In this document: piece after piece, positions 1-46,433 of the stretch
Position numbering within the stretch: the first letter of the stretch is position 1
How the letters are laid out: each line of letters begins with the position of its first letter
The notes under the pieces: model-generated
Databases searched by the model: none
Told to the model about the DNA's origin: nothing
The model's input: the letters and a program-made list of their open reading frames with translations, nothing else
From: Planctomycetes bacterium UBA1146
GTDB lineage: Bacteria > Planctomycetota > UBA8108 > UBA1146
Length of the DNA stretch: 46,433 nt
Direction: 5' to 3'
Assembly: GCA_963854815.1 (NCBI GenBank)
Contig: CAWLAN010000002.1
Coordinates: 1 to 46,433, forward strand
Made by a program: the position numbers and the translations under genes

Positions 1-2542
1 ATGCTGGTTTGCGCAGGACAAATCCACCCTTGGCTCCGACCGGAACGATGAGCACATTCTTGACCATCTGGGTACGTTGCAGACCGTGTACCTCTGTTCG
101 GTAGTCGGTAGTCCGGTCAGACCACCGCAGACCACCACGTGCCAGAGGTCCGCCACGCAGATGGACTCCTTCGACCTCCGGGTGATGAACAAAGATCTCT
201 CTCCATGGTCTCGGGTAATCGCCCACGGGTAAGGAAACGGAGTCGTACTTGTATGCCTGGAGCGGATCTTGATTGTGATGAAATCTGGTGGTTCTCAGTG
301 TCGACTCGAAGATCCCGAGAACCCTACGAATAAAGATGTCCTGTGCACTGGATCGAACGTCATTGAGAGCGTGAAGGATATCACCTTGAATTTCTTCCGA
401 TTTTGATTTTCTCTCACTCATTTCCAGATCCAGATCCGGGTCGAATCGGATGTGGTAGTACTCCAGTAACTTCTTCGTGATGCCAGCATGTTGGCAGAGA
501 GTCCCCGAGGCAAAAGCGATGGTGGTTGAGACTCCCAGTTGGTGGAGGAAGTGGAGTTGATTTCGGATCAAGTCGACGTCGCGGTGACCGATTCCTACCT
601 CGAGAACGAGTCTATCGAGAAGGTCACTACTACTGGATCCATTGAAGATCGATTCCAGAGCATCGACGACCAGCCCGGATCGCGCCACCAGAGGATGGTC
701 ATCTGTGGTCACGTCATGTACATGGAAGGTATCGATGGTCAGTTTCTCTCCGCTAGATGGAGAGATCTGAAAAGCGTTCTGATCGACAATCTCGAGGCCA
801 AAGTTACCCAGAATCGGCAATGTCGTCGAGAGAAACAGGTTCTTGCACTGATAGATCCTCAAGCGGGCAGAATTCCTGTCACGATCGATCTGGTTTCGAA
901 AAACGCTGAAGGCCATCCCGGACCCATCGGAGGAGCGAATCTGTTCCAGTTTCTCGATATCCCGCACCCCATCGTCGGGGGAATGGCTGATCTGATACCC
1001 CTTTGGAAACGCATCGCGGTAACTGCGAAACAGCGATTCCGCTGCTGAGCCGATGTCGAGATGAAGTTGCCGATGGAGACGATCTGACCAGGATCCGGCG
1101 ACCAGTCGTACCTTCTCCTCGATCTGCTCGGAGGTGACCTCGTGTAACTTGTCGGTAGCAGTGAAGAAGAAAGAAAGCAGTACGGTTCCATGCTTTCCCA
1201 GCTTGACCCGGGAATCGGAATAACTTGCACCCATCAACTCGAACAGGATCTCCTCGATCTTGGATCGTTGTTCCTCGGAATAACCGTCTCGCGAGGTGAT
1301 CAGGAAGTACAACCCCTTACGGCGTTCTTCATCGACGACCAGATGCCCGCGGATCTCCTTCGATCTCTCGACGAAGTGAATCGCCTGGATGACAGCATCG
1401 ATTTCCTCGGATTGCGCCTGGAACAGGAACTCCACCGGTATCGAGTTGAAGGAGTTCTGATAGGCCTTGTAACGCATTCCGCCCCTCGGGAAGGAGTGCT
1501 GTGAAATCACTCGCTCGAATTTGTTGCGCACGTGAGGAATTTGATCTCCGGGGGTCTGGACCGCCTTGAAGGTGAATAGACCCCAGATGTGCACGAACCG
1601 GGTCGAGCTAAGACCCCCCGGCTCTTTCAGAACGATATGGTCGATCTTTCCTTGACGGTGGATGAATGATTCGGCCATGCCCTTGAAGGAGACCAATCGA
1701 TCTATCGGCGGGTTATCGCTTCCGAGTCGTTCGATCGCATGACGAATGACTTCCTCATCCTTTGAATCGGGGCATGGAATCCCGAGTGAAAGATCCTCCT
1801 CGAGAGAGCTGAGGGATTCGTCGGAGCAAGCCCAGCGCTTGACACCGAACAGTACGAAATGATCCTGCAACAACCACTCGAGCAGATTGCGAGTCTGATT
1901 GTAATCTCCCTCGGGATCACCTGCTGCCGAGCGTCGTATGGAACGGATCGAATCACGCAGCACCCCTTTCATGCGCTTGAAATCCTTGACAGTGAGTGCG
2001 GCCATCGAGAGCCTCTCTCGGATCTGCTCCAACAGTTGATCTCGATCTTCCTGTTTCGAGATATCACTGATCTCGAAATGACAGATGATCTCATCCTTGG
2101 CCTTGGCCGCGGTTCCGTCGATGGCCTGTATGGTTCCGTCCCGGTCGCGGATCACAGGAGCACTGGCGGTATGCTTACTGATCACCTCCAGGTGAAAATC
2201 ATCGAGAATCATCTCGAGGGTATCCACGATGAAGGGTTGATCCTTGCAAACTACATCGATGAAGGTGGTATGGGTTTCTTCCTGGGAAGTCTCGTCGGAG
2301 GAGAGGTGAACGAGAATCTCATCTTTTTTCCGCTTGAGAAACAGGTTGAATGTTGTCAGCAGATCTTCTGCAAGAGACCGGAGAACATCCTCGTCATCGA
2401 GTTCATCGAGAACAGAGTCGTACTGTTCCAGAAAATCACGCAGGATCGGTGCCAGGCGATCGTCGGTCAGTCGTGGATCTGAGGGATCCAGAAGTCCGAC
2501 AAGTCGACCGTTCCATCTCTTGCTGGTTCCACTTTCTTGCAT
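1..2542 (-). CDS. gdhB: NAD-specific glutamate dehydrogenase, large bacterial type (Bac_GDH family). Only about 847 N-terminal codons are present; the 3' end runs off the window.
   Basis: The minus-strand frame is open from ATG at 2540-2542 to position 1 with no stop, which explains its absence from the ORF track. My translation starts MQESGTSKRW. Near the window edge it reads RGGLRWSDRTTDYRTEVHGLQRTQMVKNVLIVPVGAKGGFV, the hallmark motif of the large NAD-GDH family. The + strand track ORFs in 139-2482 are antisense shadows of this gene. Confidence 0.85.
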   Translation of the reverse strand, partial: MQESGTSKRWNGRLVGLLDPSDPRLTDDRLAPILRDFLEQYDSVLDELDDEDVLRSLAEDLLTTFNLFLKRKKDEILVHLSSDETSQEETHTTFIDVVCKDQPFIVDTLEMILDDFHLEVISKHTASAPVIRDRDGTIQAIDGTAAKAKDEIICHFEISDISKQEDRDQLLEQIRERLSMAALTVKDFKRMKGVLRDSIRSIRRSAAGDPEGDYNQTRNLLEWLLQDHFVLFGVKRWACSDESLSSLEEDLSLGIPCPDSKDEEVIRHAIERLGSDNPPIDRLVSFKGMAESFIHRQGKIDHIVLKEPGGLSSTRFVHIWGLFTFKAVQTPGDQIPHVRNKFERVISQHSFPRGGMRYKAYQNSFNSIPVEFLFQAQSEEIDAVIQAIHFVERSKEIRGHLVVDEERRKGLYFLITSRDGYSEEQRSKIEEILFELMGASYSDSRVKLGKHGTVLLSFFFTATDKLHEVTSEQIEEKVRLVAGSWSDRLHRQLHLDIGSAAESLFRSYRDAFPKGYQISHSPDDGVRDIEKLEQIRSSDGSGMAFSVFRNQIDRDRNSARLRIYQCKNLFLSTTLPILGNFGLEIVDQNAFQISPSSGEKLTIDTFHVHDVTTDDHPLVARSGLVVDALESIFNGSSSSDLLDRLVLEVGIGHRDVDLIRNQLHFLHQLGVSTTIAFASGTLCQHAGITKKLLEYYHIRFDPDLDLEMSERKSKSEEIQGDILHALNDVRSSAQDIFIRRVLGIFESTLRTTRFHHNQDPLQAYKYDSVSLPVGDYPRPWREIFVHHPEVEGVHLRGGPLARGGLRWSDRTTDYRTEVHGLQRTQMVKNVLIVPVGAKGGFVLRKPA

Positions 2543-2785
2543 CAATAATCCAACCCGGAAGAGAAACTCTCAGAGTGGTCCTGACTCGACACCAGGTCCG
2601 TCACAGAAGCTGCTGATCGCTTTTATCGGTTCGACGCCGTTCGTGGAAGGAAATCTGAACGAAAATCGGCCTGATTCCTGGCTCCATCGAGCACTCCCTT
2701 CTACCCTGAGGGCCCGTCCTCGGCGATTGAACGGCCTTTTCGGGCGGATGGACTGCACCATCAAAACTCTGGCAAAAGGGAAGAA

Positions 2786-3427
2786 ATGATCCCGACCGAC
2801 CCATCCGACTCCCCTGCCACAGGGAAACCGCTCTACCGCCTCGGGGGATGCCTGCTGCTACTTTTGCTGGCGCTGGCACTGGGGGCCTTGATCTCGACCT
2901 GGATGGTCATCAGCGGCGGCTTGCCCACTTCCCCTTTGACTCTACCACCACTTGAAGAAGAGGCAGAACCGAGCTCCTGGATGCAACTCTGGCGCTCTTG
3001 TGGCGGAGAACTCGAGTTGACTCCTGCTCGCTGGAATCAACTCATCGCTGCTCTCATCGAAACGAAGATCGCCGATGGCGAGTTGTTAGCAGGAAGCGGA
3101 ATGAGATTGATTCCTCAACCAGACGGTCCGTTGCACCTCTTTCTCACCCTCGGATTTTCGGAAGATCTGGAGACTGTCCCCTGGCTGTTACGCGGCCGTT
3201 TCGCCAATCTGGAAATCGTCGGGACGGTCAAGATCGTCTCCGGAAGTGTCGCCGAAGCACAACTAGATCTTTATCAGTGGGGCTCCATCTACAAGGGAGA
3301 GAATCTGAGCCAGGAGAAGTCGAGAGAAATCATCACCGATCTGCTCGAGGAACTGGTTCCCATCATCGGTGAAATTCGACATCTGGAGTACGACGGTAAA
3401 GAACTGAGGTTCTCTGCGGCCAAATAA
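2786..3427 (+). CDS. Hypothetical membrane-anchored protein (213 aa)
   Basis: ATG at 2786 is preceded by a purine-rich AAGGGAAG. There is an N-terminal hydrophobic span (LGGCLLLLLLALALGALISTWMVI). I recognise no family. It is convergent with the downstream peptidase gene. Confidence 0.5.
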   Translation: MIPTDPSDSPATGKPLYRLGGCLLLLLLALALGALISTWMVISGGLPTSPLTLPPLEEEAEPSSWMQLWRSCGGELELTPARWNQLIAALIETKIADGELLAGSGMRLIPQPDGPLHLFLTLGFSEDLETVPWLLRGRFANLEIVGTVKIVSGSVAEAQLDLYQWGSIYKGENLSQEKSREIITDLLEELVPIIGEIRHLEYDGKELRFSAAK

Positions 3428-3454
3428 AGCCCGGGCCGAGCGCACTTCAGAAGA

Positions 3455-5596
3455 TCACCAGCGATTTTTAAGAATCTTCTCGAACGAAAAGGCGACCCAC
3501 TCCAGGTCCCCCAACAGTTCGTTGAACTGTGTCTGTTCGAATGATCCTCGGAGTTCATACGCATTGGAGACACCAACCAGGACATAAGAACGATGCTTGA
3601 GCGGTTCTGGTGCCTCTTCAGCCGTGCCTTCCTCGCCGTCATCTGGATCCGGCGGCTCCTGCTGCGAAGATAAGGTCAGTTTTTGCAAGAAACTCTTCGT
3701 GTCTCCTGCTGCGCCATCCTGCTCGGGGTTGTCGGACCCGTCCTGTTCTTCTTCCTTCTTCTCCGGCTCGGGAGGACGGTCGTAGAACTCGAACACATAG
3801 GCCTCCAAGCCACCGAGATCACCAGAGAAGGATCGCACGTCCCGGTACTTCTTGCGCAGAGCTGGAAGCAACTCGGAATCGATCCAGTCCTGGGGACGCT
3901 GCCTTTCCTCTGGTTTGCTGAGGATGCGCACCCGTATCTCGTTTCGGGTCTCGGGAATACGCATCAACACCAGATCGCGATCCTGGATCTCGTCGAGAAC
4001 GTATACCCACTTCTCATCAGGGCGAGAGATGGAGAACATGAAATCCATCGAGACGAAACGATCGCCGTCGACCTCACCGGCAGGATCCGGCTTCAGTGAC
4101 AGGACATATTTCTGCCAGTCGGCTTCCATCTGATCCACATCGCCGAAGTACCGCTCGGCAAGGCTGTTGAATTGCCGTTGACCAACGCGACGCTTCTCTC
4201 CCAGTTTCCAGTAATCGACGAGGAATCGTTGCCCCTTCTTGCTCTCCGGACCATTGATCAGGTAGTGCATCACCGCCCATGAATCGGCGTAGTGAGTGCC
4301 GCTGAATCGATTCCGGGGCAGACCTCCCAGTTTGGAAAGTTGTGTATGGCGACCCTCAGAGATCTTCTCCTGGATGTGGAAGAGGCGATCACGGGGAATC
4401 AGTCCAGTGACCAATCTCTTCTTCTTGTAGTCCAGTTTCGAACCGTCGCCGAAGTAGACCGCCATTCCTTCGATGAACCAGTTCGGATAATTCCCCATAC
4501 GGGCGAGTTTCTTGCCCTGAAAGGCGTGTGTCCCTTCGTGAGCCAGAACCGTGTAGGTGGTTCCCGTCAAACCGAAGGTGCCGTGGTAGGCCACCACATT
4601 TTGGGAATCAGGTTGGTAGAAGCCACCGACGCCACCGCCCATTCCGGTCTTGAGCATGAACTCGTCATGATTGCGGTAGATCTTCACCACCGGCTTCTGC
4701 CTGCGCACATCCGGCGCCTTGAAGATCTTGCCAAGAGTGGAAGAGAGCGCCTCCATGATCCACTGGTAGGTGCGGGCCACCTCGGGGGTGCTGTTACACT
4801 CGATTTGCCAGTTTCTTGACTTGATGACACTACGACGAGGCCAGGGGACCCCCTCATACTCACGACGTTTCCCCTGCTCGAACTTCAGCCGTTCCTCACG
4901 CCTTCTCTCCAGTTCTGTCTCGCGTCGCTTTTGCTCCTTGGGAGAGAGCTTCCCGATTACTGATTCCGGAGTCGAGATTCTTCCTGGCCTGGTCGAATCA
5001 GGCTTCGGCGAGGAGGCCTCTGGCTTGTTCGGCTCGGGCTTCTTCGGTCCAACGGGAGCTCCCGGCCGCGGCGGCAGCAGGTTTGCACCATCACGACGCC
5101 ATCCCTTATCGACGAGGGCGGCAACTTCTTCAGGATTCTTCCATTCTCCTTCGACCTTGCCCCAACCGACTGCGATCTTCGATGGTTCATGTTCCGGATC
5201 GATCTCGAGAGCACTCTGAAAGGCACTTCGTGCCTTGTCCTCGAGCCCTCTCTCCTGCGCCCACACACCCAGGGAGTACCATCCGGCCGCTGAACCACGT
5301 CGAAGGGCTCGCTTCTGCCGTTGATTGAACTCTCTGCGATCTACTTCATCACCCCGGATGATGGACTCGACTCGATCCATCTCGATGGAGGTAACTCCAA
5401 AGACGCTCTTCACCGAGATCCTCTGTGCGTTCTCCTCGACCAGTTCTCCGATCACCTCGCTCCCATCCTTGAGAACAACGATGATCCTCTCACCGGCAAC
5501 GAGGCTAACTGGTGCCATCGACCAGGATGGAGAAAACGCCAGCACGGGAAAACCCACGACGAAAAAACTCAGTAACAGCAAAATGGTCCATCTCAT
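3455..5596 (-). CDS. Secreted DUF1570-family (MA-clan-like) zinc metallopeptidase with an N-terminal beta domain and a TPR-like segment (713 aa)
   Basis: The track ORF 3455..5782 is over-extended. The internal ATG at 5594-5596 gives MRWTILLLLSFFVVGFPVLAFS (signal peptide) and lies 10 nt after the upstream gene's stop (5607). Motifs LAHEGTHAFQG and NWFIEGMAVYFGDGS match the DUF1570 HExxH-plus-downstream-Glu pattern. It is a paralogue of the adjacent gene. Confidence 0.8.
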   Translation of the reverse strand: MRWTILLLLSFFVVGFPVLAFSPSWSMAPVSLVAGERIIVVLKDGSEVIGELVEENAQRISVKSVFGVTSIEMDRVESIIRGDEVDRREFNQRQKRALRRGSAAGWYSLGVWAQERGLEDKARSAFQSALEIDPEHEPSKIAVGWGKVEGEWKNPEEVAALVDKGWRRDGANLLPPRPGAPVGPKKPEPNKPEASSPKPDSTRPGRISTPESVIGKLSPKEQKRRETELERRREERLKFEQGKRREYEGVPWPRRSVIKSRNWQIECNSTPEVARTYQWIMEALSSTLGKIFKAPDVRRQKPVVKIYRNHDEFMLKTGMGGGVGGFYQPDSQNVVAYHGTFGLTGTTYTVLAHEGTHAFQGKKLARMGNYPNWFIEGMAVYFGDGSKLDYKKKRLVTGLIPRDRLFHIQEKISEGRHTQLSKLGGLPRNRFSGTHYADSWAVMHYLINGPESKKGQRFLVDYWKLGEKRRVGQRQFNSLAERYFGDVDQMEADWQKYVLSLKPDPAGEVDGDRFVSMDFMFSISRPDEKWVYVLDEIQDRDLVLMRIPETRNEIRVRILSKPEERQRPQDWIDSELLPALRKKYRDVRSFSGDLGGLEAYVFEFYDRPPEPEKKEEEQDGSDNPEQDGAAGDTKSFLQKLTLSSQQEPPDPDDGEEGTAEEAPEPLKHRSYVLVGVSNAYELRGSFEQTQFNELLGDLEWVAFSFEKILKNRW

Positions 5597-5606
5597 CGAG
5601 GGAACC

Positions 5607-7559
5607 TCATTCGGTATTCCGGAATTTATCTGCGTACTCCTCGAAAAATTTCCTGGAGTCCTCGAACTCGTCTGCATCGCACTCCAACACGTTACCGTAG
5701 ATCTTGTCGGGAGATCCGAAGAAACCGATGGCGAAACGCTTCTGTGATCCCAACTCGGGTTCGTTGTTGGCACCCTGGCCAATCACTCTCTTGCCATCGA
5801 ACACCGCCACAACCATCGGGTTTCCCCCCATTTGCTTGCTTTCGATCTCCTCGATGAAAACCATGTCTCGGAAGATGTTATTGAGCAGCGAACGAGCATA
5901 TTCCTCACTCAGTTCCGCATGTTGCCAGTTGGGCCAGCAATATGTGGATATACGCTTCTTGGAAGATCCACCACTGATGGACGAAACCACTTCATCGGAG
6001 TGAAGATCGCCCAGCTTCTGCCAGCGCCAGCCTGCAGGTTTGGTGATCTCCATCTTGAGTTCCTCACTGCTGAAGACCCGGCCTCGTTTACGACCGATTT
6101 CCTTGACCGGAAGCCCCAGGATCCACTCCTTGTAGTCGGTTTCCCACTCTTCGATGCTCTTACCGGTATGCATCGTGATGAGGCCCTCGAAGAACTGGGC
6201 TTCCTGCTCGTAATTGCAAGGGCCTTCGAGTTTCTGGCAGTGCAGTCCCCAATCAGTCATGATCTTGACGCCGGTATTGTCTTTTTTGGTCCATGCACCA
6301 TGCTCGTGACCGTACAGACACCAGTACAGAACACCCCAGGCATGGCCGTAGAAGAAACCGCCGAAACGGGAGTGAGGCACCCGGAGCAACTTCCGAATAT
6401 CGCAGTAGTTTCCGTCCTCGATGGCCTGCTTCAATCCGACCAACCGATCGCGCGGAATCTCATTGATCCCGATCTTGCGACGACTGATATCCGATCCATC
6501 GCCGAAATAAACCGCGAGCCCCTCGACGAACCAGATGGGTAACGAGGGAAGCGATTTGAAGATCATCCCTTCGAACTGATGCGTGCCCTCATGTGCCAGC
6601 ACTTCCTCGGTACTGCCGGTGGTGCCGAAGGAACCGTGGAATACGGTCACGTCCTGGCGCAGCATGTTGTAAAAACCACCGATTCCAGGCCCATTGCCGG
6701 TCCAGTCCATGAACTGCTGGTGGTTGGCGTGGATGTAGACCTCACTGCGGGCAAATTTCTTGAACTTGCGCGGCCAGAACTCCTCCTTGAACACCTTGTC
6801 ATAGGCGCGGTAGAGCGACTCCATGACATCCGAGTAATACCTGGCATTGTCCTCGGTCGAGTTGCAGTAGACGACGTAATGCGGGGTGATGATTGGCTCC
6901 ATCTCTGCCCACGGGCGTCCCTTCAACTCCTCGATGTAAGCATCACGGCCCTTGAGCGATTCCTTGCGCATGGCCGTTGATTCTTCCTCCTGGCGCGCTT
7001 CGATCTGCTCCGGGGTGAGCCACTCTCCGCCGTAGAATTCCTTCCCCTGCGCTCGCATCGCTTCCTCGAGGGGCATCCACTTTCCTTCATGGAGAACCTC
7101 ACCGAGGGCATCTCGGGCGTGCTTGTTGGATGGGTCCAGTTCTGTGGCCTTGCGCCAGGCCTGTTCGGCAAGAGAGTTCTCTGATTGCTCGGTTGCCCAG
7201 TCGCCCAGATCACACCATTGTTCGGCAGTCTTGCACTGCTCGGCCCGTTCATCGAATTGCTCGGAGATGGTTTTGAAACGTTCCCATTCGAGAACATCGG
7301 AACGATCGATCCGGGCCGTGCCGAACCTGTGCTTGACGGAGATGATCTGTCCGACCTTCTCCACCACTTCCCCTTCATATCTGCCGCCCCGACGTAGCGT
7401 GACTCGAATCCGATCGCCGACCTTGATCGAATCGAAGTCATCGGCCACTGGGGCCGACTGGGTCGAATTTTCCAGTGACAAGACGGGAATCGAGCCAGCC
7501 GCCAGAACCAATGCGGCCAGAGGGATCGTCAACAGCAGCAAGAAACACCTCGAACGCAT
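5607..7559 (-). CDS. Secreted DUF1570-family zinc metallopeptidase, paralogue of 3455..5596 (650 aa)
   Basis: ATG at 7557-7559 has AGGAG 6 nt upstream. The signal peptide is MRSRCFLLLLTIPLAALVLAAGS. Motifs are LAHEGTHQFEG and IWFVEGLAVYFGDGS. The N-terminal architecture matches its neighbour: an SH3/KOW-like beta segment followed by a TPR-like A..W.KA.ELDP segment. Confidence 0.85.
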   Translation of the reverse strand: MRSRCFLLLLTIPLAALVLAAGSIPVLSLENSTQSAPVADDFDSIKVGDRIRVTLRRGGRYEGEVVEKVGQIISVKHRFGTARIDRSDVLEWERFKTISEQFDERAEQCKTAEQWCDLGDWATEQSENSLAEQAWRKATELDPSNKHARDALGEVLHEGKWMPLEEAMRAQGKEFYGGEWLTPEQIEARQEEESTAMRKESLKGRDAYIEELKGRPWAEMEPIITPHYVVYCNSTEDNARYYSDVMESLYRAYDKVFKEEFWPRKFKKFARSEVYIHANHQQFMDWTGNGPGIGGFYNMLRQDVTVFHGSFGTTGSTEEVLAHEGTHQFEGMIFKSLPSLPIWFVEGLAVYFGDGSDISRRKIGINEIPRDRLVGLKQAIEDGNYCDIRKLLRVPHSRFGGFFYGHAWGVLYWCLYGHEHGAWTKKDNTGVKIMTDWGLHCQKLEGPCNYEQEAQFFEGLITMHTGKSIEEWETDYKEWILGLPVKEIGRKRGRVFSSEELKMEITKPAGWRWQKLGDLHSDEVVSSISGGSSKKRISTYCWPNWQHAELSEEYARSLLNNIFRDMVFIEEIESKQMGGNPMVVAVFDGKRVIGQGANNEPELGSQKRFAIGFFGSPDKIYGNVLECDADEFEDSRKFFEEYADKFRNTE

Positions 7560-7605
7560 CGAATTCTCCTAACGACTGTCAATCCAGATGACGAACTCCC
7601 GCCAT

Positions 7606-7625
7606 CGACAGACCCCGACAGACCC
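7606..7625. repeat. Perfect tandem direct repeat, 2 x 10 nt (CGACAGACCC), in the intergenic region upstream of the DUF1570 pair
   Basis: Read directly as cgacagaccc|cgacagaccc, followed by a partial cga. It lies 47-66 nt upstream of the ATG at 7559. Confidence 0.9.
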
Positions 7626-7709
7626 CGAATGACGCCACGGATGCGAGGTATCGGCGGTGACCACGAGTCTAGGTGGCCCGAGCAATTGGGGCAAGGTGAG
7701 CCCGTAGCG

Positions 7710-10358
7710 CTATCTATCGTTCCACAGCGCCGATCTGGCACTTTTTTGGAGCAACTCGAACCAGTCATCACGGGCGATTCTGCCCTCGATAACCACTTCC
7801 CGGATCACCACGGGAACCCCGAAGGTCTCGATCGCAACTCCCCCCAGAAGAACCACGGGACGCGCCTCAGCCTCGAGGACCATGGTTCCATCGACCTCCA
7901 GATACGCACCCTCTCCATCCTCACGCACCACCAACCGTGACGGTTTCCCGGGGACAACCCGTGGTCGGGGGGCGGGCATCGGAATCTCCCCGCCCCCTTC
8001 GGCGAGCAGTTTCTCCTCGATGATCATGTGGGCCGGAAGCAGCACATCCACCTCGCCGACACGAATCGAGGAGACCTTGGGGGGACGGATTCCGACCCCG
8101 AACAGCAACGATTCCGAACTCCCGTCCCACAGCACCATATTGAGATTGGGAGCGTCTTCGCGAGTCACCAACCCGACAACCCGAACCTCGAGGCTGGTTG
8201 AAAACCGCACGGGGGAATCGAGATGGACACGTCCCTGAACCCAGGCCAGGTCACCTCTGGCCGAGATCGAAGATCCGTCCGTGGGTTTCCAACCCGGTAG
8301 ACCCCGTTCATCGGCAAGCGATCGGATCTGTAGAGATCGAGTGGTCGGATCCCACTCGCTGAGGCCCGCCTCGCCAAAGAGACCAAGAGCGGCGGGACCA
8401 TCCCTGTCTGCCAATGCCGCCCACCACCTCAGAAGTCTCTTCTCGACCTGCGGACGCTGCTCTTTTTCCACCCAGCGGGCAATTTCGATGGCTCGCGACC
8501 TCTGGCGCTGCACGTCTCCTTGCTGTTCGGCCAGTTCACCATCGGTAAGCCAATGCTCGACTCGTTGCCAACAGAGGCGCCCGGCGGTCCCGAGCACCTC
8601 CTCGGCGCTCCTGGGATCGCGGGCGATCTCTAGAATCGACTCACTGCCACCCCAGATGGTCCGAACCCGGGCGCGAAAGCGAAAACTATCGGTAACTTCT
8701 CTGCCTGCCTCGATGGCCATTTGCTCGAGGGTGCTCCCGTGAACAGTATTCCAGGGATGAACCTCCGGATTTCGCCGCCCCACCCTGCGCAAGGAGATGG
8801 TGTTTTCATCGACCGCAGTGACCCGAGCCTCGAACGACCTTGCAATCGAAGGACCTGCGTCTTTGACACTCCAGAAAAACAACTCGTCCGCTTCGAGGCG
8901 GGCCTTCGCTGCATCGAGGATGGCTCGGACGTCTTGCTGGGCGAGCTGGCAACTGTGCCCGAAGGATTGCCAACGTCGCTGCAGTAGTGGAAAGGAATCG
9001 AGACCCTCTGGAACTGCTACTGAATCGAATCCAAGTGACGGGAGCGCCAGCAAGCCCTGCTCCATGTGCCGTTCCATCGTCTCCAGCGTGCTGCGATAGA
9101 GTTGCGCCCGCCTCTGTAGTCGCTGGACTTCGGGCGAAAAGCGCTGCTCCAATCCGAGATCCTGAGCCAGTTCCTCCAGGATGTCGGCTGCAAGATCGTA
9201 GTCACCGAGGTCGATAGAGGACTTCATCCGGGCTCTCACCTGGGCCACGGCACGCTGCTCGATCCACAGCCAGGCCTGCAACAGCGATTCCTTTTCCGCG
9301 GTCATCGATCCGTATTCATCGCTATCCTCGATCACGGGCGGAAGACCTGCCAGCAGGCGACGGCCGGCGGCAAGTTCTCCGGCTTCCAGCAGATTCAGGA
9401 TCTGATCACGCCGCGGCCACCACGTCTCCCAGGTGGAGAACTGCCGCTGCAAAAGATCCTGTTGCTCGATTCGTGTCTCTGCGATTTCATCACCTTGTCG
9501 AGAATCTCCGGTCGCAGATTGATCCGGATCAGCACCTGGGTCACTTTCATCGACCAAACCCCTTGATTTCGGATCACCTTCTTCATCGTCCGACGAGGAA
9601 ACGGTTACCGGTTGCAACCCCTCATCAACAGGGTCCTGTTTGACATCTCGCCACCAGCGAGGCGCGAGGAAACCGACAGCAACGATCAGTACAACCCCGA
9701 CCAGCAATGCGATTCTCGAACGAACTCGTGTCGGCGCGAGTTGATGGCGATCGATGACCCCACGGGCCTTGCGGAATCCGTCGACTTCATTGCGAACAAC
9801 TCGCGCGACCTCGGGCCAGGGCGCTCCCAACCTGAATATCGCCGCCATTTGTTCGATGGTGATGGCAGCGCGATGACGGATTTCTTTCTCGGAGCCTTGC
9901 TCCTCGACCGCTCCCATCTCCGCAACCAGGAATCCACCCGACGGAAGCCTTCTGAGCGCACTTGCGGGAATGGGGCCGGCAACGATCTCGAGGGCATGGA
10001 GTTGTTGGTAGAGATCGAGCATCGAGCAGCCGAGTTGGAGTTTGTCCTGCGGATCCTGAAGAGGACCGCTCACCGGCACCGCCTCACCCTCATCGAGGGC
10101 GACATAACGGGCGGCACCGACCGCGCCCTCATCGATGACTCGAAGGGCACCCTCGCCATCGAGTCGAACCAGCGCCTGGACCTCCCGCACGAACTCCCGC
10201 TGGAGGCCTTGCTCTGCCGCCGGAAGCACCTTCAGCAATACGCGCCGATCGAGACGCACCTGGCGCGCCTCGATCCAGATCCCCAGGCGCCCGGCTCCGC
10301 GGATGTGCAGCGGCTGAAAGCCCGGAATTTCAGGAGCCTGGTGACCAGTCGCTCCCAT
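7710..10358 (-). CDS. Single-pass membrane protein (882 aa) with an N-terminal degenerate Ser/Thr-kinase-like (pseudokinase) domain and a large extracytoplasmic region of about 640 aa
   Basis: ATG at 10356-10358 has AAGGAGG (10365-10371) 6 nt upstream and directly abuts the uvrB stop. The N-terminus shows a Gly-loop-like RGAGRLG, a VAIK-like VLLKVL and an alphaC-like EFVREVQAL. The HRD position reads AGPIPASAL and the DFG position reads AEMG. The TM helix is IALLVGVVLIVAVGFLAP. Confidence 0.65.
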   Translation of the reverse strand: MGATGHQAPEIPGFQPLHIRGAGRLGIWIEARQVRLDRRVLLKVLPAAEQGLQREFVREVQALVRLDGEGALRVIDEGAVGAARYVALDEGEAVPVSGPLQDPQDKLQLGCSMLDLYQQLHALEIVAGPIPASALRRLPSGGFLVAEMGAVEEQGSEKEIRHRAAITIEQMAAIFRLGAPWPEVARVVRNEVDGFRKARGVIDRHQLAPTRVRSRIALLVGVVLIVAVGFLAPRWWRDVKQDPVDEGLQPVTVSSSDDEEGDPKSRGLVDESDPGADPDQSATGDSRQGDEIAETRIEQQDLLQRQFSTWETWWPRRDQILNLLEAGELAAGRRLLAGLPPVIEDSDEYGSMTAEKESLLQAWLWIEQRAVAQVRARMKSSIDLGDYDLAADILEELAQDLGLEQRFSPEVQRLQRRAQLYRSTLETMERHMEQGLLALPSLGFDSVAVPEGLDSFPLLQRRWQSFGHSCQLAQQDVRAILDAAKARLEADELFFWSVKDAGPSIARSFEARVTAVDENTISLRRVGRRNPEVHPWNTVHGSTLEQMAIEAGREVTDSFRFRARVRTIWGGSESILEIARDPRSAEEVLGTAGRLCWQRVEHWLTDGELAEQQGDVQRQRSRAIEIARWVEKEQRPQVEKRLLRWWAALADRDGPAALGLFGEAGLSEWDPTTRSLQIRSLADERGLPGWKPTDGSSISARGDLAWVQGRVHLDSPVRFSTSLEVRVVGLVTREDAPNLNMVLWDGSSESLLFGVGIRPPKVSSIRVGEVDVLLPAHMIIEEKLLAEGGGEIPMPAPRPRVVPGKPSRLVVREDGEGAYLEVDGTMVLEAEARPVVLLGGVAIETFGVPVVIREVVIEGRIARDDWFELLQKSARSALWNDR

Positions 10359-12434
10359 TCAGTGCCTCCTTCTGCGCCTCCTCGGTGGAGACGACGGAGT
10401 ATCCGGATCCGGTTGCTCGCCTCGTAATCTTGCGATTCGATCACGCAACAGCGCCGCCCGCTCGAATTCGAGCGCCTGGGCTGCCTCGAGCATCTCCTTC
10501 TCCAGAGAAATTGCGAGTTTCTCTCGATCGACGGTCTGAACCTCGGTCGCTCCTTGCTCGATCTCCTCGACCCTGGCGCGTACCTCTTCCTCGACGGTGG
10601 TCCCCACCACCCGCGGAATACTCCTCGGAACGATTCCGTGCTTCTTGTTGTAGTCCTGCTGGATCTCGCGGCGACGACTGGTCTCTTCGATGGCCCTTTC
10701 CATCGATCCGGTGATCACATCTCCATACAGGATTACCCGTGCTCGTTCATTTCTCGCTGCACGACCCATCGTCTGGATCAGCGCTGTATCGCTGCGAAGA
10801 AATCCTTCCTTGTCAGCATCCATCACCGCAACCAGGGAGACCTCGGGAAGATCGAGGCCCTCTCGCAGCAGGTTTACTCCGACAAGCACATCATATACCC
10901 CCTTACGTAACTCCTGGATAATTTCCACTCGATCCAGGGTGTCGATCTCTGAATGCAGGTATCGAGCACGGATTTCAGTCTCCTGGAAGTAATCGCTCAG
11001 ATCTTCGGCCATCCTCTTGGTCAAGGTGGTGACCAGCACTCGATCCCCCAGCGCCAACGTCTCACGGATCCTGTCGAGTAAATCCTGCACCTGGCCAGTG
11101 GCTGGACGTACCTCCACGAGAGGATCGAGCAAGCCTGTGGGACGGTTGATGACCTCGATCACCTCTCCACCTGTCTTCTCCAGTTCCTTGGCACCGGGAG
11201 TCGCACTGACGAACAGAGTCTTGCCGGTCACCTGCTCCCATTCGGCAAATTTCATCGGTCGATTGTCGAGAGCACTCGGCAAGCGGAAGCCGTAATCGAT
11301 CAGGGTTTGCTTGCGGGAGCGATCCCCCTCATACATCCCTCCCAGTTGCGGCAGCGTGACGTGCGATTCATCGACGATGGTGAGAAATCCATCGGGAAAG
11401 TAATCGAGCAAATTCGGCGGCCTCTGACCGGCTGCCAGCCCGCTGAGGTGGCGCGAATAATTTTCGATCCCGGGGCAATATCCCACCTCCGATAGCAATT
11501 CCAGATCGTAGCGAGTGCGCGACTGGAGCCTGTGCGCCTCCAGTTCCTTGCCCTGGCCTCTCAACTCTGCCAGTCGCTGGTGGAGTTCGGTCTGGATGCC
11601 GGCGACTGCCTGATCGATGTCCTGACGACTGACCAGATAATGCTTCGCAGGAAAAACGGTGAGCTGGTCGTGTTGCCGGATCACCACCCCACTGACCGGA
11701 TGAAACTGTTCGATCCTCTCGATGTTATCTCCGAACAGATCGATGCGGTAAGCCACCTCTTCGTCCGCTGAATGAATCTCGACCACATCTCCGCGGGCTC
11801 GAAAAGAACCACGAGTCGGCTCGAAGTCGTTCCTCTCGTACTGGATGTCGACCAGTTTCTTGAGCAATTCATCCCGATCAACCTGTTCACCCTCGACAAG
11901 GGTGATCATCTTTCCCTTGAAGGCTTCCGGGGAACCGAGGCCGTAGATGCAGGAGACCGACGCTACAATCACCACATCTTCTCGGGTGAGCAGGCTCGCC
12001 GTCGTCGCCAACCTGAGCCGATCGAGGTCGGCGTTGACACCGGCATCCTTTTCTATGTACATATCGCGCGCGGGAAGATAAGCCTCTGGCTGGTAATAAT
12101 CGTAGTACGAGACGAAGTACTCGACTGCATTCTCGGGTAAGAACCGTTTCAACTCCGAGTAAAGTTGAGCTGCCAGCGTCTTGTTATGTGAGATGACGAT
12201 GGCTGGTTTTCCGTAACTGGCGATGGCCTGGGCCATTATGTAGGTCTTTCCGGAGCCGGTCACGCCGAGCAGAACCTGATCCTCTTTTTCCTGCCTCAAG
12301 CCTGTAACGATGCGCTCGATGGCCTGGGGTTGATCACCACTGGGTTCGAACTCGGAACGAACCTCGAAGGATGAACCTGGAAAGCGAAAGGACTTCAACG
12401 GTTCCTCATCTCTTCCGTCGAACCGACGTCCCAT
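10359..12434 (-). CDS. uvrB: Excinuclease ABC subunit B
   Basis: 691 aa. Motifs include PSGDQPQAI, Walker A GVTGSGKT, YFVSYYDYYQPEAY, helicase motifs, and a C-terminal UVR domain (ALEFERAALLRDRIARL). The unusual PPRRRRRRH tail encodes the SD of the next gene. Confidence 0.97.
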   Translation of the reverse strand: MGRRFDGRDEEPLKSFRFPGSSFEVRSEFEPSGDQPQAIERIVTGLRQEKEDQVLLGVTGSGKTYIMAQAIASYGKPAIVISHNKTLAAQLYSELKRFLPENAVEYFVSYYDYYQPEAYLPARDMYIEKDAGVNADLDRLRLATTASLLTREDVVIVASVSCIYGLGSPEAFKGKMITLVEGEQVDRDELLKKLVDIQYERNDFEPTRGSFRARGDVVEIHSADEEVAYRIDLFGDNIERIEQFHPVSGVVIRQHDQLTVFPAKHYLVSRQDIDQAVAGIQTELHQRLAELRGQGKELEAHRLQSRTRYDLELLSEVGYCPGIENYSRHLSGLAAGQRPPNLLDYFPDGFLTIVDESHVTLPQLGGMYEGDRSRKQTLIDYGFRLPSALDNRPMKFAEWEQVTGKTLFVSATPGAKELEKTGGEVIEVINRPTGLLDPLVEVRPATGQVQDLLDRIRETLALGDRVLVTTLTKRMAEDLSDYFQETEIRARYLHSEIDTLDRVEIIQELRKGVYDVLVGVNLLREGLDLPEVSLVAVMDADKEGFLRSDTALIQTMGRAARNERARVILYGDVITGSMERAIEETSRRREIQQDYNKKHGIVPRSIPRVVGTTVEEEVRARVEEIEQGATEVQTVDREKLAISLEKEMLEAAQALEFERAALLRDRIARLRGEQPDPDTPSSPPRRRRRRH

Positions 12435-12825
12435 CCGGCAACCGGGAGCGACACGATCCGGGCAAGCAAGGCCGCGGTTTCAGCCACGGGCCCGCCTCCA
12501 GCAGTGGACCATCGGGAACTCCCGGTAATCGCAGGATCTGACAGAGGCACGAAAAACCCTCGTCACCTTGCCTACCGGCAACGATTCGACCTGCGGTAAC
12601 TTCTCCGATTCCCGTGATGAGAACCAAACGACCGACAGGATCCCGACACAGGTCTACCTGCTCGGCGATGGCAGCCGGCGGTAGATCTGCCCCCAACACT
12701 ATGGGAGCCGGCTGTGAAGCATCTCGAATGCCTGTGGTCAGAGACGCCCATACCAGCAATAGACCCCATGCCAGCAGATGACCGTACGACTCGACCAAGG
12801 TGATGGTCCCGGTCCAAGATCCCAT
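12406..12825 (-). CDS. ComEA-like helix-hairpin-helix DNA-binding protein (139 aa)
   Basis: ATG at 12823-12825 abuts the upstream gene's TAG. It has an N-terminal hydrophobic anchor. The segment DLCRDPVGRLVLITGIGEVTAGRIVAGRQGDEGF....LRLPGV resembles the ComEA tandem HhH pattern (lN.A...eL..lpGIG...A..Iv.yR...G.F). The 3' end overlaps the uvrB start by 29 nt. Confidence 0.5.
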   Translation of the reverse strand: MGSWTGTITLVESYGHLLAWGLLLVWASLTTGIRDASQPAPIVLGADLPPAAIAEQVDLCRDPVGRLVLITGIGEVTAGRIVAGRQGDEGFSCLCQILRLPGVPDGPLLEAGPWLKPRPCLPGSCRSRLPDGTSVRRKR

Positions 12826-13350
12826 CTATCGCACCTGTAAGCCAGGTCGACCCTTGTAGCCAGACACCTTCGTCCCTGGCTCGATACCATGAGCAGAAAA
12901 CCACCCCACATTGGTCTCCAGAACATACCGAACCGGTTTCGAAGAACGGTAGCGAGGTAGGATCACCTGTCCCGGGGTCGGTGCTTTCATGTGGAGGATG
13001 TCGATGATGACTCCCGCGTCATCGATGTATGCGATGTCGAGATCGATGAGGCAGTTCTTCATCCAGAAGCCCTGCACCTTGGGCTCAGAAAAGATGAACA
13101 ACATTCCTATATCCTCGGGCAGGGAACTGCGGTGCATCAGACCTCTCTGACGACTGGCAGAATCGGCAGCGATGTAAGTCCAGAGCTTGTTTCCCGAGAT
13201 CACCACCTCATGCATCCCTGGTCGCAGCGTGTTGGGTGATGGCGTTGGCCCGTTACACCCGGGACCAACGGTGACCACAAACAGTAGCACCAGAGGAAGC
13301 AATGCCAGCGAGATGGGCGCAGATCTGAATAGCGGTGCTGTGGTGTTCAT
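12826..13350 (-). CDS. DUF192 family protein (174 aa), secreted or lipoprotein
   Basis: The signal or lipobox-like N-terminus is LLFVVTVGPGC. The DUF192 pattern is present: RQRGLMHRSSLPEDIGMLFIF, FWMKNCLIDLDIAYID and YVLETNVGW. The ATG overlaps the upstream stop (ATGA at 13347-13350). Confidence 0.8.
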   Translation of the reverse strand: MNTTAPLFRSAPISLALLPLVLLFVVTVGPGCNGPTPSPNTLRPGMHEVVISGNKLWTYIAADSASRQRGLMHRSSLPEDIGMLFIFSEPKVQGFWMKNCLIDLDIAYIDDAGVIIDILHMKAPTPGQVILPRYRSSKPVRYVLETNVGWFSAHGIEPGTKVSGYKGRPGLQVR

Positions 13351-13940
13351 TGGCTCGACTCCCCGTCCGCTGATCTCGATGCGGTTCCTTGTTTCCTGTG
13401 GTCACGGTACTGCTGCACCAATCGTAGCGTCACCGGATACGCAGGTAGAGCACAGAGCAACCCCACGACGGCTCCTCCCAGAAACAGCGGCCCCAGAACA
13501 TCATTCCCGATGGAACGCAACAACTCCAGGGTCCCCTCGTACCATCCCACTTCGCTTGCCTTGCCCTGGGCCTCGAGCCAGCGCTGCTCGAAATTACTGC
13601 GAGTCAGCCCCTGCTGGGCGAGACACTTCAACCCGACCCAGTAGTCGAGCCAGTAGATCGGTATCATCGTCAGCGGATTCGACACGTAAACCATGATGAA
13701 ACCTGCGAGCCGGTTGGCAGGGATCACCAGACTGATGATGAGGATGATGATCATCTGCAGCCCCACGGTAGGGGTCATCGCCACGAATAGACCGATCGCG
13801 GTCCCGAGCGCGATGGAGTGGGAACTGCCCTCGAGTTGCAGGATGCGGCGCCACATCGAGGGTTTCCACGCTGAGCGGTCACCGGATGGTGAATTTTCTT
13901 GTCGGCTCGAATCGTCCAGTCTGGACTGCTGCTCGTTCAC
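13347..13940 (-). CDS. DUF2062 family membrane protein
   Basis: The HSIALGTAIGLFVAMTPTVGLQMIIILII pattern and multiple TM segments fit the family. The track start is GTG at 13938-13940, overlapping the nadC stop (GTGA). An alternative ATG at 13854-13856 (MWRRILQ) is also possible. Confidence 0.75.
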   Translation of the reverse strand: MNEQQSRLDDSSRQENSPSGDRSAWKPSMWRRILQLEGSSHSIALGTAIGLFVAMTPTVGLQMIIILIISLVIPANRLAGFIMVYVSNPLTMIPIYWLDYWVGLKCLAQQGLTRSNFEQRWLEAQGKASEVGWYEGTLELLRSIGNDVLGPLFLGGAVVGLLCALPAYPVTLRLVQQYRDHRKQGTASRSADGESSQ

Positions 13941-14878
13941 TCGATCCCTCCCCCGGAGATGGACATGGTGAGATCGAGAACCGGTGCCGAATGGGTGATG
14001 ACCCCGCTCGAGATTCGCCCGGCTCCCGCTGCGGCGTAGGCGGCTGCGGAAGTCTCATCGATGCCACCACTGGCCTCGATCTGGTCATTTCGCAGCGGCA
14101 GATCGTCACTCCTTGCCCGGGCGATCCACTGCTCGAGAATCTCGGGTGAGATGTTGTCGACCAGGATGATCTCTATCTCGAGCCCAAGACAACAGCGAAA
14201 ACTCTCCTCATCCTCGACTTCGATGGCGATCGGTCCCTTCACTCCCCCGGCACGAAGGGTGTCGCGGATGAAGGTCAACTCGGCTTGCGTATCGCCGACC
14301 AGTTCTGGATGGAGACTCTGGATCAAATCCCTGTGATTCTCCTTGACCAGCGGAAATTCGGCCAGATCGGCTCGATGACTGACCCCGCCTCCGGCACGTA
14401 CCGCCTGTTTCTGAAAGATGCGAATCCCCGGGATGTTCTTTCGGGTATCGAGGATGGTCGCTGTCGGCGCACACTCGACCAATCGTGCGGTGCGCGTCGC
14501 AATTCCACAAAGGTGAGATCCGATGTTCAGGGCGATCCGCTCGCCGGCCAGTAGAACTGCAGCAGACCCCTCGACCGTCATGATCTCGGTGCCTGAGTCG
14601 ACACGGGTCCCGTCGAAAACTCGACATCCTGTTCGACAATCAGCTGCAAGACGTTCGAAAACCGCGCTCATCGCGGCGGTTCCACAGACGATGCCTTGTT
14701 CTCTTGTCGAGACAACTCCACGGCAAAGTTGGTCGGGGGCGCTCGAGAACAGCAACGAGGTCCGATCCCCATCGGTTCGATCCTCCTCGAGAGCGGCATC
14801 GATCCAGTCGCAAAGCTGCTGCTGGACGTCATCGCGCTGCCAGAAAAGGTCCAGATCGCCGGTCCCTTGCTGTTGCAT
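13937..14878 (-). CDS. nadC: Nicotinate-nucleotide pyrophosphorylase (carboxylating)
   Basis: Motifs are ALEEDRTDGDRT, LLAGERIALNIGSHLCGIAT, ILDTRKNIPGIR and QKQAVRAGGGVSHR. I chose the ATG at 14876-14878 (MQQQG) because GGAGG lies 6 nt upstream. The track start at 14902 is a GTG. Confidence 0.93.
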   Translation of the reverse strand: MQQQGTGDLDLFWQRDDVQQQLCDWIDAALEEDRTDGDRTSLLFSSAPDQLCRGVVSTREQGIVCGTAAMSAVFERLAADCRTGCRVFDGTRVDSGTEIMTVEGSAAVLLAGERIALNIGSHLCGIATRTARLVECAPTATILDTRKNIPGIRIFQKQAVRAGGGVSHRADLAEFPLVKENHRDLIQSLHPELVGDTQAELTFIRDTLRAGGVKGPIAIEVEDEESFRCCLGLEIEIILVDNISPEILEQWIARARSDDLPLRNDQIEASGGIDETSAAAYAAAGAGRISSGVITHSAPVLDLTMSISGGGIE

Positions 14879-15085
14879 CGGGCTCCCTCCTGATTTCGCC
14901 ACACACCGACAGAAGTGGAACCGAATCGGAGCCCAGCGACAAGGTGACGTCTGCTCCTCGGCGGCGAGAATCTGGTAATTTCGGCTCGAGTTCAGCGGCT
15001 ATCTGGCTTCATACAGATCGGATGCGTACCATCACAGGCCACCGGACCGTGGGTCCGGGGCTGGCTCCAGCATGCGGAGCAGGAG

Positions 15086-16522
15086 ATGAAGATCCCGGAG
15101 GTCTGGATCGACATGATCCGAGTCGAAGATCCCACTGATCAGGCCGTGGTTGCCAAATTTTACCAGGCGGACCAGCAGCAACTGTTCGGCGATTGGGAAC
15201 AACTCGAATCGCCTCAGCGGCACACCTTGCTGGAAGATTTACGCCGGATCGACCTCGGCTTCCTCCAGCAATTGATCCGCGATCATCTCGACTCCGATGC
15301 AACACAGGCTCCGATGGTTGCCCCCGATCCTCCGCGCTGGATCGCGCTGGGGGATCCGATTCGATCAGGCGTCCATCAACAGGGGCTCGAGGCGCTCGGG
15401 CGTGGCGAAGTCGCGGTGCTGCTGGTGGCCGGAGGAGTGGGGACCCGACTCGGTCATCCAGGACCAAAAGGTGCCTATCCGTTATTGCCCACCAGTGGAA
15501 CGACGCTGTTCCAGATGTTCGCCGAATCGATTCGTCGATTGCAAAAACAAGTCGGCAAGAACATCCACTGGTTGATCATGAGCAGCCCCTCGAACCACGA
15601 ACAGACGGTAGAGTACTTCCGCCACAACTCCTTCCACGGGCTACCTCCCTCGGAGGTCTCGATCCTCTCTCAGCACCAGTTGCCGGTACTCGATCCACAC
15701 CGAGGCAAGATCTTGCGCAGTGAACCAGGTCGTATCCTGTTTGGTCCCGATGGCCACGGAGGAGCGATTCGATTGCTGCAGCGGGAATCGACGCGATTGC
15801 GCGAAAAGGGAATCCGCCACATCTATAGCCATCAGGTCGACAATCCGCTGGCCTGGATCGCCGATCCGGAACTGGTCGGACTGCATCTGGCCAAATCTTC
15901 CCAGTTCACCTCGAAGGCAGTCGCAAAGACCGATCCCGAGGAAAAGGTAGGCGTCTTCTGCCAGGTCGGTGATCGAATGCGTGTGATCGAATACAGCGAA
16001 CTGGCCGAGGCGGACCGCAATGCGCGCGACGAGAGCGGGGAACTGTCATTTCGAGCCGGCAACATCGCGACCCATGTCATCGATCTCGATTTCATCGCTC
16101 CTGCCGAGCAGAAAACTGCACTGCAGTTGCCCTTCCATCAGGCCAGAAAATCGGTTCGTCACTGGAGCGATGGGCAGTGGCAACAGTCGGAAAACCCCAA
16201 CTCTGTTCGTTTCGAGACCTTCATCTTCGACGTTCTGCCCCTGTGCGAGAGGTCACTGGTGGTGGAGGCGGACCGGGAACTGGAATTCGCTCCGGTCAAG
16301 AATGGCACCGGAGTCGATTCACCTGACACTTCCCGGGCCGCGTTGCAAAGACTGTGGTCTCGATGGCTCATCGAAGCAGGGGTCGAACTGACTCTCAACG
16401 AAGATGGAATCCCCGATCGAGTGGTGGAAATCTCTCCGCTGGTCGCCGGCAACGCCGCGGAACTGAAACGATATCTGGTGGATGTCGAACTTCCGTCAGA
16501 AGGGCCGATCCTGCTCAGATGA
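15086..16522 (+). CDS. UDPGP-family nucleotidyltransferase (UDP-N-acetylhexosamine / UTP-sugar-1-phosphate uridylyltransferase, UAP1-like)
   Basis: 478 aa. Motifs VAVLLVAGGVGTRLGHPGPKGAYPL and YSHQVDNPLAWIADPELVGLHL....KAVAKTDPEEKVGVF match the eukaryote-type UDPGP family signature. Confidence 0.85.
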   Translation: MKIPEVWIDMIRVEDPTDQAVVAKFYQADQQQLFGDWEQLESPQRHTLLEDLRRIDLGFLQQLIRDHLDSDATQAPMVAPDPPRWIALGDPIRSGVHQQGLEALGRGEVAVLLVAGGVGTRLGHPGPKGAYPLLPTSGTTLFQMFAESIRRLQKQVGKNIHWLIMSSPSNHEQTVEYFRHNSFHGLPPSEVSILSQHQLPVLDPHRGKILRSEPGRILFGPDGHGGAIRLLQRESTRLREKGIRHIYSHQVDNPLAWIADPELVGLHLAKSSQFTSKAVAKTDPEEKVGVFCQVGDRMRVIEYSELAEADRNARDESGELSFRAGNIATHVIDLDFIAPAEQKTALQLPFHQARKSVRHWSDGQWQQSENPNSVRFETFIFDVLPLCERSLVVEADRELEFAPVKNGTGVDSPDTSRAALQRLWSRWLIEAGVELTLNEDGIPDRVVEISPLVAGNAAELKRYLVDVELPSEGPILLR

Positions 16523-18003
16523 AGATCTCCACGTTGTTGATGCTAGTACTTTGGATAGCCCCGGGAGTCGGTTGGGCCGTCGATTCCCCCGTCGCCCGCA
16601 TCGCTTCAGACCTCGATTCCTCCGATGCGCTGGTCGTCGCGAGGGCTCTGTCGTCGCTCGAGGCGCTCGACAACTCCTCGGTGGTGGCTCTCAGAGACAC
16701 CCTCGAGGGTGGCGTTTCGCCGCGCAGCCGGGCAATCCTGTCGGGGAAACTGGACGCGATCCTGACCGGGATGCTGGCAGAACTTGACGCTGCGGTGACC
16801 GACTTCGCGACGGCACGCAAGCGAACTCGTCGCCAACGGAAGCCATCTGACGAGGCCAACTCAGACCGTGAAACAGCCCGAAACCGGGTCGAAAAGGTCG
16901 AGCAGAAACTGGCCGTCAGTGGTTTATTTCTGGCTCCCCCTCTGGCCCGTCACGATGAACAGGTAGGGACTGCCATCTCGCTGGTGGTACGCGTGAGGGA
17001 GCGACTGAAGGAGCGACTTCGACAGCAAGTCGAGAAGCGCTGGCCGCAATTGCCCCCGGCCCGGGACATCCCGGAGCCCGTATTGCGCTGTCTCTGCGCT
17101 CTCTTGCCGCCTCGAGGAGAGGACCCCGACTGGGATCAAATCGCCCTGCGAGGAGCGCAACTTGCCATCGAAGAACTGGAGAGTTTTGACCGATCCCGCA
17201 TCTCGCTGGCTCGCTCATGGTTGCTCGATCTGGGACAGACGGGTCGACGACAACTGCTCGAATGGAGTCAAAGTGGCACATCGTCTCCGGTTCCCCCTGG
17301 CATCCGTCAGGAGTGGACGATCCGCAACCGATTGAGGATTCCGGCTCTGGTCGATCTGGACTCTTCCATCTCGGTGGCAAACTGGGACCAACTGGATGCG
17401 TCGACACGCCGCGACCAGTTGCTCCAGTTGCGCGCCGTCCATGGAGAACTGATCGCCCCGACGCTGGCCATCCTGGCCCGCGATGACCCGGATCCTTCGG
17501 TACGACGGCGCTGTGCTGAATTGCTCTCTCTACTGGGAGACCCTCGCGGTGCCAGACTGTTGCTGGCACAAAGACAGTTCAGCGCCAGCCAGGTCGAGGT
17601 CGCCAGCCGCGATGCAATCCTCCGTGCCTCGGTGAGACTGCGCGACGATGGAAATCTGGAAGGAGCCCTGGCGTTGCTCGACGAACTGGCCCGACGCATC
17701 ACCGCCGATGCGCAGATCCATCACGCCCTCGGAGTGGTCACCATGCGACTGCGAGATCTCGACCGTGCCATCGATGAACTCGAGCAGGCGGTTTCGCTGG
17801 ATCCAACCGATGCTTCCATCCACTACAACCTCGCTTGTGCCTGGGCTCTCTCGGGAGATCCGGAGAAGGCACTCGAATCCCTCAGGCAGGCGATGAAGCA
17901 CGGTTACTCGGACGCCGACCACACGCGCTCCGATGCCGATCTGGAGTCCCTCAGGGGGCTTCGAGCCTTCGAGCAGTTGATCGAGCAGATGCAGGGTTCC
18001 TGA
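16519..18003 (+). CDS. Secreted HEAT-like/TPR repeat protein (494 aa)
   Basis: The track ORF from 16354 is over-extended. The ATG at 16519 overlaps the upstream stop (ATGA) and gives MKISTLLMLVLWIAPGVGWA (signal peptide). There is a HEAT-like ARDDPDPSVRRRCAELLSLLGDPRG segment. C-terminal TPRs are present (AIDELEQAVSLDPTDASIHYNLACAWALSGDPEKALESL). Confidence 0.7.
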   Translation: MKISTLLMLVLWIAPGVGWAVDSPVARIASDLDSSDALVVARALSSLEALDNSSVVALRDTLEGGVSPRSRAILSGKLDAILTGMLAELDAAVTDFATARKRTRRQRKPSDEANSDRETARNRVEKVEQKLAVSGLFLAPPLARHDEQVGTAISLVVRVRERLKERLRQQVEKRWPQLPPARDIPEPVLRCLCALLPPRGEDPDWDQIALRGAQLAIEELESFDRSRISLARSWLLDLGQTGRRQLLEWSQSGTSSPVPPGIRQEWTIRNRLRIPALVDLDSSISVANWDQLDASTRRDQLLQLRAVHGELIAPTLAILARDDPDPSVRRRCAELLSLLGDPRGARLLLAQRQFSASQVEVASRDAILRASVRLRDDGNLEGALALLDELARRITADAQIHHALGVVTMRLRDLDRAIDELEQAVSLDPTDASIHYNLACAWALSGDPEKALESLRQAMKHGYSDADHTRSDADLESLRGLRAFEQLIEQMQGS

Positions 18004-18074
18004 GCCACCAGCCCCGTTTTGTGCAGGATGTTATTCTTCTCGGGAAGGCCTGGCATGGCGCCGGGACAGACTCG

Positions 18075-20504
18075 ATGCCCCACTTGGTCCGAACCGCCGA
18101 TCTGCCAGGCGATACTGCTCGCACACTACTCGACCTGGTCTCTTGCCACGGCAACGGAACCTGGACGTTGAAGCCCGAGGATGCCGACAGCCCACAGTTA
18201 TTGGTCCAGATCGAACATGATCGCCTCGTCGACCTGCATCGACCAGAGCATCCGAGCGTATTGATCCGGGCTCTCATCGATGGTGGTTCCCTTCGATCCA
18301 AGGATCGAAAACAACTCGAGAAGCAAGCTACCGAGCAGCACACTTGCCCCGGCGTACTTTGTCTCGACGCCGGACTGTTCGATCCGAACAACGCCGCTGA
18401 AGCGATCGGACAGGTGGTCGATGGAGACCTCATGCTTGTCCTGGAAGCGGGTGCATCGATCTGGTCCGGGCCCCATCCAGAACCGATCGGCACTGGACTG
18501 CATGGGCGCGTCGATCTGGGACAGTCTCTCGAGGAAGCATTCCTGCGCTCGGCACGCCGTCATGGTCTGTGGAAAGAGGTGGTCGATCTGCCGCTCCTGA
18601 GAGACGTTGTCGCTGCAACTCCCCAGGCGATGAGGGTGATCCAGGATCCCGATGAACCAGCCGAGACCAAAGCACTGATCGAGGCCTCCGATGGCCTTCA
18701 TGACATCGCAGAGATCGCCGGCGACCGTCCCGACCGATGGCGCGCACTCGATCACTTGCTCAAGTTGATAGCCCTGGGACATCTCGAGACACAGAATGCG
18801 ATGGAGTTGTTCCGAGCAGGAGAAGAGTTGTTCGCTGGCGGTCAGTCACACCAGGCTCTGCGTCGCTGGCGCCGTGCTGAGGAGATGGGACTGGATGATT
18901 TCGACCTCGGTGCCCGGATCGGTACAACCTGCGCAGAAACCGGACGAACCGCCGAAGCGCAACGACGCCTTCGGGCCCATGCTCAACGCTGCAGCGATCA
19001 ACTCCGCATCGATGCGGCCCGCGATGCATGGTCAAGAATGGCGATTATCGATCCCGACGATGCTGAAGCTCGCCAGAGAGCCATCGCACTGTGGCAGAAG
19101 GAACCTGGTGACGATCCTGGTCTGTGCCTGGAACTGGCCCGCACCCTCATCGATGTTCAACAGGCCGATAGCGCCTGCCAGTTGCTCGATTCTGTCGGTG
19201 CCATGATTCCTGACCCTCGCATTCATGAACTGCACGAGGAAGCCGCCTCCGCTGCTGGCGATCCTCATGGCAGTCACAAGGCGCGCTGGCGCCGAGCAGA
19301 ATCGTTGCGAGCATGTGGCCAACTGGAACAAGCCGCAGCGCACTACGAATACCTTTCCAGGCAAGAACAACCCGAACCACTGCTGTCGCTTCGTCTCACC
19401 GAGGTCGCGATGCACCGTGGCGATGCCAACTCGGCAAGGCAGTACTGCCAACAGGCCCTGGTCGGACCTCAGGGAGATCCTCGTATCCTGGACGCCGAAA
19501 CGAAAGAAGCCCTGGAGTTTCTCGCACAGGCTGCTGGAGCACCGTCCGATCTGCATCGTTGGATTGCCGACAATGCGCGGCGCATCGGCGATGTAGAACG
19601 AGAAGCGATTGCCCGACACCAACAGTGCCTGTCCCACCAGCAGGAGGCTGATCTGGTCGCTGCCTGCGAAGCGGCCCGCCGCAGTCAACTGCTGCAACCT
19701 GAAAACCTCGAAGTGGCACTGCAACGCGCACACCTGGAAGAACAAATCGGTGACATCCGGACGGCGATCTCGACCCTCGAACAAACCCTGGATCAACTCC
19801 CCGGCGGCCATCCACGGGAGCAAGAACTGATCGAGGCCGTGTTACAGCGTCATCGGAGCAGTCGCATCGCGTTGGAACGCTCTGTGCCCCTCACGAATGA
19901 AGGATCTGTACAGCAACGATCGATTCTTCTCAGACTGAGTTTGCTGTCGGTACTCGAGGGACAAAGAAGCACTGTTTCAGGCAAGCCAGATGCAAACCAA
20001 CTGGTGGGCGCGATCCTGTCGGCACTGATCGATCCGGAGGAAAATCGTCTGTCCCAGCTGGAGGCGGTTGTGCAGCAACTCGATCAACAAGCCGATCCGC
20101 TGGTTCAACTGCTGCGAGAAGAAATTTGTGATGTCGATCCGGAACATCCGTTCCTGAAAACACCTGCAGCGGCACCTGCCGTGGCCGAATCCCGGCGCGT
20201 TGAAGTGGTACGCACCGGCCTCGGTGGGATCACCGAGAAACTCCGTCACGTCCAGGTATCGGATTCCTCGCCTCCGCCAGAGACCGCCGAGAATTTACCG
20301 GAGAAAAAAACACCCGATGCTGGCACTGAGGAATCTCAAATAGGAATTCAGACCGCTCTCGAGCGGCTCAGATCTTTGCGTGCCGTGGGCGCCGACGAGG
20401 GCGAAGACGACCCGACTCCAGTCACCGGGAGTTGCTCGCCGCAGCAGGCCGATGGAGACCTGACTGATGCTGCGGCTCGACTGGGTGCTCTCAGAGAAGA
20501 CTAG
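18075..20504 (+). CDS. DUF4388-like N-terminal domain protein with a long TPR/alpha-solenoid region (809 aa)
   Basis: The track ORF from 17835 overlaps the previous gene by 170 nt, so I chose the ATG at 18075. The N-terminus ADLPGDTARTLLDLVSCHGNGTWTL....LLVQIEHDRLV fits the DUF4388 pattern (G.L..l.dLl..l....G.L.l......i.f..G.lv). The remainder is helical repeats plus an acidic, Pro-rich tail. Confidence 0.65.
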   Translation: MPHLVRTADLPGDTARTLLDLVSCHGNGTWTLKPEDADSPQLLVQIEHDRLVDLHRPEHPSVLIRALIDGGSLRSKDRKQLEKQATEQHTCPGVLCLDAGLFDPNNAAEAIGQVVDGDLMLVLEAGASIWSGPHPEPIGTGLHGRVDLGQSLEEAFLRSARRHGLWKEVVDLPLLRDVVAATPQAMRVIQDPDEPAETKALIEASDGLHDIAEIAGDRPDRWRALDHLLKLIALGHLETQNAMELFRAGEELFAGGQSHQALRRWRRAEEMGLDDFDLGARIGTTCAETGRTAEAQRRLRAHAQRCSDQLRIDAARDAWSRMAIIDPDDAEARQRAIALWQKEPGDDPGLCLELARTLIDVQQADSACQLLDSVGAMIPDPRIHELHEEAASAAGDPHGSHKARWRRAESLRACGQLEQAAAHYEYLSRQEQPEPLLSLRLTEVAMHRGDANSARQYCQQALVGPQGDPRILDAETKEALEFLAQAAGAPSDLHRWIADNARRIGDVEREAIARHQQCLSHQQEADLVAACEAARRSQLLQPENLEVALQRAHLEEQIGDIRTAISTLEQTLDQLPGGHPREQELIEAVLQRHRSSRIALERSVPLTNEGSVQQRSILLRLSLLSVLEGQRSTVSGKPDANQLVGAILSALIDPEENRLSQLEAVVQQLDQQADPLVQLLREEICDVDPEHPFLKTPAAAPAVAESRRVEVVRTGLGGITEKLRHVQVSDSSPPPETAENLPEKKTPDAGTEESQIGIQTALERLRSLRAVGADEGEDDPTPVTGSCSPQQADGDLTDAAARLGALRED

Positions 20505-20558
20505 AAGCAACCGTCCGCGCATCGAGGTTCCTGCGTTACGGTGCCAGTAAACAAAAAA

Positions 20559-20632
20559 TGGAGGCGGCACCCGGATTCGAACCGGGGATGCGGGTTTTGC
20601 AAACCCGTGCCTTACCACTTGGCGATGCCGCC
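20559..20632 (-). tRNA. tRNA-Cys (anticodon GCA), CCA encoded
   Basis: The reverse complement GGCGGCATCGCCAAGTGGTAAGGCACGGGTTTGCAAAACCCGCATCCCCGGTTCGAATCCGGGTGCCGCCTCCA folds as a cloverleaf. The 7-bp acceptor is GGCGGCA/TGCCGCC. The anticodon stem is CGGGT/ACCCG with loop TTGCAAA. The T arm is CCCGG-TTCGAAT-CCGGG. Confidence 0.95.
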
Positions 20633-21131
20633 TCTGTCGTCTTCAACGACCCCGAGCAAGCGGATCCTAGGGATCCGAGCCCCGGAGGTCAACTTCCACT
20701 TCCAGGCCACCGCAGCGGCTCCCGGATGCGACACTGACCTGGCTACAGTAGGTGATTTCCGATCCAGATCGATCGGCATCGACTGCATCGAAATTCCATC
20801 GATGAAGTTAAATATACGCGACTGACACCAATGCCTGTTCCCTCACGAGCCACAGTTGCTGCCTGGTGGACTTCTGCTGCGAGATGAACCCCCTCGAAAT
20901 CAACTGCTGGGTGTTTTGGACAAATTTGCCTTCATCTAGTGGCAGAATGCCAATTGACTGCCCTATCCCCCCTTCGCGGTATCAACACTATAATCGAGGT
21001 AAGAGGGGGGCCACCGGCCCCTGGAAGATAGGGATATTTGATTGCCCGGGGGGGCAATCGCACACGTGTTCGAGGAGACCCCGGCCCCCGCTGGGGATTC
21101 GCGCGTGTGATGGGAAGGGAGTGTCCTCGAG

Positions 21132-23684
21132 ATGCACCGAAGGATTTTTTTACGGATCTACCCCGCCGTGATCTGTTGGTTAGCTCTGGCGACGTATGTG
21201 TCTGCTCAATCGGACTGGGTTCAGTTCAACAATGAGACGGCCATTCGCATCAATGCAGCCGGGAGTGTCAGTACCACTGACACGGCTGAAAAGGACTATA
21301 TCTGGGGTGACGTCGATCAGGATGGAGACATCGATCTGATCGCGGTCCGCAAACAACCCTTCACTAGCGGAGGTGCCGGCGCATTTCGAACCAATGTGCT
21401 GTTCATGAACGAGAACGGCGTTCTCGTCGACCGGACATCCGAATATGCAAGTGCATCGGACGTCCCCGGCGATAACGGTTTCCTCACCCCCACCAATGAT
21501 CGCGATGTGATCCTCGCCGATATCACCGGTGACGGTTGGCTCGACATCATCACCGCGGTCACCCTTTCCGATGGCTCTCCAAAACACATCGCCTACCCAC
21601 GCGTTTACCGCAACCTGGGTCTCTCGGGCGGTCAATGGCAGGGTTTTCTGTATGAAGATGCACGCATCCCCCAGTTCGAGGGAAACACCGGTGGTTCACC
21701 GCACGCTCCTCGTTTCTGTTCGCTCGATGCGGGAGACATCGATAGTGACGGAGATCTGGATATCTATCTGGGTGACTATGATAGCGGTGGCGGCCAGACG
21801 CTCGACTTCAACGACCGTCTGCTGATCAATGATGGAAACGGTTTCTTCAGCGATCAAACCATCGCCAGGTTCAGCGGCTCCATCATCATCGGCGGCAGTC
21901 CGTTCCCGTTCCAGCAGTCAGCCTTCGGCATGGCATCTTCGATCCGCGATATCAATGGTGATGGTCACCTGGACATCATCAAGGACACTGCGCTCAATCC
22001 GCCACAGTACGTGGGAATCTCCTACAACAACCCCGCTGGAAGTGGTTCCTTCTCGGCGCACAAGGAGAGTTTCGCCAATATGGCGCCCTACCACGTCACC
22101 GTCGGAGATCTCAACAACGATGGTAGAAACGACCTGGTCGTCACCGATGACAATGCCGACTCTTTCCTGATCAACACAGGCAATGACGGCAGCGGGATGG
22201 CGAACTTTAGTCGTTTCTTCTACACCTTTGCTGGCGGCACCGGCGCCACCGGAGACGACGGCTTTGGCGGCAACTCCGTCATTGCAGATCTCGACAATGA
22301 CGGCTGGAACGATGTGATCATCTCTGACGTCGACGTCGACATCTCTGGCTGTGCCCGTCGTATGCACATCTACCACAACCTGGGTAACGGTCCGAATGTC
22401 ACCCTGCGCCAGGAGAATGATGGAGCGGCGTGGAGGCCCAACGGTGTCCACGACGTCGCCGTCTTCGACATCAATGGTGACGGCTGGCTCGACATGGTCA
22501 TCGGAACCTGCACCGGAACCGAGGTGTGGATGAACGAGGCTCCCATCGGGCTCAATATCAGTTTCCCGGCAGGAACCCCCGATGCGGTTCCGTGCGAGGG
22601 TCAGGCAATCGTCACCGCCCAGATCGAGGCATTCGGTGGCGGAGTGGTGTCGGAGCCGAGCGTGACGATAAATGTCTCGGCAGACGGAGATCCTTTCGTC
22701 GCAACCGTGATGACACCGATTGGCAATGGCCTCTACGAAGGAATCCTCGATGGCACTCTGGCCACTGCCTCGATGCAGTGGTTCGTCAGCGCAGAGTTGA
22801 CCAGTGGTCTCGCGCAAGTCAGCCAGACATTCTTCAATGTCCTGGCGGATTCAATTGACCGAGACGTCGATGACTTCGAAGCGGGCAATAATGGTTGGAC
22901 CGTCGAGACCGATCCGAGCGTAAGCGCCGGAGCATGGGTACTGGTCGATCCGAACGGTACCAACAGCGGTGGAACTGCCTCCCAGCCGGAAGATGCTGCC
23001 AGTGGAGCCCTGTGCTGGGTCACGGGCAACGGAGCGGTCGGAGGAGCCGCCGGTACCGCCGACCTCGACGGTGGTCCAACGCATCTGATCAGCCCTACCT
23101 ACAACCTGGCCGGCACCACGCCGATCATCAGTTTCAGCCTCTGGTATGCCAACATCGAATCCAATACGAACCAGCTCGACGACTTCGTCGTTTCCATCTC
23201 CGCCGATGCGGGAGTGACCTGGGCCACGGCACTGGTCGTTGGAGGAGCGCTCGGTACCTCTTCGAACTGGCAGACGTTCGAGATCCTGGTCAGTGACTTC
23301 GTCACTCCGAGCGCCAATATGGTGTTCAGGTTCACGGCATCGGATTCGCCGAATAACTCACTTTGTGAGGCAGCGATGGACGATTTCACCGTGGAAACGA
23401 CGACCTGCAACGGTCAGGGGCCGCAGTTCAAACGGGGAGACGTGAACATCGACGGGAACCTCGACATCAGCGACGCGGTCTCGATTCTGCAGATGCTGTT
23501 CAACGGAACTGCAGTGAGTTGTGACGATGCTGCAGATGCCAACGACGACGGATCGCTGAACATCGCAGACGCCGTGGCAATCCTCAGCGCTCTCTTCGGA
23601 GGGGCTGGTAACTTGCCAGAGCCGGTCAACTGTGGGCAAGACCCGACTGATGACTCACTCGAGTGCGCAAGTGGCTGCATCTGA
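21132..23684 (+). CDS. Secreted seven-repeat FG-GAP/VCBS beta-propeller protein (850 aa) with a MAM/jelly-roll-like domain and a C-terminal dockerin-like module
   Basis: The signal peptide ends ALATYVSAQS. There are seven Ca-loop repeats: GDVDQDGDIDLIAV, DITGDGWLDII, GDIDSDGDLDIYLGD, DINGDGHLDII, GDLNNDGRNDLVVTD, DLDNDGWNDVIISD and DINGDGWLDMVIG. A later segment (DDFEAGNNGWTVE...CWVTG...FRFTASDSPNNSLCEAAMDDFTVE) resembles MAM / choice-of-anchor-type domains. Confidence 0.85.
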   Translation: MHRRIFLRIYPAVICWLALATYVSAQSDWVQFNNETAIRINAAGSVSTTDTAEKDYIWGDVDQDGDIDLIAVRKQPFTSGGAGAFRTNVLFMNENGVLVDRTSEYASASDVPGDNGFLTPTNDRDVILADITGDGWLDIITAVTLSDGSPKHIAYPRVYRNLGLSGGQWQGFLYEDARIPQFEGNTGGSPHAPRFCSLDAGDIDSDGDLDIYLGDYDSGGGQTLDFNDRLLINDGNGFFSDQTIARFSGSIIIGGSPFPFQQSAFGMASSIRDINGDGHLDIIKDTALNPPQYVGISYNNPAGSGSFSAHKESFANMAPYHVTVGDLNNDGRNDLVVTDDNADSFLINTGNDGSGMANFSRFFYTFAGGTGATGDDGFGGNSVIADLDNDGWNDVIISDVDVDISGCARRMHIYHNLGNGPNVTLRQENDGAAWRPNGVHDVAVFDINGDGWLDMVIGTCTGTEVWMNEAPIGLNISFPAGTPDAVPCEGQAIVTAQIEAFGGGVVSEPSVTINVSADGDPFVATVMTPIGNGLYEGILDGTLATASMQWFVSAELTSGLAQVSQTFFNVLADSIDRDVDDFEAGNNGWTVETDPSVSAGAWVLVDPNGTNSGGTASQPEDAASGALCWVTGNGAVGGAAGTADLDGGPTHLISPTYNLAGTTPIISFSLWYANIESNTNQLDDFVVSISADAGVTWATALVVGGALGTSSNWQTFEILVSDFVTPSANMVFRFTASDSPNNSLCEAAMDDFTVETTTCNGQGPQFKRGDVNIDGNLDISDAVSILQMLFNGTAVSCDDAADANDDGSLNIADAVAILSALFGGAGNLPEPVNCGQDPTDDSLECASGCI
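23427..23681 (+). other. Dockerin-like double EF-hand module with Cys tail (copy A, C-terminal)
   Basis: FKRGDVNIDGNLDISDAVSILQMLFNGTAVSCDDAADANDDGSLNIADAVAILSALFGGAGNLPEPVNCGQDPTDDSLECASGCI. Confidence 0.75.
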
Positions 23685-23742
23685 TAGGAAACGCCACTTT
23701 CCGTCGGAATCGATCCGGCCGGGTGGTTTGTGAACAGACAGA

Positions 23743-23783
23743 CACCGCCGAGCAGGACAAGCCACCCTCGGCGGTGCTTGTTT
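23743..23783 (+). terminator. Possible rho-independent terminator after the FG-GAP gene
   Basis: A 10-bp stem CACCGCCGAG / CTCGGCGGTG (23743-23752 and 23767-23776) encloses a 14-nt loop and is followed by CTTGTTT. The loop is long and the T-tract is weak. Confidence 0.45.
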
Positions 23784-23955
23784 CGACCAGGACAGGACTC
23801 CCCATTATCGGGGAAAGAGAAGAGTTCTATCGAGCGAGGTGTGCTTGCGGACGGTCGGGGGACCGTCAGAGTGTTGTCGCATCGTGGGGAGTATCTGGGG
23901 TCCTGAACCCCTCGAGAATGCCCGCCTGGCTCAGGTGTTATTTGGGAGATGGGAA

Positions 23956-25737
23956 ATGTTTGATCTGCTGAAGACGCACAGCGTGCGCCGATTCACCTGC
24001 TGCGGGATGGGTGCCTTCCTGCTGCTGATGGTCACATTACTCGTGGGAGTGACTCCACTGCTCCAGGGGCAGCAATTGCAACCGCGTATGGGGGATCCCA
24101 TCGACGGTCTCACCCCGGATCAGTTGGATCGTTTCTTTGCGGGCAGGGATGAGTTCCTGCGAACCTTCGTCGAGGCGGATGGACTGGGCCCTGGATTCAA
24201 TCAGGACTCCTGCGCCTCCTGTCACGCGAATCCCGTCGGTGGTGGTGGAAGCATCACAGTGACCCGGTTCGGAGCTGCAGACAAAGGAGAACCTTTTGAT
24301 CCTCTGGCGTTCCTCGGAGGATCTTTGCTGCAAGCCAACGCCATCTCGGACGAATGCCTGGAGACGGTCCCGGCGGCGGCGACCGTCACCGCAGAACGGA
24401 TCACTCCGTCGCTGCTCGGTGCCGGTTTGATCGAAGCGATCCCCGATGCCGACCTGCTGGCGCTCAACAACGGCGGTGTGGCGCACATGGTGCCGCTGCT
24501 GGAGGATCTCAATGGTCCACTGGTCGTCGGCAAATTTGGCTGGAAAGCTCAGGTGGGCACGCTGCTGTCTTTCAGTGGCGATGCCACCCTCAACGAGATG
24601 GGCATCACCAATAGCCTCGTCGGCATGGAGAATGCACCCAACGGGGACCAGGCCCTACTGGCCCAGTGTGATCTGGTCGCGGACCCGGAAGAGCCACTGG
24701 TCGACGGGGTGCTGTTCATCGAGCGCCTCACCGACTTTCAGCGCTTTCTGGCTCCCCCACCTCAGACTCCCAAGAGCGGTATGGCTGGCGAAGTGATCTT
24801 CAACAGCATCGGCTGTGCTAGCTGTCATATCCCGTCATTCACCAGCGGTGTAGCGCCGGAGGCAGCCCTTTCCAATATTACTTTTCGCCCCTACGGAGAT
24901 TCCCTGCTCCACGAAATGGGGGGCCTCGGCGATGGCATCGTGCAGGGAGATGCTCTCGAACTGGAGATGAAAACTCCTCCGCTGTGGGGGATCCGAGTTC
25001 GTGGTCAATTGCTCCACGATGGTCGAGTACTGGTAAACAGCCTCAGTCAGGGGATCGATGAAGCGGTGTCGTGGCACTTCGGACAGGCTTTGGCGGCTCG
25101 CGAGGCGTGGCAACAACTTGCCGCTGGAGATCAAGATCTGGTCGTTTCGTTCCTGAACTCACTGGGACGAGCCGAGTTCGACATGGACGGTAACGGTTTC
25201 ATCGGATTCGGTGATTTACCAGATTTCATCGATTGCTGGACCGGTGACGCACCGGGAACTTTCGATGCCGATTCCCCCTGCGCCGTCAGTGATCTCGATC
25301 AGGACGGGGATGTCGATAGCGATGACCTCGATGGACTGCAACTGGCCTACATGGACACCCCGGCCGATTGTGACGCAAATGGCACCTGGGATCTGATTCA
25401 GATTCTTCTCCAGGGCGGCGATGCCAACGGCGATGGCATCCTCGATGCCTGCGCGGGTTCGATTTTCCGCCGTGGCGATGGCAACGACGACGCCGGCGTC
25501 GACATCAGCGATCCCATCGCAGCATTGAGCATCCTGTTCGGCGGTGCGCCTGCGCCGACCTGCGAGGATGCCCACGACTCCAACGACGATGGCGCCTTCG
25601 ACATCAGCGATCCCATCTACACCCTCACTTTCCTGTTCGGATCGGGGTTGCCGATGCCCGAACCTGGAAGTGTGAATTGTGGTCCTGACCCGTCAGTAGA
25701 TACCCTCGAATGCGACTCTTACACCAGTTGTCTCTGA
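23956..25737 (+). CDS. DUF1111-family di-haem protein (putative peroxidase / thiol oxidoreductase type) with extra EF-hand loops and a C-terminal dockerin-like module (593 aa)
   Basis: The ATG at 23956 is preceded by GGGAGATGGGA. A TM/signal segment (MGAFLLLMVTLLVGV) is present. There are two CxxCH haem motifs: CASCH at 24211-24225 and CASCH at 24814-24828. The DGLGPGFNQDSCASCH context is typical of DUF1111. Confidence 0.85.
   Translation: MFDLLKTHSVRRFTCCGMGAFLLLMVTLLVGVTPLLQGQQLQPRMGDPIDGLTPDQLDRFFAGRDEFLRTFVEADGLGPGFNQDSCASCHANPVGGGGSITVTRFGAADKGEPFDPLAFLGGSLLQANAISDECLETVPAAATVTAERITPSLLGAGLIEAIPDADLLALNNGGVAHMVPLLEDLNGPLVVGKFGWKAQVGTLLSFSGDATLNEMGITNSLVGMENAPNGDQALLAQCDLVADPEEPLVDGVLFIERLTDFQRFLAPPPQTPKSGMAGEVIFNSIGCASCHIPSFTSGVAPEAALSNITFRPYGDSLLHEMGGLGDGIVQGDALELEMKTPPLWGIRVRGQLLHDGRVLVNSLSQGIDEAVSWHFGQALAAREAWQQLAAGDQDLVVSFLNSLGRAEFDMDGNGFIGFGDLPDFIDCWTGDAPGTFDADSPCAVSDLDQDGDVDSDDLDGLQLAYMDTPADCDANGTWDLIQILLQGGDANGDGILDACAGSIFRRGDGNDDAGVDISDPIAALSILFGGAPAPTCEDAHDSNDDGAFDISDPIYTLTFLFGSGLPMPEPGSVNCGPDPSVDTLECDSYTSCL
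25465..25734 (+). other. Dockerin-like double EF-hand module with Cys tail (copy B, C-terminal)
   Basis: FRRGDGNDDAGVDISDPIAALSILFGGAPAPTCEDAHDSNDDGAFDISDPIYTLTFLFGSGLPMPEPGSVNCGPDPSVDTLECDSYTSCL. Confidence 0.75.
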
Positions 25738-25773
25738 TTCAGGGGTATACAACGGGGGTAATCAACCGATGAA

Positions 25774-25813
25774 AAAGAGGGGTGGTGCCATGAAGGCACC
25801 ACCCCTCTTTTCG
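25774..25813. terminator. Bidirectional rho-independent terminator between convergent genes
   Basis: A perfect 16-bp inverted repeat AAAGAGGGGTGGTGCC / GGCACCACCCCTCTTT has a 5-nt loop (ATGAA). An A-run lies on the left and a T-run on the right. Confidence 0.7.
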
Positions 25814-25840
25814 CGCGACCCCGCCCCGAAAGACACGTGA

Positions 25841-26659
25841 TCACAAAGCCCACTCCAGAAAGGCGTAACTTCCTCCGAGGTCGATATCCGCACTGATTCC
25901 GGCGCCGTCGTCGGTGACATCGATGACGAGCGATCGGTGCCCGACTCCGATCAGCATTCCTGATCCCTGGCGAATCCCCGCTCGAATCGTCATTCCCTGG
26001 TAGGTTCCATCGATGTCGCCGTAACTGATCCACAGGCCGGCGATCTCCCCATCGAGTTCGATACTCCAGTTATTGCCAATCGGAGCCGAGAAGGTTGCTC
26101 CGAGACCGAACGAGGGTACCCACTCATCGATGCTCTCACTGGCAGACACTGGTACTGGTAGTTCAGGGCCCGTGGCCGTGAGGGTGGTACCGAGTTCCAG
26201 ATGATCGACCCCCCAGATGTACTTCAGCAGTATCGGTCCGACTCCCAGCAACGCTCCCTTGCTGCGAAAAGTGGAGACTTTCGCGCGAAAATCACTCTGC
26301 AGGAGCGCGCCATCCGGGAACTCCTCTCCGGAGTAAACGAAGCCCCCCATCAGGGTATTGGAACCCATCGATGAGTAATCGAGAGTGGTCACCTCGAAGG
26401 TGCCCACTCCCAGATCCGCCTCGAGACCATAGACCCAGAAACCCTCACGAGATGTGAGGCCGAGAACATCCTCCAGATCGAGATCGAGATCGAGATCGTC
26501 CAGATCGGAAGCCCGAATCGAACCGCCCGGTTCCGGTTCCCAGTTCTCAGCGCGAAACCGGAACATCCCGGCTCCACCGGCACCACAACCCGACAGCATG
26601 ATCGAGCACAACAACAGGGTCACGCTCAGGACGCACAAGTGTTTCTGGATGGCGTTCAT
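25841..26659 (-). CDS. Putative outer-membrane beta-barrel lipoprotein (272 aa)
   Basis: I chose the ATG at 26657-26659, which has GGAAGGAG upstream. The signal plus lipobox is MNAIQKHLCVLSVTLLLCSIMLSGC. An acidic (LD)n linker is followed by alternating-hydrophobic beta-strand-like sequence. The aromatic-rich C-terminus is SYAFLEWAL. Confidence 0.6.
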   Translation of the reverse strand: MNAIQKHLCVLSVTLLLCSIMLSGCGAGGAGMFRFRAENWEPEPGGSIRASDLDDLDLDLDLEDVLGLTSREGFWVYGLEADLGVGTFEVTTLDYSSMGSNTLMGGFVYSGEEFPDGALLQSDFRAKVSTFRSKGALLGVGPILLKYIWGVDHLELGTTLTATGPELPVPVSASESIDEWVPSFGLGATFSAPIGNNWSIELDGEIAGLWISYGDIDGTYQGMTIRAGIRQGSGMLIGVGHRSLVIDVTDDGAGISADIDLGGSYAFLEWAL

Positions 26660-26773
26660 GGGGCTCCTTCCGACCATGTTCTGGCGGAAAAAGCATATCC
26701 GGAATCGCAATAAACGACCAGTGTGGGTACATTGGTCTCGCCCTGAACTGTGGTGAGGATCATTCTCGCGCGG

Positions 26774-26857
26774 GGGCGAGTGGCGGAACTGGTATACGCG
26801 GCGGACTTAAAATCCGCTCCCCGTTCGGGGATCCGGGTTCGACTCCCGGCTCGCCCA
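26774..26857 (+). tRNA. tRNA-Leu (anticodon TAA), CCA not encoded
   Basis: GGGCGAGTGGCGGAACTGGTATACGCGGCGGACTTAAAATCCGCTCCCCGTTCGGGGATCCGGGTTCGACTCCCGGCTCGCCCA. The acceptor is GGGCGAG/CTCGCCC. The anticodon stem is GCGGA/TCCGC with loop CTTAAAA. The long variable arm CCCC-GTTC-GGGG is typical of Leu. The T arm is CCGGG-TTCGACT-CCCGG. Confidence 0.93.
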
Positions 26858-26973
26858 TCTCTCTTTTTAGACGATCTCCTCCATCGATTCAGTCGATCAA
26901 GGGTGATTGGGAAGACCTCCTCAGATCATCCGGCCAGGTTTTCTCCGGTCGATCCTGTCACACCACCTCGCGA

Positions 26974-27768
26974 TCACTTCTGAGGGAAGAAGCAGTCCTG
27001 GAAAATCTTCTGGAACTCTTCCGGCTCTCGAGAAGTGGCGAAGTAGTAGCACACCGATTCAGAGGGACAACAGAAGACCGCGAGGTTGCGACCTTCCATG
27101 GCACACTGAAGCCCATCGATCTCGCCAGGGGAACTGGGACTGACGAAAAAGGAGAGGGGTTCCCGCCCGAGCAGATAGAAGACCTTGGCGATGCGAAGAT
27201 CGCCGCACTGTTCGAAGGAAACTCCCTGCAGCGTTGCCGTCTCTCCGATGCAATCCTGCAACCGATCCAGATCGAACAGCCGCACCTCGGTACCCAGTTC
27301 CTTCGCCATGAAGGCGGCCATCTTCTCGGAGCCATCGAACCGCCACTCCGGACTCGCCTCACCATTGACACTCCTGAGGTGCGAATCAAACACATGGGTC
27401 GAGACCATCGCGTGGAGATCCTGATTTTGTCCGGGGAAGAAGTGATTGAAGGAGGAGAGGAGCACGAAGAGGAAGGCCGCGGCGATGGCAAAGGGGAGCA
27501 TCTTTCGCCCGGTCCATCGCGGATAAGACCGCTGCCTTCCGGCCTCGATGGCAATCGACTGCCGGACCCTCGCCTCGAGGTCTTCAGGGACTCGAGGTCG
27601 CTGTGCCTTGGTCTTCACCAGTAGTTTGATGTGCTCGACGGCCTTGGCGGCATCGGCGCACTTGGGACAGAGGGAGACGTGCGTGTCGACTTCCTCGCTA
27701 AAGGAGCCTTCCAGCTCGCCATCGACCCACTCGTGGAGTCGTTCTCTATATCGCATACAATCCTTCAT
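26974..27768 (-). CDS. Anti-sigma factor (264 aa) with an N-terminal zf-HC2 zinc finger, one TM helix and a Cys-rich extracytoplasmic domain
   Basis: The sequence LHEWVDGELEGSFSEEVDTHVSLCPKCADAAKAVEHI shows the H-x3-C-x2-C anti-sigma motif. The TM helix is MLPFAIAAAFLFVLLSSF. The gene lies 18 nt downstream of the ECF sigma gene, with AAGGAATAAGGG upstream of the ATG. Confidence 0.8.
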   Translation of the reverse strand: MKDCMRYRERLHEWVDGELEGSFSEEVDTHVSLCPKCADAAKAVEHIKLLVKTKAQRPRVPEDLEARVRQSIAIEAGRQRSYPRWTGRKMLPFAIAAAFLFVLLSSFNHFFPGQNQDLHAMVSTHVFDSHLRSVNGEASPEWRFDGSEKMAAFMAKELGTEVRLFDLDRLQDCIGETATLQGVSFEQCGDLRIAKVFYLLGREPLSFFVSPSSPGEIDGLQCAMEGRNLAVFCCPSESVCYYFATSREPEEFQKIFQDCFFPQK

Positions 27769-27786
27769 GAGCCCTTATTCCTTCTG

Positions 27787-28362
27787 TTATTCGCGCCCAT
27801 ATCCCAACTCATGGGCGTAATTTACCAAGCGCTCCTTCAGAAACGCCCGTCCTCTTGAGATCCTGGAACGAACCGTACCGATGGGTACATCCAGCACCTC
27901 CGAAATTTCTCCGTAACTCAAACCCTCCAGATCACAAAGCAACAGAGCTTTGCGGAAGGGTTCTGGAAGTTCTAGCAAGTAGCGATTCACTTCGTCTCCG
28001 AACAGATCGAGGAAGGTTTCCTCGTTCTCGATGCCATCACGCTCGAAGACCTCGATCGAACGTCGTGGAGAATCCACCGCCAGTTCCTCGACCGCAGAAC
28101 TATGATGCGGACGTCGGGCCTTTTCACGGTACAAGTCGATGAAGTGATTCTTGCAGATCCTGAACAACCAGGACTTCGCGTTGCTTCCGGCGCGGAAACG
28201 ATCGAAAGCCTTGAAGGCCTTCAGGAATGTATCCTGGACCAGATCTTCTGCCTGTGCCCGGTTCCTCGTCAGACCCAGGGCGAAGCGGAAGACGTCATCG
28301 ACGTGAGGAAGGGTGATCTCCTCGAAGAGATTCCGTTCTCCTCGACTTCCTTTCTCACTCAT
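27787..28362 (-). CDS. ECF-type RNA polymerase sigma-70 factor
   Basis: 191 aa. Region 2 is AEDLVQDTFLKAFKAFDRF ... NHFIDLYR. Region 4 is LSYGEISEVLDVPIGTVRSRISRGRAFLKERL. AAGGAGG lies 5 nt upstream of the ATG at 28362. Confidence 0.93.
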   Translation of the reverse strand: MSEKGSRGERNLFEEITLPHVDDVFRFALGLTRNRAQAEDLVQDTFLKAFKAFDRFRAGSNAKSWLFRICKNHFIDLYREKARRPHHSSAVEELAVDSPRRSIEVFERDGIENEETFLDLFGDEVNRYLLELPEPFRKALLLCDLEGLSYGEISEVLDVPIGTVRSRISRGRAFLKERLVNYAHELGYGRE

Positions 28363-28398
28363 GGATCCTCCTTAGAGCGGGCGTGCTCCCTCTACAGG

Positions 28399-29451
28399 CT
28401 AATCCCGGCTCGAGTTCTCCCGAGACCGAAAATCACCCTCTACGGGACCGGACGAGGATTCTGCTGCTCCAGTTCCTACTTTTTTTGCAAGGCCCCAGAT
28501 GGCCAGATTCGCCACATCCTGGCCTGATTCCGCCCACATCCGCTCCCAATCGATCGCCTCTGGATCATAGATCTCGGCCATCAGCACCCGCGGCAGGCTC
28601 CAGCGCTCGCTGGCGAGTGCTGCTGCTGAGAAAGCCTGCCACTGCTGGGCTTCCAACGACTGCAGAAACTGCTGGTGAGCCTGCCGGCGTTTCCCGGCCA
28701 GCAATCCGTCTCGATACTTGCGTAGAAGGCGGTTGAGACGCAGTTCATCATGATATCTGAGTCGGTGACGTGTGCTTTCATCTCCATCTTCGCCGTATCT
28801 TGAAACCAACCACTCCTGAGCCAGACGATTTCCGAGGAAGGTCGCCAATCCCTCGTTCCATTGCGCGTTGCTCGGCATGTGAATGGTCCGGTGAACCAGT
28901 TCGTGGAGCAGCGTCGTTACCCATCGATGCTCGGGAAGTTCCAGCAGCGATGTGAGCATCGGCTCTGCAAACCATCCGAGACTGCTCCATGCCTCGACTG
29001 CCATCACTTCCGACTCCCAGCCAAGAGTAATGAGTTGATTGGCTTCTTGTTGGGCATGATCACGGAACCGATATCCCTTGTAGGGAACCTTTCCCACCAG
29101 AGGAAAACTCCAGTGGTGAAGGCTCATCGTATTCGGATCAGCGGCCACCACGATCCAACTGACGGGGCCCGCAATCGAATCGATCCGTTGGTAGGCATTC
29201 CCGACCTGTAGCCCGCGCATACGGGCAAAATCCAACACGTCCGGTAGTAGTTCGAGTTGCGACCGCAACCTCGAACTCTCATCCAGATCACTCATCACCT
29301 GTTGGTGGGGTCTGGAGGAGGCGAGTCGATGGGTCACCGCGCTGGCATTGGAGGCGATCCAGGCGGTATGGCAGCCGCACATGCAGATCAACATCCCCAG
29401 CAGGAGAGAGCACAGAAAACCGCGGTTTCTGAACGGATTACGGGTTTTCAT
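28399..29451 (-). CDS. Putative zinc aminopeptidase (predicted-aminopeptidase family), lipoprotein (350 aa)
   Basis: I chose the ATG at 29449-29451, 10 nt after the acylase stop. This gives MKTRNPFRNRGFLCSLLLGMLICMCGC (lipobox). The motif LLHELVHRTIHMPSNAQWNEGLATFLG matches the HExxH plus NE signature of that family. Confidence 0.7.
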   Translation of the reverse strand: MKTRNPFRNRGFLCSLLLGMLICMCGCHTAWIASNASAVTHRLASSRPHQQVMSDLDESSRLRSQLELLPDVLDFARMRGLQVGNAYQRIDSIAGPVSWIVVAADPNTMSLHHWSFPLVGKVPYKGYRFRDHAQQEANQLITLGWESEVMAVEAWSSLGWFAEPMLTSLLELPEHRWVTTLLHELVHRTIHMPSNAQWNEGLATFLGNRLAQEWLVSRYGEDGDESTRHRLRYHDELRLNRLLRKYRDGLLAGKRRQAHQQFLQSLEAQQWQAFSAAALASERWSLPRVLMAEIYDPEAIDWERMWAESGQDVANLAIWGLAKKVGTGAAESSSGPVEGDFRSRENSSRD

Positions 29452-32101
29452 CGAATGTCGGGAAGGGACGGTGGAAGAACCCATCGAAGATGTCGGTGAA
29501 GCCGAAGTATTGCTCATCAAACTCCGGTTCTCCTCCCGGACCCTGGTAGATCGCCCCCGACTCTCCCAGCGGGATCATCGATTCGATCCGTACCGGCCCA
29601 CCGGGTCCCACTTCCACCACCTGAGCATAAGTGGATCGATCGAGCCAGGGTGAACTCCACACCTGCCCCACCACCGATCCCACATAATCGATGGTGGCAC
29701 GCTGGTGATTCCAGGGACGTGGACCGAGTTCCGCAAGAGTATCGTCGAGCGCAAGTATGATGATTCCGGTGGCGTCGGTCGGTTTCGGTATGGAACTACG
29801 ATTCTGGAACCAGTCGATGCGGTTCTCGAGTACCGCACCGGATCCGGGCAGTGCCCGGATCAGTACGTTGAAGAGCAGGTTTCGATCCTGATTGGTGTAG
29901 AACAGGCTCTCGGTGTCGAGTTCATCCTCGAAGGTCAACTCGAGTGTTCGGCTGATCCAACGATCCTGCAGCAGCCAGGCATCCGCATCCAGTTCGCCAG
30001 TGGTCCAGGCATCCGGTCCACCTGCCGGGAAGTAACCATCCCACTGTTCCATCAACATCAAAGCCTCGAGGCGTTCCAGGTCGAGATCGGATTCGACCGC
30101 ATCGACGAAGGCATCTTTGACGAAGAACCAGCGATTTCCGCCACTGCGGCCCAGATCGCAGCAATCGGTTGCACTGACCTCTAGCGCCAGGTCGCGCACG
30201 AACTCGAAGGAGAGAGGGCCCTCTTCCACCGCATCGGCGAGCCGATCTTGCACCGCATGTGCTCGATGAAACCGCCCGTAGGCATGGATAGGATTGGCGC
30301 CACCAGCGGGCCCTCCACCCGCTTTGTTGTTCCAGCCGCCGATCCATCCGCGTTGAGGGTTCCGAACCGTCTTACGCGGCTTGTAGGTAACAGGTTGCGT
30401 CCATTCCATGGTGCCGTCACCGAGCTGGGGCAATCTAGGATCCGCATCCGGGGGGCGGACCGGATCGAGTCCCGCCATCCAGTACCCGACATTGCCCCGT
30501 CGGTCTGCATAACAAACGTGAAGGCTGACACAGAATCGATCCATCGCGTCCGCGAAATCATCGATGTTGCGAGCCGTGATGTAATCCAGATTCACATCGA
30601 TGGTTTTGAGTTCCTTTTGCCAATGAGAATACTTCCACGCCGCAACAGGTCCTTCTAGAATATCCGGATTGAGGATCAGCGGTGCGACTACCGGACCGTG
30701 CTCGGTGTGATAGATCGGCAGCGTCAACACCGCACCTTCATTGTTGAGCGGGATGTACTCGATCCTGTGCAGGAAGATGTCCTCAGCATCATCGATGTAG
30801 ATGTCAACGGTATGAGCGTGGGCCACCTGGCCTGACCATGCATGTTGCGGTGAACGGCCGATGATCATCCCCGGAAGTCCAGCCAGCGCCATCCCTGAAA
30901 TCTCGATCCCCGCACCTTTCAGTGAACCCTCGACGATGAGGCCAGGCGCATTGAAACCCATCTGTGGTCCCGAGTAGAGGATTGGATTTCCTGACTCGGT
31001 GAGGTCTCCCGAGACCACCCAGGCGTAACTTCCCATGCGAATCGTGGAGCCGAGTTCCGCAAGTCTTCTGGTCGTTCCGGCAAATACGTCATCGACCCTG
31101 TCTCGCAGGGCACGAAGGTTCTCGATCTGGTACTGCCCCGGATGAGGAACCGGAGGCGGATTTGAGCCTGCAAATGGAATCACGAAGTCCTCGGGGGGAA
31201 TCATCGTCGGAGCTTCGGGATCATCGAGCCATCGAAGATCATCGAACATCTCCATTCCATCGATCGGGTGTTCATCGAGCAACTCCGCCAGCAATAGAGC
31301 ATTGTCCATTTGATGAGTGGAGAGCGCCTCCGAATCGAAGTTTCTCAGCAAGGTCACCTGGAGCGCCATCACATCCGTGATGGTCCAGAGATCGGGAACG
31401 AAATCGAGTTCGTAAAATTCATAGGGAAGTAGATCTGGATTCGCAATCACATCTTCGATGCGTCGATTGAGCCCATCGATATAAGCCAGCGCAACAAGCT
31501 GTCCCACTTCGGAAACCTGGGAAAAACCATCTTCGAGTTCCTGCTCCGAATATCCAAGCAGTCGGATGGCGATATCCGTGTTGAGTTGGCTGGGTCCGAG
31601 GATCTCGGTGAGTCTACCCGTGCATAACCTCCTGAAGAATTCCATCTGCCATAACCGGTCGGTGGCAACGGCGTAACCAAACGCCTCGTACAGACCGTAC
31701 AGATCTCCACCCTCGATGAACCAGACTCCCTGATCATCCCGGCTCACCGTTACATCCGGGACCTCCGGACAGACCGGATAACTGTCACACTCACCGATGG
31801 AGGAGATTGCGCAGTAGGGATATGGATGCCTTGGTGGACCGCCATCCATCAGTCGATAAGAGATGATATGCGCAGCATCTGCGAGATCGACCACGCCATC
31901 GGCATTGGTATCGCGGGCGGCGGCACACTCTCCTCCCGGTCCTCCCAGATAAAGATGCTGCAGCAGCCAGATCCCATCGGCGATATTCACCCGTCCATCG
32001 ACATTGGCATCGCCTCGCAGGAATGGAATGTCCGCCGCAGGAACAAATCCCCCGGTGAAGGAGAAGAGCACCATGAATAGGCACATCGACAGGCGGAACA
32101 T
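29438..32101 (-). CDS. Penicillin/AHL-acylase family Ntn hydrolase (peptidase S45-like, 887 aa) with an N-terminal dockerin-like module
   Basis: I chose the ATG at 32099-32101, which has AAGGAGG 8 nt upstream; the track start at 32203 is over-extended. The signal peptide is MFRLSMCLFMVLFSFTGGFVPAAD. The acylase core includes WQMEFFRR, the putative nucleophile context MGSYAWVVSGDLTESGNPILYSGPQMGF, and GRSPQHAWSGQVAHAHTVD. Confidence 0.88.
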   Translation of the reverse strand: MFRLSMCLFMVLFSFTGGFVPAADIPFLRGDANVDGRVNIADGIWLLQHLYLGGPGGECAAARDTNADGVVDLADAAHIISYRLMDGGPPRHPYPYCAISSIGECDSYPVCPEVPDVTVSRDDQGVWFIEGGDLYGLYEAFGYAVATDRLWQMEFFRRLCTGRLTEILGPSQLNTDIAIRLLGYSEQELEDGFSQVSEVGQLVALAYIDGLNRRIEDVIANPDLLPYEFYELDFVPDLWTITDVMALQVTLLRNFDSEALSTHQMDNALLLAELLDEHPIDGMEMFDDLRWLDDPEAPTMIPPEDFVIPFAGSNPPPVPHPGQYQIENLRALRDRVDDVFAGTTRRLAELGSTIRMGSYAWVVSGDLTESGNPILYSGPQMGFNAPGLIVEGSLKGAGIEISGMALAGLPGMIIGRSPQHAWSGQVAHAHTVDIYIDDAEDIFLHRIEYIPLNNEGAVLTLPIYHTEHGPVVAPLILNPDILEGPVAAWKYSHWQKELKTIDVNLDYITARNIDDFADAMDRFCVSLHVCYADRRGNVGYWMAGLDPVRPPDADPRLPQLGDGTMEWTQPVTYKPRKTVRNPQRGWIGGWNNKAGGGPAGGANPIHAYGRFHRAHAVQDRLADAVEEGPLSFEFVRDLALEVSATDCCDLGRSGGNRWFFVKDAFVDAVESDLDLERLEALMLMEQWDGYFPAGGPDAWTTGELDADAWLLQDRWISRTLELTFEDELDTESLFYTNQDRNLLFNVLIRALPGSGAVLENRIDWFQNRSSIPKPTDATGIIILALDDTLAELGPRPWNHQRATIDYVGSVVGQVWSSPWLDRSTYAQVVEVGPGGPVRIESMIPLGESGAIYQGPGGEPEFDEQYFGFTDIFDGFFHRPFPTFDENP
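31769..32023 (-). other. Dockerin-like double EF-hand module with Cys tail (copy D, N-terminal, directly after the signal peptide)
   Basis: FLRGDANVDGRVNIADGIWLLQHLYLGGPGGECAAARDTNADGVVDLADAAHIISYRLMDGGPPRHPYPYCAISSIGECDSYPVC. It shares the ECDSY..C tail with copy B. Confidence 0.7.
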
Positions 32102-32248
32102 CCGGAACACCTCCTTGGCGTGGTCTATTCTAACGCTGGAAACAGCCAGAATCAGCGCTACGACCCTCGGTTCCTGAGTCCCACGGCGCTGGTAGAATGG
32201 CATCCGGGTCCAGATCCTGAAAAGGCTCCCACCATGGAGGTTACTCTG

Positions 32249-33238
32249 ATGAAGAAATCGTCCTTCGCTGTGTTTCTCATCTCAGTGATGACGCTCTCCC
32301 TCAGCGCTGGAGAACCGATCGAGACCGCATTCGTGAACTCCTCGATCACCGTCGTCGGTGGCGAACTCGGAACGGTTGCCGATCTGATCAATCCACTGCT
32401 CGATAGCACCATCATCGGAGGCGGGATCCGCACTCTACTCGAGGTGAGACTTCTCGATGATCCGACGATGCAAAACGATCCGGAAATCGAGGTCGCTTCC
32501 TTCCCTGGAATCGATGTCGATGGAAATCCTGACAACGACTTCGATGGAGACAATCTCTACGAGGTAGACCCCATCGGACTCGATGATGATGGCGAACCGA
32601 TCACCATCTTCACCCCCGGCTCGATCACAGACGGTAATATCGTCGCAGGCCCCGCCGATCTCGATCTCGGTGGTGGCCTCGTGATCCCCGGGGCGATTCT
32701 CGAGGGTAGCATCGCTGTTGGTGGAACCTCCCTCGACACGTCGGTCATCTCGGCCGCGGTACCGGTCGCAGTCTTCGATGCGATTCCGGCTCCAGCACCC
32801 TTCAACGGGTTTCCCTTCAACTTCGATACCCTGACCCAGGTGTTGGCGTTTTTCGGCGTTGATCCAGATGTCGATCTCGATGGAGACGGCATCTTCGATG
32901 CTTACTCGGTCGATTTCGTGCTGAACTTCGTCTCCTGCCAGATCATCTATCCGGCAACGGAAATCTCTTTCCAGCGAGCTGACATCAACCTGGATGGAGC
33001 CGTAGATATCGGCGATGCGGTCAACCTGCTCGGATACCTGTTCGTCGGAGCAGACGAACCAGGATGTCTCGATGGGGCCGACGCCAACGATGATGGAGCC
33101 GTGGACATCGGTGATCCGATCCTGATTCTGGGATATCTCTTCACCGACGGGATTGCTCCCAGCGAACCCTTCGAGAAATGCGGGACGGATCCAACTGCAG
33201 ATTCCATCACCTGTGAGGTCCCGCCCGCTGGTTGCTAG
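32249..33238 (+). CDS. Secreted acidic protein of unknown function (329 aa) with a C-terminal dockerin-like module
   Basis: I chose the ATG at 32249, which has GGAGG 8 nt upstream. The signal peptide is MKKSSFAVFLISVMTLSLSAGEP. I recognise no family for the approximately 240-aa N-terminal part. It is divergent from the acylase gene across a 147-nt spacer. Confidence 0.7.
   Translation: MKKSSFAVFLISVMTLSLSAGEPIETAFVNSSITVVGGELGTVADLINPLLDSTIIGGGIRTLLEVRLLDDPTMQNDPEIEVASFPGIDVDGNPDNDFDGDNLYEVDPIGLDDDGEPITIFTPGSITDGNIVAGPADLDLGGGLVIPGAILEGSIAVGGTSLDTSVISAAVPVAVFDAIPAPAPFNGFPFNFDTLTQVLAFFGVDPDVDLDGDGIFDAYSVDFVLNFVSCQIIYPATEISFQRADINLDGAVDIGDAVNLLGYLFVGADEPGCLDGADANDDGAVDIGDPILILGYLFTDGIAPSEPFEKCGTDPTADSITCEVPPAGC
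32969..33235 (+). other. Dockerin-like double EF-hand module with Cys tail (copy C, C-terminal)
   Basis: FQRADINLDGAVDIGDAVNLLGYLFVGADEPGCLDGADANDDGAVDIGDPILILGYLFTDGIAPSEPFEKCGTDPTADSITCEVPPAGC. Confidence 0.75.
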
Positions 33239-33260
33239 CACCATCCGCGCTCCCGAGAGC

Positions 33261-33776
33261 TCAGAGTTGGTCGCGCTGCAACTTGCGCATTACCCGTTGA
33301 ATCACGGCATCGAGTGCCTGGAGAAATGCGGATCGATCGCCATGATCGAACGGCTCTGGACCCGAGGTGGGAAGCCCCAGTTCACGCAGATGAGTGGCCA
33401 GATCCCGGCGTGCCAGTGCCTCTCCCACCGAGTCCTCGTCATGAATACGTCCACGTGGATTGACCACCGTCGCTCCCGCGGCCACGCAGCGGGAAGCCAG
33501 CGGAATGTCTCCGGTCACAACAACCGATTCTGCGTTACAGTTCTCGGCGATCCAGTCGTCGGCCGCATCAAACAGTTTCGGCACCACTTCGAGACGAAAT
33601 CCCTTGCCCTGCGGGATTCTCATCGAATGATTCGCCACGAATGTGATCTGGAGGCCAAGTCTACGCGCTACCCGCGCGGCCTCATCTTTTACAGGACAGC
33701 CATCAGCATCCACGATGAGACGAGGCACCTGTTGGGACGGCTCTGGACAGTTCAACTGTGTTCCCTCAATTGACAC
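33261..33776 (-). CDS. yaiI: YaiI/YqxD family protein (UPF0178 / DUF188)
   Basis: LIVDADGCPV ... FDAADDWIAENC...VVVTGDIPLASRCVAAGATVVNPRG ... RDLATHLRELG is the family pattern. The start is uncertain: the track start is GTG at 33774-33776, and an in-frame GTG at 33726-33728 would give the more typical MPRLIVDADGCP N-terminus. Confidence 0.85.
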   Translation of the reverse strand: MSIEGTQLNCPEPSQQVPRLIVDADGCPVKDEAARVARRLGLQITFVANHSMRIPQGKGFRLEVVPKLFDAADDWIAENCNAESVVVTGDIPLASRCVAAGATVVNPRGRIHDEDSVGEALARRDLATHLRELGLPTSGPEPFDHGDRSAFLQALDAVIQRVMRKLQRDQL

Positions 33777-33793
33777 GGAGACAGCATGCGAGT

Positions 33794-36040
33794 TCAGGGG
33801 CTCTGGGGATCTTGGCTCTCCTTCTGGCTCTCCTTCTGGCTCTCTTCCTGGCTCTCTTCCTCGGTCACGGGTTCCCCTGCATCCGCTGTTGAACGCAGTT
33901 GCCGAGCGATCTCGAGCAGTCTGCCGGAAAGTGCACCGACATCCGAGGTGGGAAGATCACAAACCTGATCGACACACAAAAATGCCCGGGGAGAATCCTC
34001 GCCAGCGCGGTCCTGTAGCAACGAAATCACCTCGGCTGCCTTGACCCCCGACTCCCCGGAGGGCCTGAGCGCCACCACGCAGAAGGGAATCGGTGACTCG
34101 ATGGCAGCCTTCAGCAGAGCTCGAGTTTCCTCTCGACTTGGATCTCCGACCACTGCTACGGCAGGGGTGGCGCGGACGAGTGCCTGGACCGCCAGCAACA
34201 GTTCAGCTGATCCGGTCGGATAGGGACCGATCGAACGAAGCCCCGCAGCGATGATGTGTTCGGCGTGGAAGCGGTACTGGCCTTCTCCGGTCAATTCGTG
34301 CAATCGCAACAGACACCTCGCCACAGTGGCATTTCCCGAGGGAATCGCACCATCAAAAAACTCTCTGCGCCTGCCGAGCAAGACCTCGGCTCCTGCGGGT
34401 GCTTCGTACAAACCCTCGTCCTGCTCGAGCGGACCGAAATCGCGCAGGATCAATTGCCAGCAGCGTGCGGCTTCGGCAACAAAGTCGGGCCGAAAGGTGG
34501 CTTCATAGAGATCGAGACAGCATTTCATCCAGAGAGCAGCATCCTGAAGCGTAGCGGGGTTGCCCGCGATTTCACCATCTCTGCGGCGAAGAAAGCCATC
34601 ATCGTTGACGAGAGAACCCTTGAGTGATGCGTAGGCTCCTACCGCCGCTTCGCGGAACACCGGCTCATCGAGCAAAGCCGCGCCTCGAGCCAGTGCCGAG
34701 ATCGCCAGAGCGTTCCAGCCGAGAACCACTTTCGGATCTCGCTTCGGAGCGACGCGATGACTCCTGTGTTGCTCCATCTTGTCAATTCCCTCGGAGAACC
34801 ACGTCTCTGCCACTTCCATCTCGATACCAAGAGATTTGGCGGCACCTTCGAGAGTCGTCGCTCTTCGAGGAACACTTTCTTCTCCCCCCTCGAAGTTCCC
34901 GGGGCTGGTGATACCCAGCACCGTGCACAAAAGAGCGGCACGCTCTTCTCCGAGCAACTCCTCGACCTGCTCTGGGGTCCACACGTAATAGGATCCCTCG
35001 ACACCTCCCGAATCTGCATCCCAGGATCCTGCAAAGGAGCCATCCTCGAGCCGGAACTGGCGCAACATCGCCTCCAGGGTCGCTCGACCGTTGGAGTAGA
35101 GTCCAGCGTCGCTGGTCATCCGTCCGACCTCGAAGTAACTCTCTGCAAGTGATCCCTGGTTGTAGAGCATCTTCTCGAAGTGTGGCACCTGCCACTCTGC
35201 ATCGACGCTGTAACGGTGAAAACCACCCCCGACCTGATCATAGATGCCGCCGGCGGCCATCGCGCGCAACACCGAAACACCCTGATCGATGGCCCCTTGG
35301 TCCCCCCGCATCGTCCCTTCCCCGACCAGATACTGAAGCAGCCGAGGCGCAGGAAATCGTGGCGCCTTCCCGAACCCTGCTGGATCCGGCGTGTAACTGT
35401 CCGCGGCTCCCGTGAGACCTCCATTCAGATATGCCTCCGGCTCGATTCCCTCGAAGACCCGCGCCGATCTCTCTTCGAGACTCCTGGTCAGGCCGATTGC
35501 ATTGTCGATGACCTTCTCCCGCTCCTCACGCCAGACCCGATCGATGGAACTCAATATGTCCATGAAACCTGGCCTGTTGAAACGAGTCCTCGGCGGGAAG
35601 TAGGTTCCACCGAAAAATGGGGTCAGATCCGGCATCAGGAACACGGAGAGGGGCCAACCTCCTCTTCCTGTCATCGCCCTCACTGCATCCATGTAGACAT
35701 CATCGACGTGAGGAAGATCTTCACGGTCGACTTTTATCGAGATGAAGTTCTCGTTGAGGAAAGTGGCGATCTCCTGGTCGGAAAACGACTCTCGCCTCAT
35801 CACATGGCACCAGTGACACGACGAATATCCGATGGAGAGAAAGATGGGACGATCGAGAGCTTGAGCCTTATCGAATGCATCTTGACCCCAGGAATACCAC
35901 TCGACGGGATTTTCAGCATGTTCGCGCAGATAGGCGCTGGGGCTTTTCGCCAATCTCCAGCCCCCATGCTTCGGATCTGAGTCAGGTTCGTCTCCGGGTA
36001 ATGCGAGACAGAAGAGGGTGCAAAGCATCCAGGTATTCAT
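33794..36040 (-). CDS. Thioredoxin-domain protein of the YyaL / DUF255 family (thioredoxin fold plus six-hairpin glycosidase-like domain), 748 aa
   Basis: NPVEWYSWGQDAFDKAQALDRPIFLSIGYSSCHWCHVMRRESF is the DUF255 signature. GGAGG lies 7 nt upstream of the ATG at 36040. The N-terminus is hydrophobic (MNTWMLCTLFCLALPG). The C-terminal tail is the low-complexity EESQEESQKESQKESQDPQSP. Confidence 0.9.
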   Translation of the reverse strand: MNTWMLCTLFCLALPGDEPDSDPKHGGWRLAKSPSAYLREHAENPVEWYSWGQDAFDKAQALDRPIFLSIGYSSCHWCHVMRRESFSDQEIATFLNENFISIKVDREDLPHVDDVYMDAVRAMTGRGGWPLSVFLMPDLTPFFGGTYFPPRTRFNRPGFMDILSSIDRVWREEREKVIDNAIGLTRSLEERSARVFEGIEPEAYLNGGLTGAADSYTPDPAGFGKAPRFPAPRLLQYLVGEGTMRGDQGAIDQGVSVLRAMAAGGIYDQVGGGFHRYSVDAEWQVPHFEKMLYNQGSLAESYFEVGRMTSDAGLYSNGRATLEAMLRQFRLEDGSFAGSWDADSGGVEGSYYVWTPEQVEELLGEERAALLCTVLGITSPGNFEGGEESVPRRATTLEGAAKSLGIEMEVAETWFSEGIDKMEQHRSHRVAPKRDPKVVLGWNALAISALARGAALLDEPVFREAAVGAYASLKGSLVNDDGFLRRRDGEIAGNPATLQDAALWMKCCLDLYEATFRPDFVAEAARCWQLILRDFGPLEQDEGLYEAPAGAEVLLGRRREFFDGAIPSGNATVARCLLRLHELTGEGQYRFHAEHIIAAGLRSIGPYPTGSAELLLAVQALVRATPAVAVVGDPSREETRALLKAAIESPIPFCVVALRPSGESGVKAAEVISLLQDRAGEDSPRAFLCVDQVCDLPTSDVGALSGRLLEIARQLRSTADAGEPVTEEESQEESQKESQKESQDPQSP
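33813..33860. repeat. In-frame 12-nt tandem repeat, 4 units (TGGCTCTCCTTC x2, TGGCTCTCTTCC x2)
   Basis: Read directly from the sequence. On the minus strand it encodes the (E/K)ESQ x4 tail of the YyaL-family protein. Confidence 0.85.
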
Positions 36041-36144
36041 CGATGACCTCCAGCGCTTTATCTTAGTTGGTCGAGCCTGTCGACGTGAGAGGATCCTCCC
36101 AAAGCGAGAAAAATCTCGTTTTTACCACTGGAACCGCTCTTCTC

Positions 36145-37965
36145 TCACTGTTTCGAAGTACCTTGCTCGGGTACTACAACTTCGCCATAAAAGAGCCAGC
36201 CAGGGCGATAGTCTCTCTCCAGTTCCGTTCCAGTGAGAGCCGCACGCACCATCTCGATGGGAATCGAGTTGTTCTGAAGAACTCGGTCGTGGAATTCTTT
36301 ATCGGTCATCTTGCCCGAATCGACCAGTTCATCGTGGAGTGCCATCAGTTGCAAACCTCCGAGCATGTATGCCGCCTGATAGAGGGGACCATAACTACCG
36401 CTCACAGAGCGCCGCACCTCGGCAGTGGCATTGTTTCGTTCGTGACCAACGTTTTCGATCAAGAAATCGATGGCTTCCTCGGCTGTCATCTTTCCAAGGT
36501 GATAACTGAGTGAGAAGATGATCCGTGCACAGCGATGGGTACGCCAGAACAGCATCCCCACGCGATTCTCGGCGGATTTCGCAAAGTCCTTGTTCCACAG
36601 CAACATCTCCCAGTACAGAGCCCACCCCTCCGACCAGAAAGGAGTGCCGAAGGCACCACGATGAGTCCTGTGACGGCTGGTCATGAACCCTTGAAGATGA
36701 TGTCCGGGAATCAACTCGTGATGAACGGTGGCACGGGCGAAATGTCGATTGTTTCCCCTCATGCTCATCAACTTATCGGCATGGTCCATCTCGTGAGTCG
36801 GAAACGCGACCCGAATCGTTTCACCACCGAGAAAGTAAGGACTGAACTTCTGGCTCTCTGCCGACAACATCTCCATCCGCCACGTTTGCTTGCACAGATC
36901 TGGAATCGTGACCAGATCCCGTTCTTCCAGAAATGCCACCGCCTCGTGAGCGAGATCCCGGATCAACTCGGGTTGCTTGCCAGGCTCTACATGCATCTCC
37001 TTGACGTGATCGAGAGCCGCACGCCAGTCTTCCCCGAATCCCAGATCTCGCGAAGCTCGTAACATCTCTTTTCTGCACCACTCGAACTCGGTTCGGGCAA
37101 TTTCGATCAACTGCTCGGGAGAATAGGCGATCATTTCATGTTCGAGCATGCTCAGCAGTTCATCTCTGCCGACTGGATCTCCGATGATGGGAGGATCATC
37201 CGGATCGGTGATCCCGACCACCTTCTTACGAATGAACCCGGAGTATTCCTCGAGGGATTTATCGACCGCCCTATAGGGCTTCTCTACCCACCAGCTAAAA
37301 AGCGGGTCGTATCCGGAATAGAAGCGGTACCAGCCCGACAGGGTTCGCTGGAGACGATCCACCATCCCGGCACCACGATGAGCAACAGAAGGATCGATGG
37401 GAGCCTCCTCCATCTTCTTTTCGATGGCTTCTCGTGCTTTTTTGACCGCCTGTTCGAGACCGGAAATGGTCAATGCGAGTTTTTCTGCATCGATGGATTC
37501 GATCCTGCGGCGCTTTTGCTGCAGATCGATGATGGTCGAGGAGAAGGGGACAAACTGTCGAATCTGTTCATTCTTGGTCATGTCATGTTCGATGGACCGG
37601 AGACGATAGCGAAGATCATTCTGAAACAGCACGTGATCGATTCGTTCATCCTGTCCGAGTGCTTCGAAATCAATATCGTCGAGAACCTTGACCCAGTGCT
37701 CCAGATATTCACGGTTTTTTTCGGAAGCCAGCGGCGACATCGGCGCATCGTAAAATCTCTGGATGTTTCGGCGATCCACTGAAAAGAGTTCGATCATTCC
37801 CCGCAGTGGTGACAGGGTTCCATCGGGATTGCCCCCCGGGTGGTCGCCGGACTGGATTGTTTTCGAATCCAACGAAGTCGATGCGGTAATACCCAATTTC
37901 CCTGGAACCAGAACACAGGAGACGAGCAACAGTAGCACCAGGATCAAGGTTGCATGGATTTTCAT
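36145..37965 (-). CDS. DUF885 family protein (606 aa), secreted
   Basis: The signal peptide is MKIHATLILVLLLLVSCVLVPG. The VHHELIPGHHLQGF motif and overall length are typical of DUF885. GGAAGGAA lies upstream of the ATG at 37965. Confidence 0.88.
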   Translation of the reverse strand: MKIHATLILVLLLLVSCVLVPGKLGITASTSLDSKTIQSGDHPGGNPDGTLSPLRGMIELFSVDRRNIQRFYDAPMSPLASEKNREYLEHWVKVLDDIDFEALGQDERIDHVLFQNDLRYRLRSIEHDMTKNEQIRQFVPFSSTIIDLQQKRRRIESIDAEKLALTISGLEQAVKKAREAIEKKMEEAPIDPSVAHRGAGMVDRLQRTLSGWYRFYSGYDPLFSWWVEKPYRAVDKSLEEYSGFIRKKVVGITDPDDPPIIGDPVGRDELLSMLEHEMIAYSPEQLIEIARTEFEWCRKEMLRASRDLGFGEDWRAALDHVKEMHVEPGKQPELIRDLAHEAVAFLEERDLVTIPDLCKQTWRMEMLSAESQKFSPYFLGGETIRVAFPTHEMDHADKLMSMRGNNRHFARATVHHELIPGHHLQGFMTSRHRTHRGAFGTPFWSEGWALYWEMLLWNKDFAKSAENRVGMLFWRTHRCARIIFSLSYHLGKMTAEEAIDFLIENVGHERNNATAEVRRSVSGSYGPLYQAAYMLGGLQLMALHDELVDSGKMTDKEFHDRVLQNNSIPIEMVRAALTGTELERDYRPGWLFYGEVVVPEQGTSKQ

Positions 37966-38229
37966 CGATGGTTCCTTCCGGCAAATCTCGAGTATCGGTC
38001 CAGTCTAGAGACCACGGACTCGACTACAACAGCACAAGAGCGCATCACTCAGACGATAGCGGTTATGTGTCGATGGTCAGGCGAAGAGAGTCACCTGGCA
38101 ACCTCCAACTTCTCAATGAAGTGGAGAGAAGAAAATAACGAAGCAGGGGGGCAATCTGCTGGGGAACCTCTCGCGGCTCCGACCTGGGAGACTGTCCCCC
38201 TGCTCAAGTACTCAACTCACGAAATTTAC

Positions 38230-38418
38230 CTATGCCTGAACGCGTTCCTTCTGAGCAGCAAACATCGAAGCAAAGAAAGAACCACAGAAGCCCGCCAGTC
38301 CGGCCGCCACGTAAGGGTCAAGAGCGCCACTGACCTTGTTCACGATGAACCAGGCGACCACTGTGACGATGCCGCCGATGATCCCGGTGTATGCATTTTT
38401 CCCGAGATTGTTGTTCAT
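38230..38418 (-). CDS. Possible small two-TM membrane protein (62 aa)
   Basis: The ATG at 38416-38418 has GGAG about 9 nt upstream. There are two Gly/Ala-rich hydrophobic segments: TGIIGGIVTVVAWFIV and AAGLAGFCGSFFASMFA. I recognise no family, so the call rests on ORF plus hydrophobicity only. Confidence 0.4.
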   Translation of the reverse strand: MNNNLGKNAYTGIIGGIVTVVAWFIVNKVSGALDPYVAAGLAGFCGSFFASMFAAQKERVQA

Positions 38419-38658
38419 TCCCCGTCTCCCCTCTCACCCGGAGGCCAACCCTCAGGGCGAAAGAACTTTACGAAACTTTTACCATTGCTGTCAAATCGTC
38501 TAAACCCGACTTGCTGATCGATTTGTACGCAAACAGGCGTTTTTTGACAATACGGTCCGATGCGGTCCTATCTCCGGATTCTATCTTCCTGCAATTCAAG
38601 CGGGCGGATCGTCACCACGGGGGCGACGAACTGGAATCCCAAAGAAAGGGAGGTCTAC

Positions 38659-40488
38659 ATGACCAACCTCTATATGCCGAAGAGTTTCGCCCCATTTCTC
38701 TTCATCTTTTCTCTCCTGACGGTTGCCACTTTTTCTACCAGCAACCTTTCTGCTCAAGTTCACATGACCAACCTCGGAACCAGGGGGCTCGAATTGTCGC
38801 TGGAGATGACCCCGACCAGTGATGGCAACTACGTCACCGTCGGTCCTGTTATTCGCAGGTCACTCACAAGTGGTGCCGCGGTCGGGATCGACATCTATCT
38901 GAACAAGGTGGATGGTAGCGGAGCATTGATCTGGTCGAGCCAGATCGCCCAGATCGGGCCCCAGGGAATCGGCAACAGTTTCCCGCTGTCTGTCACCGAA
39001 ACCATCGACGCCACCGGCGTCGTCAGTGGATTTGCGGTTACCGGCATGCTAGCTGCAGCAGGGAACCAGGAGCCCGTTTTCATCGTCACCACAGACAACA
39101 ACGGCATGCCAACTCGCTACAACAGTTATGGTGGAATTCTCCCCGCGGCTGGCGCCAATATTGGAACGATGGCCGGTTTCGGAGCTCAGATCATCCAGAA
39201 TCACCAGGGACAACTGGTCGTCTGCGGATCGGTTCTACTGGGTGATATGGGGTTCGATCCCTTCATCGTCGGACAGGTACCCTTCATCCTGGTCGTGGAG
39301 CCAGACCTGAGTTTGAACTTCCTTCGTCTCTACCATGACGTTCGTTACATCAACAATCTGTTCGGATTCGATGTCAGGAGCCACTTCGCTGACATTGAAG
39401 TGATCCTCCCAAACGCCAATAACACTCTGCCGGAAGGATACGTGGTAGTGGGTACTACCCAGAAGATGGATGAGCCCCTCAGGGAGATCATCGTCATGCG
39501 CACCGATCTGGCTGGTAACCCGGTCGCGGTAGGTGTGTACGGTCCCGAGAACGGCAACTCCCGGGGCACCGCCATCGAGGTCACCTCGACAGGTGATCTG
39601 GAGGTCGCTGGTCTCGTCCGAGACGCCACTGGGCTGCCGGCGGTCACTCGAGTACTGAAGCTCGATCCGGTCCTTTTGAACATTCTCGATCAGGATCAGT
39701 ACTACGGCTTCACCACGCTCGGTGATATTCGCGAAACCGCCAACGGCGATTTCCTGCTCAGCGGACGTGGTACCTTCGATGCCGATGGGGCCATCCTGAG
39801 AATCCAGAGTGACGGCACCCTCGTGTTCGGAAACGGATACGGAGGACCGAACGTCGAACTCTTCTGGGATACACACGAGATGCCCAACGGCGACCTCTAT
39901 GCCAGCGGTGTCACCACCACCTGGTGCCTGGGCCCTGCCGATGAATATCTCACACGCGCCAAGTCGGACGGCACGGTTCCCGGCTGCAATGTGTATGCGC
40001 TCAACATCGACCCCTATACTCCCAACGACGCACGCCGGGAAACCTGGATGGAGATACAGGATCTCGACAAGGTCATCGATCACGGCTACGAGGATCTGGG
40101 ACCAGATACCCGCGTAAGGCGGATCTGCCCGGTCATCATCATCGTCCACCCGTGGCCGTGGGATTGGTTCATTCGCGCTGACTTCAACCGTGATCTCGTC
40201 GTCGACATCGCGGATGTGGTCTCGAACCTGAGCCACCAGTTCAACGGAGGCGAAGCAGCGGTTCCAGAAGAAGCTGCCGACGCGAACGGTGACGGTGTGG
40301 TCGACATCAGCGATGCGATTTTCGGACTCGCGTACCTGTTCAATGACGGTACGGTGCCACCGGCACCCTTCGAGGCACCAGGTCCGGATCCGGCCAACAA
40401 CCAGGGCAACATCTTCGTACTGGAAGAACTGCCGCAGGCACTCGCTGGATTCAACTTGATGATGCAACTGCTGGAGTTAGGGCTCTAG
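38659..40488 (+). CDS. Secreted repeat (possibly beta-propeller) protein (609 aa) with a degenerate C-terminal dockerin-like module
   Basis: I chose the ATG at 38659, which has AGGGAGG 6 nt upstream. The signal peptide is MTNLYMPKSFAPFLFIFSLLTVATFSTSNLSAQ. The body is Gly/Thr/Val-rich with recurring G-D-(F/L)-x-(V/L)-x-G segments. The 410-aa ORF on the opposite strand is judged a shadow. Confidence 0.7.
   Translation: MTNLYMPKSFAPFLFIFSLLTVATFSTSNLSAQVHMTNLGTRGLELSLEMTPTSDGNYVTVGPVIRRSLTSGAAVGIDIYLNKVDGSGALIWSSQIAQIGPQGIGNSFPLSVTETIDATGVVSGFAVTGMLAAAGNQEPVFIVTTDNNGMPTRYNSYGGILPAAGANIGTMAGFGAQIIQNHQGQLVVCGSVLLGDMGFDPFIVGQVPFILVVEPDLSLNFLRLYHDVRYINNLFGFDVRSHFADIEVILPNANNTLPEGYVVVGTTQKMDEPLREIIVMRTDLAGNPVAVGVYGPENGNSRGTAIEVTSTGDLEVAGLVRDATGLPAVTRVLKLDPVLLNILDQDQYYGFTTLGDIRETANGDFLLSGRGTFDADGAILRIQSDGTLVFGNGYGGPNVELFWDTHEMPNGDLYASGVTTTWCLGPADEYLTRAKSDGTVPGCNVYALNIDPYTPNDARRETWMEIQDLDKVIDHGYEDLGPDTRVRRICPVIIIVHPWPWDWFIRADFNRDLVVDIADVVSNLSHQFNGGEAAVPEEAADANGDGVVDISDAIFGLAYLFNDGTVPPAPFEAPGPDPANNQGNIFVLEELPQALAGFNLMMQLLELGL
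40168..40401 (+). other. Dockerin-like double EF-hand module, degenerate copy E (first loop eroded, no Cys)
   Basis: FIRADFNRDLVVDIADVVSNLSHQFNGGEAAVPEEAADANGDGVVDISDAIFGLAYLFNDGTVPPAPFEAPGPDPANN is followed by a hydrophobic or amphipathic tail IFVLEELPQALAGFNLMMQLLELGL. Confidence 0.55.
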
Positions 40489-40516
40489 GCACCTGAGTTA
40501 CTGCAAACGCATCACG

Positions 40517-40554
40517 AAAAACTGCCTCGCCGGTTGAACCGGCGAGGCAGTTTT
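40517..40554. terminator. Bidirectional rho-independent terminator between convergent genes
   Basis: AAAAA-CTGCCTCGCCGG-TTGAA-CCGGCGAGGCAG-TTTT. This is a perfect 12-bp GC-rich stem with a 5-nt loop, flanked by an A-run and a T-run. Confidence 0.75.
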
Positions 40555-40578
40555 ATTGTGGAAATCCTCATCGGTTTG

Positions 40579-42006
40579 TCAAACCCCCAGCAGTTCGGGC
40601 AGCACCTCGGTGAGCAATTGATCCGCTTCGGCTGCGTTGTTGCCGATTCCGATCACGTCGAACTTTCCCGACAAAAGCAGCGGTCCGACGTTATAGAGTA
40701 AAAACTGACCTTCACCGGTACGAACATCGTAGAGACGATCTCCGATTCGATCACAGATCTCCGTGAAAGGAACACCGATCAGATTCTCGTGGATGAAATC
40801 CTGCGCCCGATACGCCGGCCGTTTGCCAGGAATCACCCGATCGACCAGATGCATCGGAGTACTGGTTCCTCCCCAGCGTCCGTTGCATTCGGTGATCCTC
40901 AGCACCGGATCGTCCTCGGGATCCCCCACAATCAGATGATCGAAGGAACAGCGCCCGACGTAACCGAGTTCCTGGAGAGCCATGACAACGGGGCGTGATT
41001 GACTGACGAGAGCATCGTTGATGGATTTCGGATGATTCGACGGTCGACTTCCAACGAACAGTTTCTCTTCCCCCTCGAGGATCTGTTCGTAAATCCCGTC
41101 GATCCGGGGAGCGCCATTGCCCCGGGGAGGAATCCACCATTGCGTCGAGGGAGAAAGATCGGTCTCCTCCCAGACACAGACGATCACTTCCTCTCCCTCG
41201 GGCCAGTCCATCGAGGCGAGAGCATCCGAGACCAACTTCTCCAGCGCCGAATCCCCAAGACCGACAAGATCCTCGCAATGAAGCAGTCGATTGCCCATGG
41301 CGGAAGCACAACGCGGTCGCTTGAGGGCGATCCGGACGCCTTCCGAGGAGATCTCCCGGATACGACCAACCAGCGTCGAAACATCTTTTGCGGTCCTGGT
41401 GACAACAAGCGCCTCTTCCCCCAGCACATCTGCGACCAGTTCCGAGAAAAGTGCCTTGTCGTTGGCAACCCACATCACCTCCGGAGGAGGTGAAACCATC
41501 TGGACGCAACAGCCGGAATCGGATGAGATCATCTGGGCCAGTGCCCATGCATCCTCGATTCCCATGTAAGGCTCGATCAATAATCCGGAGGACTCACGGG
41601 TTTTCTCGACGAGGCGCTGGTAGGTCGCTCCAACTTTGCACCCATTCGCAACCTCCAGGGCACCATTTTCGGGGTGTGCGAAAACGTGTTCCGGAGAGCC
41701 GAGACCGAGGTACTGGCGGCAGTAATTTTCGTATCCAGCAGCAGGTTCTGTGACAGTGGCGAAGAGATCGCCATCACCGCAGCGAATTCGGGCCCGGTGC
41801 TGGTATTCATCCACTCCCTCGACACCGCTGAGAAAGGGAATTCCTGAAACGTCGTCGAGGTGAAGGGTCGGCAATTCACGATCACCGTCCCACTGATGAG
41901 AAGCCCACATCTCGGTGGCAGCGGTCAAACCATGTCTCTCGGAGTAGGCACGCGCCGCCCTCGAGATCATCTCCGGGTCTATCTTCGAAACACTCTCGGC
42001 AACCAT
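40579..42006 (-). CDS. ATP-grasp superfamily protein with a pre-ATP-grasp N-domain (PGM1-like peptide-ligase type), 475 aa
   Basis: I chose the ATG at 42004-42006, which has AGGAGG 8 nt upstream; the track start at 42024 is a GTG. The C-terminal part has GYVGRCSFDHLIV....ITECNGRWGGTS, resembling the ATP-grasp Mg/ATP-binding E.N.R motif. The overall size and N-domain recall PGM1-like ligases. The assignment rests on pattern recall only. Confidence 0.6.
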   Translation of the reverse strand: MVAESVSKIDPEMISRAARAYSERHGLTAATEMWASHQWDGDRELPTLHLDDVSGIPFLSGVEGVDEYQHRARIRCGDGDLFATVTEPAAGYENYCRQYLGLGSPEHVFAHPENGALEVANGCKVGATYQRLVEKTRESSGLLIEPYMGIEDAWALAQMISSDSGCCVQMVSPPPEVMWVANDKALFSELVADVLGEEALVVTRTAKDVSTLVGRIREISSEGVRIALKRPRCASAMGNRLLHCEDLVGLGDSALEKLVSDALASMDWPEGEEVIVCVWEETDLSPSTQWWIPPRGNGAPRIDGIYEQILEGEEKLFVGSRPSNHPKSINDALVSQSRPVVMALQELGYVGRCSFDHLIVGDPEDDPVLRITECNGRWGGTSTPMHLVDRVIPGKRPAYRAQDFIHENLIGVPFTEICDRIGDRLYDVRTGEGQFLLYNVGPLLLSGKFDVIGIGNNAAEADQLLTEVLPELLGV

Positions 42007-42480
42007 CGTCGTCGCCTCCTGCACTTCAAGTCCTTCAGATGGGTCACTTCGCCGCCTGGTTACTTCTCATCCTCCTCATCGGCCGTTTACCGGCTGAAGT
42101 TCACCGGTTTCAAAATTCCCGTTCCAGAACTGCTCGGATTACCGGACCACCCACCCCCAATCTCATCCTCCCATAGAATCATCGACCTTCAGATCCGTTA
42201 TTCCCTGCGTGGGATCGGCGTTGACCACACGGACACGCGCAAACCGTAACGATGCATCGATGGTGAAAGTGCACCGGGCTGTTGTATCTAGAGACCTGAC
42301 TCATTCGAAACTCTGGTAAGGAATCGTGCCGAAGCGTCATGGTGCAGACGCGAAACCGTGACATCCGAGGGTCCCCTTCCCCTTGGTCGGCAGCATACCC
42401 CACTCCTGGAACCGATTCCTCCGGCTATCTGGACCTTGTTCTGCTGCTGGAAGCTGCCATCTTTCGAGGAGGGAGGTGCG

Positions 42481-43260
42481 GTGATATTGCGCTCATTCTC
42501 TCGAGGCTGGCTGCTGCTGGCGGTGATCGCCTTGATCGTGGCGGGTTGCAAGACGGTAGCCCCGGATCGATCCGTCTCGCCTGTAGTCAAGAAGCCCAGC
42601 CGGATACTGTTTGTCGGCAACAGTTTCACCTTCTGGCGCGGTGGACTCTGGACCCACATGAAACAACTCTCCGATGCCATGACTCCTCCGCTGGGATATG
42701 AAACATCTGCGGTGGTCAGAGGTGGAGCCTCGCTCGAGGTGATGTGGAATCGGACCGATGCCGCACAGCAGATCGCTACCGGCAACTGGGACGTGGTGAT
42801 CCTGCAGGAAGATCTTCCCGAGACGAATGTCGATTCGTTCCGAGAATACTCGCGTAAGTTCGTGCAAGCAGTGAGGGATGCCGGGGCTCGACCGATCCTG
42901 TTCATGGCGTGGGAATATGATCGTCTCAACTGGATCTCGCTCGATGAGATCATCGCCGCCCATCGAGAAATGTCTGCCGAGTTAAAGGTCGAGGTCGCCC
43001 CTGTCGGGCTGGCATGGAGAAATTCTCGTTCGGCAAAACCCGATCTCGACATGTACGCACGAGACCAGGAACACCCCAGCGTTGCCGGAATGTATCTGTC
43101 ACTGATGGTGATCGAGGCCACCATCTCCGGAGCCGATCCCCGTTCCCGCGATCCGGAACCTCTACCCATCCGGGGGCTCAAGCGTCTCGATCAAGAAGGG
43201 ACCGAGTTCCTGCGCGACATCGCCCACCAGTCGATCAACGAGTGGAAAGCACCGAGATAA
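42481..43260 (+). CDS. SGNH/GDSL-like hydrolase lipoprotein (259 aa)
   Basis: I chose the in-frame GTG at 42481, which has GGAGGGAGG immediately upstream. This gives (M)ILRSFSRGWLLLAVIALIVAGC (lipobox). Block I is ILFVGNSFT, block V is DQEHPS (Asp/His), and WDVVILQED lies between them. Confidence 0.7.
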   Translation: MILRSFSRGWLLLAVIALIVAGCKTVAPDRSVSPVVKKPSRILFVGNSFTFWRGGLWTHMKQLSDAMTPPLGYETSAVVRGGASLEVMWNRTDAAQQIATGNWDVVILQEDLPETNVDSFREYSRKFVQAVRDAGARPILFMAWEYDRLNWISLDEIIAAHREMSAELKVEVAPVGLAWRNSRSAKPDLDMYARDQEHPSVAGMYLSLMVIEATISGADPRSRDPEPLPIRGLKRLDQEGTEFLRDIAHQSINEWKAPR

Positions 43261-43269
43261 AAGACCAAC

Positions 43270-44382
43270 TCACTCGACTTCGTAGATCAGAAGGTGGCAA
43301 TCCAGATCACCGTTGACGAGCGGGATCTTGTGCTTCGGTTTCAGGTGGATGGCCTTCTCATAGGCGTCTATACCGGTGAGGATGGCGACTCGCCAGCCAT
43401 GGAGACGCCGGATGACAGTGCCCAACTGATCCGGAAAATTCGAATCGGTTTCGAGGCGTTTACCATAGGGTGGGTTGGTCACCAGCGTTCGTGAGGCTCC
43501 GTCGGCTTGCAGGTTCAGCACCGATTGCTCACGGAAAGCCAATTTGATCCCTGCGATCTTGGCATTTGCCCGGGCGATATCGAGAACCCCGGGATCGATG
43601 TCCGCGGCAACGATGGAAGGTTTCTGCCCGGTAGCCTCGGCACGAAGTACTCCACGGAGCTCACGCATTTCGCGGATCTCTCCCTCGCCATGACTGGCCC
43701 AGCGCTCAAAACCGAAGCGGTCACGCGCTAGACCGGGTGCCATACCCGATGCCCAGAGCGCAGCTTCGATGGCCAGTGTGCCGGAACCGCACATCGGATC
43801 GATCAGAGCTGACTGGCAATCCCAGCCAGACATTCGCAGAATCGCTGCGGCGAGACTTTCGCGTAGTGGTGCTTCGCCCGACCTTGCCCGGTAGCCGCGC
43901 ATATGAAGCGGTTGTCCCGACATATCCAGGTAAAAGGATGCCTTGTCGTTGGCCAGATAAACAAAAACCCGCACATCCGGGTCATCCTTATCGATCGACG
44001 GGCGATCCCCCTCAAGATCACGAACCTGGTCAACAACTGCGTCCTTGACTCTTAATGCGATGAAACCGCTGTGGGTGAGTGTGCTGCCGACAGCCACACA
44101 ACTGACCGACAGCGTCTGCTCGCTGGTGAGATACGGGGTCCAGTCGATGGCCCGAACTGCGTCGTACAGTTGATCAGCGGTCGTCACCGGGCTTCGCCCC
44201 ATCAACACCAGGATCCGCTGTGCGATGCGGCTCTGAAGACAGGCCCGCCAGCCTTCACTCCACTCGCCACGAAACGGGATACCGCCGCGGTTCAACCGAA
44301 CGCTCTTGAAGCCATATTCACGCAATTCATCACACAGTGCGGCTTCCGTCTGACGGATCGCTGAAGCGTAAAACTCCTGCAT
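43270..44382 (-). CDS. THUMP-domain class I SAM-dependent RNA methyltransferase (RlmL/YpsC-like, COG0116 type)
   Basis: There is an N-terminal ferredoxin-like/THUMP region. The SAM motif is DPMCGSGTLAIEAALWA and the catalytic motif is VTNPPYGKRL. I chose the ATG at 44380-44382; the track M at 44385 is a TTG. Confidence 0.88.
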   Translation of the reverse strand: MQEFYASAIRQTEAALCDELREYGFKSVRLNRGGIPFRGEWSEGWRACLQSRIAQRILVLMGRSPVTTADQLYDAVRAIDWTPYLTSEQTLSVSCVAVGSTLTHSGFIALRVKDAVVDQVRDLEGDRPSIDKDDPDVRVFVYLANDKASFYLDMSGQPLHMRGYRARSGEAPLRESLAAAILRMSGWDCQSALIDPMCGSGTLAIEAALWASGMAPGLARDRFGFERWASHGEGEIREMRELRGVLRAEATGQKPSIVAADIDPGVLDIARANAKIAGIKLAFREQSVLNLQADGASRTLVTNPPYGKRLETDSNFPDQLGTVIRRLHGWRVAILTGIDAYEKAIHLKPKHKIPLVNGDLDCHLLIYEVE

Positions 44383-44749
44383 CAAGATCCCGATCGAGGC
44401 TTCAGACGCCGAATCTCACGAATGACTGCAGCGGGATCGCGCAGGATCCTGTTGGTAACTCTTGGCATCGGTTTCAATCTACTCAGGCGAGACGTTTTCG
44501 ACAAGACGAACGCCCAGGGAGCCTCGATTCTCAGGCCCGTGGCCAGTTGGTGTATTCCTTCGCGAATTCGAGGTAGATAGATATGCGATCCCAGGGGATC
44601 AGCGGCAAATCCTCAGGCGACCGCCCTGGCAGATCAACTTCACATTTCAGCGCTATTTTGGCACCATCGCAGGTATGGATAAATCGCATTCAACCATAGA
44701 ATACCGATCCAATTTGCGACGGAAATCTGATCATAGGAAAGCAACACAC

Positions 44750-45964
44750 ATGCCCCTCCACACCCTGTTTGTCTCGATCATCGTGACCATATTGTCTCTT
44801 GGCGTCACAACACAGCAAGTCAGCGCCAAGCAGGCGATGGAAGTGAACTGGAAGAATGGTCTCCAGTTTTCCACTCCTGACGGCGAAATCCAGATCGCCA
44901 TCGGTGGACGGCTTCAAGTCGATTTCGGTTTCTTCAGTGAAGAGGACGTCGTCGACGAGGAGCAAAACGATGTCGACCCGGAACAAGACGGTGTCGAGAT
45001 GCGCCGGGCACGACTCGGTGTCTCCGGAGTCATCGGAGGCAATATCGAGTTCAAGACAGAGTACGATTTCGCGGGAGCAAAGGTAGCGTTCAAGGATGCC
45101 TGGGTGGGTCTGAAGGATGCAGCGTTTCTCGGCCGGTTGCGCATCGGACATCAGAAGGAGCCGATGGGACTCGAAACACTCACCAGCAGCAAGTACATCA
45201 GTTTTCTGGAGCGTAGTTTCACCTCCGCTCTCACCCCTTCGCGCAATACCGGAATCCTATCCAGCCATTCGCTCGGCGAAGAGAACCAAGGCACTTTCTC
45301 GATCGGCTACTTCAAGGATGCCGATGGCTCCGCCAACTCTCAGGATGATGACCAGAGCTCCGTCACCAGCCGCGTGACCTATCTGCCCCTCTACGAGCAC
45401 GCCGGCAAGAAGTTGCTACACCTCGGTGTCTCCATCAGTGCTCGTGACAGCTCCGATGAAAGTGTCACATACGGTTCCGACTCTCTCGCTCACCTCGGAA
45501 AAGACATCGTTTCTGCGGTAGTGGTCGACGTAGATCGGGTCAATCTTTTCGGAGTCGAGGCCGCTTACGTACAGGGCCCCTTCTCCCTCCAGGGTGAACT
45601 CGTCACCTCCAGCATCGATGACGATATCGAAGCATCCGCCTGGTATGTGCAGGGCAGTTACTTCGTCACCGGAGAGAGCCGGCCCTACAAGAAAACCGCT
45701 GGTTCATTCTCGAGCATCGAGCCCCTGAACAACTACGGTGATGACGGCACCGGCGCCATCGAACTGGCAGTCCGTATGCAGGAGATCGATCTGGATGAGA
45801 TGGTTGCAGGGGAAAGCGCAGAAGCGCTGTCGCTCGGAGTGAATTGGCACCTCAATCCGAACGCTCGGGTCAAATTCAACATCATCGACGCTTCCCCCGA
45901 TAAGGCCTCAGAATACGGCAACGATGTCACCTGTTACGTCATGAGATTCGAAATCAACTTCTGA
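44750..45964 (+). CDS. Phosphate-selective porin O/P family outer-membrane porin (404 aa)
   Basis: I chose the ATG at 44750; the track start at 44462 is over-extended. The signal peptide is MPLHTLFVSIIVTILSLGVTTQQVSA. WKNGLQFSTPDGEIQIAIGGRLQVDF, RRARLGVSG....FKTEYDFA and FKDAWVGLKD...GRLRIGHQKEPMGLE are typical Porin_O_P segments. The terminal residue is F. Confidence 0.85.
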   Translation: MPLHTLFVSIIVTILSLGVTTQQVSAKQAMEVNWKNGLQFSTPDGEIQIAIGGRLQVDFGFFSEEDVVDEEQNDVDPEQDGVEMRRARLGVSGVIGGNIEFKTEYDFAGAKVAFKDAWVGLKDAAFLGRLRIGHQKEPMGLETLTSSKYISFLERSFTSALTPSRNTGILSSHSLGEENQGTFSIGYFKDADGSANSQDDDQSSVTSRVTYLPLYEHAGKKLLHLGVSISARDSSDESVTYGSDSLAHLGKDIVSAVVVDVDRVNLFGVEAAYVQGPFSLQGELVTSSIDDDIEASAWYVQGSYFVTGESRPYKKTAGSFSSIEPLNNYGDDGTGAIELAVRMQEIDLDEMVAGESAEALSLGVNWHLNPNARVKFNIIDASPDKASEYGNDVTCYVMRFEINF

Positions 45965-46095
45965 TCAACGTTAGGATTCTCATCCGGAAGCAAATTCTGT
46001 AATAATCCAGCAGGGAGCGAGTTGGCTCGACTCCCCTCCCCGGGGTCAGTTGAAGTTGGTCCTGAGTTTGTTCGTAACTGATAGCAGGAGAATTG

Positions 46096-46433
46096 ATGCG
46101 TACCATCGCCAGTTTGTTCGGAAGATCTCCTTTCGTGCCACTGCAATCGCACATGCGTAAGGTCAGCGAATGCATCGACGGTGTGGGCGAACTGTTCCAG
46201 GTTTTCGTCAGCGAGGATCATGACTCCATCGGAGAAATCGCACGCAGGATCTCCAAGACGGAACATGAAGCCGATCTGGTCAAGCACGACATCCGGAATA
46301 ACATGCCGAGAGGTCTGTTTCTGCCTGTCGATCGGAGCAACTTGCTGGAGATCCTCTCCACCCAGGACGAGATTGCAGATACGGCGGAAAATATCGGGGT
46401 CCTCTGCAACCTGAAGAAACTTCCAGTTCCGGA
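46096..46433 (+). CDS. DUF47 family protein (PhoU-like, phosphate-transport accessory/regulator type). Only the 5' part is present; it runs off the window.
   Basis: The ATG at 46096 has AGGAG 5 nt upstream, and the frame is open to the window end (absent from the track). My translation is MRTIASLFGRSPFVPLQSHMRKVSECIDGVGELFQVF....ISKTEHEADLVKHDIRNNMPRGLFLPVDRSNLLEILSTQDEIADTAENIG. This fits the DUF47 pattern (E.eAD.....i...l....f.P.dR.dl..l....D.I.D). Confidence 0.8.
   Translation, partial: MRTIASLFGRSPFVPLQSHMRKVSECIDGVGELFQVFVSEDHDSIGEIARRISKTEHEADLVKHDIRNNMPRGLFLPVDRSNLLEILSTQDEIADTAENIGVLCNLKKLPVP

Follow-up and report, generated by a model that had tools for sequence, protein, structure and literature searches.

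The window analysed here, a 46,433-nucleotide stretch of a contig from the marine Planctomycetes bacterium UBA1146 (CAWLAN010000002.1, assembly GCA_963854815.1), carries within about 19 kb five genes for predicted secreted proteins of very different kinds. Protein A (21132..23684, + strand) is a secreted FG-GAP beta-propeller protein of 850 aa with a signal-like N-terminus (Pfam FG-GAP_3, 4e-30). Its sequence is found unchanged on 5 metagenome contigs, and orthologues at loci L004 and L005 share 74-79% identity. Protein B (23956..25737, + strand) is a DHOR/DUF1111-type di-haem oxidoreductase of 593 aa as called (Pfam DHOR, 1e-29; gene call in L001/L002), with orthologues at 71-74% identity. 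Protein D (29438..32203, - strand) is a penicillin-amidase-family hydrolase (Pfam Penicil_amidase, 1e-92) in an ORF of 921 aa, of which the internal MFRLSM... is probably the start of the signal peptide. Protein C (32249..33238, + strand, 329 aa as called) is a secreted acidic protein whose fold we do not recognise; it has no Pfam or NCBIfam match, and a PDB sequence search with a three-sequence profile of its N-domain found no relative. Its orthologues in L005 and L018 are 65-66% identical. Protein E (38560..40488, + strand) is a 642-aa ORF for a secreted protein with no recognised function, a weak Dockerin_1 hit being its sole Pfam match, and its orthologue in L018 is 51% identical. A hydrophobic signal-like segment lies at the N-terminus of all five.

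Each of these proteins contains one copy of a module of about 85 aa. We built an HMM from the five copies and searched the six-frame translation (70,000 residues) of the window with it; exactly five matches came back, at 113-137 bits and E-values of 1e-25 to 1e-36, and translation and HMM together place them at the intervals that the original prediction had named. Chance or low complexity as the source of the copies is excluded by these E-values and by the five matches being the only ones; no further copy lies in the other ~27 kb of the window, nor in 7 kb of upstream flank. Against the matches to an independent family HMM (90 positions, made from 120 database homologues), the predicted positions are right to within 3-6 nt.

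Copies A, B and C are of a four-Cys type and lie at the C-terminus, copy A at its extreme end. Copy A is at 23424..23681 (+ strand; 109 bits to the family HMM at 23424-23672), copy B, which we modelled, at 25462..25734 (+ strand; 116 bits at 25462-25731), and copy C at 32966..33235 (+ strand; 118 bits at 32966-33223). Copy D (31769..32026, - strand; 83 bits over HMM positions 2-90) is N-terminal in the acylase and begins immediately past the signal-like segment (VPAADIPFLRGD). It has four Cys and keeps the spacing C..C......C, with the motif G-x-D-P-T missing; the orthologues of protein D in L005 and L018 (74-75% identity) also carry the module N-terminally. Copy E (40165..40401, + strand; 88 bits over HMM positions 2-80) is Cys-less, lacks the tail and is followed by ~29 further residues. 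The near-identical database protein P0010 is Cys-less too, and the copy in the L018 orthologue of protein E stops at HMM position 81 and is likewise not C-terminal. The ECDSY..C string said to be common to copies B and D is real, and the family consensus there is C-x-S-Y-x-x-C.

The five-copy alignment and the family consensus divide the module into two tandem segments of ~22 residues, each a 12-residue EF-hand-like Ca loop followed by a helix. Among 557 distinct modules, loop positions 1, 3, 5 and 12 are D/N/D/D in both repeats, at ~82-100% each, exceeding 90% at all but one of the eight positions. The consensus DI[SA]DA stands in both repeats, making the helices at the recognition positions conserved and internally symmetric. 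An AF2 model of copy B reached pLDDT 96.3 and pTM 0.87, with the tail also above 90. In a Foldseek search of the PDB with this model, ranks 1-28 were all dockerins from cohesin complexes (probability 0.28-1.0; target-normalised TM 0.36-0.82, and 0.65-0.82 for single-dockerin chains; rmsd 1.7-3.3 A), over alignments that span only ~60-72 of the 94 residues of copy B. Judged by its modelled structure, the module is of the dockerin-class fold.

The closest known relative is the type I dockerin of clostridial and ruminococcal cellulosomes (PF00404; PDB 2ccl, 4fl4, 2vn5, 5lxv). The two have in common the duplicated Ca loop and helix with D/N/D..D/D ligands, the fold (target-normalised TM 0.7-0.82), the internal symmetry of the putative recognition helices, and an occurrence on diverse secreted enzymes and, in related Planctomycetota, alongside clustered cohesin-bearing scaffoldin-like genes. 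Unlike type I dockerins, the module described here has an extra tail of ~25 residues (P-x-P...CGxDPTxDxLxCxSYxxC) and 2-6 conserved, paired Cys, is mostly below the Pfam threshold, belongs to Planctomycetota hosts, rides on non-cellulolytic cargo, and is commonly placed N-terminally or internally. Pfam Dockerin_1, with a gathering cut-off of 22.9 bits, scored copy D exactly at that cut-off (22.9) and copies A (16.4) and E (19.0) below it; copies B and C had no match at E<=0.1. Its alignments are limited to HMM positions 2-55, the two Ca loops (residues 64-116 in protein D), and leave the Cys tail outside, as the original prediction of a tail absent from classical dockerins had anticipated. Across the family, 21 of 90 members reached Dockerin_1 at E<1e-3. 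The family HMM in turn scores Planctomycetota copies at 70-120 bits over positions 2-90, and dockerins of Ruminococcus, Clostridiales and Chloroflexi at 18-43 bits over positions ~6-60. By these profile comparisons the module is a distinct dockerin subfamily without existing annotation, and full-text literature searches turned up no account of a Cys-stapled dockerin in planctomycetes.

The cysteines are a family trait, as had been proposed. Among the best 120 family matches, occupancy is 98% for Cys35, 89% for Cys73, 96% for Cys84 and 75% for Cys90, and the Cys count is even in 85% of the 557 modules. Three Cys stand in the tail of 279 of the 309 modules that have Cys73, and one in that of 211 of the 248 that do not. 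An optional third pair, Cys8/Cys39, co-occurs strongly (Fisher p = 7e-34). Across these alignments Cys are gained and lost in pairs, the behaviour of disulfide partners. DSSP assigns beta-bridges to residues 37 and 87 of the copy B model, which are the Cys35 and Cys84 positions. Because of this covariation and these bridges, we predict a near-universal disulfide between Cys35, in the inter-repeat linker, and Cys84, in the tail, and an optional one between Cys73 and Cys90. After the two Ca2+ loop-helix units, a Pro-rich turn would lead into a tail of 20-25 residues that folds back on the core and is covalently stapled to it by the predicted disulfides.

A comparable reinforcement exists in Ruminococcus flavefaciens, where the clasp of the ScaA dockerin is not known to be covalent. 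That intramolecular clasp joins the terminal segments and serves structural stability (PMC3821032). By analogy, the stapled tail may have the same stabilising role, with the difference from ScaA that one or two putative disulfides would tie the core to a dedicated tail extension.

The family is very large, with 41,077 representative proteins (23,643 at E<=1e-10), and is essentially limited to Planctomycetota, with hosts in aerobic marine and groundwater settings. Its cargo is highly diverse and non-cellulolytic: haem oxidoreductases, the acylase, propellers, a sulfatase-modifying enzyme and multihaem cytochromes. Such diversity, together with a position at the very C-terminus in 95 of 118 complete ORFs (81%), would suit a sorting or secretion signal recognised, and perhaps removed, by a dedicated machine. 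The T9SS C-terminal domain and PEP-CTERM are likewise small and conserved, sit for the most part at the far C-terminal end, and within one phylum occur on exported proteins of widely differing kinds. C-terminal copies usually end the protein 0-2 residues past the last Cys, and the four-Cys form is enriched at C-termini (137/217 vs 65/206). However, 15 of the 118 copies (13%) are N-terminal and 8 internal, with the same conservation as the C-terminal ones, and some proteins hold 2-7 full copies, or copies alternating with cohesins; an obligate C-terminus and a single copy per protein, the marks of a C-terminal sorting signal, are thus not found. The module also consists of dockerin helices rather than a beta-sandwich or TM helix, has no hydrophobic anchor, and matches no NCBIfam sorting-signal model, and no candidate sorting enzyme is conserved beside module genes. 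We therefore give a sorting signal very little credence. The position independence that had been read from five proteins extends to these 118 ORFs, and placement independent of the terminus argues for a binding domain.

The original prediction suggested that the 19-kb region could be a surface-display or assembly system, in which diverse enzymes would be tethered to a common receptor. If this were a dedicated, co-regulated locus with a local protein as the receptor, for example the lipoprotein at 25841-26659, one could point to five copies in 19.3 kb set against none in the surrounding sequence, to a gene order that is conserved in three other MAGs, and to an ECF sigma/anti-sigma pair in the middle of the cluster. 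The window's 4 extra copies also fall in the upper tail of 17 seed-centred 20-kb loci, where the mean is 1.0 extra copy. The organisation of the cluster speaks against this. Its genes alternate between both strands, and two tRNA genes (tRNA-Leu among them) and cytoplasmic genes such as DUF188 interrupt it. A promoter and terminator scan of 21-40.6 kb, with counts at or below the shuffled expectation, was uninformative on operons either way. Copy density also speaks against a dedicated locus. On other Planctomycetota contigs, taken around module-bearing genes so that the figure is seed-conditioned, copies beyond the seed run at ~0.9 per 10 kb and stay flat to 10 kb; denser loci exist (L030 packs 9 copies into 13 kb, and L066 and L083 have 7 each), and a scan statistic for 5 of 5 copies within 36% of the 53.6 kb examined gave p ~0.06. 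Moreover, the module is extremely widespread in the phylum.

The local receptor candidates fare no better. The window contains no match to Pfam Cohesin or to a planctomycete cohesin HMM, and the 7 kb upstream is likewise without a cohesin. A hidden cohesin was sought with hhalign against the planctomycete cohesin profile in the lipoprotein, which had been suggested as a partner, in the N-domain of protein C (run alone and as a three-sequence profile) and in the N-region of protein E; the probabilities, 0.07-1.6%, reject all three and agree with the original statement that no cohesin-like partner lies in the window. A dedicated display locus with a local receptor is thus very improbable. The 19 kb form an ordinary neighbourhood, conserved but heterogeneous, with many client genes, and are not a dedicated system. 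Taken alone, the window gives a sobering outcome: the five-fold recurrence arises mostly because the tag is so common.

Cohesins do occur with the module in relatives. In Doc-X-Doc-X-Doc proteins, the spacers of ~180 aa match Pfam Cohesin (PF00963) in 20 of 26 cases, with a best E of 7e-9 and a best score of 34.9 bits; some exceed the cut-off of 24.1. Searched against the PDB, a profile of these spacers hit more than 30 cohesins, the best at E = 3.7e-9, and hardly anything besides. P0271, which combines three cohesins with a dockerin, gave an AF2 model (pLDDT 85.7) to which single cohesins align at TM 0.75-0.84, with rmsd 2.4-3.5 A. By both sequence and fold, the domains fused to the module and arrayed with it in relatives are cohesins, so that the stapled module flanks cohesin domains within one chain.

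These relatives also have conserved, tandem, co-directional arrays of 4-8 genes, nearly every one of which encodes one to three cohesins and a terminal stapled dockerin; a protein of ~1,700 aa with Big_5, FG-GAP and TIG domains is part of the arrays as well. We found such arrays in L009, L030, L047, L066 and L083 and on 12 further metagenome contigs, the latter recovered from samples other than the window's. Modules on clients are of the four-Cys form; those on scaffoldins often have two Cys or carry the Cys8/Cys39 pair. One MAG, CAYPPQ01, holds both an array (L083) and an orthologous cluster syntenic with ours (L005, ~51-79% aa identity), the two being linked by MAG binning. The window and array contigs were compared by GC content and tetranucleotide correlation, which peaked at 0.955 (L088) and 0.93 (L109); this is only suggestive, as same-organism contigs give 0.98-0.99. 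No anchor that would fix the scaffoldins to membrane or cell wall was identified.

Taken together, we find it reasonably likely that the module is a stapled dockerin that docks exported cargo onto the cohesins of scaffoldin-like proteins whose genes lie elsewhere in the genome. The five proteins would be exported via their signal peptides, and the module would plug the propeller, the di-haem oxidoreductase, the acylase and the two proteins without recognised function onto cohesins. Because each array gene has its own stapled dockerin, scaffoldins could chain onto each other. The outcome would be a non-cellulolytic, cellulosome-like ("planctosome"-type) assembly in an oxidising extracytoplasmic compartment. 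Cohesin binding, its Ca dependence, the cellular location and the presence of arrays in this organism are what we infer from these comparisons. Tethering of diverse enzymes to a common receptor, as first proposed, fits the cohesin fusions and arrays of relatives, but no cohesin lies in the window.

A different target for the same domain has to be weighed. Of the dockerin-like modules that other organisms carry outside cellulosomes, many are not known to have a cohesin partner (Peer et al. 2009, as cited in PMC6461901), which counts against docking. The module might instead be a dockerin-like Ca2+/disulfide domain that binds an envelope glycan, peptidoglycan, an S-layer-like protein or a polysaccharide, or that merely stabilises or solubilises its host protein, with the cohesin fusions a separate use of the same fold. 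The lack of a cohesin in the window fits such a domain, as does the excess of module-bearing ORFs without a cohesin (106 of 131 in the genome scan) over those with one (25 of 131). In addition, nothing in cohesin-binding dockerins corresponds to the conserved tail CGxDPTxDxLxC, which could form another binding face. However, the same module, tail included, closes nearly every array gene and flanks cohesins, which is the signature of cohesin-dockerin systems, and the classical recognition helices have kept their symmetry. We regard a non-cohesin target as unlikely; judging from these sequence features, the receptor of the module is probably a cohesin.

The concept of non-cellulolytic cohesin-dockerin assembly in this phylum is already anticipated by the planctosome hypothesis. 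According to Andrei et al. (2019, ISME J, PMC6461901), cohesin and dockerin modules of Planctomycetes do not fit the cellulosome model, and non-cellulolytic enzymes were proposed to be tethered by Ca-dependent cohesin-dockerin contacts. The planctosome of that hypothesis is from freshwater Nemodlikiaceae and comprises a single anchoring protein (lamin-tail and cohesin), one adaptor (dockerin/HYR/cohesin) and dockerin-bearing M12B and M14 peptidases as clients (PMC6461901). Our system shares with this outline the phylum and the proposed cohesin-dockerin tethering of non-cellulolytic enzymes. It differs in the Cys-stapled tail, the tandem cohesin(1-3)+dockerin arrays and the tens of thousands of representative proteins involved, none of which is mentioned in the passages of the paper on which we draw; the arrays, with their ~1,700-aa Big_5/FG-GAP/TIG protein, are of another composition from the parts listed there.

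A broader reading can be offered only tentatively. Marine and groundwater Planctomycetota may possess a very large, phylum-specific cohesin-dockerin network, in which the stapled dockerin tags a large share of the secretome (redox enzymes, acylases, propellers and multihaem cytochromes among it), and scaffoldin arrays build up a polymeric matrix at the surface or in the periplasm. The stapled tail could then add stability or specificity in a new way and so fit the dockerin to an oxidising environment. If docking is true, cellulosome-style assembly would rank among the main principles that organise one phylum's secretome, unrelated to cellulose, and would explain how these bacteria retain diverse extracellular enzymes. 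The planctosome idea would become concrete and testable, its dockerins and cohesin arrays being defined and its disulfide topology predicted, and a naturally covalently stabilised dockerin scaffold might find use in designer enzyme complexes.

Existing curated models do not account for these proteins: Pfam Dockerin_1 is sub-threshold and partial, NCBIfam has nothing for modules or scaffoldins, and the retrieved scaffoldins are almost all "hypothetical protein" in public records. Two new profile models could annotate tens of thousands of such "hypothetical" proteins. The sole NCBIfam match among modules and scaffoldins was incidental, to the dockerin end of CelK.

The finding is best read not as a local system but as a glimpse of a dockerin variant that is numerous, specific to one phylum and so far unannotated, and for which cohesin partners can be identified. 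Five secreted proteins had been predicted to share a module of about 85 aa with two calcium loops and a cysteine-rich tail. All five modules lie at the predicted intervals: the translations match the original peptides, and an independent profile (90 positions, 120 database homologues) places the coordinates correctly to within a few bases. Its scores are 118 bits for copy C (in an acidic protein), 116 for B (a DHOR/DUF1111 di-haem oxidoreductase), 109 for A (an FG-GAP propeller protein), 88 for E (a repeat protein) and 83 for D (a penicillin-acylase-family hydrolase). An HMM built from the five copies finds the same five places only, at 113-137 bits, in a six-frame translation of the 46-kb window. 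Every host ORF has a signal-like hydrophobic N-terminus, and in the acylase the module immediately follows it.

Pfam Dockerin_1 (cut-off 22.9 bits) detects the copies weakly: it misses B and C altogether and gives the others 16-23 bits. Its alignment spans HMM positions 2-55 only, which comprise both calcium loops and the helices, and NCBIfam has no model for the module. In each of the two loops, calcium-ligand positions 1, 3, 5 and 12 read D/N/D/D, at over 90% for seven of the eight and 82% for the eighth among 557 distinct members. With 109 homologues, AlphaFold2 modelled copy B very confidently, at a pLDDT of 96.3 (the tail is also above 90) and a pTM of 0.87. The 28 PDB entries ranked closest to this model are without exception dockerins determined in complex with their cohesins, and target-normalised TM scores are 0.65-0.82 where the chain is a single dockerin. 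The alignments to these dockerins take in just 60-72 of copy B's 94 residues; the last ~25 residues are thus an addition to the dockerin fold, and the prediction that the cysteine tail lies outside the known dockerin holds for both Pfam and the PDB. In structure, and probably in function, the module resembles a type I dockerin. Because four of the five copies fall below the Pfam threshold and the tail is extra, we regard it as a variant and not as a plain member of that type.

The consensus of the best 120 homologues is FxRGDxNxDGxVDISDAIxxLxYLFxGGxxPxCxDAADANDDGxVDIADAIxxLxxLFxGGxxPPxPFxxCGxDPTxDxLxCxSYxxC. The four cysteines are conserved as predicted, in 98, 89, 96 and 75% of these sequences, in order. 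Among 557 distinct full modules the cysteine count is even in 85% (two in 190 modules, four in 235). Cys35 and Cys84 (profile numbering) are nearly universal, and Cys73 and the last cysteine are gained or lost jointly: of 309 modules that have Cys73, 279 hold three tail cysteines; of 248 that lack it, 211 hold a single one. In the copy B model, isolated beta-bridges fall at the residues equivalent to Cys35 and Cys84. Taken together, the pairing and conservation of the cysteines and these bridges point to putative Cys35-Cys84 and Cys73-Cys90 disulfides, the former of which would staple the tail to the inter-repeat linker. In R. flavefaciens, the ScaA dockerin has a clasp that is reportedly non-covalent. 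This 'intramolecular clasp' (PMC3821032) is a plausible functional analogue of the module's putative staple.

About 6% of modules carry an optional cysteine pair at positions 8 and 39 (RGDC...CxDAC), found jointly in 27 of the 32 and 35 modules with either residue (p = 7e-34). Examples lie at 7188-9077 of L083 and 8001-9881 of L066, both metagenome or genome loci with the module. In the less fragment-biased subset, 18 of 27 such modules are within cohesin-bearing proteins, which hints at a separate dockerin subtype. In the window, copies A-D have four cysteines apiece, and D is without the GxDPT motif. Copy E has none, and its profile match stops at position 80. The roughly 29 residues behind it (40402-40485, plus strand; QGNIFVLEELPQALAGFNLMMQLLELGL) are partly hydrophobic and may be an alternative ending or anchoring of the module. 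Database protein P0010 contains a near-identical Cys-less copy of the E type, and the orthologue of protein E in the syntenic contig L018 has a module that is likewise truncated and not C-terminal. A 748-aa DUF255/thioredoxin-like (Thioredox_DsbH) protein is encoded among the genes of the stapled modules (33794-36040, minus strand). Its N-terminus is signal-like, its C-terminal part is acidic and repetitive (EESQEESQKESQKESQ), and it is 69% identical to its counterpart in L018. Tying it to disulfide chemistry would be speculative.

The family is large. Among 1.84 billion representative proteins searched with the profile, 41,077 match at E<=1e-3, of which 23,643 reach E<=1e-10, and Dockerin_1 matches only 21 of 90 family proteins at E<1e-3. 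In a scan of species-representative genomes, confirmed loci were almost all in uncultured Planctomycetota MAGs. Planctomycetota copies match the family HMM over its full length at 70-120 bits; dockerins of Ruminococcus, Clostridiales, Chloroflexi and Bacteroidaceae match in the loops only, at 18-43 bits. Full-length stapled dockerins and scaffoldins also turn up under other labels: Candidatus Woesearchaeota archaeon for the bin with contigs L052 and L059, and Bacillota bacterium for proteins P0274, P0310 and P0321; mis-binning or mis-labelling is the more likely source of these labels than true occurrence. The cargo is highly varied and includes SBBP and FG-GAP propellers, beta-helices, Vgb-lyase-like, DUF1800 and FGE-sulfatase domains, DHOR, LPMO10, C25 and trypsin peptidases, and multihaem cytochromes. 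Among 118 complete ORFs the module is at the extreme C-terminus in 95, N-terminal in 15 and internal in 8, and C-termini are enriched in the four-Cys form. The idea that it is a sorting signal is very improbable, contradicted by the N-terminal and internal placements and by multi-copy proteins, which have up to seven full copies.

Probable cohesin partners are found in relatives. Many family members, typically of ~650 aa, have three modules separated by ~180-aa spacers, and they include one protein family of this fixed architecture at ~635-710 aa (P0129, P0135-P0137, P0140, P0143, P0145, P0149, P0152, P0153, P0155, P0160, P0162, P0166 and P0176). The spacers form one family, since an iterative search recruits 88 of 103. 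Pfam Cohesin matches 20 of 26 spacers (best 34.9 bits, cut-off 24.1), and a PDB search with the spacer profile retrieves over 30 cohesin structures, to E = 3.7e-9, and essentially nothing besides. Such a Doc-Coh-Doc-Coh-Doc protein could in principle self-polymerise. A planctomycete cohesin HMM of ~177 positions shows that the modules are most densely clustered (L009, L030, L047, L066, L083) in tandem genes whose products each have one to three cohesins ahead of a stapled dockerin, and a scan with one such protein found 12 more metagenome contigs with the same co-directional array of four to eight genes. These conserved arrays include L083 260-10434, L066 286-11236, L047 6103-14279 and L088-L099 (e.g. 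L090 745-18335). The last gene usually encodes a ~1,700-aa Big_5/FG-GAP/TIG protein; on contigs whose flank was checked, the array adjoins yidC and a gene for a metallophosphoesterase, and two of these contigs have mnmE further along. An AlphaFold2 model of one three-cohesin protein (pLDDT 85.7) has three beta-sandwiches plus dockerin helices, with TM scores of 0.75-0.84 against single cohesins. In public records nearly all of these scaffoldin-like proteins go by the name 'hypothetical' and lack any precomputed Pfam domain. In the genome scan, about one fifth of module-bearing ORFs also contained a cohesin.

The window itself has no cohesin, as had been supposed: none was found by Pfam, by the planctomycete cohesin HMM or when the unknown proteins encoded there were compared profile to profile. 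Its gene order is kept in three MAG contigs (L004, L005, L018) at 50-79% amino acid identity, with every module retained. Since the MAG CAYPPQ01 contains L005 as well as the cohesin array L083, a close relative holds both clients and scaffoldins. We favour, with some reserve, a reading in which a cohesin-dockerin assembly has the five proteins as its clients. It seems unlikely that the domain is dockerin-like but binds a ligand other than cohesin, or that its role is purely stabilising. In the favoured client reading, a protein would first be exported by Sec, its module would fold round two Ca2+ ions and be locked by one or two disulfides, and the locked module would dock onto scaffoldin cohesins. 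Scaffoldins themselves end in dockerins, and so may be able to chain. Non-cellulolytic cohesin-dockerin assemblies of Planctomycetes have been proposed for freshwater Nemodlikiaceae as the 'planctosome' (PMC6461901), and later literature cites the proposal. The literature searched contained no description of the Cys-stapled tail or of cohesin-plus-dockerin gene arrays.

The original observation is confirmed, and its interpretation is supported in part. The 19-kb cluster is probably not a dedicated system, and a locally encoded display system is very improbable: strands alternate, other genes are interspersed, and copy number is matched or exceeded elsewhere. The genes between those with modules encode DUF188 and DUF885 proteins, an aminopeptidase-like lipoprotein and the thioredoxin-fold protein that resembles DsbH. 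An ECF sigma factor (27787-28362, minus strand; 74-79% identity in L005 and L018) and its zf-HC2 anti-sigma factor (26974-27768, minus strand; 50-52%) lie mid-cluster. The putative system is interrupted by tRNA-Cys(GCA) (20559-20632, minus strand), just upstream of the first module gene, and tRNA-Leu(TAA) (26774-26857, plus strand), between a lipoprotein gene and the anti-sigma gene. On other Planctomycetota contigs, further modules occur near seeds at about 0.9 per 10 kb, flat over 0-10 kb, and the 17 loci whose 20-kb span is complete average 1.0 extra copy. A count of five within 19 kb is in the upper tail, equalled by L047 and surpassed by L030, L066 and L083. The 7 kb upstream of the window has no module; over the combined 53.6 kb, a simple scan statistic gives p ~0.06 for all five within 36% of the length.

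The lipoprotein encoded next to tRNA-Leu (272 aa; 25841-26659, minus strand) has LSGC as its lipobox and contains an acidic stretch, DLDLDLDLE; it ends in ...AFLEWAL, which resembles an outer-membrane beta-barrel terminus. It is 62% identical to its L005 counterpart, has no Pfam match and is not cohesin-like. The window, which is part of the 213-kb contig ERZ27247699:k141_976170, has a GC content of 57% and includes planctomycete-typical DUF1570 proteins, and matching contigs and proteins are labelled Planctomycetota. Two adjacent paralogous TPR + DUF1570 proteins are encoded at 3455-7559 (minus strand) by ORFs of 775 and 650 aa. As listed, these overlap by ~175 nt, so the start of the downstream gene (3455-5782), called as 713 aa in L084, is probably internal.
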